Virus record (IMG/VR): IMGVR_UViG_3300046092_000062 | Location: 124,001 to 188,000 of that record | Strand: one strand, 5' to 3' | Length of the DNA: 64,000 nucleotides | Shown here: positions 1 to 64,000 of the stretch, in pieces | Numbering within the stretch: the stretch's first letter is position 1 | Layout of the letters: every line of letters begins with the position of its first letter | Translations under genes and position numbers: made by a program | The notes under the pieces: model-generated | What the model was told of the DNA's origin: nothing | Databases searched by the model: none | Seen by the model: the letters and a program-made list of their open reading frames with translations, nothing else

Positions 1-259
1 GCAAACTAACAAGCCCAAGAAACGTGAGTGGATTGATGATTACTTTATTCAGCTAGCAGCATACGCCGCAGCACACAATCACACTCACGGCACAGAAATC
101 AACACTGGCGTTATTTTAATGGCTCAACAGCCAACTACATTGCCCAATGGCGAACTAGACAAGCCGGTTTATACCGAATATGTAATCGAAGGCGATGAGT
201 TTGCACATTGGGACAAAGAGTGGATGAAACGTGTAGAGATGTATTACCTGTCTAGCTAA
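1..259 (+). CDS. C-terminal part of a Cas4-like/PD-(D/E)XK phage exonuclease (5' truncated)
   Basis: Frame from nt 2 reads QTNKPKKREWIDDYFIQLAAYAAAHN...YYLSS* (stop 257-259); QLxxY motif of RecB/Cas4-like nucleases. Confidence 0.7.
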   Translation, partial: QTNKPKKREWIDDYFIQLAAYAAAHNHTHGTEINTGVILMAQQPTTLPNGELDKPVYTEYVIEGDEFAHWDKEWMKRVEMYYLSS

Positions 260-286
260 ATACACAATAGTTAGAGGATTAGCACA

Positions 287-1858
287 ATGGCTGTCGTACA
301 GATTTCACGCATTCAGGCACGTAGAGGCCTACAACAAGATTTACCAGCACTAGCAAGCGCAGAGTTTGCATGGAGTGTTGATACACGTAAGTTATACATC
401 GGTAACGGCACGTTAGCCGAAGGCGCCCCTACTGAAGGGGCAACGGAGATTTTAACTCAGTATACCGACTTTGCAGCAGTATTAAAGAATTACACGTTTA
501 AAGGCAATGCTGGCGGATATACTGCACAGACTACTACAAGCCCGCTAAATCCTATCGTACGAACAATTCAAGACAAACTTGACGATATTGTTAGTATCAA
601 AGACTTTGGCGCAGTAGGCGATGGCGTAGCAGACGACACCGCAGCAATTAATCGTGCAATCCAACAAATTTACTTGACTACACGATTGACAAATTATCCT
701 CAAGTGCGTAGAACAATCTTCTTCCCTGCAGGTACCTACAACGTAACTGGAGAAACTATTTTAATTCCGCCATATGCTCGTTTAATCGGGGACGGAATCG
801 AAAGTACAATCATTAAACAAACAGACGGTACACAAACTTCCTTATTCCAGTTTACTGATAGCATGTACCAGACTGGCGCATCGCTAGGACAAAACAGTGC
901 AACCCTGCCTGGTTACATCACAATCGAAAACATGACATTAGCAACAACTAGTGATCGTGATGTTGTTGCCATTGACAGCGCAGAACATGTGACATTCTTT
1001 GGCGTTGAGTTCTTGGGTAGCCTAAGCAGTCCGACTACTGCTGGTAGTCAAGCATACGCAGGCGTAAAAATCAATTCCTTTGCAGCGACTACTAAGAATA
1101 TCAATTTTTGGTCGTGCAAATTTAAGAACACACGTTACGCAGCATTAAGCGATGACGCTAGCAGCGACGTGAGAATGAACGGGTGTTTATTTGTTGGCTT
1201 GTACAAAGGTCTAAAGCTAGGCCAGAACAGTGCAAGCGTTGCAACCACTCCAAGCAACTACAAAATTCTAAACAGCATTTTTGCCAGTGTTGCAAACAAT
1301 GCAATTGACTGCTATGCAAACGTCACTGGCGTACTAAGCAGCGGCAATCACTTCCTTGACGTCGGTAACAACTTTGCAGGTTCCGGATCTCCTGTGGCAT
1401 CAATTATTTCGTTTGTGGCAAACGGTAACACCAGTGCCAACGATATGTTTGATCGCCCCGATGCTGACAACGTAACAGTTCCTCGATTGAGTTTTAACAA
1501 TGCTAAAAACATTGCAATTCAGGCCAACGTTGGTCTAACAGTTGGTACATATACTATCGGCACTAGCGGATATGCAGTACTAGCAGACAATACACCAGCC
1601 TTTACACAATCAAACATTAACTTAGTCAACGGGTGTACACTAACATACTCAATGACTAGAGGTACAGGTAAGCGTTTTGGTACGTTATTCTTTTCAAACG
1701 ATGGCACCACTGGAGCAAACTTCATTGAGACTGCAACACAAACTGGTTCAAACATTGGAGTTACTATCAGTGCAAGTAACGCTAACGTAATCACATATAC
1801 AACAACTTCTACTGGCTCACCTGCCATCGTTAAATACAACATCAACTACTTCAGTTAA
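287..1858 (+). CDS. virion fibre/spike protein with pectate-lyase-3-like beta-helix
   Basis: VSIKDFGAVGDGVADDTAAI motif; N-terminal IQARRG...EFAWSVDTRKLYIG fibre-type segment; TAAATA late promoter upstream. Confidence 0.75.
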   Translation: MAVVQISRIQARRGLQQDLPALASAEFAWSVDTRKLYIGNGTLAEGAPTEGATEILTQYTDFAAVLKNYTFKGNAGGYTAQTTTSPLNPIVRTIQDKLDDIVSIKDFGAVGDGVADDTAAINRAIQQIYLTTRLTNYPQVRRTIFFPAGTYNVTGETILIPPYARLIGDGIESTIIKQTDGTQTSLFQFTDSMYQTGASLGQNSATLPGYITIENMTLATTSDRDVVAIDSAEHVTFFGVEFLGSLSSPTTAGSQAYAGVKINSFAATTKNINFWSCKFKNTRYAALSDDASSDVRMNGCLFVGLYKGLKLGQNSASVATTPSNYKILNSIFASVANNAIDCYANVTGVLSSGNHFLDVGNNFAGSGSPVASIISFVANGNTSANDMFDRPDADNVTVPRLSFNNAKNIAIQANVGLTVGTYTIGTSGYAVLADNTPAFTQSNINLVNGCTLTYSMTRGTGKRFGTLFFSNDGTTGANFIETATQTGSNIGVTISASNANVITYTTTSTGSPAIVKYNINYFS

Positions 1859-1861
1859 TTT

Positions 1862-2299
1862 ATGTTCAAACTACAAGCTAGCGAGAGATTAACTCGCTGG
1901 CGTGAATTTCGAAAATCTCTGGATCACCTACCACTAGACAAAGCATTAGCCGAGGTTAATGACTTCTGGTCAGCATGTCCTTTCTCTCCTTACTACCTAG
2001 ATCCAGCCAAGCCTGACGAATGGCCAGATCCGTGGACCATGATCACCGAAAACTACTACTGCGATATTGCAAAAGCATTGGGTATGTTGTATACTATTAA
2101 GTACACCGCGCACAACCCCGACGTTGAGCTACGCATGTATGTCGATCCAGAAACAAAGTACGGTTATAATTTAGTCTGGATTGAGCAGGGGAAATATGTT
2201 ATTAATTTGGTCACTGATGAGATCGTAAATAAAGAACAGGTTGAAAATACATTAAAGTTGAAAGCTACGTTTAGCGATCAACTGCATTTGAATAGATAA
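1862..2299 (+). CDS. hypothetical phage protein
   Basis: 145-aa ORF tightly packed between neighbours. Confidence 0.7.
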   Translation: MFKLQASERLTRWREFRKSLDHLPLDKALAEVNDFWSACPFSPYYLDPAKPDEWPDPWTMITENYYCDIAKALGMLYTIKYTAHNPDVELRMYVDPETKYGYNLVWIEQGKYVINLVTDEIVNKEQVENTLKLKATFSDQLHLNR

Positions 2300-2311
2300 T
2301 AAGAGGAATCA

Positions 2312-4612
2312 ATGAGTCAAATAAACGTCACGAAGAGAGACGGCCGTAAAGAGCCACTAAATTTAGAGAAGCTACACAAAGTTGTTTTTTGGGCAACCGA
2401 AGGAATTACAGGAGTTAGTGCAAGCGAAGTAGAAATCAATAGTCATGTACAATTCTACAACGGCATCAAGAGTACAGACATTCAAGAAACGCTTATCAAA
2501 AGCGCAGCAGACTTAATTAGCGAAGAATCACCAAATTACCAATATGTAGCAGGACGCTTGCTTACATATCATATCCATAAGTTAGTTTATGGAGACTTTA
2601 AGCCATGGCCATTGCTACAGTTAGTTAAACGTAACACTGACATCGGCTACTACACAAAAGAATTGTTAGAAAACTATAGCGAAGACGAGATCAATCAAAT
2701 GGACTCGTATATCAAACACGAACGTGATGAAACATTCACCTACGTGGCTATGGAACAATGGCGCGGTAAGTACCTAGTACAAAACCGTGTCACTGGCGAA
2801 ATCTTTGAAACACCACAAATTGCATACATGTTGATTGCTGCCACATTGTTTATGGCCTATCCAAAAGAAACACGTATGCAATGGATTAAGGACTACTATG
2901 ATGCTATCTCTAATTTTGATATCAGTTTGCCTACCCCTATTATGGCCGGTTTACGCACTCCACAGAAGCAGTTCAGCTCGTGCGTTCTTATCGAGTCTGG
3001 CGATAGTCTCGATAGTATCAACGCTACTTCTAGCAGCATTGTTAAGTATGTCTCACAAAAGGCAGGTATTGGAATTGGTGCTGGACGTATCCGTGCGCTT
3101 GGAAGCCCTATTCGCAATGGTGACGCATATCATACAGGCATCACACCTTTCTTAAAGCACTTTCAAACAGCCACTCGCTCATGCAGTCAAGGTGGCGTGC
3201 GTAACGGCGCAGCAACTATCTATTACCCATTGTGGCACCTAGAAGTTGAAGATATGCTTGTTTTGAAGAACAACAAAGGCACAGAGGATAACAGAGTACG
3301 CCAGATGGATTACGGCGTCCAATTCAACAAATTAATGTACGAAAGACTTATTCAAGGTGGCAATATCACCTTGTTTAGCCCCCACGACTTGCCGGAAATG
3401 TACGATGCTTTCTTTAACAACCAAGAGTTGTTTAAAGAGCTGTATGAGAAGGCAGAACGCAATACCAAGATCCGCAAGAAGACTATTCCTGCTGCGGAGT
3501 TGTTTGGTAAGTTCATGCAAGAGCGCAAGGACACTGGTCGTATCTATTTGATGAACGTGGACCATGCTAACACGCATAGCCCATTCAAAGAAGAGTTGCA
3601 CCCTGTTAAGATGAGTAACTTGTGTACTGAGATTAACTTGCCAACTGTGCCATTGATGGACATTAACGACGAAGCAGGTCGTATTGCATTGTGTACTCTT
3701 TCTGCACAGAACTGGGGTAACGTTAGAAAGCCACAAGACTTTGAACGCATGTGTACTCTAAGCGTTCGTGGCCTAGACGCATTGTTAAGCTACCAGAACT
3801 ATCCAGTTAAGGCTGCTGAGATTGCAACTAAAGAATTCCGCCCATTGGGTAACGGTATTATTAACTTTGCCTACTTCTTGGCCAAGCATGATGTATCCTA
3901 TAGCGATCCACGTGCATTGGCACTAGTTGACGAGTACGCAGAAGCATGGTCATACTACTTGATTAAAGCAAGTGCAGACTTGGCTCGAGAACAAGGTGCA
4001 TGTGAGAAGTGGGACGAGTTGAAGTATGCCGACGGTATCCTCCCAATGGACACACGCAAGAAAGAAGTTGACGAACTAGTTGAACATCAAGAGCGTATGC
4101 CTTGGCGTGCTCTACGTGAACAGATTCTAACTACAGGTATCCGCAACGCTACACTAATGGCCTTGATGCCAGCGGAAACTAGCGCACAGATCTCTAATGC
4201 CACTAACGGCATTGAACCACCAAGAAACTATGTTTCTATTAAGCAAAGCAAACACGGAGTACTAAAGCAGGTTGTACCTGAATTCCGCAAACTAAAGAAC
4301 AAATACGAATTGTTATGGGACCAACGTAGCCCAGAAGGCTACCTAAAACTATGTGCAGTATTACAAAAATGGATTGACCAGGGTATTAGCATCAACACTT
4401 CGTACAACCCTAAGTTCTACGAAGATGAAAAGATCCCTATGAGTGAGATGCTCAAGCACTTGCTAATGTGCTACAAATACGGAACTAAACAACTTTACTA
4501 CTTCAACACAAACGATGGACAAGGCGAGATTGATGTCGACAAGCTGGGCGCTACAACGCAATTACCAGAAGGTGACATGGGTCAAGAAGACTGCGATAGC
4601 TGTGTAATTTAA
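2312..4612 (+). CDS. nrdA: ribonucleotide reductase class Ia alpha subunit
   Basis: ATP-cone (VTKRDG), SSC, SNLCTEI catalytic motif, MPAETS, C-terminal CDSC. Confidence 0.98.
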   Translation: MSQINVTKRDGRKEPLNLEKLHKVVFWATEGITGVSASEVEINSHVQFYNGIKSTDIQETLIKSAADLISEESPNYQYVAGRLLTYHIHKLVYGDFKPWPLLQLVKRNTDIGYYTKELLENYSEDEINQMDSYIKHERDETFTYVAMEQWRGKYLVQNRVTGEIFETPQIAYMLIAATLFMAYPKETRMQWIKDYYDAISNFDISLPTPIMAGLRTPQKQFSSCVLIESGDSLDSINATSSSIVKYVSQKAGIGIGAGRIRALGSPIRNGDAYHTGITPFLKHFQTATRSCSQGGVRNGAATIYYPLWHLEVEDMLVLKNNKGTEDNRVRQMDYGVQFNKLMYERLIQGGNITLFSPHDLPEMYDAFFNNQELFKELYEKAERNTKIRKKTIPAAELFGKFMQERKDTGRIYLMNVDHANTHSPFKEELHPVKMSNLCTEINLPTVPLMDINDEAGRIALCTLSAQNWGNVRKPQDFERMCTLSVRGLDALLSYQNYPVKAAEIATKEFRPLGNGIINFAYFLAKHDVSYSDPRALALVDEYAEAWSYYLIKASADLAREQGACEKWDELKYADGILPMDTRKKEVDELVEHQERMPWRALREQILTTGIRNATLMALMPAETSAQISNATNGIEPPRNYVSIKQSKHGVLKQVVPEFRKLKNKYELLWDQRSPEGYLKLCAVLQKWIDQGISINTSYNPKFYEDEKIPMSEMLKHLLMCYKYGTKQLYYFNTNDGQGEIDVDKLGATTQLPEGDMGQEDCDSCVI

Positions 4613-4621
4613 GGAAACAAC

Positions 4622-5752
4622 ATGAGCGTTTTTAACATCAACAACAAAAAGAAGCATACCGAAGCACTCATGTTCCTGGACCCAAGTGGTCCAGTGACAG
4701 TGCAACGTTACGAAACACTAAAGTATAGACAATTTGACAAACTAACTGATAAGCAGTTGGGATTCTTTTGGCGACCTGAAGAAATTGACATCGTTCGCGA
4801 TAGCAAAGACTTCAAGGAACTAACAGAGTTTGAACAGCATATCTTTACTAGTAACCTAAAGCGACAAATCTTATTAGACAGTGTGCAAGGACGTAGCCCA
4901 ACGCTGGCGTTCTTGCCATTGGTATCTATTCCCGAATTGGAAACTTGGATTACCACATGGGCGTTTAACGAGACTGTTCACAGTCGTAGTTACACTCACA
5001 TTATTCGCAATATCTATAGCAACCCTAGCGAGATCTTTGATGGCCTAATGGACATTGAACCTATCGTTAATTGTGCTAAGGATATCTCTAAGTACTATGA
5101 TGACCTCATTGAGTACGGTGGCTTCTACAATTTGCTAGGTGCTGGTGTACACACCATTAACGGCAACGAATTTGAAGTTAACCTGTACGAACTAAAGAAG
5201 AAGCTGTGGCTTGCTATCAACAGTGTTAACGCACTAGAAGGCATTCGCTTCTACGTTAGCTTTGCTTGCTCGTGGGCGTTTGCAGAACTAAAGAAGATGG
5301 AAGGCAATGCCAAGAACATCAAACTTATCTGCCGCGACGAGAACGTACACCTTGGCTCAACACAGACCTTGTTGAAGTTGCTACCACAAGATGATCCTGA
5401 CTTTATTAAGATCAAAGAAGAGACACGCGAAGAATGTACTCGCATGTTCTTGAGCGCAGCACAACAAGAAAAGACTTGGGCTGAGTATTTGTTTAAAGAC
5501 GGATCCATGATTGGTCTAAACACTCAATTGCTTTGCCAATACGTGGACTGGTTGACTTGCAAGCGCATGACTGCCATCGGTCTAGACTGCGGCATCGCAA
5601 AGCCTAGTTCTAACCCATTGCCTTGGACTGCTAAGTGGATTGCTGGTGCCGACGTACAAGTTGCGCCACAAGAAACTGAGATTTCATCTTACGTGGTTGG
5701 TGGTACAAAACAAGACGTTGACTCAAATACTTTTAGCGGCTTCAGTCTCTAA
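4622..5752 (+). CDS. nrdB: ribonucleotide reductase class Ia beta subunit
   Basis: FFWRPEE, ETVHSRSY, LEGIRFY, DENVH diiron motifs; VAPQETEISSY tail. Confidence 0.98.
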   Translation: MSVFNINNKKKHTEALMFLDPSGPVTVQRYETLKYRQFDKLTDKQLGFFWRPEEIDIVRDSKDFKELTEFEQHIFTSNLKRQILLDSVQGRSPTLAFLPLVSIPELETWITTWAFNETVHSRSYTHIIRNIYSNPSEIFDGLMDIEPIVNCAKDISKYYDDLIEYGGFYNLLGAGVHTINGNEFEVNLYELKKKLWLAINSVNALEGIRFYVSFACSWAFAELKKMEGNAKNIKLICRDENVHLGSTQTLLKLLPQDDPDFIKIKEETREECTRMFLSAAQQEKTWAEYLFKDGSMIGLNTQLLCQYVDWLTCKRMTAIGLDCGIAKPSSNPLPWTAKWIAGADVQVAPQETEISSYVVGGTKQDVDSNTFSGFSL

Positions 5753-5777
5753 GATAATTATAATAAAAGAGGAAACT

Positions 5778-6020
5778 ATGTTAACAATTTATTCAAAAAG
5801 CAACTGCCCTTTCTGTGATCGTGCTAAGGCACTAATCGAAAGTAAGGGCATTGAGTACAAAACCATCAGCATCGAAGAAGATCAGGACGCACGCCAACAC
5901 CTACTAGACATGGGACTACGCAGCGTACCACAAATTTTTTCAGGCACAACTATTATTCCTGGCGGCTATCAAGGCATCGCAGGTAAAGACGAAGAGTTCT
6001 GGACAACATTAAAAGGATAA
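5778..6020 (+). CDS. glutaredoxin
   Basis: CPFC and SVPQIF motifs; ATG 5778 after GAGGA. Confidence 0.92.
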   Translation: MLTIYSKSNCPFCDRAKALIESKGIEYKTISIEEDQDARQHLLDMGLRSVPQIFSGTTIIPGGYQGIAGKDEEFWTTLKG

Positions 6021-6021
6021 C

Positions 6022-6333
6022 ATGCTAGTAAGTCAACAATACGCATCAGGTGATGTAGTGAGTTTCAAAATGGTCAACGGCGATGAAGTTGTTGCCAAGG
6101 TGTTAGAAGTAACAGACGAGGGCTGGAAAGTAGCTAGTCCTTGCACAGTTATGCCAAGCCAACAAGGCCTTGGTCTAATGCAGAGTTTGTTCAGTGCTAA
6201 AGAAGACTGCAAAGTTTTCATCAGTAAGCAACACGTTATGTTCCATGCTGAGTCATTGGAACAAATGCGAGTGCATTATGTTAAGACCACAACTGGTGTT
6301 GACGTAATTGCCAAACCTGGAATCATTATCTAA
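6022..6333 (+). CDS. conserved phage protein (possibly Sm-like fold)
   Basis: 103-aa beta-rich ORF, KMVNGDEVVAK. Confidence 0.55.
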   Translation: MLVSQQYASGDVVSFKMVNGDEVVAKVLEVTDEGWKVASPCTVMPSQQGLGLMQSLFSAKEDCKVFISKQHVMFHAESLEQMRVHYVKTTTGVDVIAKPGIII

Positions 6334-6620
6334 TGCCAGCAGCAGCACGCCTAAATGATGCAGACACTAGCGACGGACAAATTTGTGGCGACGTTAGTAC
6401 TGATGTTATTATCAACGGGCAAGGTGCTGCACTAGAGGGGAGCCTAGACAGCAGTCATGCTCCTTACGGCGCCCCTCATCCCCCACATGAAGCCGCGACG
6501 GTTACTACCGCTAGCAGCACAGTAATTGCCAATGGCAAAGGTATAGCCTTTGTTGGCAGTGATCTCAGCTGTGGCCATGCTATTGCAGCAGGTAGTCCTG
6601 ACGTGGAAATTGGGTCATAA
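6333..6620 (+). CDS. PAAR-motif baseplate spike tip protein (T4 gp5.4-like)
   Basis: Starts MPAAARLND; CGH motif; GSPDV end. Confidence 0.88.
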   Translation: MPAAARLNDADTSDGQICGDVSTDVIINGQGAALEGSLDSSHAPYGAPHPPHEAATVTTASSTVIANGKGIAFVGSDLSCGHAIAAGSPDVEIGS

Positions 6621-6641
6621 GTATTATAATAGGATACTTTT

Positions 6642-8222
6642 ATGAGTGGAATTAGTCCAACAATGATGATCGCCGCTACTGGTTTTACTAACAACCAGGG
6701 GCTAGGCGTAAGTAGTGCAATGCTAACAGCATTAACCAATTTTGATAACAGCCCAGTGGTCACACTGTACACTGGTGTTATTTCTGCATTGGATGGTGCA
6801 AACGTTGCATTACCAACTATGCCAAATTACTTCACAGGTTTGTCTGGTGGTGAAACTGGCACGAGCATTACTAACAGCATTAGAACTGCGGCAACAGCAA
6901 TTGCTCCAAATACACAAAAGTTTATCAGCAACTTCAACAGTGCTAGCACCTTTGCACAAACCAGCTTTACTTGGTCTGGTGCATTAACTGGCGCAGCATC
7001 TGCGAGCTTTGACAGTTTTGGTCTTGGCATTTCTAATTTTAGTCAGATGGTGTCCGGCGGTGTTGGTACCATTATGGCAGGCGCCAATGGCGCGACAGCA
7101 GACTTCACAGCACTGTCGAGTACTATAACTAAATTTGGATCTGCATTTGATTCTAGTGATCCGCAAAAGATGTTTGACCCAGCTGGCTTTGTGAGGAACC
7201 TGCAAAAGCAAGGTCTCGGTGACGTAGGCGGACTAGAGGACAAGCTGTCTGAGGCTGGACTTGACCCAACTAATTTGGATTCTGCAAATCCCGAAGTCAT
7301 TAAACAGGTGCTAGAAACAATCACAGGATTAGACGTAGCAAAGATCATTAGTCAAACAAAAATGATCTTGCCGGCTAACACTATGATATCTTCAGCAGCT
7401 GATCTTCTCAATGCTAAAAAGATTGTGAGTCCCAGTGAGTTGTCTGCTCTACCAGGCGGTAGTTTGGATGGGCTCGGTAACGCACTATCTAACATGGGCG
7501 GCAAGTTTAAAACAGCAGCAGCAATGGCAGCAAGTTTAGCAGCAACTAAAATTCCATCCCTTAAACACCTAGACGCATTGAGTTCTCCTATGCCGGCTAG
7601 CATTTCATCTGCACTATCTAGCAAGCTAGGCGCAGGTGGAGGACCATTTGGTAACCCCACTATTAATGATATTATTGGCACTGCCGCAGGATACAAACAT
7701 ACCGAAGGCTTTACCACTATAGTGGCCGCACATACTGCGATTCTACAAACCAGTGAAGGACAGTCACTGGAGTCTGCGGCAAATGACTTAATTGCAGATC
7801 CGTCAAACCCATCTACATTAAGTGCATTCGTTTCCGCGCAGGCAGCAGTAACTGGTGCAACTAACCCAACGCTAGCTAAATTGATCAGTGACAGCAGTGC
7901 TGCCATTACTGCAAGTCAGACTCAATTAACCACCGAAGCTACAAATCAAACCAAAGCAGGCTTTGTTCCAAGTGCAGCCACTGTTCCGGCAGCGCCAGCA
8001 CTGCTAGGACTTGCAAACAAGTTGCATGACTTGGGTCTCGATAAACAACAAGTAGGATACAACTTCCTATTCAGCAGCATGGCCACTGACGACCAGTACG
8101 GCGATGCAATCAAGGCAGCACTGTCAGAAGGGCAAAACATTGCCAAATCTGCAGCCGCTGGCATTGCTAACACAACCAAAATTGACCCAATGGATGTGCT
8201 GGCAAAGATCCAAAAGGGGTAA
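6642..8222 (+). CDS. Ala/Ser/Gly-rich probable virion (baseplate/tail) protein
   Basis: 526 aa, follows PAAR gene, structural-type composition. Confidence 0.55.
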   Translation: MSGISPTMMIAATGFTNNQGLGVSSAMLTALTNFDNSPVVTLYTGVISALDGANVALPTMPNYFTGLSGGETGTSITNSIRTAATAIAPNTQKFISNFNSASTFAQTSFTWSGALTGAASASFDSFGLGISNFSQMVSGGVGTIMAGANGATADFTALSSTITKFGSAFDSSDPQKMFDPAGFVRNLQKQGLGDVGGLEDKLSEAGLDPTNLDSANPEVIKQVLETITGLDVAKIISQTKMILPANTMISSAADLLNAKKIVSPSELSALPGGSLDGLGNALSNMGGKFKTAAAMAASLAATKIPSLKHLDALSSPMPASISSALSSKLGAGGGPFGNPTINDIIGTAAGYKHTEGFTTIVAAHTAILQTSEGQSLESAANDLIADPSNPSTLSAFVSAQAAVTGATNPTLAKLISDSSAAITASQTQLTTEATNQTKAGFVPSAATVPAAPALLGLANKLHDLGLDKQQVGYNFLFSSMATDDQYGDAIKAALSEGQNIAKSAAAGIANTTKIDPMDVLAKIQKG

Positions 8223-8352
8223 GTTAACTTACCATATTACTCGCTTTTCAGCGAACTAATTGCTATAATAGTATCAGTTATTGAGTTATAGCAGTTGTTT
8301 ACTTTGATCCTATAGGGTTATATAAACAACAGACAGAAACAAAGGAGAAAGT

Positions 8353-8928
8353 ATGACACTTAAAACGTCAAACAGCAAACAAGATTCTTGGATTGCTCTT
8401 TCTAGAAATGTTGTCCAATTTCTAGCACTAGTTGCAGTTGTATTCCTGGTATGGAATGTAACCACAGCAAAATTTAACACCCTACGCGAAGGTAGCGAAG
8501 CATACAGACAGGGTTTTGTGAGCGCAGCAGATCGTTCCCAACAATTAGAATGCCTAACACGCAATATCTATCATGAGGCTGCAACTGAGCCATTTGAGGG
8601 CAAAGTAGCAGTAGCACAAGTAACCATGAACCGTGTAGACAATGGCCGTTTTGGTCACGGCGTATGCGGAGTAGTTTATCAAAAGAATGTAATTTACGAA
8701 AAGGTCATTTGTCAATTTAGCTGGGCTTGTATTCCGGGCGTAGGTAAGAAAGTAATCTATCCAGCGTTGTATAAAGAAAGCGAAGAAGTAGCCAAAAAGG
8801 TTCTATTGGAAAACTTCCGTTTGCCGGGCATGAAAGACGCAATGTACTACCATGCAGATTATGTCAACCCAAAGTGGGGTAAACCGAAAATCACACAAAT
8901 CGGCCACCACATTTTCTACAAGGACTAA
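8353..8928 (+). CDS. SleB-like cell wall hydrolase (Hydrolase_2) with N-terminal TM anchor
   Basis: CLTRNIYHEA, VAQVTMNRV, CQFSW, YYHADYVNPKW, IGHHIFY. Confidence 0.92.
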   Translation: MTLKTSNSKQDSWIALSRNVVQFLALVAVVFLVWNVTTAKFNTLREGSEAYRQGFVSAADRSQQLECLTRNIYHEAATEPFEGKVAVAQVTMNRVDNGRFGHGVCGVVYQKNVIYEKVICQFSWACIPGVGKKVIYPALYKESEEVAKKVLLENFRLPGMKDAMYYHADYVNPKWGKPKITQIGHHIFYKD

Positions 8929-8929
8929 A

Positions 8930-9247
8930 ATGAAAAAATTCGACATCAATGCAATTAAAGCATCCGTTGTGAGTTACTTTGAAAATCACTTTCATAAGAT
9001 TTCAGCAGACAGCTTAGAGTGGTTGGCAATCATCATTATCCATTGTGCCACTATCCCTACCTTGCTAGCAATGGTAACAGCATTAAGTGATCGGGCTCCT
9101 AGCCTTGATGTGGTATTGTTTGCATGGGGCGGTCTAGTGTTATTGTTCTTCCGTGCCATCTTACTGAAGAACAGTTTAAACATCATCACAAACGGCATGG
9201 GCTTTATCACCCAGGCAGTAATTATGGCATTTATTCTTTTTAAATAA
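8930..9247 (+). CDS. small 3-TM membrane protein (SemiSWEET/PQ-loop-like)
   Basis: Three hydrophobic helices; Pro after TM1, Asn in TM3. Confidence 0.55.
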   Translation: MKKFDINAIKASVVSYFENHFHKISADSLEWLAIIIIHCATIPTLLAMVTALSDRAPSLDVVLFAWGGLVLLFFRAILLKNSLNIITNGMGFITQAVIMAFILFK

Positions 9248-9248
9248 T

Positions 9249-9461
9249 ATGAGCGATATCGAAGACGACGAAATTGATGTAGTTGATGCAGACATAGCAG
9301 ATGATGATTATGTTTTTATTATCGGCCCAGACGGGAATCTAAAGCAGATACTTTTGCCAGACGAAGTTCCGTTTGAGCTGCCGGAAAACATTAACAAAGT
9401 GCTAGCAGTATTCAATGTCAATGACGTTGAGAGTTTAGTAGTTAGTCCAACAATCCATTGA
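9249..9461 (+). CDS. acidic hypothetical protein
   Basis: 70-aa ORF abutting previous gene. Confidence 0.65.
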   Translation: MSDIEDDEIDVVDADIADDDYVFIIGPDGNLKQILLPDEVPFELPENINKVLAVFNVNDVESLVVSPTIH

Positions 9462-9503
9462 CCCATAATGGGATTGGTGTTACAATAGTTCAAAGGAAGC
9501 AAA

Positions 9504-9692
9504 ATGAACGCTCGAGATTACACACAAAAACAACGTGATCAAATTCATTATCTGCAAAATGCAGTTTGGGACTTGGAAAAAGCCCGGGAAAACTTGGTTA
9601 AGGCAAATGGTAGTACTTCGGTATTACAAGCAGTTGATGTTGCTTTGGAAAAGGCCAACTCTGAGCTAAATGACGCTTCTACGCTGATGTAA
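9504..9692 (+). CDS. hypothetical protein
   Basis: AAGGA RBS; TTGACC-17-TACAAT promoter upstream. Confidence 0.65.
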   Translation: MNARDYTQKQRDQIHYLQNAVWDLEKARENLVKANGSTSVLQAVDVALEKANSELNDASTLM

Positions 9693-9721
9693 AAGTAGTA
9701 CTCAAGTACTAGAAATTTCGG

Positions 9722-9750
9722 TTGACCTGAAATGGTTTTCTTGCTATAAT
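9722..9750 (+). promoter_or_regulatory. sigma70-type early promoter (TTGACC-N17-TATAAT)
   Basis: Member of a repeated promoter family, consensus GGTTGACCCGAAATGG-N8-TATAAT. Confidence 0.85.
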
Positions 9751-9756
9751 ACATAC

Positions 9757-10083
9757 ATGCAGAAAACAACAGTTACCCGTAAACGCAGACAAGATACTAA
9801 ACATGCTGTCTATATGTTAGTAAACACTAACACAAATGAAAGCTACATTGGTATTACTGTTTGCGGTAACCAAGTTCGCAAAGCCCTTAAAGTTCGTTTC
9901 CAAAAGCATGTGCGCCGCGCACTGACTGAAGACAAATCTTGGGCATTGTGCGAAAGCATTCGTGAACACGGTGCAGAAGCGTTTGCAGTGTTGTTGGTTG
10001 ATGTTGTGCGTGGTCGCAAGCCAGCACACAGCGTTGAGCGTGAATTGATTAACGGTAACAAGCCCGCACTGAACACTCACTAA
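9757..10083 (+). CDS. stand-alone GIY-YIG nuclease domain protein
   Basis: AVYMLVN...SYIGIT, R..KH, terminal ERELI...LN. Confidence 0.75.
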   Translation: MQKTTVTRKRRQDTKHAVYMLVNTNTNESYIGITVCGNQVRKALKVRFQKHVRRALTEDKSWALCESIREHGAEAFAVLLVDVVRGRKPAHSVERELINGNKPALNTH

Positions 10084-10092
10084 GGAGTTAAC

Positions 10093-10290
10093 ATGATGGT
10101 TATGGTAGCAAAAATGAAGGACAAGATTGTTCAAATTGTGCGCTATGCTGACACAGTTGGCTTCAGCGACGAGCGCGGCTGGTTCTGTATCTGCTTTGAC
10201 TTTGACAAGCAAAACAGACGCCGTGAACAAATCAAGTGGATCCCAGCAGACACTCGCTTTGAGTGGGTGCGTGAGTACATCGGGGAATAA
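10093..10290 (+). CDS. hypothetical protein
   Basis: AAGGAG RBS, 65 aa. Confidence 0.65.
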   Translation: MMVMVAKMKDKIVQIVRYADTVGFSDERGWFCICFDFDKQNRRREQIKWIPADTRFEWVREYIGE

Positions 10291-10291
10291 C

Positions 10292-10507
10292 ATGGCCTAT
10301 GCAACTTGTACCAATTGTGGTTACACAGAAAAATCTCTAGACTCTAAACGGAGCTTCTGGAGTCTACGTGGCTACTACAATATCAGCGGTTACTTCTGCG
10401 GACCATGCTATGACAAAGTGTCACACAACAGTTATGGCAATCCTGAGCAGCCCGGCGAGTACATTGCTATCCTGCTTAAACAAACTGCACAGTTGACAAC
10501 TAACTAA
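10292..10507 (+). CDS. small Zn-finger protein
   Basis: CTNC...CGPC pairs; ATG 10292. Confidence 0.6.
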   Translation: MAYATCTNCGYTEKSLDSKRSFWSLRGYYNISGYFCGPCYDKVSHNSYGNPEQPGEYIAILLKQTAQLTTN

Positions 10508-10527
10508 AAATCAAATAAAATACAAAT

Positions 10528-11076
10528 ATGACAAAAACTTGGGTAACAAGCGACTTACATTTTGGCCACAGAAACATCACAAAGTTCTGCCCTGTAACTC
10601 GCGCACGATTTGGCGAAGACGTTGCTTACATGACTGAAGCAATGATTAAAGAATGGAACGAGTTGATCGGTCCAGATGACATCACCTACATTTTGGGTGA
10701 CGTGGCATTCATGGGTGGCTATGACGCAAGCAAGATCATGAACCGGTTGAACGGTAAAAAGATCTTGGTCGAAGGCAACCATGACCGTAAAACATTGATG
10801 GACAAGCACTTCTTTGAATCTTTTGAAGAAGTACACAAATACTTGGCCATCCAATACAACGGCACAATGGTTGTGATGTTTCACTACCCTATCGCAGAGT
10901 GGGACCAAATGCACCGTGGCTCAGTTCACTTGCATGGTCACTTGCATGGCGGTGTTAGCGGTATGGAAAAGTATCGCTGCCGTGACATGGGCATGGACGC
11001 TACTGGCGTTATTGCTATCAGCATGGAAGACGCTATTGCATCTGCTATGAAGGGCGAAGTAAAGGCGCATCACTAA
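10528..11076 (+). CDS. calcineurin-like metallophosphoesterase
   Basis: SDLHFGH, LGD, GNHD, HYP, HGHLH. Confidence 0.92.
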   Translation: MTKTWVTSDLHFGHRNITKFCPVTRARFGEDVAYMTEAMIKEWNELIGPDDITYILGDVAFMGGYDASKIMNRLNGKKILVEGNHDRKTLMDKHFFESFEEVHKYLAIQYNGTMVVMFHYPIAEWDQMHRGSVHLHGHLHGGVSGMEKYRCRDMGMDATGVIAISMEDAIASAMKGEVKAHH

Positions 11077-11249
11077 TGGATGAACAAGACTTAGTTTACC
11101 GTTTGCGCAAACGTGCAGAGATCCGGAGACAAATTCCAGGACGTAAAAGCGTTGAGGAAGGAACTCCGGATCGCATTGCTGACATTCTCGAAGAAGCAGC
11201 AAATGAGATTGAACGCTTACGCATTGACATCAGCAATTACGACGAGTAA
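11076..11249 (+). CDS. small phage protein (57 aa, MDEQDLVYRLRKRAEIRRQI...)
   Basis: TAATG overlap with the upstream stop; below ORF-track cutoff. Confidence 0.65.
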   Translation: MDEQDLVYRLRKRAEIRRQIPGRKSVEEGTPDRIADILEEAANEIERLRIDISNYDE

Positions 11250-11255
11250 TTTTGG

Positions 11256-11284
11256 TTGACCCGAAATGGGTTTCTTGCTATAAT
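11256..11284 (+). promoter_or_regulatory. sigma70-type early promoter
   Basis: TTGACC-N17-TATAAT; ATG 6 nt after the -10 box. Confidence 0.85.
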
Positions 11285-11290
11285 ACACAC

Positions 11291-11752
11291 ATGAACAAAT
11301 TGTATATGTTAATTGGGGTGCCTGCTAGCGGCAAGAGCACTTGGATCAAGTCGCAAGACTGGACTAAGGACATGCCTGTAGTTAGCAGCGATCGCTTCAT
11401 TGACGAGTATGCTGAAAAAGAAGGCAAGACTTACAACGAAGTGTTCAAAGAATATGCGCCTATTGCTATGAAGTTGATGAACAACCAAGTGTTGATTTGT
11501 CAAGCAAACAGTGTGGACTTGATTTGGGATCAAACTAACACTTCGGCAAAAAGTCGTGCATCAAAGTTGGCCATGTTGCCCAAGTACGAAAAGATTGCAG
11601 TGGTGTTTAGGACTCCTGAACCCGAAGAACATGCTCGTCGTTTAGCAAGCCGCCCAGGTAAGAATATTCCTGAGCATGTTATGCGCAGCATGATTGATAA
11701 TTTGGAAATGCCCTCTGAAGAAGAAGGCTTTAAGGAAATTTGGTATGTTTAA
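11291..11752 (+). CDS. polynucleotide kinase-like P-loop kinase (AAA_33)
   Basis: GVPASGKST Walker A, SSD, DQTN, R..R. Confidence 0.85.
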   Translation: MNKLYMLIGVPASGKSTWIKSQDWTKDMPVVSSDRFIDEYAEKEGKTYNEVFKEYAPIAMKLMNNQVLICQANSVDLIWDQTNTSAKSRASKLAMLPKYEKIAVVFRTPEPEEHARRLASRPGKNIPEHVMRSMIDNLEMPSEEEGFKEIWYV

Positions 11753-12650
11753 GGACAAGCTAAAAGAGTACGTAAACTCGTCGGGCCTAGTTAACATGAA
11801 AGAGTGTGGCCCAGACATTTATGTGCTCAAGTACAAGAAGAAAGTGTTCTACGACAACTTGTGGAACGAGTACATTGCTGAATGCCGTGGAAGCATTGTG
11901 GACCGGGACTTTAACTTAGTTACATATCCATTCACAAAGATCTACAACTATGGTATCGAAAAGGAAGCACCAGTGCTGTCTGGCGATACTAAAGTTACTG
12001 CATTCCGTAAGGTTAACGGCTTCATGGTTGCATGTACTTGGTACAATGGCGACGTGTTAGTGTCAACTACTGGTTCGACTGCCAACGACTATGTTGAGTA
12101 CGCTAAGGAAATGATGCAGAAGCACATGCCTTGGACAGACTGGCAAATGGCAATGGGCACCGCTGACTCACGTGGCATGACTTACATGTTCGAATGTGTG
12201 CATCCAAATGACCCACATATCATTCCTGAAAAGGCTGGTATGTACATTCTGGGTTACCGTGAGAACGAATGGGGTAGCCGTGTGGGACATGACCCAGCTA
12301 TGCTTAAAGAATTGGCAGAAATGTTCAAGTGCTATTGTCCAGAAAGTGTAACAACTAACATGGAACGCCTGGTGCAAATGTCAAAGGAATGTAAGCACGA
12401 AGGTTATGTGTTCTACACTGATGAAGGCATAAGTGCTAAAATCAAAAGCCCTTACTACTTGACTAGCAAGTGGGTTTCTCGGAATCCACGTACAGACAAG
12501 TTGGTTAACATGCAAGCTGATATTAAGAAGCAGTTAGACGAAGAGTACTACCCACTGGTAGACGCTATCCGTGCTAACATTGAAGCTTATACAGCAATGG
12601 ACGAGCAAGCTCGTTTAGCATGGGTACGCAACTATTTGGAGGTGGCCTAA
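11745..12650 (+). CDS. RNA ligase 1-like protein
   Basis: ECRG, PFTKIYN, KVNG (motif I), FE, EGYV, KIKS. Confidence 0.85.
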   Translation: MFKDKLKEYVNSSGLVNMKECGPDIYVLKYKKKVFYDNLWNEYIAECRGSIVDRDFNLVTYPFTKIYNYGIEKEAPVLSGDTKVTAFRKVNGFMVACTWYNGDVLVSTTGSTANDYVEYAKEMMQKHMPWTDWQMAMGTADSRGMTYMFECVHPNDPHIIPEKAGMYILGYRENEWGSRVGHDPAMLKELAEMFKCYCPESVTTNMERLVQMSKECKHEGYVFYTDEGISAKIKSPYYLTSKWVSRNPRTDKLVNMQADIKKQLDEEYYPLVDAIRANIEAYTAMDEQARLAWVRNYLEVA

Positions 12651-12867
12651 GGATGAATGGTTCGGTGGATTCAGTAGTGGCGGGTACGTTGCTAGAAAAA
12701 TCGAAACAGGTCCTTGGCAAGAATGGTTTGCGTGGCGTCCGGTAAAGATACACGGCGAACGGGTATGGCTTAAAACTGTACTCCGCCGATGTGTCAATAC
12801 TTACGTTGACATGGATGATTGGAAGCGTTATGAATATGGCAACATCTTTGACGTGTTAAAAGAGTAG
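12634..12867 (+). CDS. phage-like ORF lacking a canonical start (WFAWRPV...VWLKTV.RR)
   Basis: Open frame 12619-12867; ATT 12634 is the only upstream near-cognate start. Confidence 0.45.
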   Translation: MWRWPKDEWFGGFSSGGYVARKIETGPWQEWFAWRPVKIHGERVWLKTVLRRCVNTYVDMDDWKRYEYGNIFDVLKE

Positions 12868-12892
12868 TACTTAGTACTACTTTTTTTTTTGG

Positions 12893-12921
12893 TTGACGCA
12901 CAATGGTTTCTCGGCTATAAT
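12893..12921 (+). promoter_or_regulatory. sigma70-type early promoter
   Basis: TTGACG-N17-TATAAT. Confidence 0.8.
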
Positions 12922-12927
12922 ACACAC

Positions 12928-13080
12928 ATGAAGAAACTAATCGCTTACTTAAATTCAAAAGAATTTCAAGACTGTATTCGTCCATTGGACAACTACAAAT
13001 ATGGTCAGGGCGAGGACATTGCTGACACCATTGGCCTGTTTGTTATAATGGGCTTGGTTATGTTGGTAATTTTTATCTAA
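12928..13080 (+). CDS. small membrane protein
   Basis: Leaderless ATG; C-terminal TM. Confidence 0.6.
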   Translation: MKKLIAYLNSKEFQDCIRPLDNYKYGQGEDIADTIGLFVIMGLVMLVIFI

Positions 13081-13089
13081 GGAACAACA

Positions 13090-13356
13090 GTGTCTAAAAC
13101 AATTAAAATGACCCGTGATGGTGGCCGCTTTTGGCGTGCGCAGTCTCTAAGCATCTTGCTTACCTGGCCCATGCTGCCCATAGTTGTAGCAGTTATGATC
13201 ATTGGGTTTTTGAACCCCTTGTGGTTCCGCGAGTGGTTCCTGGACAAGTTGATCAGCTATACAGAACGGTACAGCCGCTGGCGTAACTATAAAGTATACA
13301 GTGTGTATTTAGGCATGGATCCCAAAGTTTGGCACACACTCAAAGGTGATGTCTAA
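13090..13356 (+). CDS. hypothetical membrane protein
   Basis: AAGGA RBS, GTG start, one TM. Confidence 0.6.
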   Translation: MSKTIKMTRDGGRFWRAQSLSILLTWPMLPIVVAVMIIGFLNPLWFREWFLDKLISYTERYSRWRNYKVYSVYLGMDPKVWHTLKGDV

Positions 13357-13415
13357 TTTGTCCGAAAATGGATCTTCTGCTATAATAAACACATAGCAGC
13401 AAAAAGGAGTCAGTC

Positions 13416-13616
13416 ATGCCAAAAGATTACTACCCAAAGTTTTACGAAGTGTACGTTGAGCGATTTTTTGCTCCTCCTGCAGGCGGACGTGGCTACAGTT
13501 CAGAGCGTGTGATCAAAACTGGTTTGACTGAAGACGAAGCTAAGGGCATGGTCACAGAACTCCGTCCAATTTACACAGGTGACAAGTATGTTGGTTCTCG
13601 TGTAATGAAAGACTAA
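13416..13616 (+). CDS. hypothetical protein
   Basis: Promoter TTGTCC-17-TATAAT (13358-13386) and AAGGAG RBS. Confidence 0.7.
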   Translation: MPKDYYPKFYEVYVERFFAPPAGGRGYSSERVIKTGLTEDEAKGMVTELRPIYTGDKYVGSRVMKD

Positions 13617-13617
13617 G

Positions 13618-13827
13618 GTGCGTATGATTACTGAAAGTTCTAAAGATTATTGCACCGGCAACATCCTAATGCTGTGGGATGGCGAAGTTCCCACGTATGA
13701 AGAAGTGAATCAATATTGCTTTGACAACTATGGATTCCGTCCCAATTTCAACTACGAGGTCGACACCCCTAGCGATTTTAGGGGTTACAATAACCCCGGG
13801 ACTATTACTGTCATGAAAAACGGTTGA
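13618..13827 (+). CDS. hypothetical protein
   Basis: Packed ORF. Confidence 0.55.
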   Translation: MRMITESSKDYCTGNILMLWDGEVPTYEEVNQYCFDNYGFRPNFNYEVDTPSDFRGYNNPGTITVMKNG

Positions 13828-13852
13828 CCCGAAATGGTTTTGGTTGTATAAT
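13824..13852 (+). promoter_or_regulatory. sigma70-type early promoter
   Basis: TTGACC-N17-TATAAT. Confidence 0.85.
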
Positions 13853-13884
13853 ATATACATACAGAAACAAAGCAGGAGCAGTAA

Positions 13885-14088
13885 ATGAAAGTCGAATCCA
13901 TGTTTTACATTGCACTAGGCACAGTGGTTGATTTGATTGAAAAGGCTGATTCCTGGGCCAGCTTCGTAGAGTTCGCAGAGTCCACAGAAGAACGCAACCG
14001 CTATGCTCGTAGGGCACTCAAGTACAAGACTAAGGCTATTGTTGGTTTTGATCGCGAGATGGATCGCTTGGTAAAGGAATACAAATGA
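13885..14088 (+). CDS. hypothetical protein
   Basis: AGGAG RBS. Confidence 0.65.
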   Translation: MKVESMFYIALGTVVDLIEKADSWASFVEFAESTEERNRYARRALKYKTKAIVGFDREMDRLVKEYK

Positions 14089-14309
14089 ACAAACTGATTA
14101 AACAACTTGCTGACCAGTGTATGGTTGAAGTTAAAAATGTTCCTTGCAAAGGCATTGACGGATGGACTACTCTTGAAACCGTACAACAGATTGATCCAGA
14201 AAAGTTCGCCGAGTTGATTGTGAAAGAAGTAACCAATATTGTGTTACACTATACCGATGTTGACGAAGGTGTAGCAGTAGCCAAGAAACATTTCGGAGTT
14301 GAAGAATGA
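14085..14309 (+). CDS. small phage protein (EKFAELIVKE...KHFGVEE type)
   Basis: ATGA overlap; pattern typical of large-phage early ORFs. Confidence 0.7.
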   Translation: MNKLIKQLADQCMVEVKNVPCKGIDGWTTLETVQQIDPEKFAELIVKEVTNIVLHYTDVDEGVAVAKKHFGVEE

Positions 14310-14506
14310 AAGATGTAACTGGTAAAGAACTATCAGTAGGCAATCAAATAGTATTGATCCCTCAGAATGGATATACAATGTCCCTATCAATGGGAATCAT
14401 TACCGGCTTTACTGCAAAGAAGGTAAAGATACAACTTACTAATAAATCTTGGTCTTATTCGGCGGATGAATGTTTGAAATTTCCAGAACAGGTAGCAAAA
14501 GTATGA
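14306..14506 (+). CDS. small SH3/KOW-like protein
   Basis: KDVTGKELSVG pattern; ATGA overlap. Confidence 0.6.
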   Translation: MKDVTGKELSVGNQIVLIPQNGYTMSLSMGIITGFTAKKVKIQLTNKSWSYSADECLKFPEQVAKV

Positions 14507-14754
14507 ACATCCAAACCGTAGCAGAAAATCTGCGTAACACAATCGCCGGCAAGGAACAGTTGCTGGAAAGTTATAAGTCTTCGCCGCAACCAACTCTGGC
14601 AACGAGCACTCTGTGCCAAATGCTAAAGGTCAACGTTGACGAACTCAAGCGTATCCTTGCTGACGTAGAAGTGTGCGTTGACCAATTTGAAAAACTGAAA
14701 AAAGAAAATTCAGACATGGGTTGGCAAATCAACCCTGACAGGATGGGACAATGA
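14503..14754 (+). CDS. hypothetical coiled-coil protein
   Basis: ATGA overlap; ends WQINPDRMGQ. Confidence 0.65.
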   Translation: MNIQTVAENLRNTIAGKEQLLESYKSSPQPTLATSTLCQMLKVNVDELKRILADVEVCVDQFEKLKKENSDMGWQINPDRMGQ

Positions 14755-14936
14755 AACAAGTGGTGTATAAAGGCAGCATCCTAGCTAAAGGCTCACAAGC
14801 CCTAGAGATGTGGGAAGATTGGCAAAAGGCAAAAAGTGATCGTAACAAGTTTCAGGACAAGCTGGACAAGCACATGAAACAGTTGGATGCAAACGCAAAA
14901 GATTTGGTGACAAGATATGAGAGTGTTCAAAAGTGA
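14751..14936 (+). CDS. hypothetical protein
   Basis: ATGA overlap. Confidence 0.6.
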   Translation: MKQVVYKGSILAKGSQALEMWEDWQKAKSDRNKFQDKLDKHMKQLDANAKDLVTRYESVQK

Positions 14937-15204
14937 TGGTAGGTACAAGTTCCACAATCAAGGGTTAGTGTACATCTGCGAGTTATTGTGGCACGGCGAG
15001 CGGGAGTTATTCAAAAAATTGATCCCAGCATTTGCAGAAATGTATGGGCTATCACACGAATCAGTGCCCACTGCAAATGGATTTAATATCCGCAAGTACA
15101 ATGAGCACTACCGGTTCGAGATGAATACCAAAGCCAAGCGCAGACGCATTTACATGCGGGAAGAACATTACATCACTATGGTGATGTTGACATTGGGGCA
15201 TTAG
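14917..15204 (+). CDS. hypothetical protein (paralogue of next gene)
   Basis: 95 aa; shares architecture with 15206-15484. Confidence 0.65.
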   Translation: MRVFKSDGRYKFHNQGLVYICELLWHGERELFKKLIPAFAEMYGLSHESVPTANGFNIRKYNEHYRFEMNTKAKRRRIYMREEHYITMVMLTLGH

Positions 15205-15205
15205 C

Positions 15206-15484
15206 ATGAGATTGGTAAAATTAAACAAAACCCACAAGGCATACAAGGAACACCATCACCAATGGGCGTTTCGTTTCGACAGCTACGATAGCAAACAATG
15301 TCCAAAGATTGAACGCATTCTGCATGACACTCTTGGCAGTCAATATTCCTATTATGGTCATAGTCCAATTTGGAAATCCAACTTTGGTTCTCCTGTGCGC
15401 GGCTACAACGGCTACCGCCCTTATTGGATCAGCTTTACTAACGAATCTGACGCCACTTTAGTGCTATTGCAGTTATCCAACTAA
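15206..15484 (+). CDS. hypothetical protein
   Basis: 92 aa; YWISFTNESDATLVLL C-terminus. Confidence 0.65.
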   Translation: MRLVKLNKTHKAYKEHHHQWAFRFDSYDSKQCPKIERILHDTLGSQYSYYGHSPIWKSNFGSPVRGYNGYRPYWISFTNESDATLVLLQLSN

Positions 15485-15512
15485 AGTAGTACTTTTTAGT
15501 GCTGAATTTTGG

Positions 15513-15541
15513 TTGACCCGAAATGGATTTCTTGCTATAAT
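15513..15541 (+). promoter_or_regulatory. sigma70-type early promoter
   Basis: TTGACC-N17-TATAAT. Confidence 0.85.
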
Positions 15542-15573
15542 AACTACATAGCAAAGCAAAACAGGAGTAGAAG

Positions 15574-15978
15574 ATGGCATACGTTAGTCAAGAACTTAAA
15601 GCAAAATTGGCCCCACAACTTCGTGCAATTTGCAAAGAGTACAAAGTTAAGGCCAGCATTGCAGTACGTCATCACTCTACTCTTGTGCTTAACATTAGCC
15701 AAGGTGAAATTGACTTCATTGGTAACGCAAACAAAGTTAGCGAAGCCAAGTCACATGGCAGCGAGTGGCGCAAGGCCAAAGACAGCTTGGATGTGAATCC
15801 TTACTGGTTCCAGGAACACTTTGACGGTGTTGCACTGGTGTTCTTGCGCAAAATCTTTGCAGTCATGAATGACGGCAATTGGAACAAAAGCGACATCCAA
15901 ACTGACTACTTCAACGTTGGTTGGTACGTGGATGTAAACGTAGGTCGTTGGAACAAGCCCTACGCATTGGTTAAGTAA
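15574..15978 (+). CDS. conserved phage early protein (SDIQTDYF motif)
   Basis: AGGAG RBS; NWNKSDIQTDYFNVGWY. Confidence 0.75.
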   Translation: MAYVSQELKAKLAPQLRAICKEYKVKASIAVRHHSTLVLNISQGEIDFIGNANKVSEAKSHGSEWRKAKDSLDVNPYWFQEHFDGVALVFLRKIFAVMNDGNWNKSDIQTDYFNVGWYVDVNVGRWNKPYALVK

Positions 15979-15979
15979 T

Positions 15980-16357
15980 ATGAGCAAGACAAATACTTTC
16001 ATCCTCAGCTGGGACTGCGAAGGCCTTGAAGCCTGCGTGGACATTACAGATGATCTCGTGCGCTGCGATGACTTTGAGCGCGAAAGTATTTTTGAGCGCA
16101 TTAAGAATCCCAATGTAGAGCCGCACAACGAAGCATTAAATAAAATCACAAAAATGATTCACATGATGCAGTTGCGGGCTCGCTACAATCCACAGCGTAA
16201 TTACGAAATCTACAAAATCAATACCACACCCAGCATTGATAAAGACAGCATGATTCGCATGTTTGAGGAAGACCCTCAAGCAGCAGCAGACTTAATCAGA
16301 GATCGCGGAGACCAACTCTATAGCGATCGTCGTTCTTCACCAAGGAAAATATCATGA
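15980..16357 (+). CDS. hypothetical protein
   Basis: 125 aa; WDCEGLE, LRARYNPQR. Confidence 0.7.
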   Translation: MSKTNTFILSWDCEGLEACVDITDDLVRCDDFERESIFERIKNPNVEPHNEALNKITKMIHMMQLRARYNPQRNYEIYKINTTPSIDKDSMIRMFEEDPQAAADLIRDRGDQLYSDRRSSPRKIS

Positions 16358-16536
16358 ACAACAAGCCACTTTCTATCAACGGTTACACATTTAGCATTGA
16401 GCTGACCAAGCGTGATCTGGAAAACTTCCAGCGCCAATTTGGCGAGTTTCAAGGGCAAGCTCAGGACAACTTCATGGAAATGATGGACTATGCAGACGCC
16501 AAAGAAGTCATTGCAAATATCAAGGCTAAACTGTGA
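16354..16536 (+). CDS. hypothetical protein
   Basis: ATGA overlap. Confidence 0.6.
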   Translation: MNNKPLSINGYTFSIELTKRDLENFQRQFGEFQGQAQDNFMEMMDYADAKEVIANIKAKL

Positions 16537-16715
16537 GCACATTTGATAGCTGGCTAGAGGAAGAAGATATACAGCGTCTTTGGGATGTATGCCACGGAGT
16601 GCTACCAGAATCTGCCGCTACATTTGATGAAATAAAGGAGTTTGAACGCCTAGTGCTACACTCTGCTATGCTTAAAGTAGCCGGCGAAGATTACGAGTCA
16701 GCTGCAATACACTAA
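16533..16715 (+). CDS. hypothetical protein
   Basis: GTGA overlap. Confidence 0.55.
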   Translation: MSTFDSWLEEEDIQRLWDVCHGVLPESAATFDEIKEFERLVLHSAMLKVAGEDYESAAIH

Positions 16716-16736
16716 TCAATCTCTATGTATATTATG

Positions 16737-16763
16737 GACCCGCCTTTGTGCGGGTTTCCTTTT
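16737..16763 (+). terminator. intrinsic terminator
   Basis: GACCCGC-loop-GCGGGTT then TCCTTTT. Confidence 0.75.
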
Positions 16764-16793
16764 GGCCTCATAAATAACTAAAAGAACATAACT

Positions 16794-17036
16794 ATGAGCT
16801 ATTCCTACCAACAATCCTTTAACGCCACACTTAACGCTCTTTCTAAAGAAGACCGCAGGGATTATAAACTTGCAAATATTGCAGCAGTTGATAGACAACA
16901 AGTGGGAACAGATAGTTATCGTCCATATAACCAATACACTAGCCCCGGCGAAGTTGCACCAACAGAAGGGCGTCCAATGACTTTGGATCCCAATTATGTT
17001 AGTGGCATTGGCGCAACAGCAGTGGTTAACCCTTAA
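16794..17036 (+). CDS. late hypothetical protein
   Basis: CATAAATA upstream. Confidence 0.6.
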   Translation: MSYSYQQSFNATLNALSKEDRRDYKLANIAAVDRQQVGTDSYRPYNQYTSPGEVAPTEGRPMTLDPNYVSGIGATAVVNP

Positions 17037-17045
17037 GGATATAAA

Positions 17046-17345
17046 ATGAAAGCAGCAGAAATACTACGTGGATTAGCAGACGCCATTGAACGTGCAGAAG
17101 GTGGAGCAGCAACTGTACCACAGCAGGACCAAAGTCCTAAGTTCCATAAAGTGGAAGTACCAAACGACGAGCAAGGTAACCCAACATCAATGCAAGCCCC
17201 GTTACAACAAAAATTAGAATTGTTGAAAAAGGCAGTGGGCGTTGAAAGCACATTTGATGATGAGTGTGCTGACCCGTTAGATCAAATGAAGAAAATGGCA
17301 GGAATTCAAATAGTAGCCCAAGCCGGCGAAGACGCAGGAGAGTAA
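17046..17345 (+). CDS. late hypothetical protein, MKAAEIL leader
   Basis: AAGGA RBS; PLQQKLELLKKAVG. Confidence 0.65.
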   Translation: MKAAEILRGLADAIERAEGGAATVPQQDQSPKFHKVEVPNDEQGNPTSMQAPLQQKLELLKKAVGVESTFDDECADPLDQMKKMAGIQIVAQAGEDAGE

Positions 17346-17349
17346 TACT

Positions 17350-20163
17350 GTGGCGTTAACAAGAAAAGTTAAGTCTGGACTAACACAGGCACCGTTTGAC
17401 ACCTACATCGGCGAGGCCGGACAGATTTTCTTTAGTAACGACACAGGTGAAATTCGTATCAGTGACGGTGTTACCCCAAACGGTAAGCCAGTATATGTTG
17501 CGGTTACTAGTGCTAACATTGGTAACTTGGTCATTACTGGTGCTAGTATCACTACTCTGGGGCTCAACGAAGATTTGGATTTAGTTGCTAGCGGAACAGG
17601 AAACGTAAGCGTATACGGTAGCTTTCATGTTCACACAGATGGATTGGGTAGTACCATTGCCTTTGATGTAGACCCTCAGGGCTTTACAACCATTAACGTA
17701 CCAACATTAACTCTAGGCGACAACGGTTTATTAATTAATGGCGGTAGCATGGTATCAACTGTTCCGCAAGTGGCAGGAACAACCCTACGACTAGTTGGTA
17801 ACGATGGCGTAACCAACACCTTTGCAATCGACTCCTTTGGAACTGGTACGTTCCCGGGAACTATTAACCGTGCAGGTCGTGGCACAAGTGCTACACCTAC
17901 AGCAACAAAAACAGGCGACACCATTGGACGTTGGGGTGCAGTTGGCTACGGCGACACAAACTTTGTAATTGACCAAGGAATCGGCCGAGCAGCAAGTGAT
18001 ATCCGCTTTGTTGCCACAGAAGATTTCACCGACACCAATGGCGGAACACAGATTCAGTTTTACACAAGTCCAAACGGTGGCACACAACGAACATTAAGTG
18101 TGACCATGGACTACACTGGTATTACTACTGGTAATATCCACAGTACTAACGTATTTGTAAGTGGCAACACAATTAGCCAAGGTACCACACAAGCAATTGG
18201 TAACTTTACCTCAAATGGGTCAACTACCTTAATCGGCGATGTGACTATTAATGGCAACGTTAACACCACTGGTGCCACTGCTAACTTTGGCCAAAGCAAT
18301 TTCACAGGTAATGTTAGCGTATTTGGTCCAATGTCTATTGACAACCAAGTTAGTATCACTGCCGCAGGTAATCTTAAATTCAGCGATAGCACTGTGCAGT
18401 CAACCGCAGCTATCCAGGCAATCAACAACAGCAACCACGTTACTGGTTCGTTTAATGCCATTGGTGCCACTAGATATTTGGTATTGCAAACAGATGGTAC
18501 ACCAAATAACACACCAAGCACTCTAGTAGCCCGAGATACTGCTGGGAATATCGCGGTTGGCAACGTTACTGCATCTACATTAAACACCACTAGCGTAACT
18601 GCTAACAGTAGCATTGCTGGTAGCTTGACTGTATACGGTAACTTGAACGTTGTTGGTACAACAGTAACAACCAACGCAGTAGTAACCACAGTTGATACAA
18701 AAACATTTACTATTGCTGCCAATGCAGTTAGTGCCATTGCAGCAGATGGCGCAGCATTTTTAGTGGCCAATATTGCTGGTGCTAGCGTTGCAGACTGGAC
18801 ATACGACAATGCTCAAGTGGCCTGGCGCAGTAATGTAAGCGTTATACCAGCAACTTCATTAAACGGACAAAACCTTGGTAGTACAACACGCGAATGGAAT
18901 CACTTATATGCTGGTGAAGCATACCTTAGTCAGAAACTAAATGTTGGTGTTGTTCCATTAGTTGAGTACCTTAACGTTGCACAGTTTACAGCAAACGTTC
19001 CACAATACAGCCAAGTCTACAATCAAAATTTAAGCAGCAATGCAGGCGCAACCACTGACTTTGTTGCAGCCAACGACATCGGTGGCGAGACCAATAATTA
19101 CATTGACATTGGTATCAATTCCAGTAACTATAGCGAGCCAGCGTACAGCATTCAGTATGCCAATGACGGGTATGTGTTTATAAACGGCGGTAACTTAACT
19201 GTTGGTACTCAATCAACTGGTACCGACATTGTGTTCCACACTGATGGTACCACCGCAGACAAAGAAGCGGGTCGCGTACACTTAGGTCGTTGGATTATGA
19301 CTGGTGCCGTTGACGATGGCGTAACTAAATTCCAAATTGGTGATAACCTGCGAGTAGTTGGCAACGTTACTGCTGGCAACGTGAGTGCAACTAACTTAAC
19401 TAACCAATTTGCTACATTAACTGCAAACGCAGCCGCACAAGCAAATCAAATTACTGGGGCAAACGCAGCTATTGTAACTGCCAACACTGCAATGAAATCG
19501 TATGTTGATGCCGTAACAACTGCATGGACAGCTAACGCAGCTACGCAACAAGTATCTATTAACAGTTTAGTAACTAATGCCAATGCAAATACCGCCGCAT
19601 ATCTATCAAACGGTATTAGTTCTAACATTGTCACCACAGCTAACGTAAGTGCAGGTAACCTTCGAGTTGGAACTACAACCTATGGTAACAATACCATTTA
19701 TAGTTCGGCAACAGCAACCGACATTACAATCGGTCAACTTGGGGCCACTGCCAATTTGGTGCTCAACCGAACTACTACAATCAACAAAGATGCGTACATC
19801 GCTGGAAACGTTTCAACAGTTGGATATGTGTCTGCACAAACCTATCGTGGAAATACTCGCAACGTTGGCACATTGGGCGCGGGTGGTACATTGACTATCG
19901 ACTATGCGACAGATCAATATGTATTTGTTAACATTACTGGTGCTATAACTATTGCTCATACCAATATTATTGCAGGTCGTAATGTTAAAGTTGTGGTGGT
20001 TAACGCAACTGGCACAAACTATGCTGTAAATACCGGGGTAGCAGATATTAATACCACTGGCAACAACGCTGGCGCTAACTTAAACTCAACCCGAATGGGT
20101 GTTTATGAGTTTATTAGTTTTGGTACAACTACAACTACCTTGTACGCTAGTGTCAACAAATAA
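17350..20163 (+). CDS. tail fibre-like structural protein
   Basis: 937 aa rich in G/T/N/A; ISDGVTPNG N-terminus; GNVTAGN repeats; coiled segment. Confidence 0.75.
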   Translation: MALTRKVKSGLTQAPFDTYIGEAGQIFFSNDTGEIRISDGVTPNGKPVYVAVTSANIGNLVITGASITTLGLNEDLDLVASGTGNVSVYGSFHVHTDGLGSTIAFDVDPQGFTTINVPTLTLGDNGLLINGGSMVSTVPQVAGTTLRLVGNDGVTNTFAIDSFGTGTFPGTINRAGRGTSATPTATKTGDTIGRWGAVGYGDTNFVIDQGIGRAASDIRFVATEDFTDTNGGTQIQFYTSPNGGTQRTLSVTMDYTGITTGNIHSTNVFVSGNTISQGTTQAIGNFTSNGSTTLIGDVTINGNVNTTGATANFGQSNFTGNVSVFGPMSIDNQVSITAAGNLKFSDSTVQSTAAIQAINNSNHVTGSFNAIGATRYLVLQTDGTPNNTPSTLVARDTAGNIAVGNVTASTLNTTSVTANSSIAGSLTVYGNLNVVGTTVTTNAVVTTVDTKTFTIAANAVSAIAADGAAFLVANIAGASVADWTYDNAQVAWRSNVSVIPATSLNGQNLGSTTREWNHLYAGEAYLSQKLNVGVVPLVEYLNVAQFTANVPQYSQVYNQNLSSNAGATTDFVAANDIGGETNNYIDIGINSSNYSEPAYSIQYANDGYVFINGGNLTVGTQSTGTDIVFHTDGTTADKEAGRVHLGRWIMTGAVDDGVTKFQIGDNLRVVGNVTAGNVSATNLTNQFATLTANAAAQANQITGANAAIVTANTAMKSYVDAVTTAWTANAATQQVSINSLVTNANANTAAYLSNGISSNIVTTANVSAGNLRVGTTTYGNNTIYSSATATDITIGQLGATANLVLNRTTTINKDAYIAGNVSTVGYVSAQTYRGNTRNVGTLGAGGTLTIDYATDQYVFVNITGAITIAHTNIIAGRNVKVVVVNATGTNYAVNTGVADINTTGNNAGANLNSTRMGVYEFISFGTTTTTLYASVNK

Positions 20164-20232
20164 TCACCAAAGTCTTTGACTTCATCAACATCATAACGTA
20201 TAGTGTAGGACTAAACCCTATAAATATACGTT

Positions 20233-21858
20233 ATGATATTCGGATACTTCACACTCTTAGTTGCACTAGTTATTAGTGCCGTTGCAGAATACTACTCAAT
20301 CGTAGGTCTTACTGCCATCTTCTCCGCAGCCTTTTGGCCCATTGTTATCATGGGCGCAGTACTTGGCGTGGGCAAAATCACTGCCGCAGTTTGGCTCAAA
20401 CTCAATTGGGAACGTGCTAGTTGGACCTACAAGTTATACCTTGTGCCAGCTGTGGCGTTCCTAATGGTACTAACTAGTATGGGCATCTTTGGATTCCTAT
20501 CAAAAGCACACAGTGACCAAAGTCTAGTAAGCGGGGACAGCCAAGCAAAAGTTGCTATTTACGACGAGAAGATTAAAACAGCCAAGGACAATATTGATGC
20601 TAACCGCAAAGTACTTAAACAAATGGATGAGGCTGTGGACCAGAGTATGGCACGCTCAACTGATGAAAAGGGTGCCGACAAAGCCGTTGCAATACGCAGG
20701 GGCCAGCTCAAAGAGCGCCAACGCTTACAGTCCGAAATCGCAGCCGAACAGAAAACAATTAATCAACTTTCTGAAGAACGGGCACCGCTAGCAGCAGAGT
20801 TCCGTAAAGTAGAAAGCGAAGTTGGCCCAATCAAATACATTGCAGCACTAATCTACGGAGACAATCCAGACGCCAACATCTTAGAAAAGGCCGTGCGCCT
20901 AGTTATTATGATGATCGTTGCGGTGTTTGATCCATTAGCCCTTGTGTTAATTTTAGCGGCGCAGCAAAGCCTTAAGTGGGCACGTGGGGAGGAACACACA
21001 CCTGTCGAGGTGAACAAACATACGCAGACTGTTGTTGAGGATAACGCAGTCGGGGAACCACACGAACCCACACCCACTGTAGAAGAACAGTCCGTAGTAG
21101 ACGATTGCGCGGTAGTCGATGCTGAGCACACAGCTCAGAGTGTCTCTACTGAGTCTACCCCTACAGTGGAAGTGGATTTGTTTGCGTATCTAAAGAAACC
21201 CTTTGTGCATTTTTCAAACTTGCCACCAATGGTGTATAAACGAGAAGTTGTTGTAGATGAAGAAGACAACATCCGTCCATTAACCGAGGAGGAAGTAATG
21301 GCGCCGGCTTACGAAGAAGATGATGGCCCGTTAAGTGAAGAACAGGTGGCACAACTTATCAAGTCCGTGGAGGCTTTTAAGCCGGTAACTGAGCCCGCTG
21401 AACCAAAGATCCTGGCAATGGGCATTGACGAAGTTGAACGTCCAGGTGACTACATTACTCCCCCTGAGTACACTGGTCCAATGAAAGAAGTAGTCGAAGA
21501 ACACATTGACCCAAATACTCGTATCAAGACTCTTAGTCATTCATGGGTGCCAGACCTAGATGCACACGCAGACAATATTGATCGCGCTAAAGCAGCCAAC
21601 GCAGACTTTGGAACTAAGTTTCCAGAATCTGCAACCAAAGGTGACATGTATCTGCGTGTAGACTTCTTGCCAGCTAGACTGTTTAAGTTCAATGGCGTTA
21701 AATGGATTGAAGTTGACAAAGCAGCAACTGATAGCTACACTTACAATGAAGAATACATCAAGTACCTAATTGACAAAATCAACAGTGGCGAATACGATGT
21801 TGAAACACTAAGCGAGAGCGAACAAGAGCAGATTCGCGAATATCTAAAGAACAAATGA
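20233..21858 (+). CDS. multi-TM membrane protein with periplasmic coiled coil and acidic tail
   Basis: 3 N-terminal TMs, coiled coil, VFDPLA TM; TATAAATA at 20219. Confidence 0.7.
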   Translation: MIFGYFTLLVALVISAVAEYYSIVGLTAIFSAAFWPIVIMGAVLGVGKITAAVWLKLNWERASWTYKLYLVPAVAFLMVLTSMGIFGFLSKAHSDQSLVSGDSQAKVAIYDEKIKTAKDNIDANRKVLKQMDEAVDQSMARSTDEKGADKAVAIRRGQLKERQRLQSEIAAEQKTINQLSEERAPLAAEFRKVESEVGPIKYIAALIYGDNPDANILEKAVRLVIMMIVAVFDPLALVLILAAQQSLKWARGEEHTPVEVNKHTQTVVEDNAVGEPHEPTPTVEEQSVVDDCAVVDAEHTAQSVSTESTPTVEVDLFAYLKKPFVHFSNLPPMVYKREVVVDEEDNIRPLTEEEVMAPAYEEDDGPLSEEQVAQLIKSVEAFKPVTEPAEPKILAMGIDEVERPGDYITPPEYTGPMKEVVEEHIDPNTRIKTLSHSWVPDLDAHADNIDRAKAANADFGTKFPESATKGDMYLRVDFLPARLFKFNGVKWIEVDKAATDSYTYNEEYIKYLIDKINSGEYDVETLSESEQEQIREYLKNK

Positions 21859-22235
21859 CAACTAACTTTATTACCCCGCCGGATTTTGTAGAAGATCCAA
21901 ATCATTCAGTATTGTTAATTGACGTTGATCCAGTTGACGTTGAAACATTGGCATTTTTATGTGCAGGGCATAACGAAGCATTTAACGTGTACCTTTACAG
22001 TGCAGAATTAGATGACGTTAATTGGCTTACTAAGGCAGCAGGGCAAGTAGATGCAATCGTAGTAAACACCGCAGCCACTGATCTAAGTCCAATCAAAGAC
22101 CTATTTGTTGGGTCAGAAAAAACATATCATTACGGGCCAAAGAACTTTATCAATAATGATCGTAAATACACTAACGTATTAGAATATTTTATCAAAAGAG
22201 CCCATGAGCGAAACCATTCAACCGATCCACTGTAA
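21855..22235 (+). CDS. hypothetical protein
   Basis: ATGA overlap; FITPPD. Confidence 0.65.
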   Translation: MTTNFITPPDFVEDPNHSVLLIDVDPVDVETLAFLCAGHNEAFNVYLYSAELDDVNWLTKAAGQVDAIVVNTAATDLSPIKDLFVGSEKTYHYGPKNFINNDRKYTNVLEYFIKRAHERNHSTDPL

Positions 22236-23406
22236 CTTCTGTGGTAAAAGCCGCAACGAAGTTGAAAAGTTAATTGTAGCCAATGACGCGGGCATTTGTA
22301 ATGAATGTATCACGCTTTGTAGCAACATCATTAACAAAGAAGCCAACGATCATATTCGCAAGGATAAGAAAATTGGCAAGGCACTTGATCCAATTAAAAT
22401 CAAACAGCACTTAGACGAATACATTATCGGCCAAGACGCTGCAAAGATTGCAATTAGTGTGGGAGTGGTTAATCACTACAAACGCATCTTCTTTGAAAGC
22501 TCAGTGGAACTAGAAAAGTCGAACATTCTAATTCACGGCCCAACCGGCTCAGGTAAAACACTGCTGGCCAAAACAATCGCACGTTATCTAAACGTGCCCT
22601 TTGTTGTAGCAGATGCCACTACACTAACCGAAGCAGGATACGTAGGGGATGATGTTGAAAGTATTATCTCAGGCTTGCTAGCAGCAGCAGAATACGATGT
22701 TGCTCGTTGTGAGCAAGGTATTATCTTCCTAGATGAAGTGGACAAGATTGCACGTAAAAGTGAATCAGCTAGTCTAACCCGCGACGTAAGCGGTGAAGGT
22801 GTACAGCAAGCTCTACTCAAGCTAGTAGAAGGTACCAAGTGCAAGGTCAGCGTAAATGGTGGTAAGAAGCATCCAGCAATGGATCAAGTGGAAATTGATA
22901 CTAGCAAGATCTTGTTTATTGCTGGAGGCGCATTTGCTGGACTACCTAAGATTGTTGACCGTAGACAGCGTGGAACCAGTATTGGATTCAACTCGGCTAA
23001 CGAAGATCAAATCGACGTTACAGAAGTGACCCCAGACGATTTCCAAAAGTTCGGAATGATCCCTGAGTTCACAGGACGTTTCCCAATCTCTGTACAAATT
23101 GACGAACTAAGCAAGGATGACTTTGTTAAGATTCTAACTGAACCCAAGAACAACTTGCTTGCACAGATGAAGTTTTACTTCTCCTCAGACGAAGTGGAAT
23201 TAATGTTTACACTGGAAGCCATTGAAGCAGTGGCTGACTTGGCAGTGCAGCAAAAGGTTGGAGCTCGTGGACTAAAGAGTATTTTAGAGCGTACTCTTAC
23301 ACCATATATGTACACCCTAACTGAAATTAAAAAGCAGGGTTTTAAAAAGATAGAGATTACTGACAAAGTGGTTAAATATAACGACCCACCTAATTTTATA
23401 GAATAG
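22204..23406 (+). CDS. clpX: ATP-dependent Clp protease ATPase ClpX
   Basis: C4 Zn finger, [12 protein letters not shown] pore loop, DEVDK, IGF loop, GARGL. Confidence 0.97.
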
Positions 23407-23413
23407 GATAAAA

Positions 23414-23647
23414 ATGAACGAAAGAATGAAACTTTATGGCAGCAGCGTAGTTGTGCAGAACGACAACGTTGAAAAAGCCTTACGCAAATTTAAAAAGAAA
23501 ATCATGGAGAGCGGCAAGTTGCAAGAACTTCGCGAACGTGAGTTTTACGAAAAGCCAACTACCAAGCGTAAGAAAGCAGCGGCACAAGCCAAGCGCCGCT
23601 GGCAAAAGAAACTGCAAGCAGAGAGCTTGCCAAAGAAACTGTACTGA
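23414..23647 (+). CDS. rpsU: 30S ribosomal protein S21 (bS21)
   Basis: VEKALRKFKKK...REFYEKPTTKRK. Confidence 0.92.
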   Translation: MNERMKLYGSSVVVQNDNVEKALRKFKKKIMESGKLQELREREFYEKPTTKRKKAAAQAKRRWQKKLQAESLPKKLY

Positions 23648-23943
23648 TGCAAGTTAGGTTTCGATTACCCGCCGACGAAACCATTTTTCCAGGAAACCCT
23701 GTGGGTATTAACCAAACTGCAATATCCTTTATTCGAACGGATATGCAGCGTTGGGGCGATCGTTATCAGCAGCAATACACTCTCAAAAACGACGGACGAT
23801 ACTTGTACCTCACACTAGAGGATCCAACAAGTATCAGCTTTTTCCTACTAACCTACAAACCACAATACCACAGCAGCAGCAGAAAACGTATTGAAGTTGT
23901 AGATGCCCAAAATAATTTGATCACAGACTTTTTGTCTGTATAA
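23647..23943 (+). CDS. hypothetical protein
   Basis: TGATG overlap. Confidence 0.6.
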   Translation: MQVRFRLPADETIFPGNPVGINQTAISFIRTDMQRWGDRYQQQYTLKNDGRYLYLTLEDPTSISFFLLTYKPQYHSSSRKRIEVVDAQNNLITDFLSV

Positions 23944-23951
23944 TAAATAAA

Positions 23952-24016
23952 CATGTAGTGCCGATAATCGGGCTACATTTTAAACGTCATAACTTGCTTA
24001 ATAGGAGAATAACATG
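23952..24016 (+). promoter_or_regulatory. ROSE-like RNA thermometer 5' UTR
   Basis: 5' hairpin ATGTAG..CTACAT plus CTTGCT (23993-98) able to pair with SD AGGAG (24003-07), upstream of Hsp20. Confidence 0.6.
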
Positions 24017-24463
24017 ACACAATTCAACATCCGTACTCTAGACCTACCTTCCCTACATCGTTCAGCCATTGGCTTTGACCGCATGTTTGAGGAATTGAAT
24101 CGCACATTTGCAAACAGCAAAAGCGGCAACTACCCTCCACACAATATCGTTCAAGTTAACGACACCAATTTTGTGGTTGAAGTTGCAGTTGCTGGCTTTG
24201 CAGAAAGCGAAATTGGGGTAGAACTAGCAGACAATGTTCTTACTGTAACTGGCGAAAAGGTTAAGGATCTTACTACACCAAGTGATCCGAAATATCTACA
24301 CCAAGGTATCAGTAACCGCAATTTCGTTCGTGACTTTACGTTAGCAGACAACGTAGAGGTTCGTGGCGCTACTGTGGAAAACGGTATCCTTTCTGTTCAA
24401 CTGGAACTGGTTGTTCCGGAAGAAAAGAAACCAAAATCCATTGCTATTACTTTCAAAAAGTAA
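24014..24463 (+). CDS. ibpA: small heat-shock protein Hsp20 (IbpA-like)
   Basis: IGFDRMF, YPPHNI, AVAGF, GISNRNF, NGIL, IAI tail. Confidence 0.95.
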   Translation: MTQFNIRTLDLPSLHRSAIGFDRMFEELNRTFANSKSGNYPPHNIVQVNDTNFVVEVAVAGFAESEIGVELADNVLTVTGEKVKDLTTPSDPKYLHQGISNRNFVRDFTLADNVEVRGATVENGILSVQLELVVPEEKKPKSIAITFKK

Positions 24464-24476
24464 TATAATGTGATAT

Positions 24477-24502
24477 ACGTAGGGCAATGACGCCCTACGT
24501 TT
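24477..24502 (+). terminator. hairpin/terminator after hsp20
   Basis: ACGTAGGGC-loop-GCCCTACGT. Confidence 0.55.
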
Positions 24503-24516
24503 AACTTAATTCAATT

Positions 24517-24828
24517 ATGGCAAATACCAAAACTCGTCAACAAATTAAAATCCAACCACGTTTCGATGTTAAGCCACCAAGTTTGTACAAGGTGATTTAC
24601 GTTAACGACAATACCACTACTATGGAATTTGTTGTTGAGACGCTGAAGGCTGTTTTCAATCACGACAATGACAGTTCTGAGCAATTGACTATGCGAATCC
24701 ACGAAGAAGGTTCGGCAGTGGTTGCAACTCTCCCTTACGAAATTGCAGAGCAAAAAGGTGTTGAAGTCACACTGCTTGCACGTAACAACGGATTCCCACT
24801 TCAAGTCAAACTCGAAGCTGATCAATGA
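24517..24828 (+). CDS. clpS: N-end rule adaptor ClpS
   Basis: YKVIYVNDNTTTMEFVV, IHEEG, EIAEQK, FPL. Confidence 0.93.
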   Translation: MANTKTRQQIKIQPRFDVKPPSLYKVIYVNDNTTTMEFVVETLKAVFNHDNDSSEQLTMRIHEEGSAVVATLPYEIAEQKGVEVTLLARNNGFPLQVKLEADQ

Positions 24829-25085
24829 TCAAACCCAAAGAGTTCAAGACTAGAGAGGAAGCTCGTGCGTTTCTAAAACGTTGCGGCTTGCTTAAAACTA
24901 CTCGAATTCTAGAAGGCGAAGAGCGTGAGCAAGTATTCACTATGCTTGCGTTACTTCCGCCACCTGAGTCCAGTAACAGCCAACGCTTCTGGACTGACGA
25001 GTGGATAGTAGGCGACAAAACATACCAACACACCACTGGTGAAGGTATAGATGAATTATCAGAAACCACTGACGAAGATGAATGA
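24825..25085 (+). CDS. hypothetical protein
   Basis: ATGA overlap. Confidence 0.6.
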   Translation: MIKPKEFKTREEARAFLKRCGLLKTTRILEGEEREQVFTMLALLPPPESSNSQRFWTDEWIVGDKTYQHTTGEGIDELSETTDEDE

Positions 25086-25284
25086 ACAAGAAAACACATT
25101 CCGAGTACTAAAGGGCGACGATCCATTGGTAACCAGTCGTTGGTGCAGCTTTGGGTTCCATAAATGGACTAAATGGGATAATACCAATGAGGTGCGCACG
25201 TATAGAGGCAACTACATTGTGCAGGTTAAGAAGTGTGCTCATTGCGGGGACTTCAAACAGAGAAAGAAAAATTTAATAGCATGA
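25078..25284 (+). CDS. small Cys/His protein (DUF1660-like)
   Basis: CSFGFHKW...CAHCG. Confidence 0.55.
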   Translation: MNEQENTFRVLKGDDPLVTSRWCSFGFHKWTKWDNTNEVRTYRGNYIVQVKKCAHCGDFKQRKKNLIA

Positions 25285-25748
25285 TTTTCAATAAGATCAA
25301 ACAGCTTAAAGATGAAGGTAAAGTCATTGGCATTACCTTCAGTCAATTTGACTTGCTACATGCAGGACACATTGCCATGCTAGCAGAAGCTAAGAACCAC
25401 TGTGATTACTTGATTGCGGGCCTGCAAACTGATGCCACAATCGATCGCCCTGATACCAAAAACAAGCCTATCCAAAGTGTAGTGGAACGACAAATCCAAC
25501 TGAGTGCATGTCGCTTTGTTGATGAAATTGTCGTGTACCAAACTGAACAAGACCTACGTGACTTGATTCTTATCTTGCCCATTGATGTGCGCATCTTGGG
25601 CGTAGAATACGAAAGCCAAGACTTTACAGGTCGTGCAGAAGGTTCGCACATTGGTATCCAGCATATCTTCAACAGCAGAGATCACAGTTTCTCTAGCAGC
25701 AGTTTGCGCAAACGTGTAGCAGACGCCGAAACTAAAAAGACAAAATAA
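25281..25748 (+). CDS. cytidylyltransferase-like protein (TagD family)
   Basis: FDLLHAGH (HxGH), FSSSSLR. Confidence 0.88.
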   Translation: MIFNKIKQLKDEGKVIGITFSQFDLLHAGHIAMLAEAKNHCDYLIAGLQTDATIDRPDTKNKPIQSVVERQIQLSACRFVDEIVVYQTEQDLRDLILILPIDVRILGVEYESQDFTGRAEGSHIGIQHIFNSRDHSFSSSSLRKRVADAETKKTK

Positions 25749-26639
25749 ATGAAATTAATTCTAGCCTCAATGGTGTTGTTTGCAAGTTCTGTGTTTGCAC
25801 AACCAGTTAAAATAGTCGTACAGTACCAAGCCGGTGGGGTCACTGACCGTGTGGCTAGAACTGTCCAAACAGCCTTAGAAGATAACGGCATCGCCACAGT
25901 TGTGGAATACAGGTTAGGTGGCGGTGGATTCATTGCCTATAACTATCTTGCAAAATATCAAGGCAACGAAACAGTTATTATGGCCGCAAGTAACGGGCTA
26001 ACAGATGGCATTGGTACTGCAACACAAATTGATTATGAGCTTAACGACTTTGTTGTAGTAAAGCATCTAGGTACTGTGCCTTCAATGTTGGTAGTTAATA
26101 CTTCGCACCCTGCTAAAACGTTTAAGCAACTGGTTGATATTGCGCAAACTCGACAGGTTACTTATGGTCATAGCGGAGTAGGGTCTGGCACCCACGTTGC
26201 AGGCGCTATTGTTGGTAATCGCCGGGGTAATTTTGTTGGAATTCCCTACAAGGGCCAATCCCAGGCAATTGTGGATGTGCTAGGTGGCCAAATTGATTAC
26301 ATCATGGAAGCCGACACTGTACTTGACCAGCACATTAAAGCAGGCAAAGTACGACCGCTTGTGGTTATGTCAGCCGAACGACTGCCTTCGTATCCTGATG
26401 TGCCAACACTTCGTGAATTGAGAGTTAGTGATCTTGGGTACACTCGATGGTCTATATTGGTTGCAAATAAAAACGCCAACCCAGAACTGTTGCAGAAGAT
26501 CAGAAAGATCATTGACCAACCAGAAACAATGGCCAAATTAGCAGAGCTAGGGCAACGGCCAGCAAAAACAGTACCGCACCAGTTAGAAGTTCTAGCAACT
26601 CAGTTCCAGAAAATTCGCCAACAAGTTAATCTCGATTGA
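25749..26639 (+). CDS. Bug/TctC tripartite tricarboxylate transporter substrate-binding protein
   Basis: Signal peptide, AGGVTD..AR, GSGTH, PYKG, DVLGGQID, PDVPTL.E. Confidence 0.9.
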   Translation: MKLILASMVLFASSVFAQPVKIVVQYQAGGVTDRVARTVQTALEDNGIATVVEYRLGGGGFIAYNYLAKYQGNETVIMAASNGLTDGIGTATQIDYELNDFVVVKHLGTVPSMLVVNTSHPAKTFKQLVDIAQTRQVTYGHSGVGSGTHVAGAIVGNRRGNFVGIPYKGQSQAIVDVLGGQIDYIMEADTVLDQHIKAGKVRPLVVMSAERLPSYPDVPTLRELRVSDLGYTRWSILVANKNANPELLQKIRKIIDQPETMAKLAELGQRPAKTVPHQLEVLATQFQKIRQQVNLD

Positions 26640-26669
26640 CATTCTCAACTTAACCGCATATAATAACTC

Positions 26670-27203
26670 ATGGATGTAATGCTCGATTTAGAAACGCTAG
26701 GAACTCGCCCAGGGTGTGTAATTCTCACCCTAGGTGCAGTTAAGTTCAACCCATACACAATGGAAGACCCGGGACCTGGTTTGTATATACGACCGGATGC
26801 CGACGAGCAAATAGCGAGAGGACGCACTGTCCAAGAAGACACCCTGCAATGGTGGATGCGGCAAGCCGAGGATGTGCGTGAAGAAGCATTGGGCACAGAA
26901 GGTCGTATCCCAGTAGAGGATATGTATCGGCAGCTCAACAAGTTCTTAGTGGGAGTAGAGAACATTTGGTGCCAGGGCCCTGTGTTTGATATTGCTATTC
27001 TTGAAAACTTGTATGAGCAATATGGCTGGCCTACCCCATGGCAATTCTGGCAAATCGCAGACTCGCGCACACTGTTCAAAGTACACGGCGACCCACGAGT
27101 TAAAGGCAAAGTCGGCCTACACAATGCGCTAGAAGATTGTGTGAGTCAAGCAAACGCAGTGCAGCAAGTGTTCTGCAAGCTGGGTTTAGAAAAACGAAGA
27201 TGA
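26670..27203 (+). CDS. DEDDh 3'-5' exonuclease (Rv2179c-like)
   Basis: DLETL, FD, DSRT, HNALED; promoter 26636-26664. Confidence 0.88.
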   Translation: MDVMLDLETLGTRPGCVILTLGAVKFNPYTMEDPGPGLYIRPDADEQIARGRTVQEDTLQWWMRQAEDVREEALGTEGRIPVEDMYRQLNKFLVGVENIWCQGPVFDIAILENLYEQYGWPTPWQFWQIADSRTLFKVHGDPRVKGKVGLHNALEDCVSQANAVQQVFCKLGLEKRR

Positions 27204-28324
27204 CCAAGTTAGGCCATTATAGGGTTGGCAACCTTATAACACATAGCAAAATAGAAGCAATTGAGCTGCACACTAAGACTGGTATTCACCCCCATTGGGA
27301 TTTCAATGAAGCTGCACTTTCGTGTTATAACTGGAAAGTGGAGCCCCAGCAGCATATACTAGAGCTCTACAGAGCCCGTGCCCAACAGCTTCGAGACAAG
27401 TACGATTATATTGTGCTGATGTATAGTGGCGGCGCAGACAGCGAAACTGTGCTGCAAAGTTTTATCGACAACGATATCAAACTAGACGAAATTGCTTCCT
27501 TCAGCAATTATGCTGCCACAGGCGACAAGGACAACAACTTAAACTGCGAACTGTTTAAGGTTAGCGGCCCGCGAGCCAAGCAACTAAAACAAGATTGCCC
27601 ATGGATGCAACATCGAGTTATTGATCTGAGTCAGATGACTGTGGACTACTTTAACCAAGCTGGATTAGACTGGATACAGGACCTTAACATGTTCTTTACT
27701 CCTAACAGTGCAGTCCGAGAAAGCCTAGGACTAAAGATCAAAGAATGGGCTGACATTATTCACAGCGGCAAGAGTTTCTGTTTGCTATGGGGACACGATA
27801 AGCCTAGACTGCTACACATCAACGGCAAGTACTCTATTAGATTTATGGATCTTCTAGATAACGGACCAACAGTTAAGAGCTTTGCAGGGCAATTGCCCTA
27901 CACTGACGAATTGTTTTATTGGACTCCGGACATGCCCGAGATTGTAATCAAGCAAGGGCACCTGCTTAAAAACTATCTAAACAACAATCTAACAACAAGC
28001 CCCTTTATTAGCAATCACAAAAGTGATTTGGCATATAAAGAAGTCAATGGCGTCAAGTACTGGTTAAATAATCACGGGGTACATAGTGTCATATATCCTA
28101 ACTGGAACATAGACACATTTAGTCCCGGTAAGCCGGCTAGCATTATTTTTAGTCCAAGAGATGAGTGGTTCTTTAATTTGAATCAAGAAGATAGTGCAAA
28201 ACGTATATGGAAAACTGGCCTAGACAAAGTGTGGAGTATTATCCCCGATTACTGGAAGAATGATGTTAACAACATCGCAACAGGATTTAAAGCCTGTTGG
28301 AGCAAAGATTACTATTTGGAATAA
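27200..28324 (+). CDS. PP-loop (SGGADS) adenine-nucleotide alpha-hydrolase-like protein
   Basis: YSGGADS motif; G.DKP motif. Confidence 0.6.
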   Translation: MTKLGHYRVGNLITHSKIEAIELHTKTGIHPHWDFNEAALSCYNWKVEPQQHILELYRARAQQLRDKYDYIVLMYSGGADSETVLQSFIDNDIKLDEIASFSNYAATGDKDNNLNCELFKVSGPRAKQLKQDCPWMQHRVIDLSQMTVDYFNQAGLDWIQDLNMFFTPNSAVRESLGLKIKEWADIIHSGKSFCLLWGHDKPRLLHINGKYSIRFMDLLDNGPTVKSFAGQLPYTDELFYWTPDMPEIVIKQGHLLKNYLNNNLTTSPFISNHKSDLAYKEVNGVKYWLNNHGVHSVIYPNWNIDTFSPGKPASIIFSPRDEWFFNLNQEDSAKRIWKTGLDKVWSIIPDYWKNDVNNIATGFKACWSKDYYLE

Positions 28325-28325
28325 C

Positions 28326-28634
28326 ATGCAACTTATTTTTGGAAAAGACGTAGCAGAAAAGCTACAAGAGCGTTATACAGTTCTAGAGCTTGAGACCCTG
28401 GAGGTAGAAGGCAAAATACTCGATGTGTTTTGCGTAGTTCCTGCAGAGAAAATCGCCCTAACTGAAATTACCACAATCGAGCACTCAACTAAGCTACACA
28501 ATGATTTCGTTGCTGCTCTTAAACGTAAAGATTACAAGATTTGTCAAGACCTAAGCGTACACCTTATTGGGCGGTTTGGTGGCGAAGTTGACAGTTTTTA
28601 CGAAGAAATCCTAAAACGTATTAGCAGCATTTAA
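28326..28634 (+). CDS. conserved phage protein
   Basis: YTVLELET, GEVDSFY. Confidence 0.65.
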   Translation: MQLIFGKDVAEKLQERYTVLELETLEVEGKILDVFCVVPAEKIALTEITTIEHSTKLHNDFVAALKRKDYKICQDLSVHLIGRFGGEVDSFYEEILKRISSI

Positions 28635-28702
28635 TCTAGAGCAAACCTCCTGTAAATAAGTTAGGGTAGCCCTCTAACAATAATAATAACAGGAGATGCG
28701 CT

Positions 28703-29485
28703 TTGGATCCATTAACCCTCTTTGCACTTGCTAACGGAGCTGTCTCCGCAGTTAAGGCTGGCTGCAAATTATACAGGGATATTAAGGGTGCCGCAGGTGA
28801 AGTTAAAGACGTACTTAAAGATCTCGACGATCAATTTAAGAAACTTCACCCACCGGAAAAGCCAGCCACAGTTGAGCAGCGTAACCAGTTCATACAAGAA
28901 AAGAACAAAGTAGTTGAGCTAAACAAGAAGGCTAACGAAGGGCAGCATACCGGCATCTATCAAGAAATCGGGGAAAAGCTAGGCGAGTATTATGACAACT
29001 TCTATAAGTGCTTGGCCATTATGGAAGAAGAAGAACGCCGTGCGGAAAACGAAGTATACACAGGCGATGCCAGTCTAGGTAAACGTGCCCTACAACGTGT
29101 TCTAATGCGTAAGCAGCTAGAGCAAATGAGTGTAGACCTACGTGAGCTTATGGTATATCAAAGCCCACCTGAGCTAGGTGCGTTATACACCGAAGTAGAA
29201 GCTATGATGAAGCACATGGGTCAAACCCAACGTGTGCTTATTGCTCGTAAGATGCGCAACGAAGAGCTTGCAGCAAAACGTAAAAAACAACTAATGGACA
29301 AATACTTCATTGAAGGAGTTGGCGCCATTGGTATGATTCTCGGCATAGGATTTAGCATTGTGCTAATGATGTATGTCGTAGAAGACCGAATTCAAAAATA
29401 TCCACAGTACGGCACCGAATGGGTACCAAAAACGGAAGAACAACGTCGATTAGAAATGTCACCTAAAAAGTACATTGGACGATAA
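28703..29485 (+). CDS. late coiled-coil protein with C-terminal TM
   Basis: MDPLTL N-terminus (TTG start, AGGAG RBS); TAAATA at 28653. Confidence 0.7.
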   Translation: MDPLTLFALANGAVSAVKAGCKLYRDIKGAAGEVKDVLKDLDDQFKKLHPPEKPATVEQRNQFIQEKNKVVELNKKANEGQHTGIYQEIGEKLGEYYDNFYKCLAIMEEEERRAENEVYTGDASLGKRALQRVLMRKQLEQMSVDLRELMVYQSPPELGALYTEVEAMMKHMGQTQRVLIARKMRNEELAAKRKKQLMDKYFIEGVGAIGMILGIGFSIVLMMYVVEDRIQKYPQYGTEWVPKTEEQRRLEMSPKKYIGR

Positions 29486-29487
29486 TT

Positions 29488-29640
29488 GTGAAAAAGAAAA
29501 AACAAAGTATTCTAGCATGGTTGCTGGAACAAGGGGTAGGGTCAGCGTATACTGTTCTACTTGCGCTATCAGTTGGCTTAACTAAATGGGCCATAATTGG
29601 GATTCTATTTTTCATTGCGTGGTGGGAGCGAGTACGATAA
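29488..29640 (+). CDS. small membrane peptide (50 aa)
   Basis: GTG start; KKKKQSILAWLL...WAIIGILFFIAWW. Confidence 0.5.
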   Translation: MKKKKQSILAWLLEQGVGSAYTVLLALSVGLTKWAIIGILFFIAWWERVR

Positions 29641-29648
29641 GTATTTGC

Positions 29649-29963
29649 ATGTCTAAATACCTTATTGCTCTCTGTCTTGCTCTAGCATGTGCTGCATCGT
29701 ATGCACAAAAACCAGTGGAAACAAACAAGAAGATTGTGTGCTTTCCTGTTAAAGTCCTAATGAAGGATCTTAAAGACAAGTACGGCGAAGAACCAATGGT
29801 AATGGGCACAACTTCAAATATGAGCGACGTTGCAATGGCGTTGTACCTTAATAAAGAAACCGGCTCATTCACTATTATTGAGTTTGACAGCGAAGCAGCT
29901 TGCGTTATTAGCATCGGTAAAGATGTGCGTTACCGTTTTCCCAAGACCGGAACGATGCTATAA
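29649..29963 (+). CDS. secreted hypothetical protein
   Basis: Signal peptide; C...YGEEP...N.ETGSFTIIE...AC..G. Confidence 0.7.
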   Translation: MSKYLIALCLALACAASYAQKPVETNKKIVCFPVKVLMKDLKDKYGEEPMVMGTTSNMSDVAMALYLNKETGSFTIIEFDSEAACVISIGKDVRYRFPKTGTML

Positions 29964-29970
29964 ATACTAG

Positions 29971-30510
29971 ATGCGTATTACAGAAGTTAGCCTGCCTAAA
30001 AATCTATGGGAATTAGTTGTATCCAATGCCGATAAGCAAGAGCTTGGGGACAATTTAATTGATCTAGTTAACAACGCCTACGGTTCTACTGCACACGGCA
30101 GTTTCGTTACTAGCATTAGAGATGTTATTCCAAGCGACTGGAACGTCATTGACTGGGATGAAGATCCTGAAGTTGATGCGTGTGTATTTTATCGTGGACC
30201 TAGGGCAAACGAGCAATGGGTTGGGTATAAGATCCAAGGCATCGGGCACGATGGGCAAAAACAAAGCAAAGACCGTGTGATAAACAAAGTGACTCAGTTG
30301 CTTAACAAGCCAGGTTTCTGGATTGAAAGTAGTGATGCTATGCGAGCAACCCTAAAGCGTTTACCAGTACCAATGGTAGACAGCGAACACTTGCTGAAGT
30401 TCTTATTCAATGATCCGCATCTAAAGATGGTTGACCATGGAACCTACCAACGCAAGCTACAAAGCGGCATGGCAATTGAAACAGTATTCGGAAATCCACG
30501 AATAACCTAA
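29971..30510 (+). CDS. late protein with MRITE leader (possibly GNAT-like)
   Basis: TATAAATA at 29959-66 just before ATG. Confidence 0.65.
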   Translation: MRITEVSLPKNLWELVVSNADKQELGDNLIDLVNNAYGSTAHGSFVTSIRDVIPSDWNVIDWDEDPEVDACVFYRGPRANEQWVGYKIQGIGHDGQKQSKDRVINKVTQLLNKPGFWIESSDAMRATLKRLPVPMVDSEHLLKFLFNDPHLKMVDHGTYQRKLQSGMAIETVFGNPRIT

Positions 30511-30553
30511 ACACTTTAATATCGTTGGCATCTATGCTAAACTACTTTGACAA

Positions 30554-31309
30554 ATGCGTAGCACTATACTTATTTTGGCATTACTTGCCAGCAGCATTAG
30601 TTGGGCGAAACCTGCCACAACTATCGACGACACTAGCGACCTTACTGCAAAGTCCTGGCTCATTGCAGACGAACAAAACCAAATCCTAGCCAGTAAAGAC
30701 ACTGGTACCATACGCCCAATGGCCAGCATTACCAAGGTAATGACTGTGCTAACAGTGATGGAAGCAAAACAGGATCTAAATCAATCTATAGCCTACAATC
30801 GAACTCTACGCCTAACTAGGCAAGAGCTTATCAATCTTGCAATAGTCAAAAGCGACAACCATGCAGCAGACCTGCTATGCAGACATTACGTGGGCGGGTA
30901 CGGCAATTGCATCAGCGATATGAATGCTAACGCTATGAAGTACGGTATGCGACATACTAACTATGTTGATGCTACTGGATTGCTAGCAGACAATACCAGC
31001 ACCGCAGAAGATTTGTTACTGTTATTGAACGTAGCAGAGAAGAATTATCTTATTGTGGACTCGGCCACCAAGACCAAAGTGGAAATTAAGAACAAGAAGA
31101 AATGGTTGATCTTTAAACAAACCAATCCCTTAATAGGTCACAAGCACAAGTTCATTGTTAGTAAGACTGGTACCACTAACGCAGCAGGTGGTTGTATCAT
31201 TTTAACAGTTGAAACAGAACGCGGCCTGCGCCGCGTTGTTGTGTTGGGTAGTAAGAACGGTAGAACCCGTATACCTGAAGCTGAGTTTATCTACAAGCAA
31301 GTAGACTAG
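30554..31309 (+). CDS. peptidase S11 D-Ala-D-Ala carboxy/endopeptidase (PBP7-like)
   Basis: Signal peptide; SITK, SDN and KTG motifs. Confidence 0.92.
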   Translation: MRSTILILALLASSISWAKPATTIDDTSDLTAKSWLIADEQNQILASKDTGTIRPMASITKVMTVLTVMEAKQDLNQSIAYNRTLRLTRQELINLAIVKSDNHAADLLCRHYVGGYGNCISDMNANAMKYGMRHTNYVDATGLLADNTSTAEDLLLLLNVAEKNYLIVDSATKTKVEIKNKKKWLIFKQTNPLIGHKHKFIVSKTGTTNAAGGCIILTVETERGLRRVVVLGSKNGRTRIPEAEFIYKQVD

Positions 31310-32136
31310 AACCCAAAGTCTGCCACGTTAACTCCGTTCTTTACCACAATCATATTCTTAATGATGTGGTTATTGTTTAAACCGCCAGTTCTTGCACCGA
31401 ATCCAAATAGTGTTCCAGATAGATCTCGTATTACTGTATCCTTATAGTCAATTAATGTAGTACCATCTCGTTTAAGAACAATGCGATTCTGTGATATGTA
31501 AACATCAACTACATGATTTACGTTGTCCGCAATGCCAGTAACGGCCGCAGATGCTAACTGCCCGGTCATATTAGTCCCGGTCCAAGATGCTGATCCTCCG
31601 CCATTATTGCCCCACGATAGTACCGCAGACCCATGGTATTCGCTTAATCCAATAATATAGCCTTTTGTATTTGGACCACCACCTTCTGTTGTTGGCACCT
31701 GATCGCAAAAACAATAAAACCATGTTGCATCAGCACCATTGCCGCCGCCAGCAAGATATGTAAACCTGGCGTGCATAAAGGGCATCTGAGTAAAGTTCCA
31801 GCCCACTGCCCCAGATATACCGTTTATTGCAGTAGTTAACACCATGCCTGTTCCGGCGGTAAACGCAGCAGATCCTGTTTTTGTACCTACAGGATATACC
31901 CCAGGGTTAGTGGATAGTGTTGGATCTGCAACCCCGTCCCAATATGCTAAACACGACCCAAGCAATGCACTATTAAAAGAATTCGGCAACGAATCTAGTT
32001 TAGTCTTGTCAATAGTAGACATTAACCCACTTGAGGTAGTTGTAACGTTTCCCACTTTGATTAGTGTCCCGGCTGCATCTACCCCAAGTGCAGTTAATGC
32101 ACCTGTTCCCGTTGTAATTGGTCCCAAGTATTGCAT
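31306..32136 (-). CDS. fibre-associated protein with L-type (legume) lectin-like domain
   Basis: GLMSTIDKTKLD fibre motif; GADA.WF and GFGARTGG lectin motifs. Confidence 0.65.
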   Translation of the reverse strand: MQYLGPITTGTGALTALGVDAAGTLIKVGNVTTTSSGLMSTIDKTKLDSLPNSFNSALLGSCLAYWDGVADPTLSTNPGVYPVGTKTGSAAFTAGTGMVLTTAINGISGAVGWNFTQMPFMHARFTYLAGGGNGADATWFYCFCDQVPTTEGGGPNTKGYIIGLSEYHGSAVLSWGNNGGGSASWTGTNMTGQLASAAVTGIADNVNHVVDVYISQNRIVLKRDGTTLIDYKDTVIRDLSGTLFGFGARTGGLNNNHIIKNMIVVKNGVNVADFGF

Positions 32137-32145
32137 TGACTATCC

Positions 32146-32934
32146 TTACGCAATAACTACAACCGTAAATGCGCCAGCAGCTGGCGCGGCAGCAAAGGCA
32201 ATATCCACAGTGTTAACGGTTGTTAATTTAGTATCAACCATCACCTGGTCGTACGGAGAAGCAGTACGATATACCGCAACGTCAACTAAACGAGTATTAA
32301 AGTTGTGAGTCACAGTGTATGTCACTGCCGCACCATCGCCGATTACTGCTGACGTCTTGCGGGCACGATTTGCATAGGCTGCTAATGTCGCAGGAGTTAC
32401 TGGTTTATTAGCTACAGTACCAGCATCAACTTCGGCTTGTGTAGCAAGGGCAGTAATACCAGCTGTGGAAGTAGTTGCAGGGGGAGCAACGGTGCCAAAT
32501 GTAACAAACGCAATAGCGTCAGTTCCGATCACAGGTAATACAGTAGATTGGCGGAACGTTGTGCTGCCATTTGTGCCTGATGTTACAGTAACAACAGCTT
32601 CTGACAATTCGCTGCTGGCATTAGCATCTGCTGCACGAGTCATTGCAACAGCAGCGCCATTCCATACATAGATACCGTTCTCTAATGCACTAGTTTGATC
32701 TTTTAACAACACACGATCGTTAACAACCATGGTTACGCCGTCAATTGTTGCTCCTGGACTAGCCACTGAGACGTTAGTACCGGAGCTTGCCACGCGGACG
32801 TTTTCCTTGTGCTTCATTCCCTCAACTGCTGAAGTCAACTGTGCCAACGTAACCGGCGATTGCGCCGCTGTTGCGTTTGGTAAGTTTGTGATTGAGCCTG
32901 TGTTGCTAAAATCTAAATTCGTTAATACTTGCAT
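32146..32934 (-). CDS. tail-fibre/head-decoration-like structural protein
   Basis: DRVLLKDQT..ENGIY, TRAADAN, LATQAEVDAG, THNFNTR. Confidence 0.7.
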   Translation of the reverse strand: MQVLTNLDFSNTGSITNLPNATAAQSPVTLAQLTSAVEGMKHKENVRVASSGTNVSVASPGATIDGVTMVVNDRVLLKDQTSALENGIYVWNGAAVAMTRAADANASSELSEAVVTVTSGTNGSTTFRQSTVLPVIGTDAIAFVTFGTVAPPATTSTAGITALATQAEVDAGTVANKPVTPATLAAYANRARKTSAVIGDGAAVTYTVTHNFNTRLVDVAVYRTASPYDQVMVDTKLTTVNTVDIAFAAAPAAGAFTVVVIA

Positions 32935-32949
32935 TACATTTTCCTTTTA

Positions 32950-33294
32950 TTATAGTAATCTGGCGGTGCCAGTGGTAGGGAATGAAAATTGAATTGTTAA
33001 ATTATTTGGATCTACGTTTCTAACAGAGCCGGTCATTTCTGTACCAGTGCTATCGTAAATCCCGACTATTGGAAAGTATCCTAGACTATGATGTATCTCC
33101 CAGACTGCACTAGGCGTAGTTTGTGTAAACACAAATGCCTGAGATTGATTACTTAATAGACGAGCTATCCCTACTAGGTCGTTGTGTAATTGTGCAAACT
33201 GATCGCTGCTGATTGCTGCAACCGTTCGCATGACTACATTGCCGTTTGTATCAAACTGCAACGAGTTACACATATTTTTTAATTCATTTGACAT
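32950..33294 (-). CDS. small fibre-associated protein
   Basis: WEIHHSLGYFP.V, G.ARL C-terminus. Confidence 0.65.
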   Translation of the reverse strand: MSNELKNMCNSLQFDTNGNVVMRTVAAISSDQFAQLHNDLVGIARLLSNQSQAFVFTQTTPSAVWEIHHSLGYFPIVGIYDSTGTEMTGSVRNVDPNNLTIQFSFPTTGTARLL

Positions 33295-33536
33295 GTTATC
33301 CCTGATGCGTAAAGATAGGTATGCAATAAATTTTATATTGTATACCTACCTAAACTCGGGATAAAGCTCGATCTACCAACGTGGTGTTGAATGAAGTTTA
33401 GTTTTTACGCCGTATTGATCTGATTTAGGCGGTTGCTGTTGCAACACAATTATTTATCTTTAAGAAAAATTGTTTTGCAAATTTCGTTGGTACAGCAAAT
33501 TGTTAAAACTGCTAAAACCTCTATAGCTAACACATT

Positions 33537-33607
33537 TAGCAATTTTTTGCTATGATTTTTCAGGAGATGCCAGCAGTTACTACTGGTAACTAGCAATTTT
33601 TTGCTAT
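33537..33607. repeat. two identical 17-bp near-palindromes TAGCAATTTTTTGCTAT, 54 bp apart
   Basis: Copies at 33537-33553 and 33591-33607. Confidence 0.85.
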
Positions 33608-33730
33608 CGACTACACCGGTTGTCTGTTATATTATACGTAAGTTAACAAAAAGTGATCAACACTTACAGTTAACTATCAAAATCTACATACAATGTAGTT
33701 AACACCAACTAATTACCAACGAAAGAATTT

Positions 33731-33898
33731 ATGAAAGCCTTGGGTATCATATTAACACTACTGTTACTTGATGTCTTTATTCAAGATGTGCTAGAGTACC
33801 CCCGTGACATTCAAGCAGTGATCGAACAAACAGCACTTCAATGTTTAGGGATTGCAGTGTACCATGCTTTTTTTCGTGGAGAGCAAGATGCTGGGTAA
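33731..33898 (+). pseudogene. 55-aa ORF resembling the N-terminal remnant of a SleB-like hydrolase
   Basis: TM then LQCLGIAVYHAFFRGE, versus LECLTRNIYHEAATE in 8353-8928. Confidence 0.4.
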
Positions 33899-34085
33899 AG
33901 TCAAGTGGTTTAGTGCCCAACGAGGGTACGGATTTATCATTGCATACCCATCGTTAGATGAAGTGTTTGTTCATTACACTAACATCATTAGCGATGGATT
34001 TCAAGTACTAACAAAAGACCAGCTAGTGGAATTCACCATTAGTAATGGCAGGGCTGCAAACGTTACTAAGATCAGTTCAGAGTAA
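33888..34085 (+). CDS. csp: cold-shock domain protein
   Basis: GKVKWF, RGYGFI, VFVHY, V.F, AANV. Confidence 0.9.
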   Translation: MLGKVKWFSAQRGYGFIIAYPSLDEVFVHYTNIISDGFQVLTKDQLVEFTISNGRAANVTKISSE

Positions 34086-34476
34086 CTTTTGGTTCTGGGC
34101 CAAGCCAGCGTGTGTCACGCATAACTGTGCGTAACTGAAACTTGTTCTTGCCCATCTTAATAAACGGGATATTCAAATTAGTGTGCGGATCATAGAATAC
34201 TAAGTTAGTACCGTCAGGCTTTGCTCTGAACAAATGCAAGCCTCTATTAATGATTCGACCAAATGTGTCAATTAACATACCAGGCTCGATCCTACTCATA
34301 CCACGTTTAGCCAGTAACTGATCAAAGAAATGGTCTTTAATATCTAATCGTATGCCAATATGATTTGCATAGTCTTGCACAGCCTTAATCGATAGGTACA
34401 ACGAGCGAGTGCGCTCTTCTGTGTAATAGGGATCTTGCGGCCAATCGCTATGCTCAAGTAATTCTTTTATTTTCAT
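34072..34476 (-). CDS. late protein with MKIKE leader, putative RNase-like domain
   Basis: HFFDQ...R...I, D..TNLNIPF, RTVMR. Confidence 0.55.
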   Translation of the reverse strand: MKIKELLEHSDWPQDPYYTEERTRSLYLSIKAVQDYANHIGIRLDIKDHFFDQLLAKRGMSRIEPGMLIDTFGRIINRGLHLFRAKPDGTNLVFYDPHTNLNIPFIKMGKNKFQLRTVMRDTRWLGPEPKVTLN

Positions 34477-35171
34477 ATGGTTCCTAGTACGTCGTGATAC
34501 CAAGGGTCAATGATAACTGGCGTACCATCTGCACGTTGCATAACGTTTTCTGTATGCAAGTCCCATCCCCAACCTTTATGTGCGCCTAGTCTAGCTAGAA
34601 TGACCATAGTAATGTACAGGGCTTCGTAGTAGCTTTGCTTACGATGGTCCATGAACTCGTTATGCACTAGTTCCGGAACATCAGGATCGCCGCCCCAGTA
34701 ACGCCAGAGATCACTTTCAGTCATGAAGTCATCTAATACCTCTTGCCATCTGAGTTGACGGGCAGCACACTCACTCATAATCCAAACAATACCTTGTAGC
34801 GCAGTACCAGCTGGAATAGGTTGCAAGCGTTCCATGGCAATTTGTCTAAACTGTTCGCCGTCGATCTCGAAACGTGTATGGTGTTGCCCTTGAATCTTAA
34901 CAAATCTTGGCAAGAATGGATTTGGCTTGCTAGTGGTTACGTATTGATAAAAGTCCAGGAATGTCTTTTCACCTGTACTTAACTGTCCACTCTCTGGCAT
35001 AAGGATTTTAATCACAGTGTGAGCGTCTTTTGCATAGACTGAAGCGTCTGCGCCTGCGCCCAACTCAGTATATCCCGCAGCCTTCATTACTTGCTCAATC
35101 TTGTCACGGTGATCACTAGTGATTAATTCATCAAGTACTTGGGCTTCTGTTAAAATTTCGTTTATTTTCAT
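34473..35171 (-). CDS. Ser/Thr protein kinase-like protein with MKINE leader
   Basis: LGAGADASVY Gly loop, VIKI, MERL, DLHTENVM catalytic loop, IIDP. Confidence 0.8.
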   Translation of the reverse strand: MKINEILTEAQVLDELITSDHRDKIEQVMKAAGYTELGAGADASVYAKDAHTVIKILMPESGQLSTGEKTFLDFYQYVTTSKPNPFLPRFVKIQGQHHTRFEIDGEQFRQIAMERLQPIPAGTALQGIVWIMSECAARQLRWQEVLDDFMTESDLWRYWGGDPDVPELVHNEFMDHRKQSYYEALYITMVILARLGAHKGWGWDLHTENVMQRADGTPVIIDPWYHDVLGTI

Positions 35172-36325
35172 CGCATGTTCATCGCTACAGTGTACTCTTT
35201 GAAGTTGTGCAAGCGATCTTGCAGTCCTCTGAGCGCAGGGTTAATATATTTAGTGACCGTGGCAGTGTCATTGAAGTTGTGTACGTTAGGTCTAACGCGA
35301 GTTTGCCAATACCACACTGCAATCTTGGCAGCAATTTCTGGGTTAGCAGCAAGCTCTGGCTTTTGCTCTAACGGCAACCCTAACGCTTTTCCTGCCATGC
35401 GATAGTTGTCGCGTCCGGTGATTTGAATAAAGCCACGACCGTGATACCTAACTCCGTCCCCTGCATGTGTATTGCCCAAGGTCTTAGCCATACCCGGTGC
35501 AGCCTTGGGGTCGTAACGCTTGTGGAAGTACTTGGCGCCGCCGATCTCCTTCATTCGTGTAAAATCTGCACTTTCGTGACGTGTTTGTGCCATGAATTGT
35601 GCTAGTTCTGCCCCTTTAATGCCTGCTCTGATAGCAGTACGTTGTAGAGTATGCTCGGGCCCCATATTCATACTCACCCCAAATGTGTCTGGTTGTGCTA
35701 CTTTTGGAGTTGCTACTTTAGGTTGTGCAGCTTTGGCTACATGGTGTGCTGTTGCCTTAGGTTGTGCATGTGGCGCAGATTTAGCATCAGCTGCGCCACC
35801 ACCTAACGCCATGCCCGCAGCAAGTGCGCCAGTAGCAGCCCAGTCTTTCCATCCCTCTTCAAGATCTTGTGCAGAATAAATGGCATCTAGTGCATCGTCT
35901 AGCTGTCGCAACGGAATTCCTGCGTTGTTGTATCCGCGTTCCAATCGAGCAATATACGCATCGTTTGGTTCTGTGCCTTGCATGTACTCACGAGTCTCCG
36001 GAGTCATTGTATAGATCTCTGCTTCGTGGCGCTTTCCATTGGCAAATACTGGAACTGTTTTGCGATCGTATAAACTTGGGTAGCCCTCTGTTTGGTCCAG
36101 TTGAGCAAGTAGCTGTCTATCGATTGCCCACAAGCTACCAATTACTCTAGCTCCGGGATATGGAAATACGTTGGCATAAGTGAACATTTCAAACACAAAG
36201 TTCTTTAGCTCTGCACGACTAACAAATTCTGCACCGGGCATCAGTTCTGGGTCTGTTAACATGCCGTAGGCAAAATAGTATATAGGGGCCGCGCCAGCTT
36301 CGTCTAGTACATCTGTGATTTTCAT
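35168..36325 (-). CDS. gamma-glutamylcyclotransferase (AIG2-like) fused to a GH19 lysozyme/chitinase
   Basis: YFAYG, LDQTEGYP..Y (GGCT); FMAQTRHES, YHGRGFIQITGRDNY (GH19). Confidence 0.85.
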   Translation of the reverse strand: MKITDVLDEAGAAPIYYFAYGMLTDPELMPGAEFVSRAELKNFVFEMFTYANVFPYPGARVIGSLWAIDRQLLAQLDQTEGYPSLYDRKTVPVFANGKRHEAEIYTMTPETREYMQGTEPNDAYIARLERGYNNAGIPLRQLDDALDAIYSAQDLEEGWKDWAATGALAAGMALGGGAADAKSAPHAQPKATAHHVAKAAQPKVATPKVAQPDTFGVSMNMGPEHTLQRTAIRAGIKGAELAQFMAQTRHESADFTRMKEIGGAKYFHKRYDPKAAPGMAKTLGNTHAGDGVRYHGRGFIQITGRDNYRMAGKALGLPLEQKPELAANPEIAAKIAVWYWQTRVRPNVHNFNDTATVTKYINPALRGLQDRLHNFKEYTVAMNMR

Positions 36326-36332
36326 ACTGTAT

Positions 36333-37454
36333 TTAGTAAGCCAATATACGGTTTAAGTTCTGCAAGTCTGCAGGGTTGTAGGGAATGTTGCACTCAGTTA
36401 ATGCGCTACCTAGTTTGTCTGTTAACTCGTTTACTACCAGTGGACGCATGGTAGTATAAAAGTGGTTAAAGTTGTATTCTAATATTTCAGCCATTGCTAA
36501 TTTCATTTGCACCAGTTCTTCGTGCGTTTTATTACATAGATCTTCAAGTATAGCTAGCACCGCATCAAAGCGATCGGCACTGTTAGTAATAGTGTCGTAT
36601 CCCTCGTCCCAGAATTCCCCAAAGGTACGAAAGCCATACTTGCGCAAGTACGCCAAATTGCCAGCGCCAGCTAACAACAAAAAGGGCATCTTAGCCACAA
36701 TCGGCTTAAAGATCTTTTCAGTTAGATGTTGTTTATTTTCGTAGAAGATGGTTTCAGTAACTAGATTTACAAATGCCTTTTGCATATCCGCAACATTGAC
36801 CGCTGCACTAAGCTCTCCGCGTGGGTCGCTGGTGTCTATTATCATCTGCTTTTCAAGCAGGTGCATATGAGATCGAATGTTTGTTTTGTGAGGTTCTGGT
36901 AGCCATTGGTACGAGTTAGTAGAAGCCTCAATACTTTTAACATCAGCTGTATTGTAACTCACATATCCTTTCCCTACTAGATCTCTTTTCTGCAATTCGA
37001 TTACCAAGTTGGCGCGGTACAAACGTTTGTCTAATGTTAGATTGTTATAAGTAATATATGTGCGTTCAAAATCGGTATTGACATTTATGTTGTCGTACCA
37101 ATGCAATCTATACCATTCGTGACACAACAGTGCGTGATAAAAATACTGGACATCTTTCAAATTGTAATCATTACACAGTTTGTCGCTTTCTGTGCTATAC
37201 TCACTGGTTACTAGTACCCGACAAGCTGAAAAAGATTGAGAATACGATCTATAGAGTTCAATGTAAAATTTAGTAACGTCTATAGGTTCTTGGTCATAAA
37301 AAATAACAGTAGGTTTAAGTACAATCGGATAAGACGTCGATTTTGAAACAAAGTATATACGATTTTGATTAAACACAGGACACAATAACGCAATGCCCGA
37401 TTTATCAAAAAAGTGATCTCTCATTACATTATAGAAAAAATCAAAAGGAATCAT
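36333..37454 (-). CDS. putative glycosyltransferase-like protein
   Basis: LVTET, TEKIFKPI, GFRTF..FWDE.YD; paralogue of 43074-44165. Confidence 0.55.
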   Translation of the reverse strand: MIPFDFFYNVMRDHFFDKSGIALLCPVFNQNRIYFVSKSTSYPIVLKPTVIFYDQEPIDVTKFYIELYRSYSQSFSACRVLVTSEYSTESDKLCNDYNLKDVQYFYHALLCHEWYRLHWYDNINVNTDFERTYITYNNLTLDKRLYRANLVIELQKRDLVGKGYVSYNTADVKSIEASTNSYQWLPEPHKTNIRSHMHLLEKQMIIDTSDPRGELSAAVNVADMQKAFVNLVTETIFYENKQHLTEKIFKPIVAKMPFLLLAGAGNLAYLRKYGFRTFGEFWDEGYDTITNSADRFDAVLAILEDLCNKTHEELVQMKLAMAEILEYNFNHFYTTMRPLVVNELTDKLGSALTECNIPYNPADLQNLNRILAY

Positions 37455-38693
37455 ATGTTAAGCAAGAAAATTGGATTTATTGGAATTGGCAAGTTAGGGA
37501 TGGCGTGCGCCGAAGTGATGGCCGAAAAGCATTCTGTTACCGGCTATGATATTTACCCCAAAACCAGCAACAAGATCAAAATTGTCAACCAACTTAAAGA
37601 TGCTGTACTCGGTCAAGACATTATTTTTGTTGCAGTACAAACACCACATGATGCTAAGTATGGCGGCGCCAGCCCAATTGCACATTTGCCTAACGTAGAC
37701 TTTAACTACGATGTAGTTGAGCATGTGCTTAAACAGATTAACTGTTGGGCAAGACCAAATCAAATGGTTGTGTTAATTAGCACAGTACTACCAGGAACAG
37801 TGCGTGGACGATTGCGCCAACACATTACTAATCCACGTTTCATTTACAACCCTTACTTAATTGCAATGGGCAGTGTGGAGTGGGATATGGTTAATCCTGA
37901 GATGGTTATCATTGGAACAGAGGACGGCGATGTTACAACTGATGCAGCAGAGCTAATTGAGTTTTATAAAGGACTGATGCAAAACAATCCACGTTACGAA
38001 GTTGGTACATGGGACGAAGCGGAATGTATTAAGGTGTTTTACAACACATTCATTAGTGCCAAGATCGGATTAGCTAACATGATCCAGGACGTTGCTATCA
38101 AGCAAGGCAATATTAATGTGGATGTCGTGACTGATGCACTAGCAAGATCTAGTATGCGAATCATGGGGCCAAAATACATGACAGCAGGAATGGGTGATGC
38201 CGGACCTTGCCACCCACGTGACAACATTGCATTACGTTACATGGCAGAGAAGTTGGATCTAGGGTACGACCTGTTTGATGCTATTATGAATGCACGAGAA
38301 ATTCAAGCACGTAACCTAGCTAAGTTTATCGCTGACGAAGCCAACAATGCGTTGCTGCCAGTTTATATTCACGGCAAAGCATACAAGCCGGACGTGGACT
38401 ACTTAGAAGGCAGCTATAGTTTGCTAGTTGGACATTTTCTAAAACAGGATTTTGGCATCACACCGCACTATGTTGATCCACTAACAGAAGAACTTAATCC
38501 CAAATCTGTTAAGGGCGTTGTGCTACTTGCACACAATAGAAAAATCACATACGGGTATGCGGGCGAAGAGAACGAGCAGGAACTCTACTGCAAACTTAAC
38601 GAAGGTAGTATTGTAGTTGACCCATGGCGTCAATACGCTACTGCTCGCACCGACATCAAGGTCATCCACTATGGCAATACACGCAAAGTATAA
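37455..38693 (+). CDS. ugd: UDP-glucose/GDP-mannose 6-dehydrogenase
   Basis: GIGKLG, AVQTP, STVLPG, AE.IK..YN, GPCHPRD. Confidence 0.9.
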   Translation: MLSKKIGFIGIGKLGMACAEVMAEKHSVTGYDIYPKTSNKIKIVNQLKDAVLGQDIIFVAVQTPHDAKYGGASPIAHLPNVDFNYDVVEHVLKQINCWARPNQMVVLISTVLPGTVRGRLRQHITNPRFIYNPYLIAMGSVEWDMVNPEMVIIGTEDGDVTTDAAELIEFYKGLMQNNPRYEVGTWDEAECIKVFYNTFISAKIGLANMIQDVAIKQGNINVDVVTDALARSSMRIMGPKYMTAGMGDAGPCHPRDNIALRYMAEKLDLGYDLFDAIMNAREIQARNLAKFIADEANNALLPVYIHGKAYKPDVDYLEGSYSLLVGHFLKQDFGITPHYVDPLTEELNPKSVKGVVLLAHNRKITYGYAGEENEQELYCKLNEGSIVVDPWRQYATARTDIKVIHYGNTRKV

Positions 38694-39183
38694 GATCCCT
38701 AAGTTTTGGGGCATTGAATACAAGCTCTTAGATTATGTAACTGAAGAGTTCAATGACCCTGAGAGCTTGCGTATCTGGCGCCACCAAGGATACCCGGGAC
38801 CATTCACTGGCGCCATGTGTGACATGCGCAGTCCTCAGCCTAGCTGGAATGATAAGTTCATTGAGATATATCAAGAGATGGGATGGAAGGACATTGGCAC
38901 CAGTTACTACCGCATGGATACTGGAACAGTCTTACCAACTCACTCTGATTTGTATGCGAAGTATGTTAAACTACACAACTTGCAAGGTCAGGAGCAACGT
39001 ATCCGTAGAGCAGTAGTGTTCTTAGAAGATTGGAAGCCCGGGCACTACAGTGAAATCAATGGCATGGGCCTTGTTCACTGGGATGCAGGAACAGTGCTAG
39101 AGTGGGATTATGATACCCCGCACGCCGCGGCCAATATTGGAATTGAGTCGCGTTACACACTTCAAATAACAGGTTGGGTATGA
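38671..39183 (+). CDS. 2OG-Fe(II) dioxygenase-like (cupin) protein
   Basis: PTHSD (HxD), distal H (PHAAAN), RYTLQIT. Confidence 0.75.
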   Translation: MAIHAKYKIPKFWGIEYKLLDYVTEEFNDPESLRIWRHQGYPGPFTGAMCDMRSPQPSWNDKFIEIYQEMGWKDIGTSYYRMDTGTVLPTHSDLYAKYVKLHNLQGQEQRIRRAVVFLEDWKPGHYSEINGMGLVHWDAGTVLEWDYDTPHAAANIGIESRYTLQITGWV

Positions 39184-40097
39184 TATCAAGTTGGAATGAA
39201 TACGATCCGTTAAAGCGTATTATTGTTGGTGATGCAACACATGCGAATTGGCCAGTATATGATAAGGTCTTTCGCGCAGAAGAACAAAATACCTTGTGGA
39301 AAGAAACTCCACTCCCATCTGGTCCAGTACCACAGTGGATCATTGATGAAACTAATCGTGACCTGCAACGTCTTTGCACCATTCTTACTGTACACGGCGT
39401 AGAAGTGGAGCGCCCAACTACAATGAATTTCCAAGTGCATGATGGCCTGTACAATTACTGTCCCCGAGATCGTTTCATTGTGCATGGCGGTATTATTATC
39501 AACCCTGCAATGATGTATCCTTGCAGAGATATGGAATATCAATGCTACATGGATTTTCTTGACGAAGCAGAACACATTATTCACATGCCACGTGATAAGG
39601 GCATGGTGCTGGATGCAGCAAACATTCTACGTATTGCTAAAGACAAGTGGTTGTTCTTAGAATCGGCCAGCGGCAATCGCGCTGCATACGATTGGCTATG
39701 CAAACAAGTGCCAGACGTTGAAATTGAACTGTGTAACTTCTACGCTGGTGTGCATATTGATTCAACCATTGTTGCATTAAATGAAAATACCTTTATTGTT
39801 AACGGCAGCAGAGTAACCAATGACACGCTGCCTAAGATGTTGCGAGACAAAGAACTGATCTTCGTTAACGATGTTGTGGCGCAAGAGTTCCACGAGTATC
39901 CGTATGCTAGCAAGTGGATTGCGCTTAACATGCTGAGTATCAATCCCACTACTGTCATCGTTGACGCTGCACAAGACCTACTAATTAAAACCTTAGAGGC
40001 ATTAAAGTTCACAGTTATTCCGTTGACCCTACGCCATAGCCGCACTCTCGGCGGAGGCTTCCACTGTGTAACGCTCGATTTAGTTCGTTCGATATAA
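39180..40097 (+). CDS. amidinotransferase (glycine/inosamine-phosphate AT family)
   Basis: SWNEYDPL, CPRD, DAAN, HIDS, GGFHCVTLD. Confidence 0.9.
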   Translation: MISSWNEYDPLKRIIVGDATHANWPVYDKVFRAEEQNTLWKETPLPSGPVPQWIIDETNRDLQRLCTILTVHGVEVERPTTMNFQVHDGLYNYCPRDRFIVHGGIIINPAMMYPCRDMEYQCYMDFLDEAEHIIHMPRDKGMVLDAANILRIAKDKWLFLESASGNRAAYDWLCKQVPDVEIELCNFYAGVHIDSTIVALNENTFIVNGSRVTNDTLPKMLRDKELIFVNDVVAQEFHEYPYASKWIALNMLSINPTTVIVDAAQDLLIKTLEALKFTVIPLTLRHSRTLGGGFHCVTLDLVRSI

Positions 40098-40119
40098 ATA
40101 CTTGATAATAAGAACAACT

Positions 40120-40881
40120 ATGACCGATTTTTCTAGATATTCAGATGCACTGCTTTCAGCACTTAAACACTCAAGCAAAGAGCAAGAGATTGTAACAAAG
40201 AAGCAAGAAATTTTAGATGGCATCTATGGATTTCACAACTTTGTGCCAAATACAACTTTATTCGTTGGGTTCAATCCCGCATTGCTTTCTGCCAAGAACG
40301 GCGACGTTTCTGTCACCTGTATTAGCCAAGCCGCAAGGGATTACTTAGACAGCAAGAACGTCAAGTACACATACGTATCAGAATCTGAAACTGTTGGTAA
40401 GAAGTTTGACGTTGTGGTTGCAATGGAAGAATTCTTTACGTTTGCTGATAACGAGTTAGATCAGCAAAATGTTGTTAAACAGATTTGTAACCTAGCCAGT
40501 GAATTTGTGGTAAGTACTTTACGTGATTATAAGAATCAAGACTTTAAAGATCGTGAGTTCAGTATCCCAGCTGTGATTCGAAATGGCAAGACCAACTGCG
40601 TTTACAATGAGTTCCATGACTGGGACTTTGCAAACCGTAGCGCATGGACCACTACTGTATACGAAATTTCAAATCCAGCACACGAACTAACCACTTACGG
40701 ACCGTTTAATAGACGTACTATGTACTTCAAACAGTTGGCTAAGTTTAGTATGGATGCAGGTGCAGGTGATTTCATTGTGCATAAAAACCTCATGTATAAG
40801 TCATTGATTAAGAAAAATTATGAACACGTTATCAGCATAAGATTTGAAGATCAATGGAACTATCAAAATTCGACTCGTTAG
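40120..40881 (+). CDS. degenerate methyltransferase-fold protein
   Basis: TLFVG...FDVVVA pattern; late promoter at 40093. Confidence 0.45.
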   Translation: MTDFSRYSDALLSALKHSSKEQEIVTKKQEILDGIYGFHNFVPNTTLFVGFNPALLSAKNGDVSVTCISQAARDYLDSKNVKYTYVSESETVGKKFDVVVAMEEFFTFADNELDQQNVVKQICNLASEFVVSTLRDYKNQDFKDREFSIPAVIRNGKTNCVYNEFHDWDFANRSAWTTTVYEISNPAHELTTYGPFNRRTMYFKQLAKFSMDAGAGDFIVHKNLMYKSLIKKNYEHVISIRFEDQWNYQNSTR

Positions 40882-42071
40882 TAGCTAACATATTAGAAGA
40901 CGTACAAACAAAGGTTGGTAATCAAATTACTGACCTTGTTAAAGATGAGCTTAGAGCTCGACTAGACACGTATAATTACGATCTAGCTGTACACAAATTA
41001 AACCAAGTACTTGACCCCACTGACACCGAAGCGTTGCAGAAACGTATTAACTCGGCTGTTAACGCGGTCGTAAATAACATCCAGGCGCAGCTAGAAGCAG
41101 AGATTGCAGACCTTGTTTATAAGAAACTCAAGGACCTTGACGTTAATCGACAATTTAACCAAACACTAGCGACCGCAGTTAAGGACAAGATCTTTAATCT
41201 TGACTTTCCCGAAGGCAGTGTTAGTGCAGCAAGTATCAAGCAGTCAGACTTGGCTATTTCGGGTGATCAAGTTGCAGGCGGTATTATTAGAAACTTTGCA
41301 TCCACTGGCATTGACGACCAATCAACTAATTGTGTTGTCACTATTCTCGATGCTGCGGTAGTTGTTGAAAACAATCTGGTAACAATGGATTTAACTGTTG
41401 AGGGCGATCTCAACGTAAAAGGCAAAGTAGACGAGGACAGTGCGTTCTACAAACAGTTAGCTAACTCAGTTACTAATGCAGTCCAGCAAGGCCTAGATAG
41501 TGAATTATTTGCAGGGTTCAGCGACACTATTTTTAGCAAAATCAAAACAGATGGTCTAGACTTATCCAAGATTACAGTCAATGAAAATGTAGTAATCGAA
41601 GGCAATCGCATTGGATACACTATTACCGAAAGTAACTTGCAGAAGCTGGGTATGCTAAAGGAATTGCAAGTAGCAGGCGAAACTCAACTTTCAGACACGT
41701 TATACGTGGGTAACAAACGTACTGGCATTAACACTCTAGAACCTAGTGCAGCATTGGCGGTATGGGACGAAGATATTGAAATTACTGTTAGCAAAGAACG
41801 TAACGGTCAGGGCCGAATTGGCACACCCAGAAACCAATCACTTGTTTTAGGCAGCAACCAGCACAGCAACATTGTGCTTAACACAGATGGGTCGGCTCAA
41901 ATCAATGATCTGCGTATGGGTAATGTAAAGATGTCTGCTAGCGACACACCGCCTAATTTCTCTAGCACCAAAGGACATATTGTGTTTAATGCCAACCCTA
42001 GCGCAGGCGGCCCATTGGGTTGGGTTTGCTTAGGTGCTGCAAATTGGGCAAATTTTGGCATAGTTGACTGA
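40854..42071 (+). CDS. probable virion/fibre protein
   Basis: Coiled N-terminus; SNLQKLG.L; C-terminal GHIVFN.NP..G.PLGWVC. Confidence 0.6.
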   Translation: MELSKFDSLVANILEDVQTKVGNQITDLVKDELRARLDTYNYDLAVHKLNQVLDPTDTEALQKRINSAVNAVVNNIQAQLEAEIADLVYKKLKDLDVNRQFNQTLATAVKDKIFNLDFPEGSVSAASIKQSDLAISGDQVAGGIIRNFASTGIDDQSTNCVVTILDAAVVVENNLVTMDLTVEGDLNVKGKVDEDSAFYKQLANSVTNAVQQGLDSELFAGFSDTIFSKIKTDGLDLSKITVNENVVIEGNRIGYTITESNLQKLGMLKELQVAGETQLSDTLYVGNKRTGINTLEPSAALAVWDEDIEITVSKERNGQGRIGTPRNQSLVLGSNQHSNIVLNTDGSAQINDLRMGNVKMSASDTPPNFSSTKGHIVFNANPSAGGPLGWVCLGAANWANFGIVD

Positions 42072-42097
42072 TAATGGGTCACATGCTATAATACAGC

Positions 42098-43105
42098 ATG
42101 ACTACACCACGAATTGGGTTTGCCTGTAAGTTTAGTGAACTTACCCCTAAAGGCATTGAAAGTGTTCCGGAATTAAATACACGCGGCACTACTGTGGCGT
42201 GGCTAAATAGACAGAGCAAGCATATTGCAGAGGAACGTCTCTGGGATATCATGAAGCACAACATCGAATCGGCAAAACTGCTGGTAGAAAAAGTAGGAAC
42301 CCTTGAACAACATCTCAGAATGGTGCGCCTTAGCAGCGACCTTCTTCCTGTATATACCGAGCCTTCTTGGAGTTATTTTTGGCGTCAGCCTGACGTTAGG
42401 GCTTATTGCGAAAAACACTTTGCGCAGGTTGGCGCTGTTGCTCGTTGCAGCAATGTGCGTCTTAGTTTTCACCCAGGTCAATTCTGCGTTCTCGCAAGCG
42501 ATTCTGGAGATGTTGTTGAACGCTCAATCCTTGAGTTCGAATACCATGCTGATATGACCCGTTGGATGGGCTATGGACAAAAATTTCAAGACTTCAAAAT
42601 CAACGTACACATATCGGGACGCAAGGGTCCGCAGGGCATTAGAGATGTATATGGCCGTCTATCGCCTGAAGCACGTAACTGTCTAACACTAGAGAACGAG
42701 GAATACACACATGGTTTGGACGATTGTTTGTCTTTACACGATCTTGTACCTACTGTGCTCGATATTCATCATCACTGGATCCGAGAAGGTGAGTACATTG
42801 ATGCGGGCAGCGATCGTGTTAAGGCAGTTGTTGATAGCTGGCGCGGCGTGCGCCCTACTTTACACTACAGTGTTTCACGAGAAGATGTCCTTGTCGGGCA
42901 CTGTGCGAACACCTTGCCCGATCACCCAGCGTTGCTTGTAAGCGGTTACAAAAAGCAAAAACTTCGTGCTCACAGTGACTACTACTGGAACAATGCAGTT
43001 AACGAGTGGGCTGCTACGTTTACTAAAGACTTTGATGTCATGTGCGAGAGCAAGGCCAAGAACCTTGCTAGCATTAAGTTCGCGACAGTAGCTCTTCAAT
43101 CTTAG
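42098..43105 (+). CDS. uvsE: UV damage endonuclease
   Basis: RIGFAC, RLSSD, HPGQF, LENEE, DIHHH, RAHSD, ESKAK; promoter 42064-42092. Confidence 0.93.
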   Translation: MTTPRIGFACKFSELTPKGIESVPELNTRGTTVAWLNRQSKHIAEERLWDIMKHNIESAKLLVEKVGTLEQHLRMVRLSSDLLPVYTEPSWSYFWRQPDVRAYCEKHFAQVGAVARCSNVRLSFHPGQFCVLASDSGDVVERSILEFEYHADMTRWMGYGQKFQDFKINVHISGRKGPQGIRDVYGRLSPEARNCLTLENEEYTHGLDDCLSLHDLVPTVLDIHHHWIREGEYIDAGSDRVKAVVDSWRGVRPTLHYSVSREDVLVGHCANTLPDHPALLVSGYKKQKLRAHSDYYWNNAVNEWAATFTKDFDVMCESKAKNLASIKFATVALQS

Positions 43106-44165
43106 ATTCTAAACCGCGCACAAGAGACAAGTGCCAATCGGTTGACATCATAATGTTAAAGTTATGTTCAACGATTGGCCTTGCCTTTTGTAGTATTAGA
43201 TTCTGGTCTTGCTTGCTTAACCAACTCATCTGTTCACATGCTGCGGCCCAACGTTGTTGATCATCAGCAATAGAGTCGTAGCTTTCATCTATAACGGAAC
43301 CAAACGTTCGAAATCCCAACTTGCGTAAATTGCGTAGGTAGTGCTGGCCAGCAAACATAATAAACAAGCGTCTAGCAATAATGGGCTTGGCAGTCTTCTC
43401 AGTGTAGAAACTGTATCTATTATCGTAGTTGGTTTCTGCCACTACAGTGTAAGCAGTGCGGTTGTAAATATCAATGGGTATAACTTGACTGATACTCATT
43501 GCGTGGCCGTAGTACTTAACAAAGTCTACAGTCCATTTAGGATCGTTGATAAACTGCATACCACGATCCTCCCATATCCATTGTTCGCTACCCGTAGCAA
43601 AATCTACCTGGTGCTCGTTAAAGTAAGTGAGCACACGATTTTCTTGCCTTAGGTTTGCTTTTACAAATTGGTAAACAGCATCTCGGTGAGGCTTCTTTCG
43701 GCCTAGTAGGATATCAAAGTGCGATTCCTTACTGTGAACGTAATTGATTCTTCCTAGCAGCTCAGGCAAGTAATCACGATAAAAATAACGACTGGTTTCA
43801 AACCAATCGAAGTATTGATGAACAGTTGCATGTTCCAACGGTTGCTCAACGAACCCGCAAAGGTAGTAGGCAATGTTGGGACGATCGTTCTTTAGTATAA
43901 ACTCTAAGGTACTAGCATGTAGCTCAGAGCCTATAACAAAAACAAAATCGCTGATTTCGTACACTGAATCTAACTTGGCTTGAGTGTCAGATTTGAATGG
44001 ATAGGGTAGGTGAATAAACGCGATGTTCAGTGGATGCCCACTGTTTAAATAGTGACCTAGATCATCGTAAACTGCCCATTCGTTTGGAGTGAGCTTTTCA
44101 AAATGATCTAGGTGGTACCTAACCGTGTCGGAATTATCGCGAAAAACTCCGACGTTGAGAAACAT
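43074..44165 (-). CDS. putative glycosyltransferase-like protein
   Basis: VVAET, TEKTAKPI, GFRTF...IDESYD. Confidence 0.55.
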   Translation of the reverse strand: MFLNVGVFRDNSDTVRYHLDHFEKLTPNEWAVYDDLGHYLNSGHPLNIAFIHLPYPFKSDTQAKLDSVYEISDFVFVIGSELHASTLEFILKNDRPNIAYYLCGFVEQPLEHATVHQYFDWFETSRYFYRDYLPELLGRINYVHSKESHFDILLGRKKPHRDAVYQFVKANLRQENRVLTYFNEHQVDFATGSEQWIWEDRGMQFINDPKWTVDFVKYYGHAMSISQVIPIDIYNRTAYTVVAETNYDNRYSFYTEKTAKPIIARRLFIMFAGQHYLRNLRKLGFRTFGSVIDESYDSIADDQQRWAAACEQMSWLSKQDQNLILQKARPIVEHNFNIMMSTDWHLSLVRGLESKIEELLSRT

Positions 44166-44467
44166 TACTTGCTAGCAGGTTTCTTGGCAGGTTTCTTAGC
44201 TGGCTTTGGATCGCCGGCTTTGGCCAATGCTTTCTTAGCAGGTGCCTTAGGTGCAGCTGGCTTCTTTGCAGGAGCAGCTTTTGCCTTTGGTGCAGCTGGC
44301 TTCTTTGCAGGAGCAGCTTTTGGTGCAGCAACAGGCTTTTTTACTGGTGCGGCAACTGGTGCTTCGATTTTGTATGGTGCTGCATTAACAACTTCTACTT
44401 TTGTTTCTTCAATTCTTGGTGCCGGAGTTGGCTTGCCAAAAAAGAATTCTTTGATTGCTTTAAACAT
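44165..44467 (-). CDS. histone H1-like Ala/Lys/Pro repeat protein
   Basis: Repeated KAAPAKKPAAP; amphipathic MFKAIKEFFFG N-terminus. Confidence 0.75.
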   Translation of the reverse strand: MFKAIKEFFFGKPTPAPRIEETKVEVVNAAPYKIEAPVAAPVKKPVAAPKAAPAKKPAAPKAKAAPAKKPAAPKAPAKKALAKAGDPKPAKKPAKKPASK

Positions 44468-44533
44468 TGGATCTCCTTAAACATGTTTCAATGTATATGT
44501 ATTTAATTAGTGACAGCTCACTAGGAAAATTTG

Positions 44534-44563
44534 TTGACTTTTGCTGCGGCGCAGCATTATAAT
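44534..44563 (+). promoter_or_regulatory. sigma70 promoter with a PhaR-like palindromic operator in its spacer
   Basis: TTGACT-N18-TATAAT enclosing TGCTGCG-G-CGCAGCA (44542-44556). Confidence 0.7.
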
Positions 44564-44635
44564 AACTAAATACTTTGTACGGTGCTGCATAGGGCGGGCC
44601 GTAAAAGAAGTATTCGTCTATTTAGGAGAAACAAC

Positions 44636-44905
44636 ATGTTTATTACAGACACATTCATCGACACCGTATCTAACGGTAAAAAACAATTCGTTAACACAGT
44701 ATTCGCAAACAACCAAGCAGTCGCCAAGGCACTGAACGGGTTCGTTGACGCACAAGCTGAGTACACAAAGAAGGCAGCTAAGGCCGGTTCCGACACAGTT
44801 GCTCAATTGACTAGCGAAGCAGTCAAGGCAGCTACCGAAGCCAGCAAGTTTGACTTCGCCAAAGCCACAAAAGACTTCAGCGAGAAGTTCAGCTTTAAAA
44901 AGTAA
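44636..44905 (+). CDS. phasin-like PHA-granule-associated protein
   Basis: 89-aa Ala/Lys-rich amphipathic helical protein (FVDAQAEYTKKAAK); operator context. Confidence 0.6.
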   Translation: MFITDTFIDTVSNGKKQFVNTVFANNQAVAKALNGFVDAQAEYTKKAAKAGSDTVAQLTSEAVKAATEASKFDFAKATKDFSEKFSFKK

Positions 44906-44926
44906 TCGTTGCAGCAACGCAACACT

Positions 44927-44951
44927 AGCCCCTTAATTGGGGCTTTCTTTT
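44927..44951 (+). terminator. intrinsic terminator
   Basis: AGCCCC-TTAATT-GGGGCT + T run. Confidence 0.8.
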
Positions 44952-45000
44952 GGCCAATTGATGTTATACTTTCCGCATTGCAATTAACAAAGGAAATACT

Positions 45001-45522
45001 GTGGCAAACAAAATGGAAAACTTAGAACTCGATGTTGCACACTTTGTAGCGTTTGCGTCACACCTTCCTGGGTTTAAAAATCAAGACCGTGGTACCATTA
45101 AATGGATGTTAATGGAAATGGGCATAGTTGAAGTAAGTACTGCATTTGAGCGGGTCCTAGCTGAGCTGGGCGGACATACATTAGTGAGCAAAGATAATGG
45201 TGACTTGTATAAGAACGGCAAGTACAGCGATGCTAAACTTAGCACGGTGAGAACTTCCAGTAGGGGGATGGCATATTCTGCACCAGTTACAAATATTTTC
45301 AACAAGACCGGTGCATTACGAGTGCAAGTGTTTGAGCGCAAGCAATATAAGTTTTATTATTTTGCTATCCCCCGTCACGCATACATGCACATACCCAAGA
45401 CAAGTAACATCGAAATTCCGTTTGAACTCGATGGCACACCGCGGACTAACAATAATTGCACAGTCAACTGGTGGAAATACAAGGTAGATACCCTTCAAGA
45501 GGCAGCTACAAAATATAGCTAA
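45001..45522 (+). CDS. hypothetical protein, possible PD-(D/E)XK nuclease
   Basis: FE...GDL...SDAK pattern. Confidence 0.5.
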   Translation: MANKMENLELDVAHFVAFASHLPGFKNQDRGTIKWMLMEMGIVEVSTAFERVLAELGGHTLVSKDNGDLYKNGKYSDAKLSTVRTSSRGMAYSAPVTNIFNKTGALRVQVFERKQYKFYYFAIPRHAYMHIPKTSNIEIPFELDGTPRTNNNCTVNWWKYKVDTLQEAATKYS

Positions 45523-45564
45523 ATTTCGGTTGACCAGAAATGATTTTGGTTATATAATACACAC

Positions 45565-45888
45565 ATGAAACAAATTATTGCACTCTGTATCGTTCTTGCA
45601 ATCGCTGGCACTGCCCAAGCTAAAGGTGGTGGTGGTGGAGGTGGACATGGTGGTCACGCCAGTTCTGGTGGACATGCAAGCTCAAGTCACGCAGCAGCAC
45701 CAGCAAAAGCACCTGCTCCTGTTGCACCTGCTCCAGCAAAAAGTACTACTTCGCCAAGCAAAAGTACTACAGAAAGTCCTAGCACTGTGACTAGTCCTTC
45801 GTACTTCTATATGCCATGGAACATCTGGCATCAGAAAAGCAATGGCAGCAAAGATTGCGATAAAAACAAAGACAAAAACTGCAAATAA
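45565..45888 (+). CDS. secreted Gly/Ser/Pro-rich protein
   Basis: Signal peptide; promoter 45530-45558. Confidence 0.7.
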   Translation: MKQIIALCIVLAIAGTAQAKGGGGGGGHGGHASSGGHASSSHAAAPAKAPAPVAPAPAKSTTSPSKSTTESPSTVTSPSYFYMPWNIWHQKSNGSKDCDKNKDKNCK

Positions 45889-45951
45889 TGGTTGTCCATT
45901 AATGATTTTGGTTGTATAATAGATACATAGCAAGCAAAAACAGGAGTTGAG

Positions 45952-46374
45952 ATGAGCACAAACGCAACAATCGGAATTATGCACGGTGACAAATGCAAAC
46001 ACATTTACCTGCATAGCGATGGTTATCTGGACTACGCTGGCAAGGTGTTACTGGCAAACTATGACAGCACCAAAGCTCAGTTCCTAGTTGCCCAAGGTTC
46101 CTGCTCTATGCTTGGCAAAGAGATTGGCGAGAAGATTGATTTTAGCGATCGTCTAGAGTACGACGAATATCATGTTGCCAAGCAATGTCGCTTTTACAAG
46201 CGTGATCGCGATGAGTCCGGCGTTGACTTTCAAGTTGCATTTAGCATGGAAGAGTTGTTGGCTAGCACACAAGCTCACTACACTTACATCATGAAAGACG
46301 GTGTGTGGTACGTTAGCTTGGGTGGTGGTCCTTTGCAAGTGTTGGCAGACGCTATTGAAGCAGAACTGGAATAA
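45952..46374 (+). CDS. conserved phage early protein (MSTxA.I...Y.HxDGY)
   Basis: AGGAG RBS; promoter 45892-45920. Confidence 0.75.
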   Translation: MSTNATIGIMHGDKCKHIYLHSDGYLDYAGKVLLANYDSTKAQFLVAQGSCSMLGKEIGEKIDFSDRLEYDEYHVAKQCRFYKRDRDESGVDFQVAFSMEELLASTQAHYTYIMKDGVWYVSLGGGPLQVLADAIEAELE

Positions 46375-46375
46375 T

Positions 46376-46702
46376 ATGAGCCTACTGTATCTCCGCGCAA
46401 GACCTATTGTGGCTTTTGATGCAACCAATGCAGAGCATCGACGCTATTACAGAAAGTTCATCGAAACGCAATCGTGGGGCCATTGCCCTGTGCGTTTTAT
46501 GGTAGAAAGTTTGAACACGGATTTATTGGCTTATATCAATGCTACAATGTTAGCTTGGTACATTGAGCAAGAGTTTAAAAATGACAAAGCAGCGACAAAG
46601 AAAAACACGAAACCCAGATCCAAGAGCACATCTGGTACTGTTTCATCAAGACAGTCCATTTCGACAAAAAGTAGTCGAGTCAAAGAAAAAGTTTCAGCGT
46701 AA
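46376..46702 (+). CDS. hypothetical protein
   Basis: RP.VAFDA.N.EHR, WGHCP.RF. Confidence 0.65.
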   Translation: MSLLYLRARPIVAFDATNAEHRRYYRKFIETQSWGHCPVRFMVESLNTDLLAYINATMLAWYIEQEFKNDKAATKKNTKPRSKSTSGTVSSRQSISTKSSRVKEKVSA

Positions 46703-46728
46703 ACCCAAACATCGTAACCAAGGAGAAA

Positions 46729-46887
46729 ATGATGTCTAACCAAGCCGAGCGTTTTGCCAATGAGGCAGTGTTTCAACTTCAATTCAACAGCCGTGATGCT
46801 GTGCGCTATATCCAGCGCAACGCACAGGTTGATGAGAAAACAGCGCAAACCGCGTTGAAGGCAGCAGTAACTTTCCACAAGCATTGA
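46729..46887 (+). CDS. small hypothetical protein (52 aa)
   Basis: AGGAG RBS; MMSNQAERFANEAVFQL. Confidence 0.55.
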   Translation: MMSNQAERFANEAVFQLQFNSRDAVRYIQRNAQVDEKTAQTALKAAVTFHKH

Positions 46888-47120
46888 AACTCTTTGCTTT
46901 GATCTTAGTCGCTGCATTGGCAGGTTGTGCTAGCCAGCACCGCCCTCCATATAGTGCAGTGACTAACTTTAACCCAGACTGTGCAAACAGGGATGCCAGG
47001 ATCAGGATGCTGACTAAATGGAAACGTTTTCCGCTTGGTCCAGACAGCACTGTTTCACAGTCTGAGTATGATCAAACCATTGATGTTCAGATTGAACGCT
47101 TAAAACACTACTGCCAATGA
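46884..47120 (+). CDS. lipoprotein
   Basis: LAGC lipobox. Confidence 0.7.
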   Translation: MKLFALILVAALAGCASQHRPPYSAVTNFNPDCANRDARIRMLTKWKRFPLGPDSTVSQSEYDQTIDVQIERLKHYCQ

Positions 47121-47566
47121 GACTCGTACTTGCAATCAGTTTACTTGCCCTAGCCGGGTGTAGCACAACTACTACCAGCAAGATGGATGTGGTTGATTTG
47201 AATCGCTTTCAAATTGATTGCAAGTACCGAGACGAACAAATTGCATTTCTGCAAGGTCAGATACCCACTGTAAATGACCGTTGGAGAAACGCATTAAGAA
47301 TAACCAGCCCTGTGGCGTCTGCGGTGTCAATAGCAGATGGTACGTACTACGAAGAACGTGCCATGTTTGATCGCAGACAAGAACACATTGCTAAGAATTT
47401 GATCAGGACAATCCATGATTGGTGTCCTGCTCCAGTAGCCCGTCCACAAGGGTGCGTGACAGTAACTGAGCAGTTGCCTTCGGGTAACGGCCAAGGTACA
47501 AAATGCTATCGTGGAAATAACCCCAAGCCAGTTGTCAACCGTTGGGAAGCCATTGTTGACCGGTAA
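47117..47566 (+). CDS. lipoprotein
   Basis: LAGC lipobox. Confidence 0.75.
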   Translation: MRLVLAISLLALAGCSTTTTSKMDVVDLNRFQIDCKYRDEQIAFLQGQIPTVNDRWRNALRITSPVASAVSIADGTYYEERAMFDRRQEHIAKNLIRTIHDWCPAPVARPQGCVTVTEQLPSGNGQGTKCYRGNNPKPVVNRWEAIVDR

Positions 47567-47613
47567 TGGGATCTATGTTAAACTGTGTTATCGAAACAAA
47601 CAAGAGGTGTGAA

Positions 47614-48195
47614 ATGAAACGTATTTTATCAATTGCCGCAATCGCCCTGATCATGACAGGCTGTAGCTCAACCCGTGACCCGTACGAGCGCCGTGCAGAA
47701 GAAGTGCGTGAACGTCAAGAACGTGTGGTTAAGCAAACCATTAACGAAGCTCCTGAGTGGATGACTAAGTTGCCTAAGAGCACCGATGCAGTATATGCGT
47801 CTGGTACTGCAATTTCGGGGGACTTTAACATGGCCAAGGACATTGCGGAAACCAACGCATTCCGACAAATTTGTATGGCAGCAGGTGGTACAGTGCGCAG
47901 CCAGACTAAGGTGTTCCGAGTGGACACCGAAAGCACTAGCAACGCAATTAACACCACAGCCATTAAAAGCATGTGCCCGGACGTTGATGTAACTGGTACT
48001 GAAATCCGAGAGATTAAGGTGATTGAAAGCCAGGGCCGTTTCCGAGCTTATGTGTTGGTTGCACTCCCAATGGGCGAAGCTAACGTAATTGCCCGTACTA
48101 AGGAACGAGATCGTGCAGCACGTGGTGCAATGGCCCGAGCAGAGCGAGAGTTCAAAGAGCTTGATGCAACAGTATCTACAGTAAAGAAAGAATAA
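47614..48195 (+). CDS. LPP20-like lipoprotein
   Basis: MTGC lipobox; PEWM, YASGTA, AYVLV. Confidence 0.75.
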   Translation: MKRILSIAAIALIMTGCSSTRDPYERRAEEVRERQERVVKQTINEAPEWMTKLPKSTDAVYASGTAISGDFNMAKDIAETNAFRQICMAAGGTVRSQTKVFRVDTESTSNAINTTAIKSMCPDVDVTGTEIREIKVIESQGRFRAYVLVALPMGEANVIARTKERDRAARGAMARAEREFKELDATVSTVKKE

Positions 48196-48210
48196 ACGCT
48201 GTAGATTACG

Positions 48211-48252
48211 AGCCCCTGGGCGGTAGTTAAATACCGTAACCAGGGGCTTTTC
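48211..48252 (+). terminator. terminator hairpin with TAAATA late promoter in its loop
   Basis: AGCCCCTGG...CCAGGGGCT TTT. Confidence 0.7.
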
Positions 48253-48253
48253 T

Positions 48254-48748
48254 ATGGCAAGACCGAACCCGATACGCAGCATTATGGCAGTACCACTGCC
48301 CAGCATAACGTACCAACGTAGAAAGCAGTTTCGTCCAAATGAAATGGACGTTCTATACGCATATAACATTATCAATCGTTATGTGTTTGATGGAGTACTA
48401 ACCCGCCCTCAAATCACACTTGGCGGAATACGCAAATGCTGGGGCCTGTGTAGTTGGTTAACTAAAGAGCAGCACAACGGCAGCTGGTGCGATATTAGAC
48501 TAGTCCCGAACTGGTTTTGTCAACAATGGTTCATGAACACTATTGCACACGAAATGGTACATCAGTATCAATGGGATGTGTACCGTTGGGAACTAGCAGA
48601 AGACGGTCGCCAAATTTACATGAACAGTGGCGCACATGGTCCTAGCTTCTATATGTTCCGTGATCGCTTTGAGCATTACGGCTTAAACTTAAAAATCTCT
48701 TTTGGACAAAAGCGTTGGTTTAAACACCAAAATTTTAGCAAATGTTAA
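48254..48748 (+). CDS. SprT-like zinc metalloprotease
   Basis: HEMVH, HG..F. Confidence 0.85.
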   Translation: MARPNPIRSIMAVPLPSITYQRRKQFRPNEMDVLYAYNIINRYVFDGVLTRPQITLGGIRKCWGLCSWLTKEQHNGSWCDIRLVPNWFCQQWFMNTIAHEMVHQYQWDVYRWELAEDGRQIYMNSGAHGPSFYMFRDRFEHYGLNLKISFGQKRWFKHQNFSKC

Positions 48749-48796
48749 GGTAATCCTGTTATAATAGTTGCTCAACAACTAACTAACAGGAATCTA

Positions 48797-49420
48797 ATGC
48801 CTAACTTTGTACCTACCGTACTCGAAAAAACTGCCAACGGCGAACGTGCTTACGACATCTATAGTCGTTTGCTTAAAGATCGTATTGTCATGTTGGACAC
48901 GGATGTTAGCGAGCATTCCGCTAGTCTCGTTATTGCACAAATGCTCTTTTTAGAAAGTGAAGATCCCAATGCAGACATCCTCTTTTACATCAACTCACCC
49001 GGCGGTCTCGTCACTGCTGGCCTGGCAATCTATGATACTATGCAGTTCATTAAGCCTGATGTTTCTACCATTGTACTTGGCCAAGCCTGCTCTATGGGAA
49101 GTTTCCTTGCCAACGCAGGAGCCCCGGGCAAACGACTAGTATTGCCAGAATCACGTACAATGATTCACCGTGTTAGCTCGGGCACTCCTAGCACACGTGG
49201 TAGCGTACACGTTCAAGAACTGCAATTTGAAGATGCTAAACGCAGCTTTGAAGAAAGCCAACGCTTGAATCAACGCCTTACTGAGCTGTACATCCGTCAC
49301 AACACTGCGGGCAAAACATACGACGAAATGTTTGCTACTATGAAGTTTGACACATTCCTGTCTGCACAAGAAGCAGTGGAAATGGGTCTTGCTGATGAAG
49401 TGATCTCTAAACGTCCATAA
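48797..49420 (+). CDS. clpP: ATP-dependent Clp protease proteolytic subunit
   Basis: DIYSRLLKDRI, YINSPGG, GQACSMG, MIH, D.FLSA.EA...GL.D. Confidence 0.96.
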   Translation: MPNFVPTVLEKTANGERAYDIYSRLLKDRIVMLDTDVSEHSASLVIAQMLFLESEDPNADILFYINSPGGLVTAGLAIYDTMQFIKPDVSTIVLGQACSMGSFLANAGAPGKRLVLPESRTMIHRVSSGTPSTRGSVHVQELQFEDAKRSFEESQRLNQRLTELYIRHNTAGKTYDEMFATMKFDTFLSAQEAVEMGLADEVISKRP

Positions 49421-49731
49421 TGGCCGTATTCAACGTTACTCCCAACATACTCGGGTGGGCTCGCGAGTATGATCCTTTTTTCCGCGGCTCTATCAGCAGT
49501 GCATTGGCTCAAATCGAAGACTGGCTAGAGGAGAATGTTGGGGAGTACTGTGGCCCCGGTAATGACGGCTTTAACGACAATGTTATTTCCATTGGCTATG
49601 GGTGGGAAGTATTCTCCCTGTACAACGGAAAGCCCGAACGTCCCGATCATATGGACGCAGAAGTAACATGGCACGTTGACATTAGCGATGAACACAAAGC
49701 CGTATTATTCGCATTGAAATGGACAAAGTGA
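49420..49731 (+). CDS. hypothetical protein
   Basis: WLEENVG...DEHKAVLFALKW. Confidence 0.65.
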   Translation: MAVFNVTPNILGWAREYDPFFRGSISSALAQIEDWLEENVGEYCGPGNDGFNDNVISIGYGWEVFSLYNGKPERPDHMDAEVTWHVDISDEHKAVLFALKWTK

Positions 49732-49802
49732 CTCAGTAGAAACCATGAGATAATGTTGCATTTCAGTATAAATACTAGTACACTCACTAGAAGGAAACTG
49801 AA

Positions 49803-49955
49803 ATGCAATTATTACAATGGATCAAAAGTCTATTTGCTGCACCATCTTACCAAGATGAACTAGACAGCTATGTCACAAGCAAGCACCCAACTACCACTAC
49901 AGAAGTCGAGCACTGGATTCGCCAGTACGACTCACGCAAGGGGTGGTCACTATGA
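49803..49955 (+). CDS. DUF3563-like small protein (50 aa)
   Basis: MQLLQWIKSLF..SYQDELDSYV.S.....EVEHWIRQYD; TATAAATA at 49767. Confidence 0.6.
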   Translation: MQLLQWIKSLFAAPSYQDELDSYVTSKHPTTTTEVEHWIRQYDSRKGWSL

Positions 49956-50041
49956 AACTGTTAAATACAATATGGGAGTTCTTAGAGCAGTGGGGCGAGT
50001 ATCGCTACCAGCTATCAAAGAAACACGGCTTCCGCTATTAA
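49952..50041 (+). CDS. 29-aa amphipathic peptide
   Basis: ATGA overlap; MKLLNTIWEFLEQWGEYRYQLSKKHGFRY. Confidence 0.5.
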   Translation: MKLLNTIWEFLEQWGEYRYQLSKKHGFRY

Positions 50042-50042
50042 C

Positions 50043-50606
50043 ATGATCACTTACCGAATTCTATCTGCGCCTGAGTTACCAAAATACGCTATGTTTCTAA
50101 AACAGCGTAATTCCGATTCCCTTAACCTTTATTTCGGACACGCTATGCGCCACGAAATGATTGATCATTTAATGGACGGAATGATTGCAGATGCACACTT
50201 GCACAATATTGTGGTAGCAGAAGATATTGATCAAGAAATTGTGGGCACTGTGCATATTGCACGTATGAGCGACCACGAAGTAGAGTTTGGTGTAATGGTA
50301 GCAGAAGCATATCGCAGCAAGGGCATTGCTAGTGGTATGATGGATTATGCTATGACATGGGCACAAAATAGAGGTTTTAGAGACCTTTACATGCACTGTT
50401 TGAGCTATAATGCACCCATCAAGCACCTTGTTACCAAGCACGGACTCGCTATCAGCAGAGACGGAATCGAAAGCGATGCCCGTGTTACTATGCCTCCTAC
50501 TAACATCTTTAGTATTGGGCACGAAATTGCCCTGCGCCAACAGAACGCAGTTAACACAACTCTTAACCACACAATTCAAAGTTTTCGTCGAGCGCTAGCG
50601 TTATAA
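50043..50606 (+). CDS. GNAT acetyltransferase
   Basis: EFGVMVAEAYRSKGIAS (motif A), CLSYN. Confidence 0.88.
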   Translation: MITYRILSAPELPKYAMFLKQRNSDSLNLYFGHAMRHEMIDHLMDGMIADAHLHNIVVAEDIDQEIVGTVHIARMSDHEVEFGVMVAEAYRSKGIASGMMDYAMTWAQNRGFRDLYMHCLSYNAPIKHLVTKHGLAISRDGIESDARVTMPPTNIFSIGHEIALRQQNAVNTTLNHTIQSFRRALAL

Positions 50607-50616
50607 ATACGTTACC

Positions 50617-51534
50617 GTGAAAACATTTGAATTAAACAACTCTTACTCAGATCGCCCTGTTGTCTATGTAGATATGGACGGTGTCCTTGCGGACATGTTC
50701 GGCGAAGCTGCCCGTCGTGAAGGTGCAACGCATTGGCGTAGAGCACGTAAAGAAAAAGACTGCATTGATCAAGTCGCACAAGAACCTGGATTCTTCGCTG
50801 AATTGCCAGCATTACCACAAGCAGGTAAACTGCTACATGGTGTGCTGAAATTAGCCGGTGAGTACAGTATCTTATCTGCTCCGCTAATGAGCGATGTGGA
50901 ACAAAGCAGTAGAGAAAAAGCTGACTGGATTGATCGCAAGCTATCTAGAATCCCTCCCGAAAGCATTATCTTTGATCACCAAAAGGAAAAGTTTGCTAGA
51001 CAAGCAGATGGTACTCCTAACATCTTAATTGATGATTGGGATAGCAATATCAAGCTATGGGAAGCCAATGGCGGCATTGGTATCTTGTACAAAGATGGCG
51101 AGTGTGAGCGGGCTTTAAAGAAACTGCACTATGCACTAGAGGGCTTGATCCCTGCTAGTGAAGTAGAAGACGAAGATGTTGACCTAAGCGTAGAAAACAA
51201 ACTCTACACCAATCAGCAGGTGCTCAAGTATGTTAAAGGCATACATAATGAATATCATTTAGAAAAGCCAATTCTGCGACACAAGGTGTGGGTGCTTAAA
51301 GAAGTCCCACTAAGTGAGTTGCAGACTCCAGAGTTCTACGATCAAGACGATCCTTACCGCAGAGTAATCGACTTGGACTGGGACCACATCAACAATGTTA
51401 CAACCCGTGATATTTTAAAGAAGCCCGTAGTTGCAGACAGCAACGGGTGGTTACTAGATGGCAACCATAGGGTTACAGCCGCTAGAGCCAAGGGCTTGCA
51501 AAGCATCCGAGCATTAGTTCCGTACCAAGATTAA
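50617..51534 (+). CDS. HAD 5'(3')-nucleotidase fused to a ParB/Srx-like domain
   Basis: DMDGVLAD, LIDD (HAD); LDGNHRV.A (ParB-like); acidic linker. Confidence 0.85.
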   Translation: MKTFELNNSYSDRPVVYVDMDGVLADMFGEAARREGATHWRRARKEKDCIDQVAQEPGFFAELPALPQAGKLLHGVLKLAGEYSILSAPLMSDVEQSSREKADWIDRKLSRIPPESIIFDHQKEKFARQADGTPNILIDDWDSNIKLWEANGGIGILYKDGECERALKKLHYALEGLIPASEVEDEDVDLSVENKLYTNQQVLKYVKGIHNEYHLEKPILRHKVWVLKEVPLSELQTPEFYDQDDPYRRVIDLDWDHINNVTTRDILKKPVVADSNGWLLDGNHRVTAARAKGLQSIRALVPYQD

Positions 51535-51567
51535 TAGTGCGTATAAATACCTAATACAGGTATTTTT

Positions 51568-54027
51568 ATGCGCTATAAACAAATCAAAACATTAACAGAA
51601 CAAACATTATTTGAAGTCAATATGAGCCCAGGCAGCTTGCGTAAACTCGCAAGTCAGATCAATGCCAAGGCTGGTATGGAATTTGAAATGATTGTTCCTA
51701 ACGTCAAAATTGATGGTGAAGAAGATTTTGAATCGGAACCCGACTACGAACATGACCCACGCACACGCAGCATCAGCGACATTCGTGATTTCTTCCACGA
51801 TGGTGATCATAACGGACGCCGTGCAGTTGATGAGCTAGTAGAAGAATTAGAACAAGAATTCTACGAGTGGCGCCAAACGAAAATTGACGAAGAATGGGCC
51901 AGTGACGGTTACGAGTTCTTTTCCCAATGGGTTAGAGAAAACGTCAGCGACGATGAATGGCTAACCGGCGATGATGAAGACGACGAAAATGAAGCGTTTT
52001 CCAAATATATAGATCGCGAATGGGAATCACAAGACCGTGCTTACACAGAAGCATACAATGAATTTGTTTCTGACCACGAAGACGATTGGGATAGCGGCGA
52101 TTGGTTGAATGCAGTTGATTATGACTACATGACCGACATTGCCAACAACTTTGATATCAGCTGGCCTTATTGGACAGAATATCAAGGGGACGATGATAAC
52201 ATGGATGTAGAGAAGGTTGCTGATGATTTTAGCAACGCAATCGGTCGTCCAGTTAATCACAGTACCAGCTACCATGGCGCACGCCGAGAAGAAGGCACAT
52301 ACGTAGTCGAACCCGATGGCAGCTTAGAAGGTGACGATAGCGATGATGGTGGTTTAGAATTTGTTAGCCCACCATTGCCTATTGCAGAATTGCTAAGTGA
52401 CTTGCAGAAAGTTAAACGTTGGGCCAAGCGTAGAGGTTGCTATACAGGTAGCGATTACGGCACAGGCCTGCACATTAACGTATCAGTTGATGGTTGGAAA
52501 GGGCTTGAGAGTTTAGACTACGTTAAGCTAGCAATCTTACTTGGCGACGAGTACGTGCTAAAGCAATTTGAACGACAAAGCAATACCTATTGCAAGAGTG
52601 CGTTGGGACTAGTTAAAAACGCAATCAAGCAGAATCCTCTAAGTGCCAAAGAGCTGCTAGAGAAGATGAAGAACCACATGAACACTGCGGCCAGCAAGTT
52701 GATCCACAGTGGTATCACCAACAAGTTTACTAGTATCAACACCAAAGACGGTTACGTAGAGTTCCGCAGTCCGGGCGGTGATTGGTTAGATGAATTTGAA
52801 GACAAAATTGAACCTACGCTACTACGCTTTGTGGTTGCATTGGATGCAGCAGTACACGAAGACAAGTACAAACAAGAATACCAAAAGAAGTTGTATAAAC
52901 TACTAGAGCCAAGCATGGACGAATATGGTGCAATGGTTAAAGACTTCAGTGACTACGTAAGTGGTGTCGGTGGTGCTCCTGAACAAGTTGTTAAAGACTT
53001 TAGACGTGCAGCATTGTCTAAACTGCAACAAAGTAACGTAGGCAAGAAGTCACAGCGCAATGAAGGCAACTGGGGCTTGTGGGCAAAAGTTCCTAACAGA
53101 TTCGCCGCATTGAGTACAGACAAGGACAGTGCGTTACGTAGATTTAAATCTAAAGAGGACGGTGAGGCATGGATGGCTAGTCATGGGCTAAAGCCAGAAC
53201 GTTTTGACGTTTTAGAAATCCCAGCTGATTATGTACCCTCTGAGCGAAATGTCAATACGTTCCAAGAGCCAACTGCTAACCGCGGCGACTTAGTTCCACG
53301 TGGTCCGGGTCCATGGGAAATTTACAGAATAAGCGATGGTAGCAGTGTAAGAGCATTAGATCAAACTAACCGCAACGGAGCTGAAACCGAAGCGAGAACT
53401 GCATTAGGGTTGCGTGCCGAAGCTCCTGAGTTATACGGAGTACGTACTCGCCAATCAGCACAACAGCCAAATTGGGAAATTCGAAACGCAAGTACCAATG
53501 GTTTAGTGGATCAGTTTTATGCACCCGACCAGAATACGGCCATTGGCATACAGTTTGATTACTTACAAGATCAAGGACTAGATTCAAATGATTACGTGCT
53601 TCAAGCTATCGAGCAACCTAGTGCAGCACAAGTAGCACAACAGTCGCACAATGCTCATCAAGCAGCAAACATGCAAGAGTGGACTATCTTAAATGGCCAG
53701 GGCGCAGTGATGGGCAGAGTGCAAGCTGCCACACAAGGTGAGGCTAATCAACGTGCAGCCGGATTCCTTGGCAGACACCATCCCAACATGATGGGGCAAG
53801 AAGTTGAGGTAGTACCGACCGCGGCGCACAATGCTAGACAACAAAGTCAAGCACAGCCTCAGCGATTTGAAATCTACAAACGAAGCACAGGTCAACCTGC
53901 TGTTGAATTAACTAGCACTAATCAACAAGATGCATGGCTCGAAGCACAAGAGATGTTTAGAACTCGTTATGCCGCTTACGACCCAGCTGAATATAGCGTT
54001 AGAGCTGTAACTCCATCTATCCCGTAA
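51568..54027 (+). CDS. putative amidoligase (COOH-NH2 ligase type 2) with C-terminal repeats
   Basis: GMEFE, EPDGSL, LEFVSPP, TGLHINVS, VEFRSPGG. Confidence 0.8.
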   Translation: MRYKQIKTLTEQTLFEVNMSPGSLRKLASQINAKAGMEFEMIVPNVKIDGEEDFESEPDYEHDPRTRSISDIRDFFHDGDHNGRRAVDELVEELEQEFYEWRQTKIDEEWASDGYEFFSQWVRENVSDDEWLTGDDEDDENEAFSKYIDREWESQDRAYTEAYNEFVSDHEDDWDSGDWLNAVDYDYMTDIANNFDISWPYWTEYQGDDDNMDVEKVADDFSNAIGRPVNHSTSYHGARREEGTYVVEPDGSLEGDDSDDGGLEFVSPPLPIAELLSDLQKVKRWAKRRGCYTGSDYGTGLHINVSVDGWKGLESLDYVKLAILLGDEYVLKQFERQSNTYCKSALGLVKNAIKQNPLSAKELLEKMKNHMNTAASKLIHSGITNKFTSINTKDGYVEFRSPGGDWLDEFEDKIEPTLLRFVVALDAAVHEDKYKQEYQKKLYKLLEPSMDEYGAMVKDFSDYVSGVGGAPEQVVKDFRRAALSKLQQSNVGKKSQRNEGNWGLWAKVPNRFAALSTDKDSALRRFKSKEDGEAWMASHGLKPERFDVLEIPADYVPSERNVNTFQEPTANRGDLVPRGPGPWEIYRISDGSSVRALDQTNRNGAETEARTALGLRAEAPELYGVRTRQSAQQPNWEIRNASTNGLVDQFYAPDQNTAIGIQFDYLQDQGLDSNDYVLQAIEQPSAAQVAQQSHNAHQAANMQEWTILNGQGAVMGRVQAATQGEANQRAAGFLGRHHPNMMGQEVEVVPTAAHNARQQSQAQPQRFEIYKRSTGQPAVELTSTNQQDAWLEAQEMFRTRYAAYDPAEYSVRAVTPSIP

Positions 54028-54033
54028 GACTAC

Positions 54034-54057
54034 AAACCCGCTTCGGCGGGTTTCTCT
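54034..54057 (+). terminator. intrinsic terminator
   Basis: AAACCCGC-TTCG-GCGGGTTT. Confidence 0.85.
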
Positions 54058-54091
54058 TGACCAAAAACTATTTTGGGCGTATAATATCTAT

Positions 54092-54322
54092 ATGAAAAAA
54101 TTAAACGTCAACGATATCATGCAGTGGACTGGTACACTCTGCTTCATGGCCATGTACACTTTGATGTCAATGAACATCTACCCATGGAACATTGTAGCAG
54201 GACTTAGCGGTAGTACTTGCTACTTAATATGGTGTCTGCGTGTTGTAAATAAGCCACAGATGGTTGTTAACGCAGTGGGCATCATTGTGTGCCTAGTTGG
54301 TCTAGTTAAGGCTTTTGGTTGA
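54092..54322 (+). CDS. small 3-TM membrane protein
   Basis: Hydrophobic; YPWN, VVN; promoter 54057-54085. Confidence 0.7.
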   Translation: MKKLNVNDIMQWTGTLCFMAMYTLMSMNIYPWNIVAGLSGSTCYLIWCLRVVNKPQMVVNAVGIIVCLVGLVKAFG

Positions 54323-54377
54323 CCCGAAATGGATTTCTTGCTATAATAATGGCATAGTAAGTAAAAAGGAGTTAGCA

Positions 54378-54803
54378 ATGAAAAACTGGACCGATTCGTG
54401 CATTAACTGGCATCAACTCTCTGGTACCGAAGTCAAGCGTTTGCTTGATACTTGGGGCATGACTGAGCGTCAAATTGCTAACTACGATGTCAAGCATGGG
54501 TATGCAACTGCACCCAAAGCAGAACCAGCTACTAAGAAAGTAGTAGAAAAGGCTCCTGCTAAAAAGACAGCAGAGGCCAAGCCCGCAGCAAAGGCGCCGG
54601 CTAAAACTCCTGCTAAGAAAACTGCTACAAAAGTAGTACAAAAAGCTGCCACCCGTCAAAAGCACACCGGTGCAGATGGCGAAATCAAGTTCCTGGATCA
54701 CCGTGATCTCTATGTGGGATTTTGGGGCGGGCGTGTTGTAGTTACCAAGCGTACCGAAGCTCAGTGCCGTGCGTACTTGACTGCGAACCACGGCACAGAA
54801 TAA
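54378..54803 (+). CDS. early protein with K/A/P-rich linker
   Basis: Promoter 54319-54347; AAGGAG RBS. Confidence 0.7.
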   Translation: MKNWTDSCINWHQLSGTEVKRLLDTWGMTERQIANYDVKHGYATAPKAEPATKKVVEKAPAKKTAEAKPAAKAPAKTPAKKTATKVVQKAATRQKHTGADGEIKFLDHRDLYVGFWGGRVVVTKRTEAQCRAYLTANHGTE

Positions 54804-54866
54804 ATGGTTGACCCGAAATGAATTTTCGGGTATAATAGCTACATAGCAAACAAAACAGGAGTTAGC

Positions 54867-55193
54867 ATGTTAACGATGTCACTTGAAACTAAAGAATCGA
54901 ATAACAAGTTTTTCGCATTGCAAGATCGTCGTATGCGCAATCATGCAAACAAAACCCTGTATACGACAGCCCAGCAAATTCGCTTGGACCGCATTAAGCT
55001 CGCACTCGAGATGGTGCTCCACGGTACTGTTTACGAGCCATCGTATGGTAAGAAAAGTGCCAGTGTTAAAGTGCAAGACGGTGCCCTAATTGCAGATCGC
55101 AAAACACTGCGATTGCTTGAAGAAGACTGGTCAAAGGAAGGCATCTTTAAGAAAGTGTCTGCCCAAGGCTTTCAATACCACGTGCCACGCTAA
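54867..55193 (+). CDS. hypothetical early protein
   Basis: Promoter 54808-54836; AGGAG RBS. Confidence 0.7.
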   Translation: MLTMSLETKESNNKFFALQDRRMRNHANKTLYTTAQQIRLDRIKLALEMVLHGTVYEPSYGKKSASVKVQDGALIADRKTLRLLEEDWSKEGIFKKVSAQGFQYHVPR

Positions 55194-55258
55194 TTTCGGT
55201 TGACCCGAAATGGTTTTGGTTGTATAATATACACATAGTAAGAAACAAAGGAACTGAA

Positions 55259-55534
55259 ATGCAAGCTGTTGAAATCGCCCGTGCAATTATTGCTAGCAAC
55301 TACACTAACGACGAACTGAATAACATCAGTGATGCAATCCGTTTTGTACGTGCGCAAATGATTCACAAGAATACAGGCAGCTTGGTTATCGGTACCAAGG
55401 TTAAGTTTACACATCCTAAAACCCGTGCAGTGCATTACGGTGTGGTTAAGAAAGTTAAGATCAAGAACGTGACTGTTCTGGAAAACGGTACACTGAACTG
55501 GAACGTTCCGGCTAACATGCTGGAGGCAGCATAA
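55259..55534 (+). CDS. hypothetical early protein (SH3-like C-terminus)
   Basis: Promoter 55200-55228; W.VPA.ML. Confidence 0.7.
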   Translation: MQAVEIARAIIASNYTNDELNNISDAIRFVRAQMIHKNTGSLVIGTKVKFTHPKTRAVHYGVVKKVKIKNVTVLENGTLNWNVPANMLEAA

Positions 55535-55607
55535 TGCTTGAAAAGGTAAGTGCGTTCTTGCTTGGTGTGTTTATTGGTATGAACATTATTGTTTGGGGGT
55601 TTATGGT

Positions 55608-55823
55608 ATGATGGAAATGCGTTGACTTAAACGCCCAATTGGAAACAAACTTAGCGGAACAAAAATTGTCACCGTTTACGAACGTGTGCTGCAATACCGC
55701 CAAATGGAAGACAAGACAGTTTATGCGCAGGCAAATGCCTTGTCGCAAGACTTTATCGCCCGAGGTCATCGCAACATGCAATGGTCTGAGTGGACTGACA
55801 TTCGTGAAGTTGTAGAGGAGTAA
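55608..55823 (+). pseudogene. small ORF interrupted by TGA at codon 6
   Basis: MMEMR*LKR...ERVLQYRQ...WSEWTDI; TGA at 55623-25. Confidence 0.5.
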
Positions 55824-55825
55824 TC

Positions 55826-55954
55826 ATGCGTAATTTAGCAATTGGCTTTGTTCTTGGTTTGGTTGTGGCCACTGTTGGCTTTAGCGGTGTTGCAAGGATT
55901 CTGGATAAGAGCATCGACTCCGTCAAGACTCACAGCAAGGAATTGGCTCAGTAA
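55826..55954 (+). CDS. small membrane peptide (42 aa)
   Basis: GAGGAG RBS; GFVLGLVVATVGFSG. Confidence 0.6.
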   Translation: MRNLAIGFVLGLVVATVGFSGVARILDKSIDSVKTHSKELAQ

Positions 55955-56077
55955 AATGGGCAAAAAGAATTTAAATTGTGGTTGACTCATTATTCGAAAT
56001 CAACTATAATTTAAATACTGTAGCAATGAGGCTACATTGAGAGTGTGTTTTTCAATTAACGTAAATGGAGTTTACAA

Positions 56078-56416
56078 ATGACTAAATTGTTCAAAGTCGG
56101 TGGTGTTTCTAAGTGCAAATCTGGTTACAAGGTGCGTTTCGCAACTGACATGACCCGCGTCAAGATTCTGGCAAAGACTGATACGGATATCCAGCTAATG
56201 GATTTGCCCAATGAGATGACCAAGCCTGACTTGGTTACTTATCTTAAGACCACAGACTTGTATGCCAATGCTGCATACAAAGAGGCGATTGACAATGCTG
56301 ATGCAAAGTACAACGCCGTGGCAACGGTTAAGGTCACAAAGACCAAAGCAGAAAAGCCAAGCATGGAAAAGCTCAAGGCTAAGGCCGCAGCTAAAACAGA
56401 AGCAGACGCAGCTTAA
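56078..56416 (+). CDS. basic hypothetical protein
   Basis: Promoter 55982-56010; KVRFA.D..RVK.L. Confidence 0.7.
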   Translation: MTKLFKVGGVSKCKSGYKVRFATDMTRVKILAKTDTDIQLMDLPNEMTKPDLVTYLKTTDLYANAAYKEAIDNADAKYNAVATVKVTKTKAEKPSMEKLKAKAAAKTEADAA

Positions 56417-56435
56417 TCAGCAAGTGTGCAAAAAC

Positions 56436-56460
56436 AGGGCGAACTTGGCTTCGCCCTTTC
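56436..56460 (+). terminator. intrinsic terminator
   Basis: AGGGCGAA-loop-TTCGCCCT TTC. Confidence 0.7.
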
Positions 56461-56489
56461 TCTTGGCTAAATATAGCATATAGGAGAAC

Positions 56490-56876
56490 TTGATGATCAA
56501 GTACATTAAAGAAACCACCACGCCAGCGGATGTAATTAGACCTGTGTTCCGCCCAGAACTCAAGCATGTGTTTGATGCAAGGGATGCAATTATTACAAAA
56601 TATAATGTTGCAGGTACCGAAACAACCCACGAAAAAACAGATTTACCAGACGGGTCAAAAATCACTGTAATGGTCAAGTTCTTTGAGTCTGTAGAGAAGT
56701 TTGATCAATGCTTTGCAGAGTTGCGAGATGCAAATCAAACTATCACTGCAACAGTCAACAATGAAAATGTCACAGTTGACTCAATCAACCACAATTTTGG
56801 AATCACAATTCGATATCAATTGCGTGATGCAGAGACTGACGAAATTGTACGAGATTGGACAGTTGCAGGTCGTTAA
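56490..56876 (+). CDS. late hypothetical protein
   Basis: CTAAATA and AGGAG upstream. Confidence 0.65.
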   Translation: MMIKYIKETTTPADVIRPVFRPELKHVFDARDAIITKYNVAGTETTHEKTDLPDGSKITVMVKFFESVEKFDQCFAELRDANQTITATVNNENVTVDSINHNFGITIRYQLRDAETDEIVRDWTVAGR

Positions 56877-56902
56877 ATTATAGCCTTGTGCTATAATGTA
56901 AG

Positions 56903-57226
56903 TTATTGCTGTATGAAGCAAAGAGAAAAGTGTTCTGGACGCGGGTTCGACTCCCGCCAGGTCCACCATTAAGCATACTACCCGACTGTAAAATTCAGTA
57001 AGCATTTAGGGAAGATCCACAGTAGTATGTTTAATAATGGGCCTGCCATGGTTTCGACAGGGCAACAAGTAAACAAGTGGACAGCTCGGCAATGTGAAAG
57101 CCGTTAGGGTTGGGGATTCCCGGCCGTAGAAGCAAAAAACGTAAATGCAAACGACGAACAGTTTCTAATGGTAGCCTGATAAAGGCTTCCGGGGCAGCTA
57201 TGCCTTGCAACAGGAAATAGTAATAG
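56903..57226 (+). ncRNA. ssrA: circularly permuted (two-piece) tmRNA
   Basis: T-arm and 3' acceptor strand GCGGGTTCGACTCCCGC-CAGGTCC-A-CCA (ends 56968) precede the 5' end GGGCCTG..TTCGAC (57039); G3-U70 Ala pair; tag ORF 57147-57179 ANDEQFLMVA. Confidence 0.9.
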
Positions 57227-57246
57227 GGGCTTCGGCCCCTATTTTC
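57222..57246 (+). terminator. intrinsic terminator
   Basis: AATAGGGGC-TTCG-GCCCCTATTTT. Confidence 0.85.
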
Positions 57247-57265
57247 TAATTACATACTCTATTCA

Positions 57266-58234
57266 ATGAAAAAATTCTTTTGTCCTGCACCGTGGCGATC
57301 TTTGTTCTACCATGTTGATCAATCGGCTGTGTGCTGCATTAGTTCTAAGAAGTTTAGCATGAGTCCAATAGAGTTTAGAAATAGCGACTACCTTAAAGAT
57401 TTAAAAACTAAATTTTTAAATAACGAGTTCGACGAAACTTGCAGTGGATGCAAGTCTCTAGAAGACGCAGGGCTGCAAAGTATAAGACAGCACCTACTCG
57501 CACTATACAGTGAGACCACAGTTGACCAACTCGATTATATGGAGCTGCGAGCAAGCAATCTTTGTAATTTTCAGTGCAAGATGTGCAATAGTGAAAACAG
57601 CTCTCTTATCAGTGGCTCAGTTAATACCGTCTTAGATTCTGACTGGGACGAAATACTTACTATGTCAGAGAATCTAAAGTTCCTTACATTAACTGGCGGC
57701 GAGCCAATGATAATTAAGCACTACTACCAGTTACTGGATCACTTGATAGCTAAAGACAAAACAGACATTAACTTGCGAGTCTACACCAATGCAAGTGTGT
57801 ATAATCACATATTCGTTGAGAAGCTGCTGAAATTTAATACAACATTAAACCTCAGTGTTGACGGAGTAGGAAGAACAGCAGAACTACAACGCACAGGCAC
57901 AGTCTGGTCTACAGTACAAGATAACATTACCAAGTTTGTGGCTTTACCGATTCAGATAAAATTTCATACCACTCTCACAAACATCTCGATCGTTGACATA
58001 CACTCGTTGGCCAAGTACTTTGTCGAGATAGTTGAAAATAATCCCCACTGCACCTTTGTTGCACATACTGCCAACAGTCCCAAATACCTATCCATTTACA
58101 ATCTAGCGCCTGCATTGTTTAACACCGCATTACGTAGCATCGAATCTGCACTAGGCATTCTAGTGCATCCACAATTTGCACAACTCAGAGAGCAGTTGGT
58201 TGCACATCAATCACTAATCAAAAGCAAACAATAA
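57266..58234 (+). CDS. radical SAM protein with N-terminal Cys (twitch/SPASM-like) domain
   Basis: CNFQCKMC, GGEP, TNAS, SVDG; FCPAPW, CC, C..C. Confidence 0.88.
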   Translation: MKKFFCPAPWRSLFYHVDQSAVCCISSKKFSMSPIEFRNSDYLKDLKTKFLNNEFDETCSGCKSLEDAGLQSIRQHLLALYSETTVDQLDYMELRASNLCNFQCKMCNSENSSLISGSVNTVLDSDWDEILTMSENLKFLTLTGGEPMIIKHYYQLLDHLIAKDKTDINLRVYTNASVYNHIFVEKLLKFNTTLNLSVDGVGRTAELQRTGTVWSTVQDNITKFVALPIQIKFHTTLTNISIVDIHSLAKYFVEIVENNPHCTFVAHTANSPKYLSIYNLAPALFNTALRSIESALGILVHPQFAQLREQLVAHQSLIKSKQ

Positions 58235-58370
58235 CTTGAATATGCCGTCGGCCTTAGGCCTATTGTCGACATAGGAAAAGTTAATGGAAAATCGTAGATT
58301 TATAGAGTAAATAAATGTACAATAGATACACGAACATACAGTTCTTAACATTTTAACAAAGGAAATCAAA

Positions 58371-58910
58371 ATGAAAACAATCGGTGATAAACTAACCCCA
58401 TTCGCAGTAACAGGTGTTAAGCCAGGGCAACCAGCTGACCCATACTTCACAATTACAGACCAAAGCTTCGAAGGCAAGTGGAAAGTAATCGTGTTCTATC
58501 CAAAAGACTTTACATTCGTATGTCCAACAGAAATCGTAGCATACGATAAGTTGACAGGTGACTTTGCTGACCGTGATGCAATCTTGCTAACAGGTTCGAC
58601 AGACAACGAGTTCTGTAAGACAGCATGGCAAATGGCACACGCTGACTTGAAGAAAATCACTCACACTCAGTTTGCTGATACACAACGTGGTGAGTTGAGC
58701 TTGGTTGAGCAGTTGGGTGTATTCTACGCTCCAGCAGGTGCTGCACTTCGTGCAACATTCATCGTTGACCCAGAAAACGTTATCCAACACGTTACCGTCA
58801 ACAACTTGGACGTGGGCCGTAGCCCAGAAGAAACCCTGCGTATTCTTGACGCATTGCAAACTGGCGAACTTTGCGCTTGCAACCGTACCATCGGTGGCGA
58901 AACACTTTAA
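58371..58910 (+). CDS. ahpC: peroxiredoxin AhpC
   Basis: FYPKDFTFVCPTE, RATFIVDP, GR..EE.LR. Confidence 0.95.
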   Translation: MKTIGDKLTPFAVTGVKPGQPADPYFTITDQSFEGKWKVIVFYPKDFTFVCPTEIVAYDKLTGDFADRDAILLTGSTDNEFCKTAWQMAHADLKKITHTQFADTQRGELSLVEQLGVFYAPAGAALRATFIVDPENVIQHVTVNNLDVGRSPEETLRILDALQTGELCACNRTIGGETL

Positions 58911-58924
58911 TTAAGGAGACTGGC

Positions 58925-59431
58925 ATGGCTTTTATCGATACAGTAAAAGGTGCGTTACCCGAGTACGCAAAAGACACCAAACTTAATTTGGAAGCAGTCC
59001 TTGTCCGTAGTACACTAGATGCTGATGTTGCAATGGGCTGTGCAGTAGCCGCACTTGCTGCAACTGGCAATGGTAAAGTACTGAGCATCTTGTTAGCAGA
59101 CAGTCCAGTACACGCAGAGTCAGCAATGACGGCTGCATCAATTATGGCACAAAACAACACGTGGTATCCATTTGTTGAAATGGCAGACGATCCTAATCTA
59201 AAGGGATTGCCAGCTCAGTTGCGTATGAACGCCATTGCAAGTCACGGTGGTACTACCAAAGCTAATTTTGAAGCGTTTAGTCTTGCAGCCAGCATTGTTG
59301 GTAAATGTCACTTCTGTGTTAAGGCGCATTACGAGACATTGAAGGCAGAAGGCTACACAGTAGAGAACTTACGAGACATTGGGCGTATTGCAAGTGTCAT
59401 GAATGCTGTAGCCAAAGTGCTAAACAGTTAA
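58925..59431 (+). CDS. ahpD: alkyl hydroperoxide reductase AhpD
   Basis: PEYAKD.KLN, MAQNN.WY, CHFCVKAH. Confidence 0.93.
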   Translation: MAFIDTVKGALPEYAKDTKLNLEAVLVRSTLDADVAMGCAVAALAATGNGKVLSILLADSPVHAESAMTAASIMAQNNTWYPFVEMADDPNLKGLPAQLRMNAIASHGGTTKANFEAFSLAASIVGKCHFCVKAHYETLKAEGYTVENLRDIGRIASVMNAVAKVLNS

Positions 59432-59437
59432 TCGGAT

Positions 59438-59461
59438 ACCCGCTTCGGCGGGTTTTCTTTT
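59438..59461 (+). terminator. intrinsic terminator
   Basis: ACCCGC-TTCG-GCGGGT TTTCTTTT. Confidence 0.85.
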
Positions 59462-59529
59462 GGTTGCATTTTAATGACTCTGGTGTTATACTAAAACTGT
59501 AGAAAGTAGTTAACCCAAAGGAGCAGAAA

Positions 59530-59721
59530 ATGGCAGAAGTTAAACTAAATGGTCCCTTGTACAAAGTCACAATGACTGAATATGAGCGTGGTTATGGCCA
59601 GCGCCCAATGGGAGAAAAGTTGTTTGATAACGAGCAAGAAGCCAAGGATTTTGTTGCAGCATACAACAAAGATCCCGGCGATCCCGACTGCTACTACCGC
59701 GCAGACTACAGAAAGGTTTGA
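59530..59721 (+). CDS. small phage protein (EYERGYGQR)
   Basis: AGGAG RBS. Confidence 0.7.
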   Translation: MAEVKLNGPLYKVTMTEYERGYGQRPMGEKLFDNEQEAKDFVAAYNKDPGDPDCYYRADYRKV

Positions 59722-59752
59722 CAAATAATGGTTTTGGTTGTATAATACATAT

Positions 59753-59923
59753 ATGAACAAAACAAAACGCTTTTATTTCGGTAACGAATGGTTTCTTCCA
59801 CCCTTCCGCGTACACGGATATTGGGTGGAAGATGCTACCGGAAAGAACGTAGCAGAAGCAGCAAGCCCTGCACTTGCCAAAGCATTAGCAGAATTGCTAA
59901 CTAAAATGTCTGTAACTGCTTGA
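59753..59923 (+). CDS. small hypothetical protein
   Basis: Promoter 59718-59746, leaderless ATG. Confidence 0.6.
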   Translation: MNKTKRFYFGNEWFLPPFRVHGYWVEDATGKNVAEAASPALAKALAELLTKMSVTA

Positions 59924-59965
59924 CAATAAAAGAATCAGGTGTTATAATAAACACATAAATAAAAA

Positions 59966-59988
59966 TACAGAGAGATAGACTTTCTGTA
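59966..59988 (+). promoter_or_regulatory. 5' UTR hairpin with G-ATAGA-C loop
   Basis: TACAGAGAG-ATAGA-CTTTCTGTA after promoter 59920-59948. Confidence 0.6.
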
Positions 59989-60014
59989 CTCAACATTATA
60001 CAAAGGATTTTTGT

Positions 60015-60482
60015 ATGTCAGTAGATTTCACATCACCCGAGATGATTGCAGCAGTATGCGAGGCACTGCCCTTAGCAAACCGCCCAGCAGTTGAAGCAAT
60101 CGTAAAAGCATTAACTGAAAAGCTCAATGTAGCAACCCCCAAACAACGAACTGTCTACGCAGTGTGGACCAACACAGACTTGACTGAAGGTCGTGGTCGT
60201 GAGTATGTTCAATACCTTTGCGAGAAACGTGCAACAGCACTTCGCAAAGCCAAGAAGAACTATGTTATGGGCACCGATAGCCGCGTAACAGAAGAAAAAC
60301 TGTTTAACGCAGGCAGTGGCTGGTATGGTCCAGTTAACGTGCTTGACCCAAGTCAAGAAGACTTACGAGTTGAGCAACAACTTGAAGCTGAACAGAAAGC
60401 AAAGTCTGCCAAAGAAGCAGCTATTGCTAAAGCAAAAGAATTGGGCTTAACCGAAGCCGACATCAAAGCATTGCGAGGTTAA
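60015..60482 (+). CDS. phage protein (NTDLTEGRG motif)
   Basis: AAGGA RBS; C-terminal coiled coil. Confidence 0.7.
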   Translation: MSVDFTSPEMIAAVCEALPLANRPAVEAIVKALTEKLNVATPKQRTVYAVWTNTDLTEGRGREYVQYLCEKRATALRKAKKNYVMGTDSRVTEEKLFNAGSGWYGPVNVLDPSQEDLRVEQQLEAEQKAKSAKEAAIAKAKELGLTEADIKALRG

Positions 60483-60483
60483 T

Positions 60484-61500
60484 ATGAAAAAATACAATAC
60501 ACTGGTCTTGATTGGTCGCTTTCAACCCTTCCACAATGCTCACTTGGAAATTATCAAACGCAGCACTGCACTCTGCGACAAGCTGATTGTGATTACAGGT
60601 AGCGCAGCTCAACCCCGTACTTACAAGAACCCCTTCACTAGTGCCGAACGAGCACAAATGATTAAAGCCGCAACTGGCGGACTTGCATTGCAAATTGTCA
60701 TTGAAGAAAACATTGACACCATGTACAACGACCAAGCCTGGGCAGTTCGTGTTCAAGGTATTGTGCAACGCAATACAAAAGCTGGTGAGAAAATTGCTAT
60801 CATTGGACACAAGAAAGACGACAGCAGCTTTTATCTCGATATGTTCCCACAGTGGGGCTACGAGAACGTAGAAGAAATTGCACCACTCAGTGCAGTTAAC
60901 ATTCGCGATTTGTACTTCAAGCGTGATTGCAACATGGAATTCATCCGTGGTGTAGTGCCCCGTACTACTTTTGATTTCTTGACACAATTCAAAGAAACAC
61001 CAGAGTACGAACAAATCATTCGTGAACGTGAGTTCTTGATTGAACACGCCAAGCAATATGCTGGTCTCAAATATCCTCCAATCTTTAGCACAGCTGATGC
61101 CGCAGTGATTTGTTCGGGCCATGTGCTTATGATCAAACGCCGTGCTGAACCTGGACGTGGCTTGTGGGCACTGCCCGGCGGTTACGTTAACGCCAGCACT
61201 GACAAGACTGTACTGGATGCAGCTATTCGCGAACTCCGCGAAGAAACTGGTATCAAAGTACCCGAGCCAGTGTTGCGTGGCAGCATTACAGGCAACCGAG
61301 TGTTTGATGCAGTGGATCGCAGTCCACGTGGTCGTATCATCACCCACGCCTTTAAAATTGAATTGCCTGATGGTGCATTGCCTAAAGTAAAAGGCAGCGA
61401 CGATGCTGAAAAAGCACGTTGGGTTCCTATTGCAGAAGTGCGCAGCGATGAGTGTTTCGAAGATCACTACGATATGGTCCAGTGGGCTGTGGGTGTTTAA
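60484..61500 (+). CDS. nadM: bifunctional NMN adenylyltransferase / ADP-ribose pyrophosphatase (NadM-Nudix)
   Basis: GRFQPFHNAH, KNPF, SA..IR; Nudix box PGG...RELREETG, SDDA. Confidence 0.95.
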   Translation: MKKYNTLVLIGRFQPFHNAHLEIIKRSTALCDKLIVITGSAAQPRTYKNPFTSAERAQMIKAATGGLALQIVIEENIDTMYNDQAWAVRVQGIVQRNTKAGEKIAIIGHKKDDSSFYLDMFPQWGYENVEEIAPLSAVNIRDLYFKRDCNMEFIRGVVPRTTFDFLTQFKETPEYEQIIREREFLIEHAKQYAGLKYPPIFSTADAAVICSGHVLMIKRRAEPGRGLWALPGGYVNASTDKTVLDAAIRELREETGIKVPEPVLRGSITGNRVFDAVDRSPRGRIITHAFKIELPDGALPKVKGSDDAEKARWVPIAEVRSDECFEDHYDMVQWAVGV

Positions 61501-61501
61501 T

Positions 61502-61711
61502 ATGCACAAAAGCAATTACCAACCCAAGCGTAGTCAACAACTTTTCCTAGCTGAACAAGTTAGGACTCAAGTGTTTAACGACACAATGGATCAGATTGTT
61601 GTGCATCATGTGTTGGAAGATACTCCAACCCGATTGTATCTACAAATTGAACGCCGTGCAACAAGCCCGATGGGCTTTGATAAGATTTACTTTGAAAGAG
61701 TGGAGTTGTAA
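61502..61711 (+). CDS. hypothetical protein
   Basis: Packed ORF. Confidence 0.55.
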   Translation: MHKSNYQPKRSQQLFLAEQVRTQVFNDTMDQIVVHHVLEDTPTRLYLQIERRATSPMGFDKIYFERVEL

Positions 61712-61972
61712 ATGGTTACACTACCTGTAGATTTTGTGGCAACACGCTTTCCGGGTTACTTCTGGAACGTGGCAGAAGAGAAACTGTATTCTGTCAAAGT
61801 TACAGGCGAACTTCGCCCAATGGCATTCCATAAAGGTGGATTCTTTTACGGAACCAAGGTTGAACCCGGATATCAAATCAGCGTTAATGGCAGGAAGCGT
61901 ACATACCCAATGTCGTACTTGACTTCGCTCAAAGCAACCACAGCTATCCAAGAAATTGGTGTAGCGAAATAA
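61712..61972 (+). CDS. hypothetical protein
   Basis: PGYFWN...LYS.K. Confidence 0.65.
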   Translation: MVTLPVDFVATRFPGYFWNVAEEKLYSVKVTGELRPMAFHKGGFFYGTKVEPGYQISVNGRKRTYPMSYLTSLKATTAIQEIGVAK

Positions 61973-62012
61973 TAGTTGACACAGAAATAGGTCTGCGTTA
62001 TACTGTAAGCAA

Positions 62013-62034
62013 GTCCCAGAGATAGACTCAGGGC
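62013..62034 (+). promoter_or_regulatory. 5' UTR hairpin with G-ATAGA-C loop
   Basis: GTCCCAGAG-ATAGA-CTCAGGGC after promoter 61976-62004. Confidence 0.6.
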
Positions 62035-62058
62035 AACTTTAAATAAAGGAACTTTATT

Positions 62059-63462
62059 ATGAAACTCTCTAAAAACATCATTCTCAACACCGACAGCTAC
62101 AAAGTGTCAATGGGCCGCCAATACCCAGCTGGCACTACCAATGTATTCAGCTACATTGCAGCACGTGGTGGTAAATTCACATTCACGCAGTTTGTTGGAC
62201 TGCAAATGTTCATCAAGGAGTATTTGCTTGAACAAATCACCAAAGAAGACATCGACATTGCAGAAGAAATCCTCACAGCGCACGGCGAGCCATTTGACCG
62301 CAGCATGTGGGACTACATTGTCGAAGCACACAACGGCTACTTGCCAGTGGTCATTAAAGCCGTACCAGAAGGCACTGTTGTGCCAGTTGGCAACGCATTA
62401 GTCACAATCGAAAACACTGACCCCAAGTGCCACGGTTTAACTACTTGGTTGGAAACTCCATTGCTTCGCGCAGTGTGGTACCCAACTACAGTCTCAACAC
62501 AAAGCAAGTACATTAAAAACATCTTGCAAGAATACTTGGAGAAATCAGGTGATCCTGCTTCTATCGGTTTTAAACTGCACGATTTTGGTGCTCGTGGTGT
62601 ATCTTCAATGGAGAGTGCTGGTATTGGGGGTGCAGCCCACTTGGTCAACTTCATGGGCACGGACACTATTACTGGTGTTCTTTACGCTCGTGAATATTAC
62701 AATGCTGGTATTGCTGGATTTAGCATTCCTGCAGCCGAACACAGTACTATCACTAGTTGGGGTCGCGCAGGCGAACTGAACGCTTACAGCAACATGGTTA
62801 CACAGTTTGGCAAGCCAGGCGGCATTGTTGCAGTTGTGTCTGACAGCTATAACATCTACGAAGCATGTAAAATGTGGAGCACTGGTGCGCTGAAACAGCA
62901 AGTGATTGATTCAGGTGCCACAGTTGTTATCCGTCCTGACTCAGGTGATCCTGTTGACGTGATGCCAAAGATGATTGCAATTCTTGCAGAAGGTTTTGGT
63001 TACACTACAAACGACAAGGGCTACAAAGTTCTCAACAATGTGCGTATGATCTGGGGTGATGGTATTAACCCATTGTCAATCCAAAGCATCTTGCGCACAA
63101 TGGTTGACGTGGGTGGTTGGAGTGCAGACAACTTTGCGTTTGGTATGGGCGGTGCTTTGTTGCAAGCAATTGATCGTGATACACAAAAATGGGCTATGAA
63201 ATGCTCAAGTGCATGTATCGATGGTGAATGGGTTGATGTTTACAAAGACCCAATCACTGACAGCGGCAAAGCTTCACTCAAAGGTCGTGTCAAGTTGTGG
63301 ACCAACAGTGGTGGCGAGTTTGCGACAAGTGTGCAAGCCCCTACTGGTTGGAGCGACAAGGGCATCGGTGGTTGGGTTGATGCAATGAAAACTGTCTACA
63401 TGGATGGTGCATTGTTTAACGAAATCACCTTTGAAGAAGTTCGTGCTAACAGCATGAAATAA
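62059..63462 (+). CDS. nadV: nicotinamide phosphoribosyltransferase (NAMPT)
   Basis: TDSYK, LHDFGARG, PAAEHS, VSDSY, RPDSGDP, GDG, FGMGG.L. Confidence 0.96.
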   Translation: MKLSKNIILNTDSYKVSMGRQYPAGTTNVFSYIAARGGKFTFTQFVGLQMFIKEYLLEQITKEDIDIAEEILTAHGEPFDRSMWDYIVEAHNGYLPVVIKAVPEGTVVPVGNALVTIENTDPKCHGLTTWLETPLLRAVWYPTTVSTQSKYIKNILQEYLEKSGDPASIGFKLHDFGARGVSSMESAGIGGAAHLVNFMGTDTITGVLYAREYYNAGIAGFSIPAAEHSTITSWGRAGELNAYSNMVTQFGKPGGIVAVVSDSYNIYEACKMWSTGALKQQVIDSGATVVIRPDSGDPVDVMPKMIAILAEGFGYTTNDKGYKVLNNVRMIWGDGINPLSIQSILRTMVDVGGWSADNFAFGMGGALLQAIDRDTQKWAMKCSSACIDGEWVDVYKDPITDSGKASLKGRVKLWTNSGGEFATSVQAPTGWSDKGIGGWVDAMKTVYMDGALFNEITFEEVRANSMK

Positions 63463-63514
63463 TGAGTAACAAGGGCATTGACTAACATCGGTGCTCTTGT
63501 TATAATTACAAAAT

Positions 63515-63589
63515 GCGCTAGTAGCTAAATGGTATAGCAGGAGTTTCTAAACCTCTGAATCGCGGGTTCGATTCCCGCCTAGCGCACCA
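63515..63589 (+). tRNA. tRNA with CUA anticodon (amber suppressor)
   Basis: GCGCTAG/CTAGCGC acceptor, GCTA/TAGC D stem, GGAGT-TTCTAAA-CCTCT anticodon arm (CTA 63547-49), GCGGG-TTCGATT-CCCGC, encoded CCA; promoter 63478-63506. Confidence 0.8.
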
Positions 63590-63699
63590 TAGTTAAGTAC
63601 ATTAGCGGTTTGCCTGGGAACCAGTAGAGCGATCTATCCAGGACGGAACAAAGTGGGCAAGTTGGTTCTTGCTACTCCGGCAGTGTACTTAACTATGGT
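63586..63699 (+). ncRNA. unknown structured RNA closed by an 18-bp stem
   Basis: ACCATAGTTAAGTACATT pairs with AGTGTACTTAACTATGGT; two internal hairpins with complementary loops. Confidence 0.55.
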
Positions 63700-63714
63700 T
63701 AATAAGGAAATAAC

Positions 63715-63999
63715 ATGCAAGTAATGCACGACAGAGTTTTAATTAAGAAACTCGAACCCGAAACAAAATCCGCAGGTGGCATTATGCTAACGACTTCAGT
63801 AACTCCAGTTTACGAAGCTGAAGTTGTAGCAGTAGGCACAGGCAAGCCCGTTAAAGACGGCGCACCTATTCCACTTACGGTAAAAGTTGGTGACCGAGTG
63901 ATGTACAATCCTTCTGCTACTATTACTGTAACAGTCAAGGGCGAAACTTTGCTAGTAATCAAGGAAGAAGAAATCTTCGCTATTTTGGACAACGAGTAA
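63715..63999 (+). CDS. groES: co-chaperonin GroES
   Basis: HDRVLIK, KSAGGI.L, VVAVG.G, VKVGDRV, EEEIFAI. Confidence 0.93.
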   Translation: MQVMHDRVLIKKLEPETKSAGGIMLTTSVTPVYEAEVVAVGTGKPVKDGAPIPLTVKVGDRVMYNPSATITVTVKGETLLVIKEEEIFAILDNE

Positions 64000-64000
64000 A

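What the first reader, a model, noticed from the sequence alone, without database searches (positions are those of the whole stretch)
251..56490. Late promoters embedded in hairpins that hide the RBS or start codon
Seen: TAAATA late-promoter boxes sit between inverted repeats whose 3' arm covers or abuts the SD or ATG. Examples: TCTAGCTA/TAGTTAGA (251-275); CATAACGTATA/TATACGTTATG (20192-20235, includes the ATG); CTCCTGT/ACAGGAG (28647-28695); TAGTT-GTTC/GAAC-AACTA (40081-40120); TTGCATTTCAGT/ACTGAAATGCAA (49756-49808, 12 bp perfect, includes the ATG); AAATACCT/AGGTATTT (51545-51565); TTCTCTT/AGGAGAA (56458-56488). Known: T4 uses this design for a few genes (e, soc, I-TevI), so early read-through mRNA is not translated while late mRNA lacks the 5' arm. 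Inference: here it is a general timing device for late genes scattered among early genes.
Basis: partly seen in the sequence, partly recalled or inferred. Interest (0 to 1): 0.6.

Follow-up and report, generated by a model that had tools for sequence, protein, structure and literature searches.

The report
Hairpin-masked late genes in jumbo phage

Summary
The window is part of a 320-kb T4-superfamily jumbo phage: it has a gp23-type capsid, and its 91%-identical relative encodes a gp55-type late sigma factor. TAAATA is a real promoter-like motif, the most enriched hexamer upstream of genes, and it precedes sheath, tube and fibre genes.

- Three are far better than shuffles (20190-20237, 49756-49808, 51534-51576).
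- One is borderline (28647-28695).
- Three are at chance level (251-275, 40081-40120, 56458-56488).
- The best one was missed (48210-48249).

Genome-wide, 8-9 of 55 leadered TAAATA sites form a separate class. In it, opening the ribosome binding site costs 8.5-15.5 kcal/mol more on a read-through RNA than on an RNA started at the box; 0.6% of swap chimeras reach that.

These sites lie mostly behind early-type promoters (7/21 against 1/34). The 48210 hairpin is conserved with compensatory changes in 11 lineages.

Against a general device:
- 46 of 55 sites have no such mask.
- Two distant relatives show no excess.
- Four sigma70-type promoters carry the same hairpins.
- Several hairpins look like terminators.

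No start sites or timing data exist.

A side finding: many genes look leaderless (TAAATA-N4-ATG, TATAAT-N6-ATG).

The parts
48210..48249 (+). It has a GC-rich lower stem and an upper stem. The TAAATA box (48228-48233) sits at the apex and the SD in the 3' lower arm. A T-tract follows at 48248-53, then the ATG at 48254 of a SprT-like gene (48254-48748).
   Evidence: dG -37.1. RBS opening costs 20.5 kcal on the long RNA and 5.6 on the short one. Conserved in 11 lineages at 59-75% aa identity: 10 of 12 pairs compensatory, 84.7% paired against 69.7% in shuffles, 0/500 shuffles reach it. Pfam SprT-like, E 8e-5, below the cut-off.
49756..49808 (+). 12-bp perfect hairpin. TATAAATA is at 49767-49774. 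The 3' arm covers the spacer and the ATG at 49803 of a conserved 50-aa ORF (49803-49955).
   Evidence: z -5.1; ddG 12.7. The ortholog in L171 (59% aa identity) has a masking hairpin of unrelated arm sequence, -21.9. The close relative G1 has two disruptive changes in the 5' arm, -24.7 to -19.5.
51534..51576 (+). 10+8 bp hairpin. TATAAATA (51542-51549) lies in the 5' arm; the SD, a T5 run and the ATG at 51568 lie in the 3' arm. The gene is an 819-aa amidoligase-domain protein (51568-54027).
   Evidence: z -6.4; ddG 15.5. Identical in G1. The TAAATA box is kept in distant orthologs but the mask is not, ddG <= 4.3. Pfam Amidoligase_2.
20190..20237 (+). 13-bp hairpin with a nested 6-bp stem. TATAAATA (20219-20226) lies 6 nt before the ATG at 20233, with no SD, so the start is near-leaderless. 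The 5' arm lies inside a sigma70-like promoter, TTGACT-N17-TATAGT (20176-20204). The gene is a 541-aa core gene (20233-21858).
   Evidence: z -4.6. TAAATA-N4-7-ATG is kept in at least 52 distinct IMG/VR lineages. The hairpin is found only in the near sub-lineage (swap z 0.78 over all lineages). Covariation is partial: 66.7% paired, score 0.165 against 0.123, 1/500. RNAalifold gives no consensus.
28647..28695 (+). 7-bp outer stem (5' arm against the SD) with a nested hairpin. The TAAATA box is at 28653-28658. The start codon is TTG at 28703 of a conserved 260-aa gene.
   Evidence: z -1.85 but ddG 11.6. Kept in L274. Unrelated-sequence masks with a T-tract occur in L310 and L311. Most of 66 lineages have no TAAATA there at all.
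48754..48791 (+). Same architecture around an early-type box. TATAAT is at 48760-48765. The 3' arm holds the SD of ClpP (ATG 48797).
   Evidence: ddG 9.6-10.0. L171 has an 8-bp equivalent of different sequence. There is no excess over 65 ClpP loci. Pfam CLP_protease E 4e-61.
251..275 (+). Weak 8-bp repeat (one G-U pair) around the TAAATA at 257-262, upstream of a tailspike-like gene (287-1858).
   Evidence: z -0.44; ddG 4.4. The gene has a pectate-lyase-like domain. Chance level.
40081..40120 (+). Weak bulged repeat around the TATAAATA at 40093-40100; ATG at 40120.
   Evidence: z -0.45; ddG 1.6. Chance level.
56436..56488 (+). Terminator-like hairpin at 56436-56457. Its T-tract (56458-56464) can pair with the SD at 56482-56488. 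The TAAATA box is at 56468-56473 and the ATG at 56493.
Evidence: The pairing is a generic match between a T-tract and an SD.
29961..29973 (+). TAAATA-N4-ATG with no SD: a probable leaderless late start of the gene 29971-30510.
   Evidence: Spacing peak of 18 against about 3. Kept in G1.
36323..36335 (-). TAAATA-N4-ATG on the minus strand: a probable leaderless late start of the gene 35168-36325.
45530..45567 (+). Full sigma70 promoter (TTGACC-N17-TATAAT), then N6 and the ATG at 45565: a probable leaderless early start. The same layout occurs at 54057-54094.
   Evidence: 11/12 promoter matches. TATAAT-N6-ATG peak of 15 against about 3. 14 of 15 such sites have a -35 match of at least 5/6.
50602..50619 (+). 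TATAAATA followed 7 nt later by the GTG start of an NT5C-like gene (50617-51534). In G1 a 740-nt insertion sits exactly at this box, and the gene there starts TAAATA-N5-ATG.

Best explanation
A discrete minority of promoters in this T4-superfamily jumbo phage are nested inside stable RNA hairpins. Most of these promoters are gp55-type late boxes (core TAAATA) that lie downstream of early-type promoters.

The 5' arm lies upstream of, or overlaps, the box. The 3' arm is the Shine-Dalgarno sequence and/or the start codon. In about a third of cases a T-tract follows, which also serves as the SD-to-ATG spacer.

A transcript arriving from upstream contains both arms. It is therefore terminated at the T-tract, or, if it reads on, has its ribosome binding site locked in the stem. 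A transcript started about 5 nt after the box, inside the hairpin, lacks the 5' arm and is translatable. The gene is thus expressed only from its own promoter. This is the T4 e/soc/49/I-TevI mechanism.

Shown here:
- the motif, the hairpins and their excess over controls;
- their position relative to early-type promoters;
- covariation at one locus.

Inferred, not shown: the start site, late timing, read-through, and the effect on translation.
For: The motif is real and late-type.
- It is enriched upstream of genes and of virion genes.
- The genome has a gp23-type capsid protein.
- The 91%-identical relative G1 and a distant relative G2 encode a gp55-type late sigma.

The start about 5 nt after the box is supported by two observations.
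- There is a sharp TAAATA-N4-ATG peak.
- A occupies that position in 58% of leadered sites.

The masked sites form a separate class.
- The ddG of RBS opening is bimodal: 9 sites at 8.5-15.5 kcal/mol, the rest at 5.6 or below.
- Only 0.6% of swap chimeras reach 8.5 (binomial p 2e-9).
- 7 of the 8 strong masks classified lie behind an early-type promoter, 7/21 against 1/34, p 0.003.

There is evidence of selection on structure.
- 48210-48249 has 10 of 12 pairs with compensatory changes, including U-G pairs that only work on the sense RNA; 0/500 shuffles match it.
- Masks of unrelated sequence occur at orthologs of 49803 (L171), of 28703 (L310) and of ClpP (L171).

Sites without an SD (TAAATA within 8 nt of the start) show no hairpin excess (z -0.09). 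That is expected if the hairpins exist to hide an SD.

The T4 precedent, with mapped 5' ends and a 100-fold effect, is reviewed in PMC3014915.
Against: - No start-site, timing or translation data exist. The metatranscriptome runs that hold this DNA are kept only as contigs.
- In G1 the only changes seen inside strong stems are disruptive (49756 arm, and the hairpin at genome 76160).
- Masks are not conserved at the amidoligase, ClpP, 541-aa or 260-aa genes beyond near relatives.
- Genomes G2 and G3 show no excess.
- Four of 64 sigma70-type promoters carry equally strong masks (Fisher p 0.07-0.12 against TAAATA sites). The device is therefore not clearly late-specific.
- With the box only 18-24 nt from the ATG, any hairpin that spans the box must cover the SD. 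Masking could be a by-product of a terminator.
Confidence: 0.55

Rival explanations
1. The strong hairpins are primarily intrinsic terminators or 3'-end stabilisers of the upstream gene. Genome compaction has pushed the next gene's promoter into the loop and its SD into the 3' stem. Masking of the ribosome binding site is then incidental.
For: - A T-rich tract follows the 3' arm at 48248-53, at genome 30349 and 239809, at the early-type 243471, and after the inner stem at 51560-67.
- The T-rich tract is kept in nearly all 11 lineages of the 48210 hairpin.
- Convergent L310 also has a T6 run.
- Ordinary terminators sit directly before other TAAATA boxes, at genome 37006, 118149 and window 56436.
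- PeSL stem-loops in T4-type phages terminate transcription (PMC2839356).
Against: - 49756-49808, 20190-20237 and 28647-28695, and the hairpins at genome 76160, 292815 and 215976, have no T-tract. Their stems are AT-rich or their loops run to 20-35 nt.
- The association with upstream early-type promoters fits both readings.
- The two functions are not exclusive.
Confidence: 0.25
2. The inverted repeats are chance matches in AT-rich intergenic DNA, or generic pairing between pyrimidine tracts and purine-rich SDs.
For:
- Swap controls already give 0.28 mean pairing, with 19% of chimeras above 0.5.
- 56458-56488 is a terminator T-tract pairing with an SD.
Against: - z -4.6 to -6.4 for three examples.
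- 8-9 of 55 sites against 0.6% of chimeras for strong masks.
- Covariation at 48210-48249.
Confidence: 0.05
3. The hairpin-plus-promoter units act at the DNA level as recombination cassettes (like PeSLs) that shuffle genes, not as RNA regulators.
For: - G1 carries a 740-nt insertion exactly at the TATAAATA of 50602.
- Upstream regions of conserved genes (ClpP, the 260-aa gene) are replaced wholesale between lineages.
- PeSL precedent: PMC2839356 and PMC4122927.
Against: - The arm sequences are not shared between sites, so they offer no homology for recombination.
- G-U pairs and compensatory changes point to selection on the sense-strand RNA fold.
- Only one indel at a box was examined.
Confidence: 0.1
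4. The stems are processing sites (RNase III-like) that cut polycistronic RNA between genes.
For: Stems of 12-18 bp lie between genes. No direct evidence.
Against: - Most stems are shorter than classic RNase III substrates.
- This does not explain why the box is always inside and the SD always in the 3' arm.
- No RNA ends are available.
- Rfam finds no known family at these sites.
Confidence: 0.05

Closest known systems
T4 genes e, soc, 49 and I-TevI, and Aeh1 mobE: a ribosome binding site sequestered in early read-through mRNA, with the late promoter inside the hairpin (reviewed in PMC3014915)
   Same: - A gp55-type late box lies between or within the arms.
- The 3' arm covers the SD or AUG.
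- The late transcript is predicted to lack the 5' arm.
- The design is found at genes that lie behind early promoters.
   Different: - The box core is TAAATA, not TATAAATA.
- The predicted start is about 5 nt after the box.
- Leaders are only 12-16 nt long.
- Several hairpins are also terminator-like.
- There are about 9 cases in one genome rather than a handful, yet still a minority.
- None is tested experimentally.
PeSLs (promoter-early stem-loops) of T4-type phages (PMC2839356, PMC4122927)
   Same: - Composite intergenic cassettes: a stop codon, a stem-loop that can terminate, a promoter, an SD and an ATG.
- Four sigma70-type promoters here (for example 48754-48791, ClpP) have this look.
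- One indel junction between close relatives lies at a promoter box.
   Different: - PeSL stem-loops sit between -35 and -10 or over -10 and do not reach the SD. Here the stem spans the promoter and its 3' arm is the SD.
- Most cases here are late-type boxes.
- The arms are not a repeated sequence family.
Leaderless mRNAs (for example lambda cI from PRM; common in Actinobacteria and Deinococcus)
   Same: A -10-like box at a fixed distance from the ATG, with no SD: TATAAT-N6-ATG with a good -35, and TAAATA-N4-ATG.
   Different: This is a side finding, not the hairpins. My two searches of the open-access paper library for leaderless starts with late promoters found no such report. No start sites have been mapped.

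Membership tests
T4-type RBS-masking hairpin with an internal late promoter | A late promoter box lies between or within the arms of the hairpin | tested here: met
   TAAATA lies in the loop or a stem of all strong hairpins.
T4-type RBS-masking hairpin with an internal late promoter | The 3' arm pairs the SD and/or the start codon in a stable helix | tested here: met
   Met for 8-9 of 55 sites, with ddG of opening 8.5-15.5 kcal/mol. Not met for 251-275, 40081-40120 and 56458-56488.
T4-type RBS-masking hairpin with an internal late promoter | The late transcript starts inside the hairpin and lacks the 5' arm | not testable with these tools
   Only inferred, from the N4-ATG spacing peak and from A at box+5. 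The runs that hold this DNA are contigs only.
T4-type RBS-masking hairpin with an internal late promoter | Early or middle transcripts read into the gene and are not translated | not testable with these tools
   Indirect only. 7 of the 8 strong masks classified have a sigma70-type promoter 1-2.7 kb upstream on the same strand.
T4-type RBS-masking hairpin with an internal late promoter | The structure is kept by selection (covariation) | tested here: inconclusive
   Strong at 48210-48249. Partial at 20190-20237. Arm turnover with the fold kept at 49756. Only disruptive changes in G1. Not conserved at other loci.
T4-type (gp55-dependent) late promoter | TATAAATA at -10, with no -35 element | tested here: inconclusive
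   Only the 6-nt core TAAATA is conserved; the two positions before it are not TA. There is no -35. TATAAATA itself is at chance frequency.
T4-type (gp55-dependent) late promoter | The phage encodes a gp55-type sigma factor | tested here: met
   Absent from the 92%-complete G000 record. Present in the 91%-identical complete relative G1: phrog_12791 E 5e-75 and phrog_234 E 1.5e-23. Also present in G2.
T4-type (gp55-dependent) late promoter | gp33 co-activator and gp45 clamp | not tested
   Not searched. Iyer et al. report gp33 in all group 2 jumbo phages (PMC7824862).
PeSL | A sigma70-type early promoter combined with a stem-loop terminator in a repeated cassette | tested here: not met
   Most cases are late-type boxes without a -35, and the arm sequences are unique. 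Four sigma70-type cases resemble PeSLs in form.
Intrinsic terminator | A GC-rich stem directly followed by a U-tract | tested here: inconclusive
   Fits 48210-48253 and the hairpins at genome 30349, 239809 and 243471. Does not fit 49756-49808, 20190-20237 or 28647-28695. The simple scan (loop 8 nt or less) flags only 56436-56457.

The most novel reading that the evidence does not exclude
In this clade of T4-superfamily jumbo phages, translation of many genes may depend on use of the gene's own promoter, by two interchangeable routes.

(a) Leaderless starts, with the box placed so that the ATG is at +1. These are TAAATA-N4-7-ATG for late genes and TATAAT-N6-ATG for early genes. There are about 33 in this genome, and one is conserved in at least 52 lineages.

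(b) Hairpins of terminator-like or masking form, with the promoter at the apex and the SD in the 3' arm.

The SprT-like gene shows both solutions in different lineages: the hairpin in 11, and TAAATA-N5-ATG without hairpin or SD in L264.

This would be a genome-wide insulation of genes against read-through. It would also be the first case, in my two paper-library searches, of leaderless translation from gp55-type late promoters.
Probability: 0.35. Interest if true: 0.65.

Novelty: new member of a known kind. Interest (0 to 1): 0.42.

Why it matters
The T4 trick of hiding a ribosome binding site until the late promoter fires has been documented for a handful of genes in T-even phages and Aeh1.

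Here it appears in a distant, uncultured freshwater jumbo-phage lineage. It shows covariation at one locus and convergent re-invention at others. That suggests a recurrent solution to the problem of late genes lying downstream of early promoters in densely packed genomes.

The same analysis limits the claim: the device is used at about one late promoter in six, not generally.

The data also point to widespread leaderless starts from both promoter classes. If confirmed, that would change how genes and start codons are called in these phages, and it would explain how genes without an SD are kept silent on read-through RNA.

Tried and rejected
- Megablast of 5 kb, and tblastn of a 937-aa protein, against annotated phages: no match.
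- gp55 in G000 by protein, by two PHROG profiles, by Pfam Sigma70_r2 and by my own HMM: nothing. The record lacks the part that matches the first ~40 kb of G1.
- Stop-start coupling as the cause of the N4-ATG peak: rejected. TAA is the upstream stop in only 4 of 18 cases, and there is no general N7 peak.
- Hairpin excess at TATAAT sites by mean pairing: none (z -0.43).
- Hairpin excess at SD-less TAAATA sites: none.
- Hairpin excess in distant genomes G2 and G3: none.
- Compensatory changes between G000 and G1: none at the 55 leadered sites, too little divergence. By eye, the SD-less hairpin 20190-20237 shows two compensatory and three disruptive changes.
- RNAalifold on 15 homologs of the 20190 hairpin: no consensus.
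- Conservation of masks at the amidoligase, ClpP, 541-aa and 260-aa gene families: not found beyond near relatives.
- Relatives of the 103-aa gene next to 49756: only G1.
- Sequencing runs: three metatranscriptomes hold parts of the stretch, but as contigs only, so they give no starts, ends or strand. DNA carry-over is not excluded.
- Rfam: no known RNA family at any hairpin.

The large protein searches were not needed.


Full report
WHAT THE WINDOW IS

The window is bases 124001-188000 of a 320,767-bp IMG/VR virus record (43.7% G+C, about 92% complete). Nothing similar is in the annotated phage collection at the DNA level.

One protein has weak kin in XacN1, Xoo-sp13, SCTP-2, RsoM2USA and Pelagibacter phage Mosig. 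The record has a gp23-type major capsid gene (Pfam Gp23, E 2e-98), a T4-like tail sheath and tube, RNR, ClpX/ClpP, NAMPT and others.

A complete 354-kb relative (G1) is 91% identical over 278 kb. It encodes a clear gp55-type late sigma factor: my HMM gives E 4e-32, phrog_12791 E 5e-75 and phrog_234 E 1.5e-23. So does a distant relative, G2. G000 lacks the gene only because its record misses the part that matches the first ~40 kb of G1.

This is therefore a T4-superfamily jumbo phage ('group 2' of PMC7824862). It comes from freshwater metagenomes.

IS TAAATA A PROMOTER?

- TAAATA is the most enriched hexamer in the 60 nt upstream of ORFs: 63 genes against 6.8 expected. TATAAT is also enriched.
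- It precedes the sheath, tube, a virion protein, fibre-like genes and a tailspike-like gene.
- Only the 6-nt core is conserved. The T4 octamer is at chance frequency.
- There is no -35 element.

Two classes of TAAATA site appear.
- Leadered sites have the box 18-24 nt from an ATG, with an SD.
- TAAATA-N4-ATG sites have no SD. This spacing occurs 18 times against about 3 at neighbouring spacings.

TATAAT shows a matching peak at N6 (15 times). Of those, 14 have a -35 match of at least 5/6. Both spacings put the A of the ATG at the canonical +1.

In leadered sites, the base at box+5 is A in 58%. I therefore place the late start about 5 nt after the box. This is an inference; no start site has been mapped.

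THE SEVEN EXAMPLES

All seven are present at the stated coordinates. Against dinucleotide shuffles:
- 20185-20250, 49745-49820 and 51530-51585 are strongly non-random (z -4.6, -5.1, -6.4).
- 28640-28715 is borderline (-1.85).
- 241-300, 40075-40135 and 56450-56500 are at chance level (-0.44, -0.45, -0.86).

Three further points:
- The '5' arm' at 56458-56464 is the T-tract of a terminator-like hairpin at 56436-56457.

GENOME-WIDE TEST

For 55 leadered TAAATA sites, I measured how far the ribosome binding site (-14 to +3) pairs with bases upstream of the predicted start. The control swaps upstream and downstream halves between sites.
- Native 0.359 against swap 0.276, z 3.7, p 2e-4. Under other settings z is 1.9-3.7.

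The free-energy cost of opening the site on a read-through RNA, minus the cost on an RNA started at the box, is bimodal.
- Nine sites score 8.5-15.5 kcal/mol: window 51544, 48228, 49769 and 28653, and genome 30349, 239809, 292815, 76160 and 215976.
- All other sites score 5.6 or less.
- Only 0.6% of swap chimeras reach 8.5 (p 2e-9).

So a real, discrete class exists, but it covers about one late promoter in six. Four of the nine are in this window.

DOES IT BEHAVE AS THE HYPOTHESIS PREDICTS?

Yes, in three respects.
- Seven of the eight strong masks classified lie at late boxes whose nearest upstream same-strand promoter is sigma70-type (7/21 against 1/34, p 0.003). Mean pairing shows the same trend.
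- Sites without an SD (TAAATA within 8 nt of the start) show no hairpin excess.
- Region 44-56 kb of the window is full of near-consensus sigma70 promoters. The late boxes there really are scattered among early-type ones.

No, in three respects.
- Sigma70-type TATAAT sites show no mean excess, yet 4 of 64 carry equally strong masks. One is the ClpP promoter at 48754-48791. The difference from TAAATA sites is not significant (p 0.07-0.12).
- Distant genomes G2 and G3 show no excess.
- About a third of the strong hairpins end in a T-tract and look like intrinsic terminators.

COMPARATIVE EVIDENCE

In G1 the core hairpins are mostly unchanged. The few changes inside strong stems are disruptive.

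The hairpin 48210-48249, upstream of a SprT-like gene, is found in 11 lineages at 59-75% protein identity.
- TAAATA is always at the apex and the SD in the 3' arm, followed by a T-rich tract and the ATG.
- 10 of 12 pairs show compensatory changes.
- 84.7% of cells are paired against 69.7% in shuffles.
- The covariation score is 0.548 against 0.294, and 0/500 shuffles reach it.
- Slid controls give 34-60% paired.
- U-G pairs point to the sense RNA.
- One lineage (L264) has instead TAAATA-N5-ATG, with neither hairpin nor SD.

Other loci:
- The 50-aa ORF behind 49756-49808 is real. Its ortholog in L171 has a masking hairpin built from unrelated arms.
- The 260-aa gene behind 28647-28695 has very diverse upstream regions. 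Masks occur in the near relatives and, convergently and with a T-tract, in L310 and L311.
- At the 541-aa gene (20233), TAAATA-N4-7-ATG is kept in at least 52 lineages. The hairpin is confined to a near sub-lineage, and RNAalifold finds no consensus. That sub-lineage also keeps a sigma70-like promoter just upstream.
- Masks are not conserved at the amidoligase gene or across 65 ClpP loci.

INTERPRETATION

The best reading is a composite insulator used at a minority of genes. The promoter sits inside a hairpin whose 3' arm is the SD or AUG, often with a terminator T-tract. Transcripts from upstream are then stopped and/or untranslatable, and only the gene's own transcript is translated. This is the mechanism documented for T4 e, soc, 49 and I-TevI and for Aeh1 mobE (PMC3014915).

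Some cases resemble PeSL terminator-promoter cassettes (PMC2839356). I cannot separate termination from masking without RNA ends.

The claim of a general device is not supported.

SIDE FINDING

Leaderless geometry at both promoter classes is the more unusual result. There are about 33 such genes in this genome, and one is deeply conserved. My two searches of the open-access paper library for leaderless starts with late promoters found no report of them from gp55-type promoters. Starts have not been mapped.

Stop-start coupling does not explain the spacing.

LIMITS

- Gene starts come from my own simple ORF and SD rules.
- The start-site offset is inferred.
- Several tests were chosen after seeing the data.
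- The metatranscriptome evidence is contigs only.

Noticed in passing
window 29961-29973 (+), 36323-36335 (-), 20221-20235 (+), 45530-45567 (+), 54057-54094 (+), 9745-9759 (+); genome-wide in G000: Sharp spacing peaks, both without an SD: TAAATA-N4-ATG occurs 18 times and TATAAT-N6-ATG 15 times, against about 3 at neighbouring spacings. Of the TATAAT cases, 14 of 15 have a good -35. These are probably leaderless mRNAs from both late-type and early-type promoters. The 541-aa gene keeps TAAATA-N4-7-ATG in at least 52 IMG/VR lineages.
   Followed up: partly
window 56859-57245 (+): Rfam finds a tmRNA gene of the betaproteobacterial, permuted type (116 bits against a gathering score of 84). A phage-borne tmRNA hints at a betaproteobacterial host.
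   Followed up: no
window 63515-63586 (+): A tRNA gene (Rfam 66.7 bits) with a TATAAT box at 63501 just upstream.
   Followed up: no
window 50602-50677; L029:4372-5110: The close relative G1 has a 740-nt insertion exactly at the TATAAATA box of 50602. No long ORF is open on the forward strand there, and it is bounded on the right by another TAAATA-N5-ATG. Promoter boxes may serve as indel junctions, as PeSLs do.
   Followed up: partly
window 22204-23406 and 48797-49420: The phage encodes both a ClpX-like ATPase (zinc finger plus AAA_2) and a ClpP protease. ClpP is 75-88% identical across 80 IMG/VR loci, while its upstream region is replaced wholesale between lineages.
   Followed up: partly
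window 20176-20204: A sigma70-like promoter (TTGACT-N17-TATAGT) is conserved in 15 lineages just upstream of the late box of the 541-aa gene, giving tandem early-type and late-type promoters. The hairpin's 5' arm lies between its -35 and -10.
   Followed up: partly
L264:240-303 (IMG/VR 3300032216_000494): The ortholog of the SprT-like gene has TAAATA-N5-ATG with neither hairpin nor SD, where 11 other lineages have the hairpin with an SD. This is a natural swap between the two architectures.
   Followed up: no
window 46800-52600: Three freshwater metatranscriptome runs hold parts of this stretch from strains about 4% divergent, and 21 DNA runs from 18 studies hold it in part. The phage lineage is widespread in freshwater and wastewater. 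The data are contigs only, so expression is not shown.
   Followed up: partly
G000:2560-2760 (outside the window): The gp23-type capsid gene has no exact TAAATA upstream, only a TAAAATA/AATAAA-like stretch before a strong SD. The late box therefore tolerates variants that my exact-match census misses.
   Followed up: no

Follow-up and report, generated by a model that had tools for sequence, protein, structure and literature searches.

The capsid-targeting sequence (CTS) of bacteriophage T4 docks all T4 internal proteins, and Alt is cleaved at ITE-6 (PMC5694885). In the T4 genome record (NC_000866), ipII and ipIII start with MKTYQEFIAE and Alt starts with MELITELFDE. In jumbo phages, too, cleavage after Glu removes N-terminal propeptides from many head-internal proteins (PMC5694885), and polyvalent proteins form a further class for which packaging and injection have been predicted (PMC5512222). 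We analyzed a 64,000-nucleotide stretch of an IMG/VR virus record (hereafter the window) in which several unrelated late proteins begin with a similar short leader, and compared this leader with the described systems.

By its sequence pattern, the leader can be assigned to the known T4 CTS type as a further member. Like the CTS of IPI, IPII and IPIII, it is a short N-terminal tag of 9-10 residues, M-K-x-x-(Q)E-Phi-Phi-x-E, that is carried by late proteins with no other relationship and has the gp21 consensus Phi-x-E at its end; the genome also encodes a protease of the gp21 family, a scaffold and Gp23. The likeness to leaders such as MKINEIITE and MKITDVLDE is one of pattern, as a 9-mer is too short to prove homology. 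The consensus here differs in being one residue shorter (MKIxEIIxE) and in consisting of two tandem Phi-x-E units. T4 cargo consists of small basic inhibitors, whereas the cargo here is mostly enzymes, 130-800 aa in length. The present tag, known from sequence alone, also differs in scale, with ~13 tagged proteins in one genome and no fewer than 43 cargo families in a clade of ~350-kb Rak2/PA5oct-like phages.

Alt offers a second parallel: this large enzyme, which modifies the host, is made with a propeptide at its N-terminus and is head-packaged and injected in T4. Its MELITELFDE can be likened to MKITDVLDE (g200), to MR-ITE (g192) and to MFITELFDG, the start of a post-portal protein in the related contig G014. 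However, Alt is an ADP-ribosyltransferase, whereas the domains found here are kinase, GNAT, GGACT-GH19 and amidoligase, and no ADP-ribosyltransferase occurred among the leader proteins examined. The enzyme-module repertoire also overlaps that of polyvalent proteins, with a weak Kinase-PolyVal match; here, in contrast, the modules are separate genes, each with a leader, and no CTS-like tag has been described for polyvalent proteins (PMC5512222). The ejection and inner-body proteins of phiKZ and SPN3US undergo propeptide removal after Glu, like that proposed here, but these phages belong to another lineage with S80 proteases that recognize S/A/G-x-E with a small P3 residue, and their propeptides are long and heterogeneous, without a short shared leader having Phi at P3. 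A literature search for the leader strings returned nothing relevant, and the tag was absent from a jumbo-phage review and a comparative-genomics paper.

The phage and its head genes

The window derives from an uncultured 320-kb Rak2/PA5oct-like jumbo myovirus with a T4-type head. Its genome is 92% complete and contains 477 predicted proteins; genes were called by our own hexamer model together with a Shine-Dalgarno/promoter rule instead of Prodigal, and the start of g199 was set by hand. The genome encodes a gp21-type prohead protease (PF03420, Peptidase_S77; E 5.6e-27), the Gp23 capsid protein (PF07068; E 1.8e-98) and a scaffold. In the major capsid protein (MCP), LSE42/S aligns with LTE65/A of T4 gp23, which we take to be the maturation site of gp23. 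A nucleotide search of GenBank phages with the window yielded 0 matches, and the MCP placed the phage in the Rak2/PA5oct/GAP32 group. RAS14, Xoo-sp13, XacN1, RsoM2USA and Mosig, chosen as candidate relatives by a non-structural gene, were rejected: they have few or no leaders, and the MCP points elsewhere. The annotations surrounding the leader genes of XacN1 and RsoM2USA contained no virion information.

T4-type late promoters comprise a TATAAATA-like -10 element before late and structural genes and require a gp55-type sigma factor. Two single-sequence search methods gave no credible match to T4 gp55 in the genome, so the term late promoter is used here because TAAATA is T4-like and is associated with structural genes (6 of 10 TAAATA genes tested were structural). 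TAAATA was counted 125 times on the + strand and 51 times on the - strand, with peaks 4 and ~19 nt before starts.

Leader genes in the window

The original prediction grouped seven late genes of the window into one leader family behind TAAATA elements. All seven N-termini were indeed found at their given coordinates, and each gene lies behind TAAATA, either directly or through short or overlapping gaps. The genes and elements are as follows.

17046..17345, + strand: g175, 99 aa, beginning MKAAEILRG...
29961..29966, + strand: TAAATA (within TATAAATA); the ATG of g192 follows after 4 nt
29971..30510, + strand: g192, 179 aa, truncated leader MR-ITE (MRITEV), then a predicted GNAT-fold domain
34072..34476, - strand: g198, 134 aa, MKIKELLE (one residue short of canonical), then a compact domain
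34473..35171, - strand: g199, 232 aa, MKINEILTE followed by a protein kinase resembling T7 gp0.7
35168..36325, - strand: g200, 385 aa, MKITDVLDE, then GGACT (residues 17-148) and a GH19 muramidase/chitinase-like domain (237-349)
36330..36335, - strand: promoter-like TAAATA; the ATG of g200 follows after 4 nt, without a Shine-Dalgarno sequence
50617..51534, + strand: g222, 305 aa, NT5C/HAD 5'-nucleotidase, GTG start, MKTFEL, behind a late promoter
51544..51549, + strand: TAAATA (within TATAAATA); the ATG of g223 follows after 18 nt
51568..54027, + strand: g223, 819 aa, extension MRYKQIKTLTEQTLFE, then a VNMSP block and Amidoligase_2 (residues 212-405)

As a single family, the seven genes held together only in part. 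The genes of the g200-g199-g198 operon, which starts at TAAATA 36330..36335 and is linked by ATGA overlaps, represent the canonical form. The genes at 29971 and 51568 were retained as members because their orthologs have canonical leaders or a conserved Phi-x-E before the mature domain. Orthologs of g192 carry full leaders (MRASEFITE, MRYSDLITE and MRAEEFLFE), with a 4-residue indel within the leader. In g223, Phi-x-E sites occur at LTE11 and LFE16, and every ortholog has a variable extension of 9-20 residues with a Phi-x-E end directly before the conserved [IV]NMSP; in one of these orthologs the leader takes the canonical form, MRANEFLVE. The g223 N-terminus is thus probably a degenerate, longer propeptide. 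Sequence comparison does not support membership of the remaining two genes: g222 orthologs start with MKSFELE and g175 orthologs with MKAAEILRKLADVID, the canonical form is never present in either group, and the conserved N-terminal helix of g175 is leader-like over the first 7 residues only.

The proposed cargo domains were confirmed for GGACT and GH19 (which proved to lie in one protein), NT5C/HAD, Amidoligase_2 and the gp0.7-like kinase, while two assignments were not supported. For the RNase-like domain proposed in g198, Foldseek gave no significant match of the model in the PDB, and for ParB/Srx in g223 nothing was found in Pfam or Atlas. The kinase assignment of g199 rests on phrog_15752 (E 1.8e-7); g199 and g030 (MRINEVITE, outside the window), at 31% identity, form the sole paralog pair among the leader proteins of this genome. 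In g200, a Gly/Ala-rich hydrophobic segment (~162-181) lies between GGACT, which is gamma-glutamyl cyclotransferase-like, and GH19. GH19 homologs on other contigs have differing N-regions and similar leaders (MRATEFITE, MRAIEFIIE and MRLRELFEH). This pairing of peptidoglycan hydrolase and hydrophobic segment means that g200 may alternatively serve in lysis. The top Foldseek matches of g192 were all GNAT acetyltransferases, and its domain is assigned an acetyltransferase-like GNAT fold.

The fold of g198 was confidently modelled (AF2 mean pLDDT 90.8), and its domain recurs as a module in polyvalent-type phage proteins. A search of related loci found no g198 relatives, but an exhaustive representative search did yield homologs. 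Of 23 homologs, found without reference to the leader, 16 begin with it. In fusions in which the g198 domain is C-terminal, the leader stands at the start of the entire fusion protein and does not directly precede the g198 domain.

Form and distribution of the leader

The leader is a tight N-terminal motif of ~9 residues, M-[KR]-I-x-[ED]-Phi-Phi-x-E, built of two tandem sites of Phi-x-E, the T4 gp21 cleavage motif; the ends found were IITE, ILTE, VLDE, IILE, ILRE, IIVE and FITE. As the original prediction implied, the motif is enriched genome-wide and linked to TAAATA. The strict form was present at 7 of 477 called N-termini, or 8 with g199, against 0.03 expected from internal sequence, and followed none of 1827 internal Met residues. 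Including near variants, the genome encodes ~13 leader proteins, with 10 further members beyond the window; the looser M[KR]Phi-x-E occurred at 10/477 N-termini, compared with 1-2 expected. Among leader genes, 11/13 stand in TAAATA chains, compared with 116/464 other genes (p = 1.6e-5). A degenerate DNA pattern gave 3-10 matches per genome in five genomes (this incomplete one and four complete relatives), whereas a reversed-pattern control gave 0.

The leader occurs only at the polypeptide N-terminus and never internally. Pfam domains of leader proteins start at residues 13-28, and AF2 pLDDT was below 50 over residues 1-9 of g198 and 1-14 of g192; the models thus place the leader as a disordered segment outside the folded domain. 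Synonymous codons in the leader match the codon usage of gene bodies, with K/R encoded by AAA, AAG, AGA or CGA, and selection on the leader therefore acts at the protein level. A Tat-like RRGFLG directly follows the leader in a subset of leader proteins.

The cargo encoded in this genome includes two gp0.7-like kinases, two GNAT-like proteins, GGACT-GH19, an 800-aa LysM protein, an amidoligase, a cytidylyltransferase-like protein, DUF6267 with a KxDG motif, DUF6321 and several unknowns. After leader masking, 73 leader proteins fell into 43 unrelated clusters; the leader in IMG/VR thus marks at least that many families, nearly all from jumbo-phage contigs. Of 15 long contigs with the leader, 9 have PF03420. 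Among the six that lack a match, five are fragments, 27-55% complete; the sixth is G014, the closest complete relative, in which the lack of a PF03420 match is probably a contig-end effect, since the contig begins at the post-portal gene. For 11 fragmentary contigs, the whole size estimated from length and CheckV completeness was mostly ~350-370 kb, with outliers near 190 and 460 kb. In other phages, GGACT, Amidoligase_2, the g198 domain, DUF6267 and nucleotidyltransferase are fused in polyvalent-type proteins (P0009, P0029).

A small post-portal gene has a leader-like start in PA5oct (MKINDIITE), Vibrio 2.275.O (MKLVELFEA), CBB (MLDEIFEA), G014 (MFITELFDG, as above) and the contig G015 ((V)KLFEMFDEA); the start is degenerate in G004 (MILRELFY) and G013 (MKATELNP, first part only). 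This post-portal head-core gene had a leader-like N-terminus in 5 of 6 related phages or contigs examined, the exception being G013. The strict pattern had no match in the close MCP relatives Vibrio 2.275.O and GAP32, indicating that the leader is lineage-variable. The PA5oct record marks proteins detected by mass spectrometry (MS), non-structural enzymes among them. Two PA5oct leader proteins, EST35_0150 and EST35_0238, are marked as ESI-MS/MS structural proteins, and the third, EST35_0271, was not detected; with three proteins only, 2/3 compares with 93/461 overall (p ~0.1).

Proposed packaging and delivery of leader proteins

We consider it likely that the leader is the counterpart of the T4 CTS in this jumbo-phage clade and, by analogy, would act in core docking, cleavage, head retention and injection of late cargo. 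Late proteins expressed from TAAATA promoters would dock through the leader on the scaffolding core of the assembling prohead, the gp21-type (Peptidase_S77) protease would cut the leader after the Phi-x-E glutamate during maturation, and the mature cargo would stay in the head with the DNA and reach the next host at infection. The leader proteins are probably head-packaged and injected, because the tag closely resembles the T4 capsid-loading signal that is then cut off. The modular CTS-like tag of the original prediction, less the two genes removed above, remains the best-supported reading: the leader is N-terminal-only, disordered, portable and late-promoter-linked, and a gp21-type protease is present. 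By analogy with T4 Alt and internal proteins and with polyvalent proteins, the cargo may remodel the proteins, nucleotides and wall of the host ahead of phage gene expression.

The alternative that retains most weight, though we regard it as unlikely, is that the leader is a prohead-protease or assembly tag whose cargo is not injected, the proteins being either transient core parts that are expelled or cleavage-activated enzymes acting late in the producing cell, such as GH19/LysM in lysis. Such a role would fit the leader on the small post-portal core gene, as the T4 core proteins gp67, gp68 and gp22 are cleaved and their fragments exit the head (PMC5694885), and the pairing of wall-binding or wall-hydrolysing domains with hydrophobic segments in g200 and g127. 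Against this alternative stand EST35_0150 and EST35_0238, which are annotated as structural proteins of the PA5oct virion. The cargo is also mostly of host-modifying types (kinase, GNAT, amidoligase and nucleotidyltransferase) that are polyvalent-fused elsewhere, so delivery fits better than scaffolding.

Explanations in which the peptide has no targeting function appear far less probable. The shared N-terminus could be a translation-initiation feature, with AAA as codon 2 and A/T-rich, unstructured early codons favoured on late mRNAs that lack a Shine-Dalgarno sequence and are leaderless-like or translationally coupled; many members indeed lack one and start 4 nt past TAAATA or overlap the upstream stop (ATGA, TAATG), and M[KR] starts are common in general (91/477). 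However, conservation extends at the amino-acid level over 9 codons with Ile/Glu codon proportions as in gene bodies, most other genes at TAAATA+4 lack the motif (MKQIF, MKTIQ, MTKKL, MSKAL, MRNLI), g382 and g384 carry the leader despite an ordinary Shine-Dalgarno sequence, and the protease consensus Phi-x-E closes the motif; we therefore give this explanation very little credence. Recombination hitch-hiking, in which the promoter and first codons form a gene-swap cassette and the peptide is functionless, seems just as improbable. T-even internal-protein loci swap genes behind a common leader, and many leader genes here occupy the same spot after a conserved adaptor-like gene ending in ...PMTWVTG and a stop. 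Yet leader genes also stand behind varied upstream contexts, and it is the peptide alone, not the leader or upstream DNA, that is conserved between members. The peptide is kept across contigs whose orthologous proteins share just 50-66% identity, and lineage-specific variants occur, such as MRAxEF..E in G015.

Taking delivery of CTS-tagged cargo as the preferred reading, a wider view is possible, to which we give somewhat less than an even chance. The leader may be a clade-wide address code that lists the injected proteome of uncultured ~350-kb jumbo phages, comprising dozens of families that share no relationship and include many enzymes. Separate tagged proteins would then replace fused polyvalent ones, and the RRGFLG subset, once injected and cleaved, might even undergo re-export to the periplasm.

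Should the leader function as the T4 CTS does, a 9-residue pattern would serve as a cheap predictor of capsid-carried, injected proteins in a large, mostly uncultured jumbo-phage group. Such injected proteins represent an anti-defence and host-takeover class that is hard to find by homology, and the list of leader proteins, rich in enzymes and unknown folds, would provide ready candidates for factors that manipulate the host early. A further consequence would be a link between effectors encoded by separate genes and the polyvalent fusions of other phages, and the leader would provide a second, diverged targeting tag for putting foreign proteins into large phage heads.

Leader family in the source genome

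We scanned every start codon of the source genome and found a leader family, M-[KR]-I-x-[ED]-[IVLF]-[IL]-x-E, whose signal was tighter and larger than the original prediction had described. The source genome is one IMG/VR viral contig (320,767 bp; 92% complete by CheckV), with the window at bases 124001-188000; it carries 477 genes, as called with a home-made hexamer model. The strict motif opened seven called proteins and g199, whose start the gene caller had missed, versus 0.03 expected from internal composition, and was absent from all 1827 internal methionines. The shorter form M[KR]-Phi-x-E was found at 10 of 477 N-termini, versus 1-2 expected. Including variants, the family comprised 13 genes, with a leader architecture of M-[KR] followed by two tandem Phi-x-E units. 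Beyond the leader, paralogy among members was limited to g030 and g199.

Leader genes (genome start, strand, leader)
g030: 31276, +, MRINEVITE
g127: 112333, +, MRINSILSE; 800 aa, LysM
g129: 115487, +, MKIFEILRE
g130: 116503, +, MKFSFINMLTE; DUF6267
g135: 119473, +, MKIVELLNH
g138: 120864, +, MRFAEIIVE
g198: 158072, -, MKIKELLE; in the window
g199: 158473, -, MKINEILTE; in the window
g200: 159168, -, MKITDVLDE; in the window
g370: 240925, +, MKITEIILE; DUF6321
g382: 249158, +, MFIAEMFTE; cytidylyltransferase-like
g384: 250740, +, MKTTDFITE
g455: 297500, -, MRINEIITE; GNAT

The original prediction assigned a shared leader to seven late genes of the window. All seven N-termini were found at the predicted positions, and all seven genes lie behind TAAATA, directly or via short or overlapping gaps. 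The family motif itself was carried by g198, g199 and g200; weaker members were checked against orthologs gathered by whole-protein similarity, which lent support to the genes at 29971 (g192) and 51568 (g223). The 20 orthologs of g192 (50-66% identity) bear either full leaders (MRASEFITE, MRYSDLITE, MRAEEFLFE) or short ones (MR-ITE, MR-LHE), separated by a 4-residue indel within the leader, and the window copy is a truncated leader that retains I-T-E. In every ortholog of g223, an amidoligase, a conserved [IV]NMSP block is preceded by 9-20 variable extra residues, the last of which form Phi-x-E (LFE|VNMSP, LAE|INMSP, LNE|INMSP, LVE|VEMTP), and one ortholog carries the canonical leader MRANEFLVE. 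No canonical form was found in any ortholog of 50617 (HAD nucleotidase, GTG start) or 17046, and these two were not counted as members.

Portability of the leader and its cargo

An exhaustive, leader-independent search with g198 yielded 31 relatives, and 16 of the first 23 started with the leader, with junctions such as MKINEIILE|HSDW, MKITDIINE|HSDW and MKATEFVSE|HSDW. In longer proteins that carry the g198 domain at their C-terminus, it is the whole protein that the leader heads (P0008, MKVNEILKE; P0010, MRAEEYLTE), not the domain. GH19 homologs with wholly different N-regions nevertheless start with MRATEFITE, MRAIEFIIE or MRLRELFEH. Pfam domains of leader proteins begin at residues 13-28, and AF2 gave pLDDT <50 for residues 1-9 of g198 (model mean 90.8) and 1-14 of g192, which places the leader beyond the folded part of these proteins. 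In IMG/VR, M[KR]IxEIIxE occurred in at least 120 stretches; among the matches listed, nearly all lay at ORF starts, many of them 4 nt past ATAAATA or just past a conserved adaptor-like gene ending PMTWVTG*. After masking of the leader, 73 of the proteins among the matches listed fell into at least 43 unrelated clusters. The source genome has such an adaptor-like gene, g029 (phrog_211, 'head-tail adaptor Ad2'; genome 30374-31270, L001:5374-6270; C-terminal ...PMTWVTG*). In many IMG/VR contigs a leader gene of varying identity directly follows the g029 homolog, which suggests that this site is a hot spot for cargo-gene exchange.

Most of the predicted cargo domains were recovered: GGACT and GH19 (g200), a T7 gp0.7-like kinase (g199), NT5C/HAD (g222, at 50617) and Amidoligase_2 (g223); the 'RNase-like' and 'ParB/Srx' assignments were unconfirmed. 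g192 has a GNAT fold. g198 (window 34072-34476, -) gave a confident AF2 model with invariant residues H49 and R58, and Foldseek found no match to it in the PDB at E <= 0.001. g200 (window 35168-36325, -) joins its two domains in a single protein through a Gly/Ala-rich hydrophobic segment (residues ~162-181). The LysM protein g127 (genome 112333-114735) has a similar segment at residues ~143-173, and these segments raise the question of membrane insertion or crossing. In g130 (genome 116503-117621, L002:11503-12621), the stretch SIKWDGG is a KxDG motif that resembles motif I of ATP-dependent ligases and capping enzymes. Some IMG/VR leader proteins carry a Tat-like (twin-arginine) motif directly after the leader or just before GH19 (L043, MRINEIITEDMSRRGFLGALGAGA; L014 and L019, internal SRRGFLGGL... 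before GH19); leader removal would expose such a motif close to the new N-terminus.

Elsewhere, the g198 domain is fused to GGACT and Amidoligase_2 (P0009, 1010 aa) or to an HxGH nucleotidyltransferase and DUF6267 (P0029) in polyvalent-type phage proteins, so the tagged proteins are counterparts of these modules. In our phage, by contrast, the modules are separately encoded and separately tagged. Packaging and injection have been predicted for polyvalent proteins (Iyer et al., PMC5512222).

Putative late promoters

Leader genes were associated with TAAATA: 11 of 13 lay in a TAAATA chain, compared with 116 of 464 others (Fisher p = 1.6e-5). Six of ten TAAATA-headed genes tested encode virion structural proteins (tail tube, fibre, spike, virion proteins). 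Leader genes are thus probably late, judging from the T4-like motif and the structural-gene association; a single-sequence search found no gp55 homolog. Genome-wide, TAAATA shows two spacings. In about 17 genes TAAATA(C) stands 4-7 nt before the start codon without a Shine-Dalgarno sequence (SD), implying putative leaderless or near-leaderless late mRNAs; in about 30 genes the distance is 17-25 nt and an AGGA-type SD is present.

TAAATA geometry sites in the window
29961-29971
36325-36335 (-)
50604-50619

Head machinery and probable capsid targeting

The leader co-occurs with T4-type head machinery. The source genome encodes a prohead protease of the T4 gp21 family at 811-1449 (PF03420, E 5.6e-27), together with a coiled-coil scaffold with many Phi-x-E sites and a Gp23-type major capsid protein (PF07068, E 1.8e-98). 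This capsid protein shares 63-69% identity with its counterparts in Vibrio phage 2.275.O, Sinorhizobium phage Phosso, Pseudomonas PA5oct, Pectobacterium CBB and Cronobacter GAP32, which places the source phage among the jumbo myoviruses of Rak2/PA5oct type and gives it a T4-type head. BLASTP aligned L40-S41-E42|S43 of the capsid protein onto T4 L63-T64-E65|A66, the gp23 maturation site. Two small ORFs (136-138 aa; genome 209020-209205 and 210593-210673), distant from the true capsid gene, matched short segments of the Gp23 capsid profile with scores above threshold.

Because the 5' end of the contig falls within the head module, the portal gene and the small post-portal gene are absent from it. 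In relatives, this small gene usually has a leader-like start.

N-termini of the gene directly after the portal
PA5oct EST35_0150: MKINDIITE
Vibrio 2.275.O: MKLVELFEA
CBB_253: MLDEIFEA
G014, the closest relative (IMGVR_UViG_3300043418_000072): MFITELFDG
G015: (V)KLFEMFDEA
G004: MILRELFY, degenerate
G013: MKATELNP, degenerate

The source contig and G014 both end within or beside the head module (portal, post-portal and core genes), and an acidic repeat region or terminal repeats may have caused these breaks. A degenerate leader pattern matched 3-10 times per genome in our own and four complete related genomes (reversed control, 0), and variants were lineage-specific (e.g., MRAxEF..E in G015). 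PF03420 was present in 9 of 15 long leader-positive contigs. Five of the six others are 27-55% fragments; the sixth, G014, is rated 100% complete and starts at the post-portal gene. For fragmentary leader contigs, length divided by completeness gave full sizes of mostly about 350-370 kb; the outlying estimates were near 190 and 460 kb.

On the best explanation, the leader is probably a clade-specific form of the capsid-targeting propeptide of T4, whose mechanism is itself classical. In the T4 record, ipII and ipIII start with MKTYQEFIAE and Alt with MELITELFDE, beside the two tandem Phi-x-E units of our leader. A hypothetical T4 gene, 61.1 (NC_000866 18966-19130, L192; 54 aa), starts with MKTFKEFIKE, very like the ipII/ipIII sequence. 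By this mechanism, leader proteins would dock, be cleaved, be retained in the virion and be injected. Among three PA5oct leader proteins, EST35_0150 and EST35_0238 are labelled 'structural protein, ESI-MS/MS' in GenBank and EST35_0271 is unlabelled, against a background of 93/461 proteins (PMC7318152); these labels weakly favour packaging (p about 0.1).

The main rival, a leader tied to the protease or to assembly without delivering cargo, is unlikely. Synonymous codons of the leader track gene-body usage, so the peptide rather than the RNA is under selection; a translation signal fits poorly and is highly improbable. A recombination cassette, likewise a poor fit, has just as slight a chance. 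We found no published description of the leader in a literature search. As a capsid-targeting tag, it would have practical value as a sequence-readable marker for packaged proteins of uncultured jumbo phages.

Follow-up and report, generated by a model that had tools for sequence, protein, structure and literature searches.

In a freshwater jumbo phage of the T4 superfamily, whose genome measures 320 kb, a single open reading frame joins a GGCT domain to a GH19 muramidase domain by way of an L-x-E motif and a signal-like hydrophobic segment. The product, P0001, is on balance probably a capsid-targeted polyprotein, which cleavage in the prohead would convert into a GGCT effector and a muramidase with its export signal unmasked; this reading is built on sequence comparison and predicted structure. 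The same joint is found again in hundreds of related phage proteins, and it therefore appears to be a generally used means of packing several enzymes into a single precursor.

A probable two-domain precursor

The gene and its features, all on the minus strand of the window (the whole stretch of 64 kb that was analysed), are listed in Table 1. From the N-terminus onwards, P0001 consists of a 9-aa leader, the GGCT domain, L155-E-E157, a 24-aa Ala/Gly-rich hydrophobic segment with a terminal A-D-A, a Pro/Ala/Lys linker and the GH19 domain. The original prediction of a GGCT-GH19 fusion with an intervening LEE and a signal-like segment is borne out by the ORF, Pfam, PHROGs, AlphaFold2 and Foldseek; the position that it gave for the segment (35843-35866) does cover the junction, i.e. 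residues 154-161, but the segment itself extends to approximately 35783. In the AlphaFold2 model, residues 11-150 and 220-385 form confident domains (pLDDT of approximately 90 or higher), and residues 155-214 are of low confidence. P0001 contains two intact enzyme domains, GGCT and GH19, that are flanked by flexible stretches, each of which ends in L-x-E (at E9 and E157). There are three [LIV]xE sites in the protein altogether; two of these coincide with borders between modules, and the model places the third in a buried strand.

Table 1. Position of P0001, its parts and the genes coupled to it
Feature	Position	Strand	Remarks
Whole probable precursor, P0001	35168..36325	-	Open ORF, 385 aa plus stop; leader-GGCT-junction-signal-linker-GH19
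Leader MKITDVLDE, residues 1-9	36299..36325	-	Terminal L-D-E; resembles the T4 capsid-targeting sequence MKTYQEFIAE
GGCT domain (GGACT/AIG2-like), residues 10-150	35876..36298	-	Pfam, AlphaFold2 pLDDT >90, Foldseek; YGML and LDQTEGYP..Y.R motifs
L155-E156-E157, predicted prohead-protease site (cut after E157)	35855..35863	-	Junction conservation in homologues
Candidate cryptic signal peptide, residues 158-181	35783..35854	-	GWKDW, Ala/Gly/Leu core and A-D-A; predicted signal-peptidase site after A181
Linker, residues 182-218	35672..35782	-	Approximately 37 aa, basic, Pro/Ala/Lys/Gln-rich; pLDDT <50
GH19 muramidase domain, residues 219-385	35171..35671	-	Pfam, PHROGs, PDB sequence matches, Foldseek; putative catalytic E251 and E260
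Next gene, kinase-like, 232 aa	34473..35171	-	4-nt overlap (ATGA) with the P0001 gene; leader MKINEILTE
Third coupled gene, 134 aa	34072..34476	-	ATG at 34476; leader MKIKELLE

In the N-terminal half, Pfam recognizes GGACT (PF06094) at residues 17-112 (E 1e-12; 49.1 bits vs a cut-off of 22.8) as well as AIG2_2 (PF13772) at residues 60-139 (34 bits vs a cut-off of 27), a GGCT family match is also obtained with PHROGs, and Foldseek likens the fold to that of human GGCT (3cry/2rbh; TM 0.64, probability 1.0). Both Y20-G-M-L23 and E80 (within LDQTEGYP) are kept across the family consensus of the GGCT module; going by what is known of the family, we take the former to be the substrate-binding motif and the latter the catalytic Glu. 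The C-terminal domain matches Glyco_hydro_19 (PF00182) at residues 237-349 (E 1.7e-13; 51.4 bits vs a cut-off of 25.5) and the phrog_181 endolysin family (E 1.7e-40), and its fold resembles phage endolysin 9ms7 (TM 0.70), with 4ok7 also being matched by Foldseek. Based on PDB sequence matches, E251 (in HES) and E260, nine residues apart in HESADFTRMKE, align with GH19 endolysins and are presumably the catalytic glutamates, a role assigned from family knowledge. Peptidoglycan, rather than chitin, is the likely substrate, given the phage context and the fact that the nearest solved relatives are endolysins. The nearest cultured GH19 relatives sit within large multidomain proteins of 839-953 aa (S-B68, IME392); the S-B68 protein, of 839 aa, has hydrophobic Gly-rich segments and a VanY/M15-like peptidase motif, as seen by eye. 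Elsewhere in the genome, at C1:239839-240928, a second GH19 gene, for a 208-aa signal-less endolysin, is followed by the gene for a spanin-like membrane protein, which rules out P0001 as the phage's sole endolysin, and hence P0001 need not be a lysis enzyme. A T4-type (gp5/e) lysozyme domain was not found in the genome.

The fusion is no assembly artefact, since homologues occur on other contigs (95%, 82%, 68% and 51% identity) and an independent freshwater sample yielded a contig that spans the junction without differences. An internal translation start at the junction is likewise ruled out; the codons there are CTT GAA GAG GGA TGG, the sole ATG nearby is in another reading frame, and the first Met in frame beyond the junction lies within the hydrophobic core. 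A near-identity DNA search against phage records returned no match, and the sequence was absent from RNA sequencing runs, being found in freshwater DNA metagenomes only.

The L-x-E junction and a putative masked signal

Across 120 homologues, [LIV]-x-E lies just before the GH19 module, with anywhere from 9 to 410 residues upstream of it and with at least 10 unrelated N-terminal domains represented there, including GGCT, ART-PolyVal, cytidine deaminase, GNAT and DUF6934, as well as a HAD-like domain that was read from the sequence by eye and has no family match. The junction is followed by the hydrophobic segment in 67 of these homologues and by a Tat signal in place of the segment in another 44, and, from this sequence comparison, the junction-plus-segment arrangement is more than chance. 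Among the 67 GWK-type junctions, P1 is invariably Glu, P2 is Asp or Glu in 62, and P3 is Leu, Val or Ile in 62 and Thr in the other 5. When residues 148-190 alone were used for a protein search, only five matches were obtained, every one of them a protein known before. The GGCT module behaves in a comparable manner; in other proteins, of 157-1323 aa, it is N-terminal, internal or C-terminal, and almost all of the sequences in which its position could be made out have it preceded by [LIV]xE. In homologue P0018, in which the domain order is reversed, L-N-E again stands immediately before the GGCT module. Within the mature GH19 module of homologues, [LI]xE occurs 19 times vs 112 expected, a count that rests on related sequences; this pattern is among the two lowest of thirteen tested, with V.E being even lower.

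The segment G158-A181 contains the most hydrophobic 17-residue window of P0001, yet it is only weakly hydrophobic (Kyte-Doolittle mean 1.25). Its core, W162-A179, leads into a candidate cleavage site, A179-D-A181 followed by Lys, and an A-x-A is present in 60 of the 67 GWK-type homologues, mostly at +24, and in 43 of the 44 Tat-type homologues. In P0001, the segment is not at the N-terminus, as it begins at residue 158, behind acidic residues; following a cut at E157, the n-region GWKD would have a net charge of 0 plus a free amino group. By these features, it would qualify as a cryptic Sec-type signal only. The Tat motif S/T-R-R-x-F-L-K is absent from P0001 itself and is present at the equivalent place in the 44 homologues already mentioned, some of which carry Pfam TAT_signal matches; Tat signals in homologues also occur at internal positions 84, 157, 181 and 298.

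The module made up of E-GWKDW and the hydrophobic stretch also precedes GH24 lysozymes, LysM-GH19 and other cargo, and the same genome encodes a second GWK protein, of 421 aa, with a different domain behind the module, for which Pfam gave no match and the Atlas none that was usable. Overall, the cargo is a cell-wall enzyme or an envelope-type domain, and all of the cargoes with a family assignment act on peptidoglycan. Thus, the suggestion that the motif would be reused before other exported domains has held up, and the signal-like character that was proposed for the middle segment is supported, at the level of sequence, by the Tat signals at the same position, the A-x-A that follows and the peptidoglycan-acting cargo. 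Being conserved in A-x-A and weak in hydrophobicity, the segment is less likely to target the muramidase to the membrane, as had been envisaged, than to act as a cleavable signal. No obvious MRxxEF leader is seen in some of the GH24 carriers. An ordinary secreted protein that this phage encodes has a normal N-terminal signal and no leader, and for the stand-alone Tat-type homologues export could proceed without any cleavage.

Leader, neighbouring genes and head proteins

The T4 capsid-targeting sequence (CTS) is the 10-aa MKTYQEFIAE (PMC8442874). The P0001 leader is of low pLDDT in the AlphaFold2 model, with a short helix at residues 3-9, and a leader-type start is present in 114 of 121 family members (approximately 95%), the leaders of relatives including MKSYEFINE and MRANEFI.E. 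A strict version of the pattern matched eight ORFs in the genome, all of them at ORF starts, and there are approximately 10 leader genes genome-wide. These genes are effector-like (kinase, GNAT, DUF6321, LysM) and clustered, with three coupled at the P0001 locus and at least 10 being consecutive in L013; the 232-aa neighbour of P0001 has a protein kinase match (phrog_15752) and a weak Kinase-PolyVal match. The P0001 gene lies outside the structural gene block. A search for the T4-type late promoter, TATAAATA, found six copies in the window, all on the plus strand; most of them immediately precede ORFs, and none is upstream of the minus-strand block that includes the P0001 gene. Scans of the window for sigma-70-like promoters and terminators gave background levels.

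The cleavage motif of T4 gp21 is L/I-X-E (PMC9026906), and the present genome has a gp21-type prohead protease (PF03420, E 5.6e-27) at G000:C1:811-1449. The prediction of a head-protease site at LEE is supported, as far as sequence goes, by that gene together with the gp21-like [LIV]-x-E that precedes the segment whatever lies upstream. The scaffold protein has 17 [LI]xE in 368 aa, and the gp23-type capsid protein has four within its first 42 aa, the N-terminal propeptide, vs one in the remainder. In a close relative (G001; 354 kb), the search for PF03420 gave no match. Two cultured relatives were searched, PA5oct and Vibrio phage 2.275.O; both have the capsid protein (65-69% identity), but neither the GH19 module nor the DUF6321 leader protein was found in them.

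Proposed capsid processing, rival readings and known systems

As we envision it, the 9-aa leader would carry the precursor into the core of the prohead, in the manner of the T4 CTS, and the prohead protease would cut after E9 and E157, yielding free GGCT and a GH19 module with an N-terminal export signal. Both products might then remain in the head and, together with the DNA, be injected into the next host, in whose cytoplasm GGCT would act on a gamma-glutamyl substrate (glutathione or another target), and the GH19 module would be exported and its signal removed after A181, allowing the muramidase to reach peptidoglycan; the export route would be of the Sec type for P0001 and Tat for the RR variants. 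The original prediction had the head protease release a cytoplasmic GGCT. However, the T4 head protease works only inside the prohead, on CTS-imported proteins, and P0001 has a CTS-like leader, which that prediction did not mention; the two products would thus be expected to end up in the capsid and to reach the next host, rather than being set free in the cytoplasm of the producing cell. The later steps, i.e. head retention with injection and the subsequent GGCT action and GH19 export, are the least certain of the proposal. It is hard to see what would be gained by exporting a muramidase straight after injection, and the host cell could be damaged too early. More tentative is the wider idea that phages package enzymes with masked Sec or Tat signals, which the prohead protease unmasks, that host machinery re-exports the virion-borne muramidase to the periplasm, in an inside-out delivery, and that all of this is part of a wider system of L-x-E effector strings; this may be so, but we are inclined to doubt it.

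Several other readings must be weighed. Unlikely in our estimation is that P0001 stays uncleaved as a bitopic membrane protein, its segment being an internal signal-anchor (N-in, C-out) or a SAR-like releasable anchor, with GGCT on the cytoplasmic face and GH19 in the periplasm, where it would serve the producing cell as a membrane-tethered accessory endolysin. The weakly hydrophobic Gly/Ala-rich composition does recall SAR domains, GH19 is a common endolysin fold, and the gene sits outside the structural block without a visible late promoter; yet, a Kyte-Doolittle mean of 1.25 is too weak for a stable anchor, the insertion energy is positive on the Hessa scale, the conserved A-x-A suggests that the segment is removed, and a canonical endolysin is already encoded. 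Nor would such an anchor account for the CTS-like leader, for the invariant [LIV]xE just ahead of the segment, for Tat motifs that lie internally as far as 298 aa from the N-terminus, or for the [LIV]xE that precedes GGCT in the reversed domain order. Poorer still are the prospects of processing by the host alone, whereby an internal signal sequence, Sec translocation and a signal peptidase I cut after A-D-A would give periplasmic GH19 in the producing cell with no phage protease. The retention of A-x-A in approximately 90% of homologues and a cargo that always acts in the periplasm are compatible with this, but SRP would recognize a weakly hydrophobic segment poorly when it lies internally, behind a folded domain of 150-600 aa, and the post-translational SecA and Tat routes require an N-terminal signal. 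Moreover, the acidic residues directly before it (P2 being D/E in 62/67) disfavour export, and the leader and the [LIV]xE borders would go unexplained.

No more probable than host-only processing is a lysis timer, in which the prohead-protease cut, made in or at proheads under assembly, unmasks the signal in the producing cell, and extra muramidase is exported once head assembly is under way, without delivery to the next host. Although this shares the junction evidence with the capsid-targeted polyprotein and gives muramidase export a clear purpose, the T4 gp21 substrates are confined within the prohead, where fragments of similar size stay (PMC9026906), and the kinase, ART, GNAT, deaminase and GGCT partners have the look of effectors for host takeover, which are sensible only if delivered. 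The least probable reading is that P0001 supplies a lysin for the ejection channel or for entry, with the cleaved hydrophobic N-terminus entering the inner membrane from the periplasmic side and GH19 opening the wall locally, without host export. In its favour, the genome has no T4-type lysozyme domain, and the closest cultured GH19 relatives are within large virion-type proteins, such as the 839-aa one of S-B68; however, the precise Tat consensus (S/T-R-R-x-F-L) in 44 homologues and the conserved A-x-A imply use of Tat or Sec and of signal peptidase from the cytoplasmic side.

In the literature on Tat endolysins, GGCT in phages and GH19 in jumbo-phage virions, this arrangement was not found described, nor was any phage description found of capsid proteolysis re-programming the destination of a protein in the next cell. 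If the capsid-targeted polyprotein is real, then such re-programming could occur, and T4 capsid targeting and processing would reach from single small internal proteins to modular polyproteins. Additionally, the leader and the L-x-E joints would amount to a sequence grammar for predicting the injected effectors of uncultured jumbo phages, and the cut site plus signal would be a portable cassette, with interchangeable Sec-like and Tat versions, that may serve T4-based protein delivery.

Among known systems, T4 IPI-III and Alt share with P0001 a leader of approximately 9-10 aa ending in L/I-x-E, along with a gp21-family protease, a gp22-like scaffold and a gp23-like capsid protein; in both phages, diverse non-structural proteins with the leader alone in common are clustered, and Alt is an ADP-ribosyltransferase, just as ART fusions occur among the P0001 homologues. 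Unlike the T4 internal proteins, there would be, from sequence alone, several modules in one precursor with internal L-x-E joints, and one of the modules would have an export signal that is N-terminal only after the predicted cut. The polyvalent proteins of phages and conjugative elements combine ART, GNAT, kinase, RelA/SpoT-type HD and lysozyme domains; the prediction for them is that they enter the host with the DNA and are then separated into units by an in-built metallopeptidase (MPTase) domain (Iyer et al. 2017, PMC5512222). The paper describing them makes no mention of GGCT, GH19, signal peptides or capsid targeting (PMC5512222). The P0001 family may be like them in combining host-directed enzymes in multi-domain proteins, and it has weak Kinase-PolyVal and ART-PolyVal matches; it is unlike them in that its joints match the prohead protease motif. 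P0001 itself has two domains and no MPTase, and relatives of its GGCT module reach 1323 aa.

Secreted and SAR endolysins, such as P1 Lyz and fOg44 Lys44, are lysis enzymes with a Sec-dependent, often Gly/Ala-rich N-terminal segment. P0001 also has a muralytic enzyme behind a Gly/Ala-rich hydrophobic segment, but the signal in its family either lies internally or follows an acidic leader and can be of the Tat type, and a signal-less GH19 endolysin with a spanin-like neighbour is encoded separately in the genome. The virion lysins T7 gp16 and T4 gp5 are ejected from the head or tail and act from the periplasmic side during penetration, for which an export signal is unnecessary; these virion-associated lysins and the S-B68/IME392 GH19 proteins resemble the proposal in that a wall-degrading domain is borne in the particle, and they differ from P0001, whose GH19 has an export-signal-like segment. 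In flavivirus-type polyproteins, an internal signal acts co-translationally and is cut by host signal peptidase. They too give products on both sides of a membrane from a single precursor; unlike in that case, a prior cut by the viral protease is the likelier means of exposing the P0001 signal.

Layout and leader of the GGCT-GH19 protein

P0001, the product of an open minus-strand reading frame, combines a GGACT/AIG2-like gamma-glutamyl cyclotransferase (GGCT) domain at residues 17-139 with a GH19 domain at residues 237-349, both above the curated Pfam cut-offs and both in agreement with the PHROGs assignments. In an AlphaFold2 model built with a 45-sequence alignment, confident globular domains span residues 11-150 and 220-385, residues 155-214 have pLDDT values below 50, and the first ten residues are likewise of low confidence. 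Foldseek pairs the first domain with human GGCT (TM 0.64) and the second with phage endolysins of family GH19 (TM up to 0.70). P0001 carries the GGCT motifs (YGML and the LDQTEGYP glutamate) as well as the GH19 glutamates E251 and E260 (HES...KE). Given homologues on other contigs (95, 82, 68 and 51 % identity) and an independent freshwater sample that covers the junction without differences, the fusion is real, and the originally described order of GGCT, LEE, hydrophobic segment with ADA, linker and GH19 is confirmed. An internal translation start at the junction is excluded by the junction codons.

Features of P0001, its neighbourhood and related loci
Feature	Position	Strand	Remarks
P0001 reading frame	35168..36325	-	385 aa
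Tripeptide L155-E-E157 of P0001	35855-35863	-	between GGCT and GH19
Segment G158-A181 of P0001 (24 residues)	35783-35854	-	GWKDW, then Ala/Gly/Leu/Met core, then A-D-A
Pro/Ala/Lys/Gln linker of P0001			after A-D-A segment, before GH19 domain
D-alanyl-D-alanine carboxypeptidase	30554-31309	+	Peptidase_S11, E 3.8e-32
Cold-shock domain (CSD) gene	33852-34085	+	in ~780-bp gap within minus-strand block
373-aa gene without family match	36333-37454	-	start overlaps the next gene as called; true starts uncertain
UDP-glucose/GDP-mannose dehydrogenase-like gene	37413-38693	+	divergent from the 373-aa gene
GH19 endolysin without signal, 208 aa	G000:C1:239839-240928 (L002:1198-2287)		followed by 153-aa membrane spanin-like protein
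Second GWK protein, 421 aa	G000:C1:254358-255623 (L016:1859-3124)		leader variant, L-S-E before GWKD, hydrophobic stretch, unrelated 290-aa domain
Leader cluster	L013:2033-10156		NCBI MAG contig JBMFGG010001611.1, 347.5 kb
P0272	L051:1104-2432		two GWK joints
GH19 relative in Synechococcus phage S-B68	L035:16223-18742		839-aa protein

The N-terminus of P0001 is MKITDVLDE, and the two genes downstream of it on the minus strand, which overlap by ATGA, begin with MKINEILTE (kinase-like, phrog_15752) and MKIKELLE. Across the whole genome a strict leader pattern matches eight ORFs, every one at its start, and a looser pattern adds two; besides several without assigned function, the bearers are another kinase-like protein, one with GNAT+DUF6934, one with DUF6321 and an 800-aa LysM protein. 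The leader also opens 114 of the 121 proteins in the GH19-module set. In the L013 cluster, on a related contig, at least ten consecutive genes start with MRA.EF..E or MKS.EF..EA and encode GNATs as well as DUF6321, GH19-module, ART-like N-domain, LysM and LysM-lysozyme (LysM-lysozyme2) proteins, the two LysM proteins having the leader but not the signal segment. This arrangement mirrors the T4 internal-protein locus, whose unrelated proteins have only the capsid-targeting sequence (CTS) in common. That 10-aa sequence, MKTYQEFIAE, carries internal proteins into the prohead, and the T4 protease gp21 cleaves after the Glu of L/I-X-E (PMC9026906, PMC8442874).

Conservation and reuse of the joint

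Among the 120 best homologues, 67 have a Glu followed by GW[KR][DE] and an Ala/Gly-rich uncharged stretch, and 44 have at the equivalent place a textbook twin-arginine signal, [LIV]-x-E-D-[LMI]-S/T-R-R-G-F-L-G-A..., several with Pfam TAT_signal matches. In the GWK type, all 67 have Glu just before the predicted cut and 62 have L/V/I two positions ahead of that Glu, while A-x-A comes next in 60 of them, mostly 24 residues past the cut; in the RR type, [LIVT]xE lies within eight residues in all 44 and A-x-A follows in 43. The upstream part can be as short as a bare leader of 9-14 aa or as long as 410 aa, and may contain GGCT, ART-PolyVal, cytidine deaminase, GNAT, DUF6934 or PF18905 domains, or a HAD-like domain recognized by sequence reading without a family match. 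One homologue, P0018, has the reversed order leader-signal-GH19-GGCT, with L-N-E immediately before GGCT. An exhaustive search with P0001 residues 1-157 places the GGCT module N-terminally, internally or C-terminally in proteins of 157-1323 aa; where it can be located, it nearly always stands behind [LIV]xE, in the form [LIV]xE-AG..PIYYFAYG, and the module after it often begins directly behind another [LIV]xE. Just three copies of [LIV]xE occur in P0001 itself: a pair in the flexible stretches where modules meet, and a third in a beta-strand that is buried. Within the mature GH19 module of 110 homologues, [LI]xE is depleted five- to six-fold (19 vs 112 expected), which is supporting evidence only because the sequences are related; among 13 patterns only V.E is lower (5 vs 52), the remaining controls lying between 0.36 and 2.3.

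A back-translated EGWKDW scan of viral contigs gave 118 matches, of which 65 are in frame with an uncharged hydrophobic stretch behind them and the remainder look like chance. The distance from the N-terminus to the module is between 8 and 625 residues, and the cargo is GH19, LysM+GH19, GH24 phage lysozyme (PF00959) of two kinds, or one of a few domains that could not be assigned; in one further carrier the cargo bears a weak resemblance to envelope proteins (FlgT_N/LPP20/CsgG), and the contig of this carrier also encodes a gp21-type protease. With the 290-aa domain of the second GWK protein, these cases confirm the expectation that the module would recur before other exported-type domains. 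That protein, from the same genome as P0001, is flanked by a gene for a 614-aa HD-domain protein of the RelA/SpoT type and by one whose 366-aa product combines an HExxH motif with a nucleotidyltransferase domain. In the precursor P0272 there are two V-x-E joints with GWK, and a hydrophobic stretch followed by LysM and GH19 lies behind the second only; GWK may thus be a piece of the joint rather than of the signal. Genes adjoining P0272 also begin with MRA.E....

Head protease, predicted export and rival readings

The window belongs to a 320,767-bp viral contig found in many freshwater metagenomes. Among the genes of this contig are those for a prohead protease of the T4 gp21 family (Peptidase_S77, E 5.6e-27), a scaffold protein with coiled coils and a major capsid protein of the gp23 type; among cultured phages, the capsid protein is closest to those of Vibrio phage 2.275.O, PA5oct and the CBB/BF group of giant phages. 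The scaffold has 17 [LI]xE sites in 368 aa, and the capsid protein has four in residues 1-42 and one in the other 349, a pattern that retained T4-like specificity would produce. On G001, a close relative's supposedly complete 354-kb contig with a 95 % identical GGCT-GH19 protein, no Peptidase_S77 profile match was found, unlike in the window's genome; masking of the region, or a gene cut in two by the contig ends, may account for this.

That all family-assignable cargo acts on peptidoglycan, that the segment is interchangeable with Tat signals and that it has a signal-peptidase-type end are the grounds on which residues 158-181 are best read as a predicted export signal. Under the rival reading of an uncut, membrane-anchored enzyme, the segment would be a stable anchor, for which it is too weakly hydrophobic, with a Kyte-Doolittle mean of 1.25 and a positive insertion energy on the Hessa scale. 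Processing by host signal peptidase alone is another rival, and stand-alone Tat-type versions might be exported without cutting, a weak point of the mechanism proposed here. Sec and Tat signals of this kind function at the N-terminus, and the P0001-type signal sits behind an acidic leader or an entire folded domain; the invariant [LIV]xE before it, the gp21-type protease and the CTS-like leaders give a simple route to exposing it. Most likely, the leader would bring the precursor to the prohead core, where the prohead protease would cleave behind E9 and E157; GGCT and the signal-bearing GH19 would be retained in the head and injected along with the DNA, after which GGCT would act in the cytoplasm and GH19 would be exported and trimmed behind A181.

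The original prediction had the head protease releasing both enzymes from one product. The [LIV]xE joint, the gp21-type protease and the export-type segment support this reading in part, but release in the producing cell does not follow, since a cut by a T4-type head protease would mean that the products are encapsidated and reach the next cell instead. An early periplasmic muramidase has no evident benefit, a further weak point of the injection route, and a protease-gated lysis timer is a rival explanation. The genome has probable canonical lysis genes in its 208-aa GH19 endolysin and spanin-like gene, and a T4-type lysozyme domain was not found in it. An entry lysin inserting from outside is the remaining rival. 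The closest cultured GH19 relative lies within the S-B68 protein, which by eye has hydrophobic Gly-rich segments and a VanY/M15-like peptidase motif, and would be a tape-measure-like virion lysin.

Known parts and neighbouring genes

Each part is already known by itself: the CTS and gp21 of T4, Alt and other injected effectors, polyvalent proteins, and endolysins of the secreted or SAR type; no description of the P0001 combination was found in the literature searched. Its features would be polyproteins delimited by L-x-E in a clade of T4-like jumbo phages, a joint-plus-signal cassette that is portable and has putative Sec-like and Tat forms, and a predicted export signal that stays hidden up to the maturation of the capsid. 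In the polyvalent-protein paper (PMC5512222) the proposed processing is by a metallopeptidase, and GGCT, GH19, signal peptides and capsid targeting go unmentioned.

Near the GGCT-GH19 block, the DD-carboxypeptidase is a second peptidoglycan-remodelling enzyme. It has a classical Leu/Ile-rich N-terminal signal peptide without a leader, and the arrangement in P0001 is therefore special to its gene class. The gene after the spanin-like gene encodes a leader-bearing DUF6321 protein, of a family for which some T4-like cyanophages have the annotation 'structural protein'. The exact T4 late-promoter-like motif TATAAATA is absent from the minus strand of the window and occurs six times on its plus strand (2.9 expected), at 20219, 29959, 40093, 49767, 50602 and 51542, most copies sitting just upstream of ORF starts.
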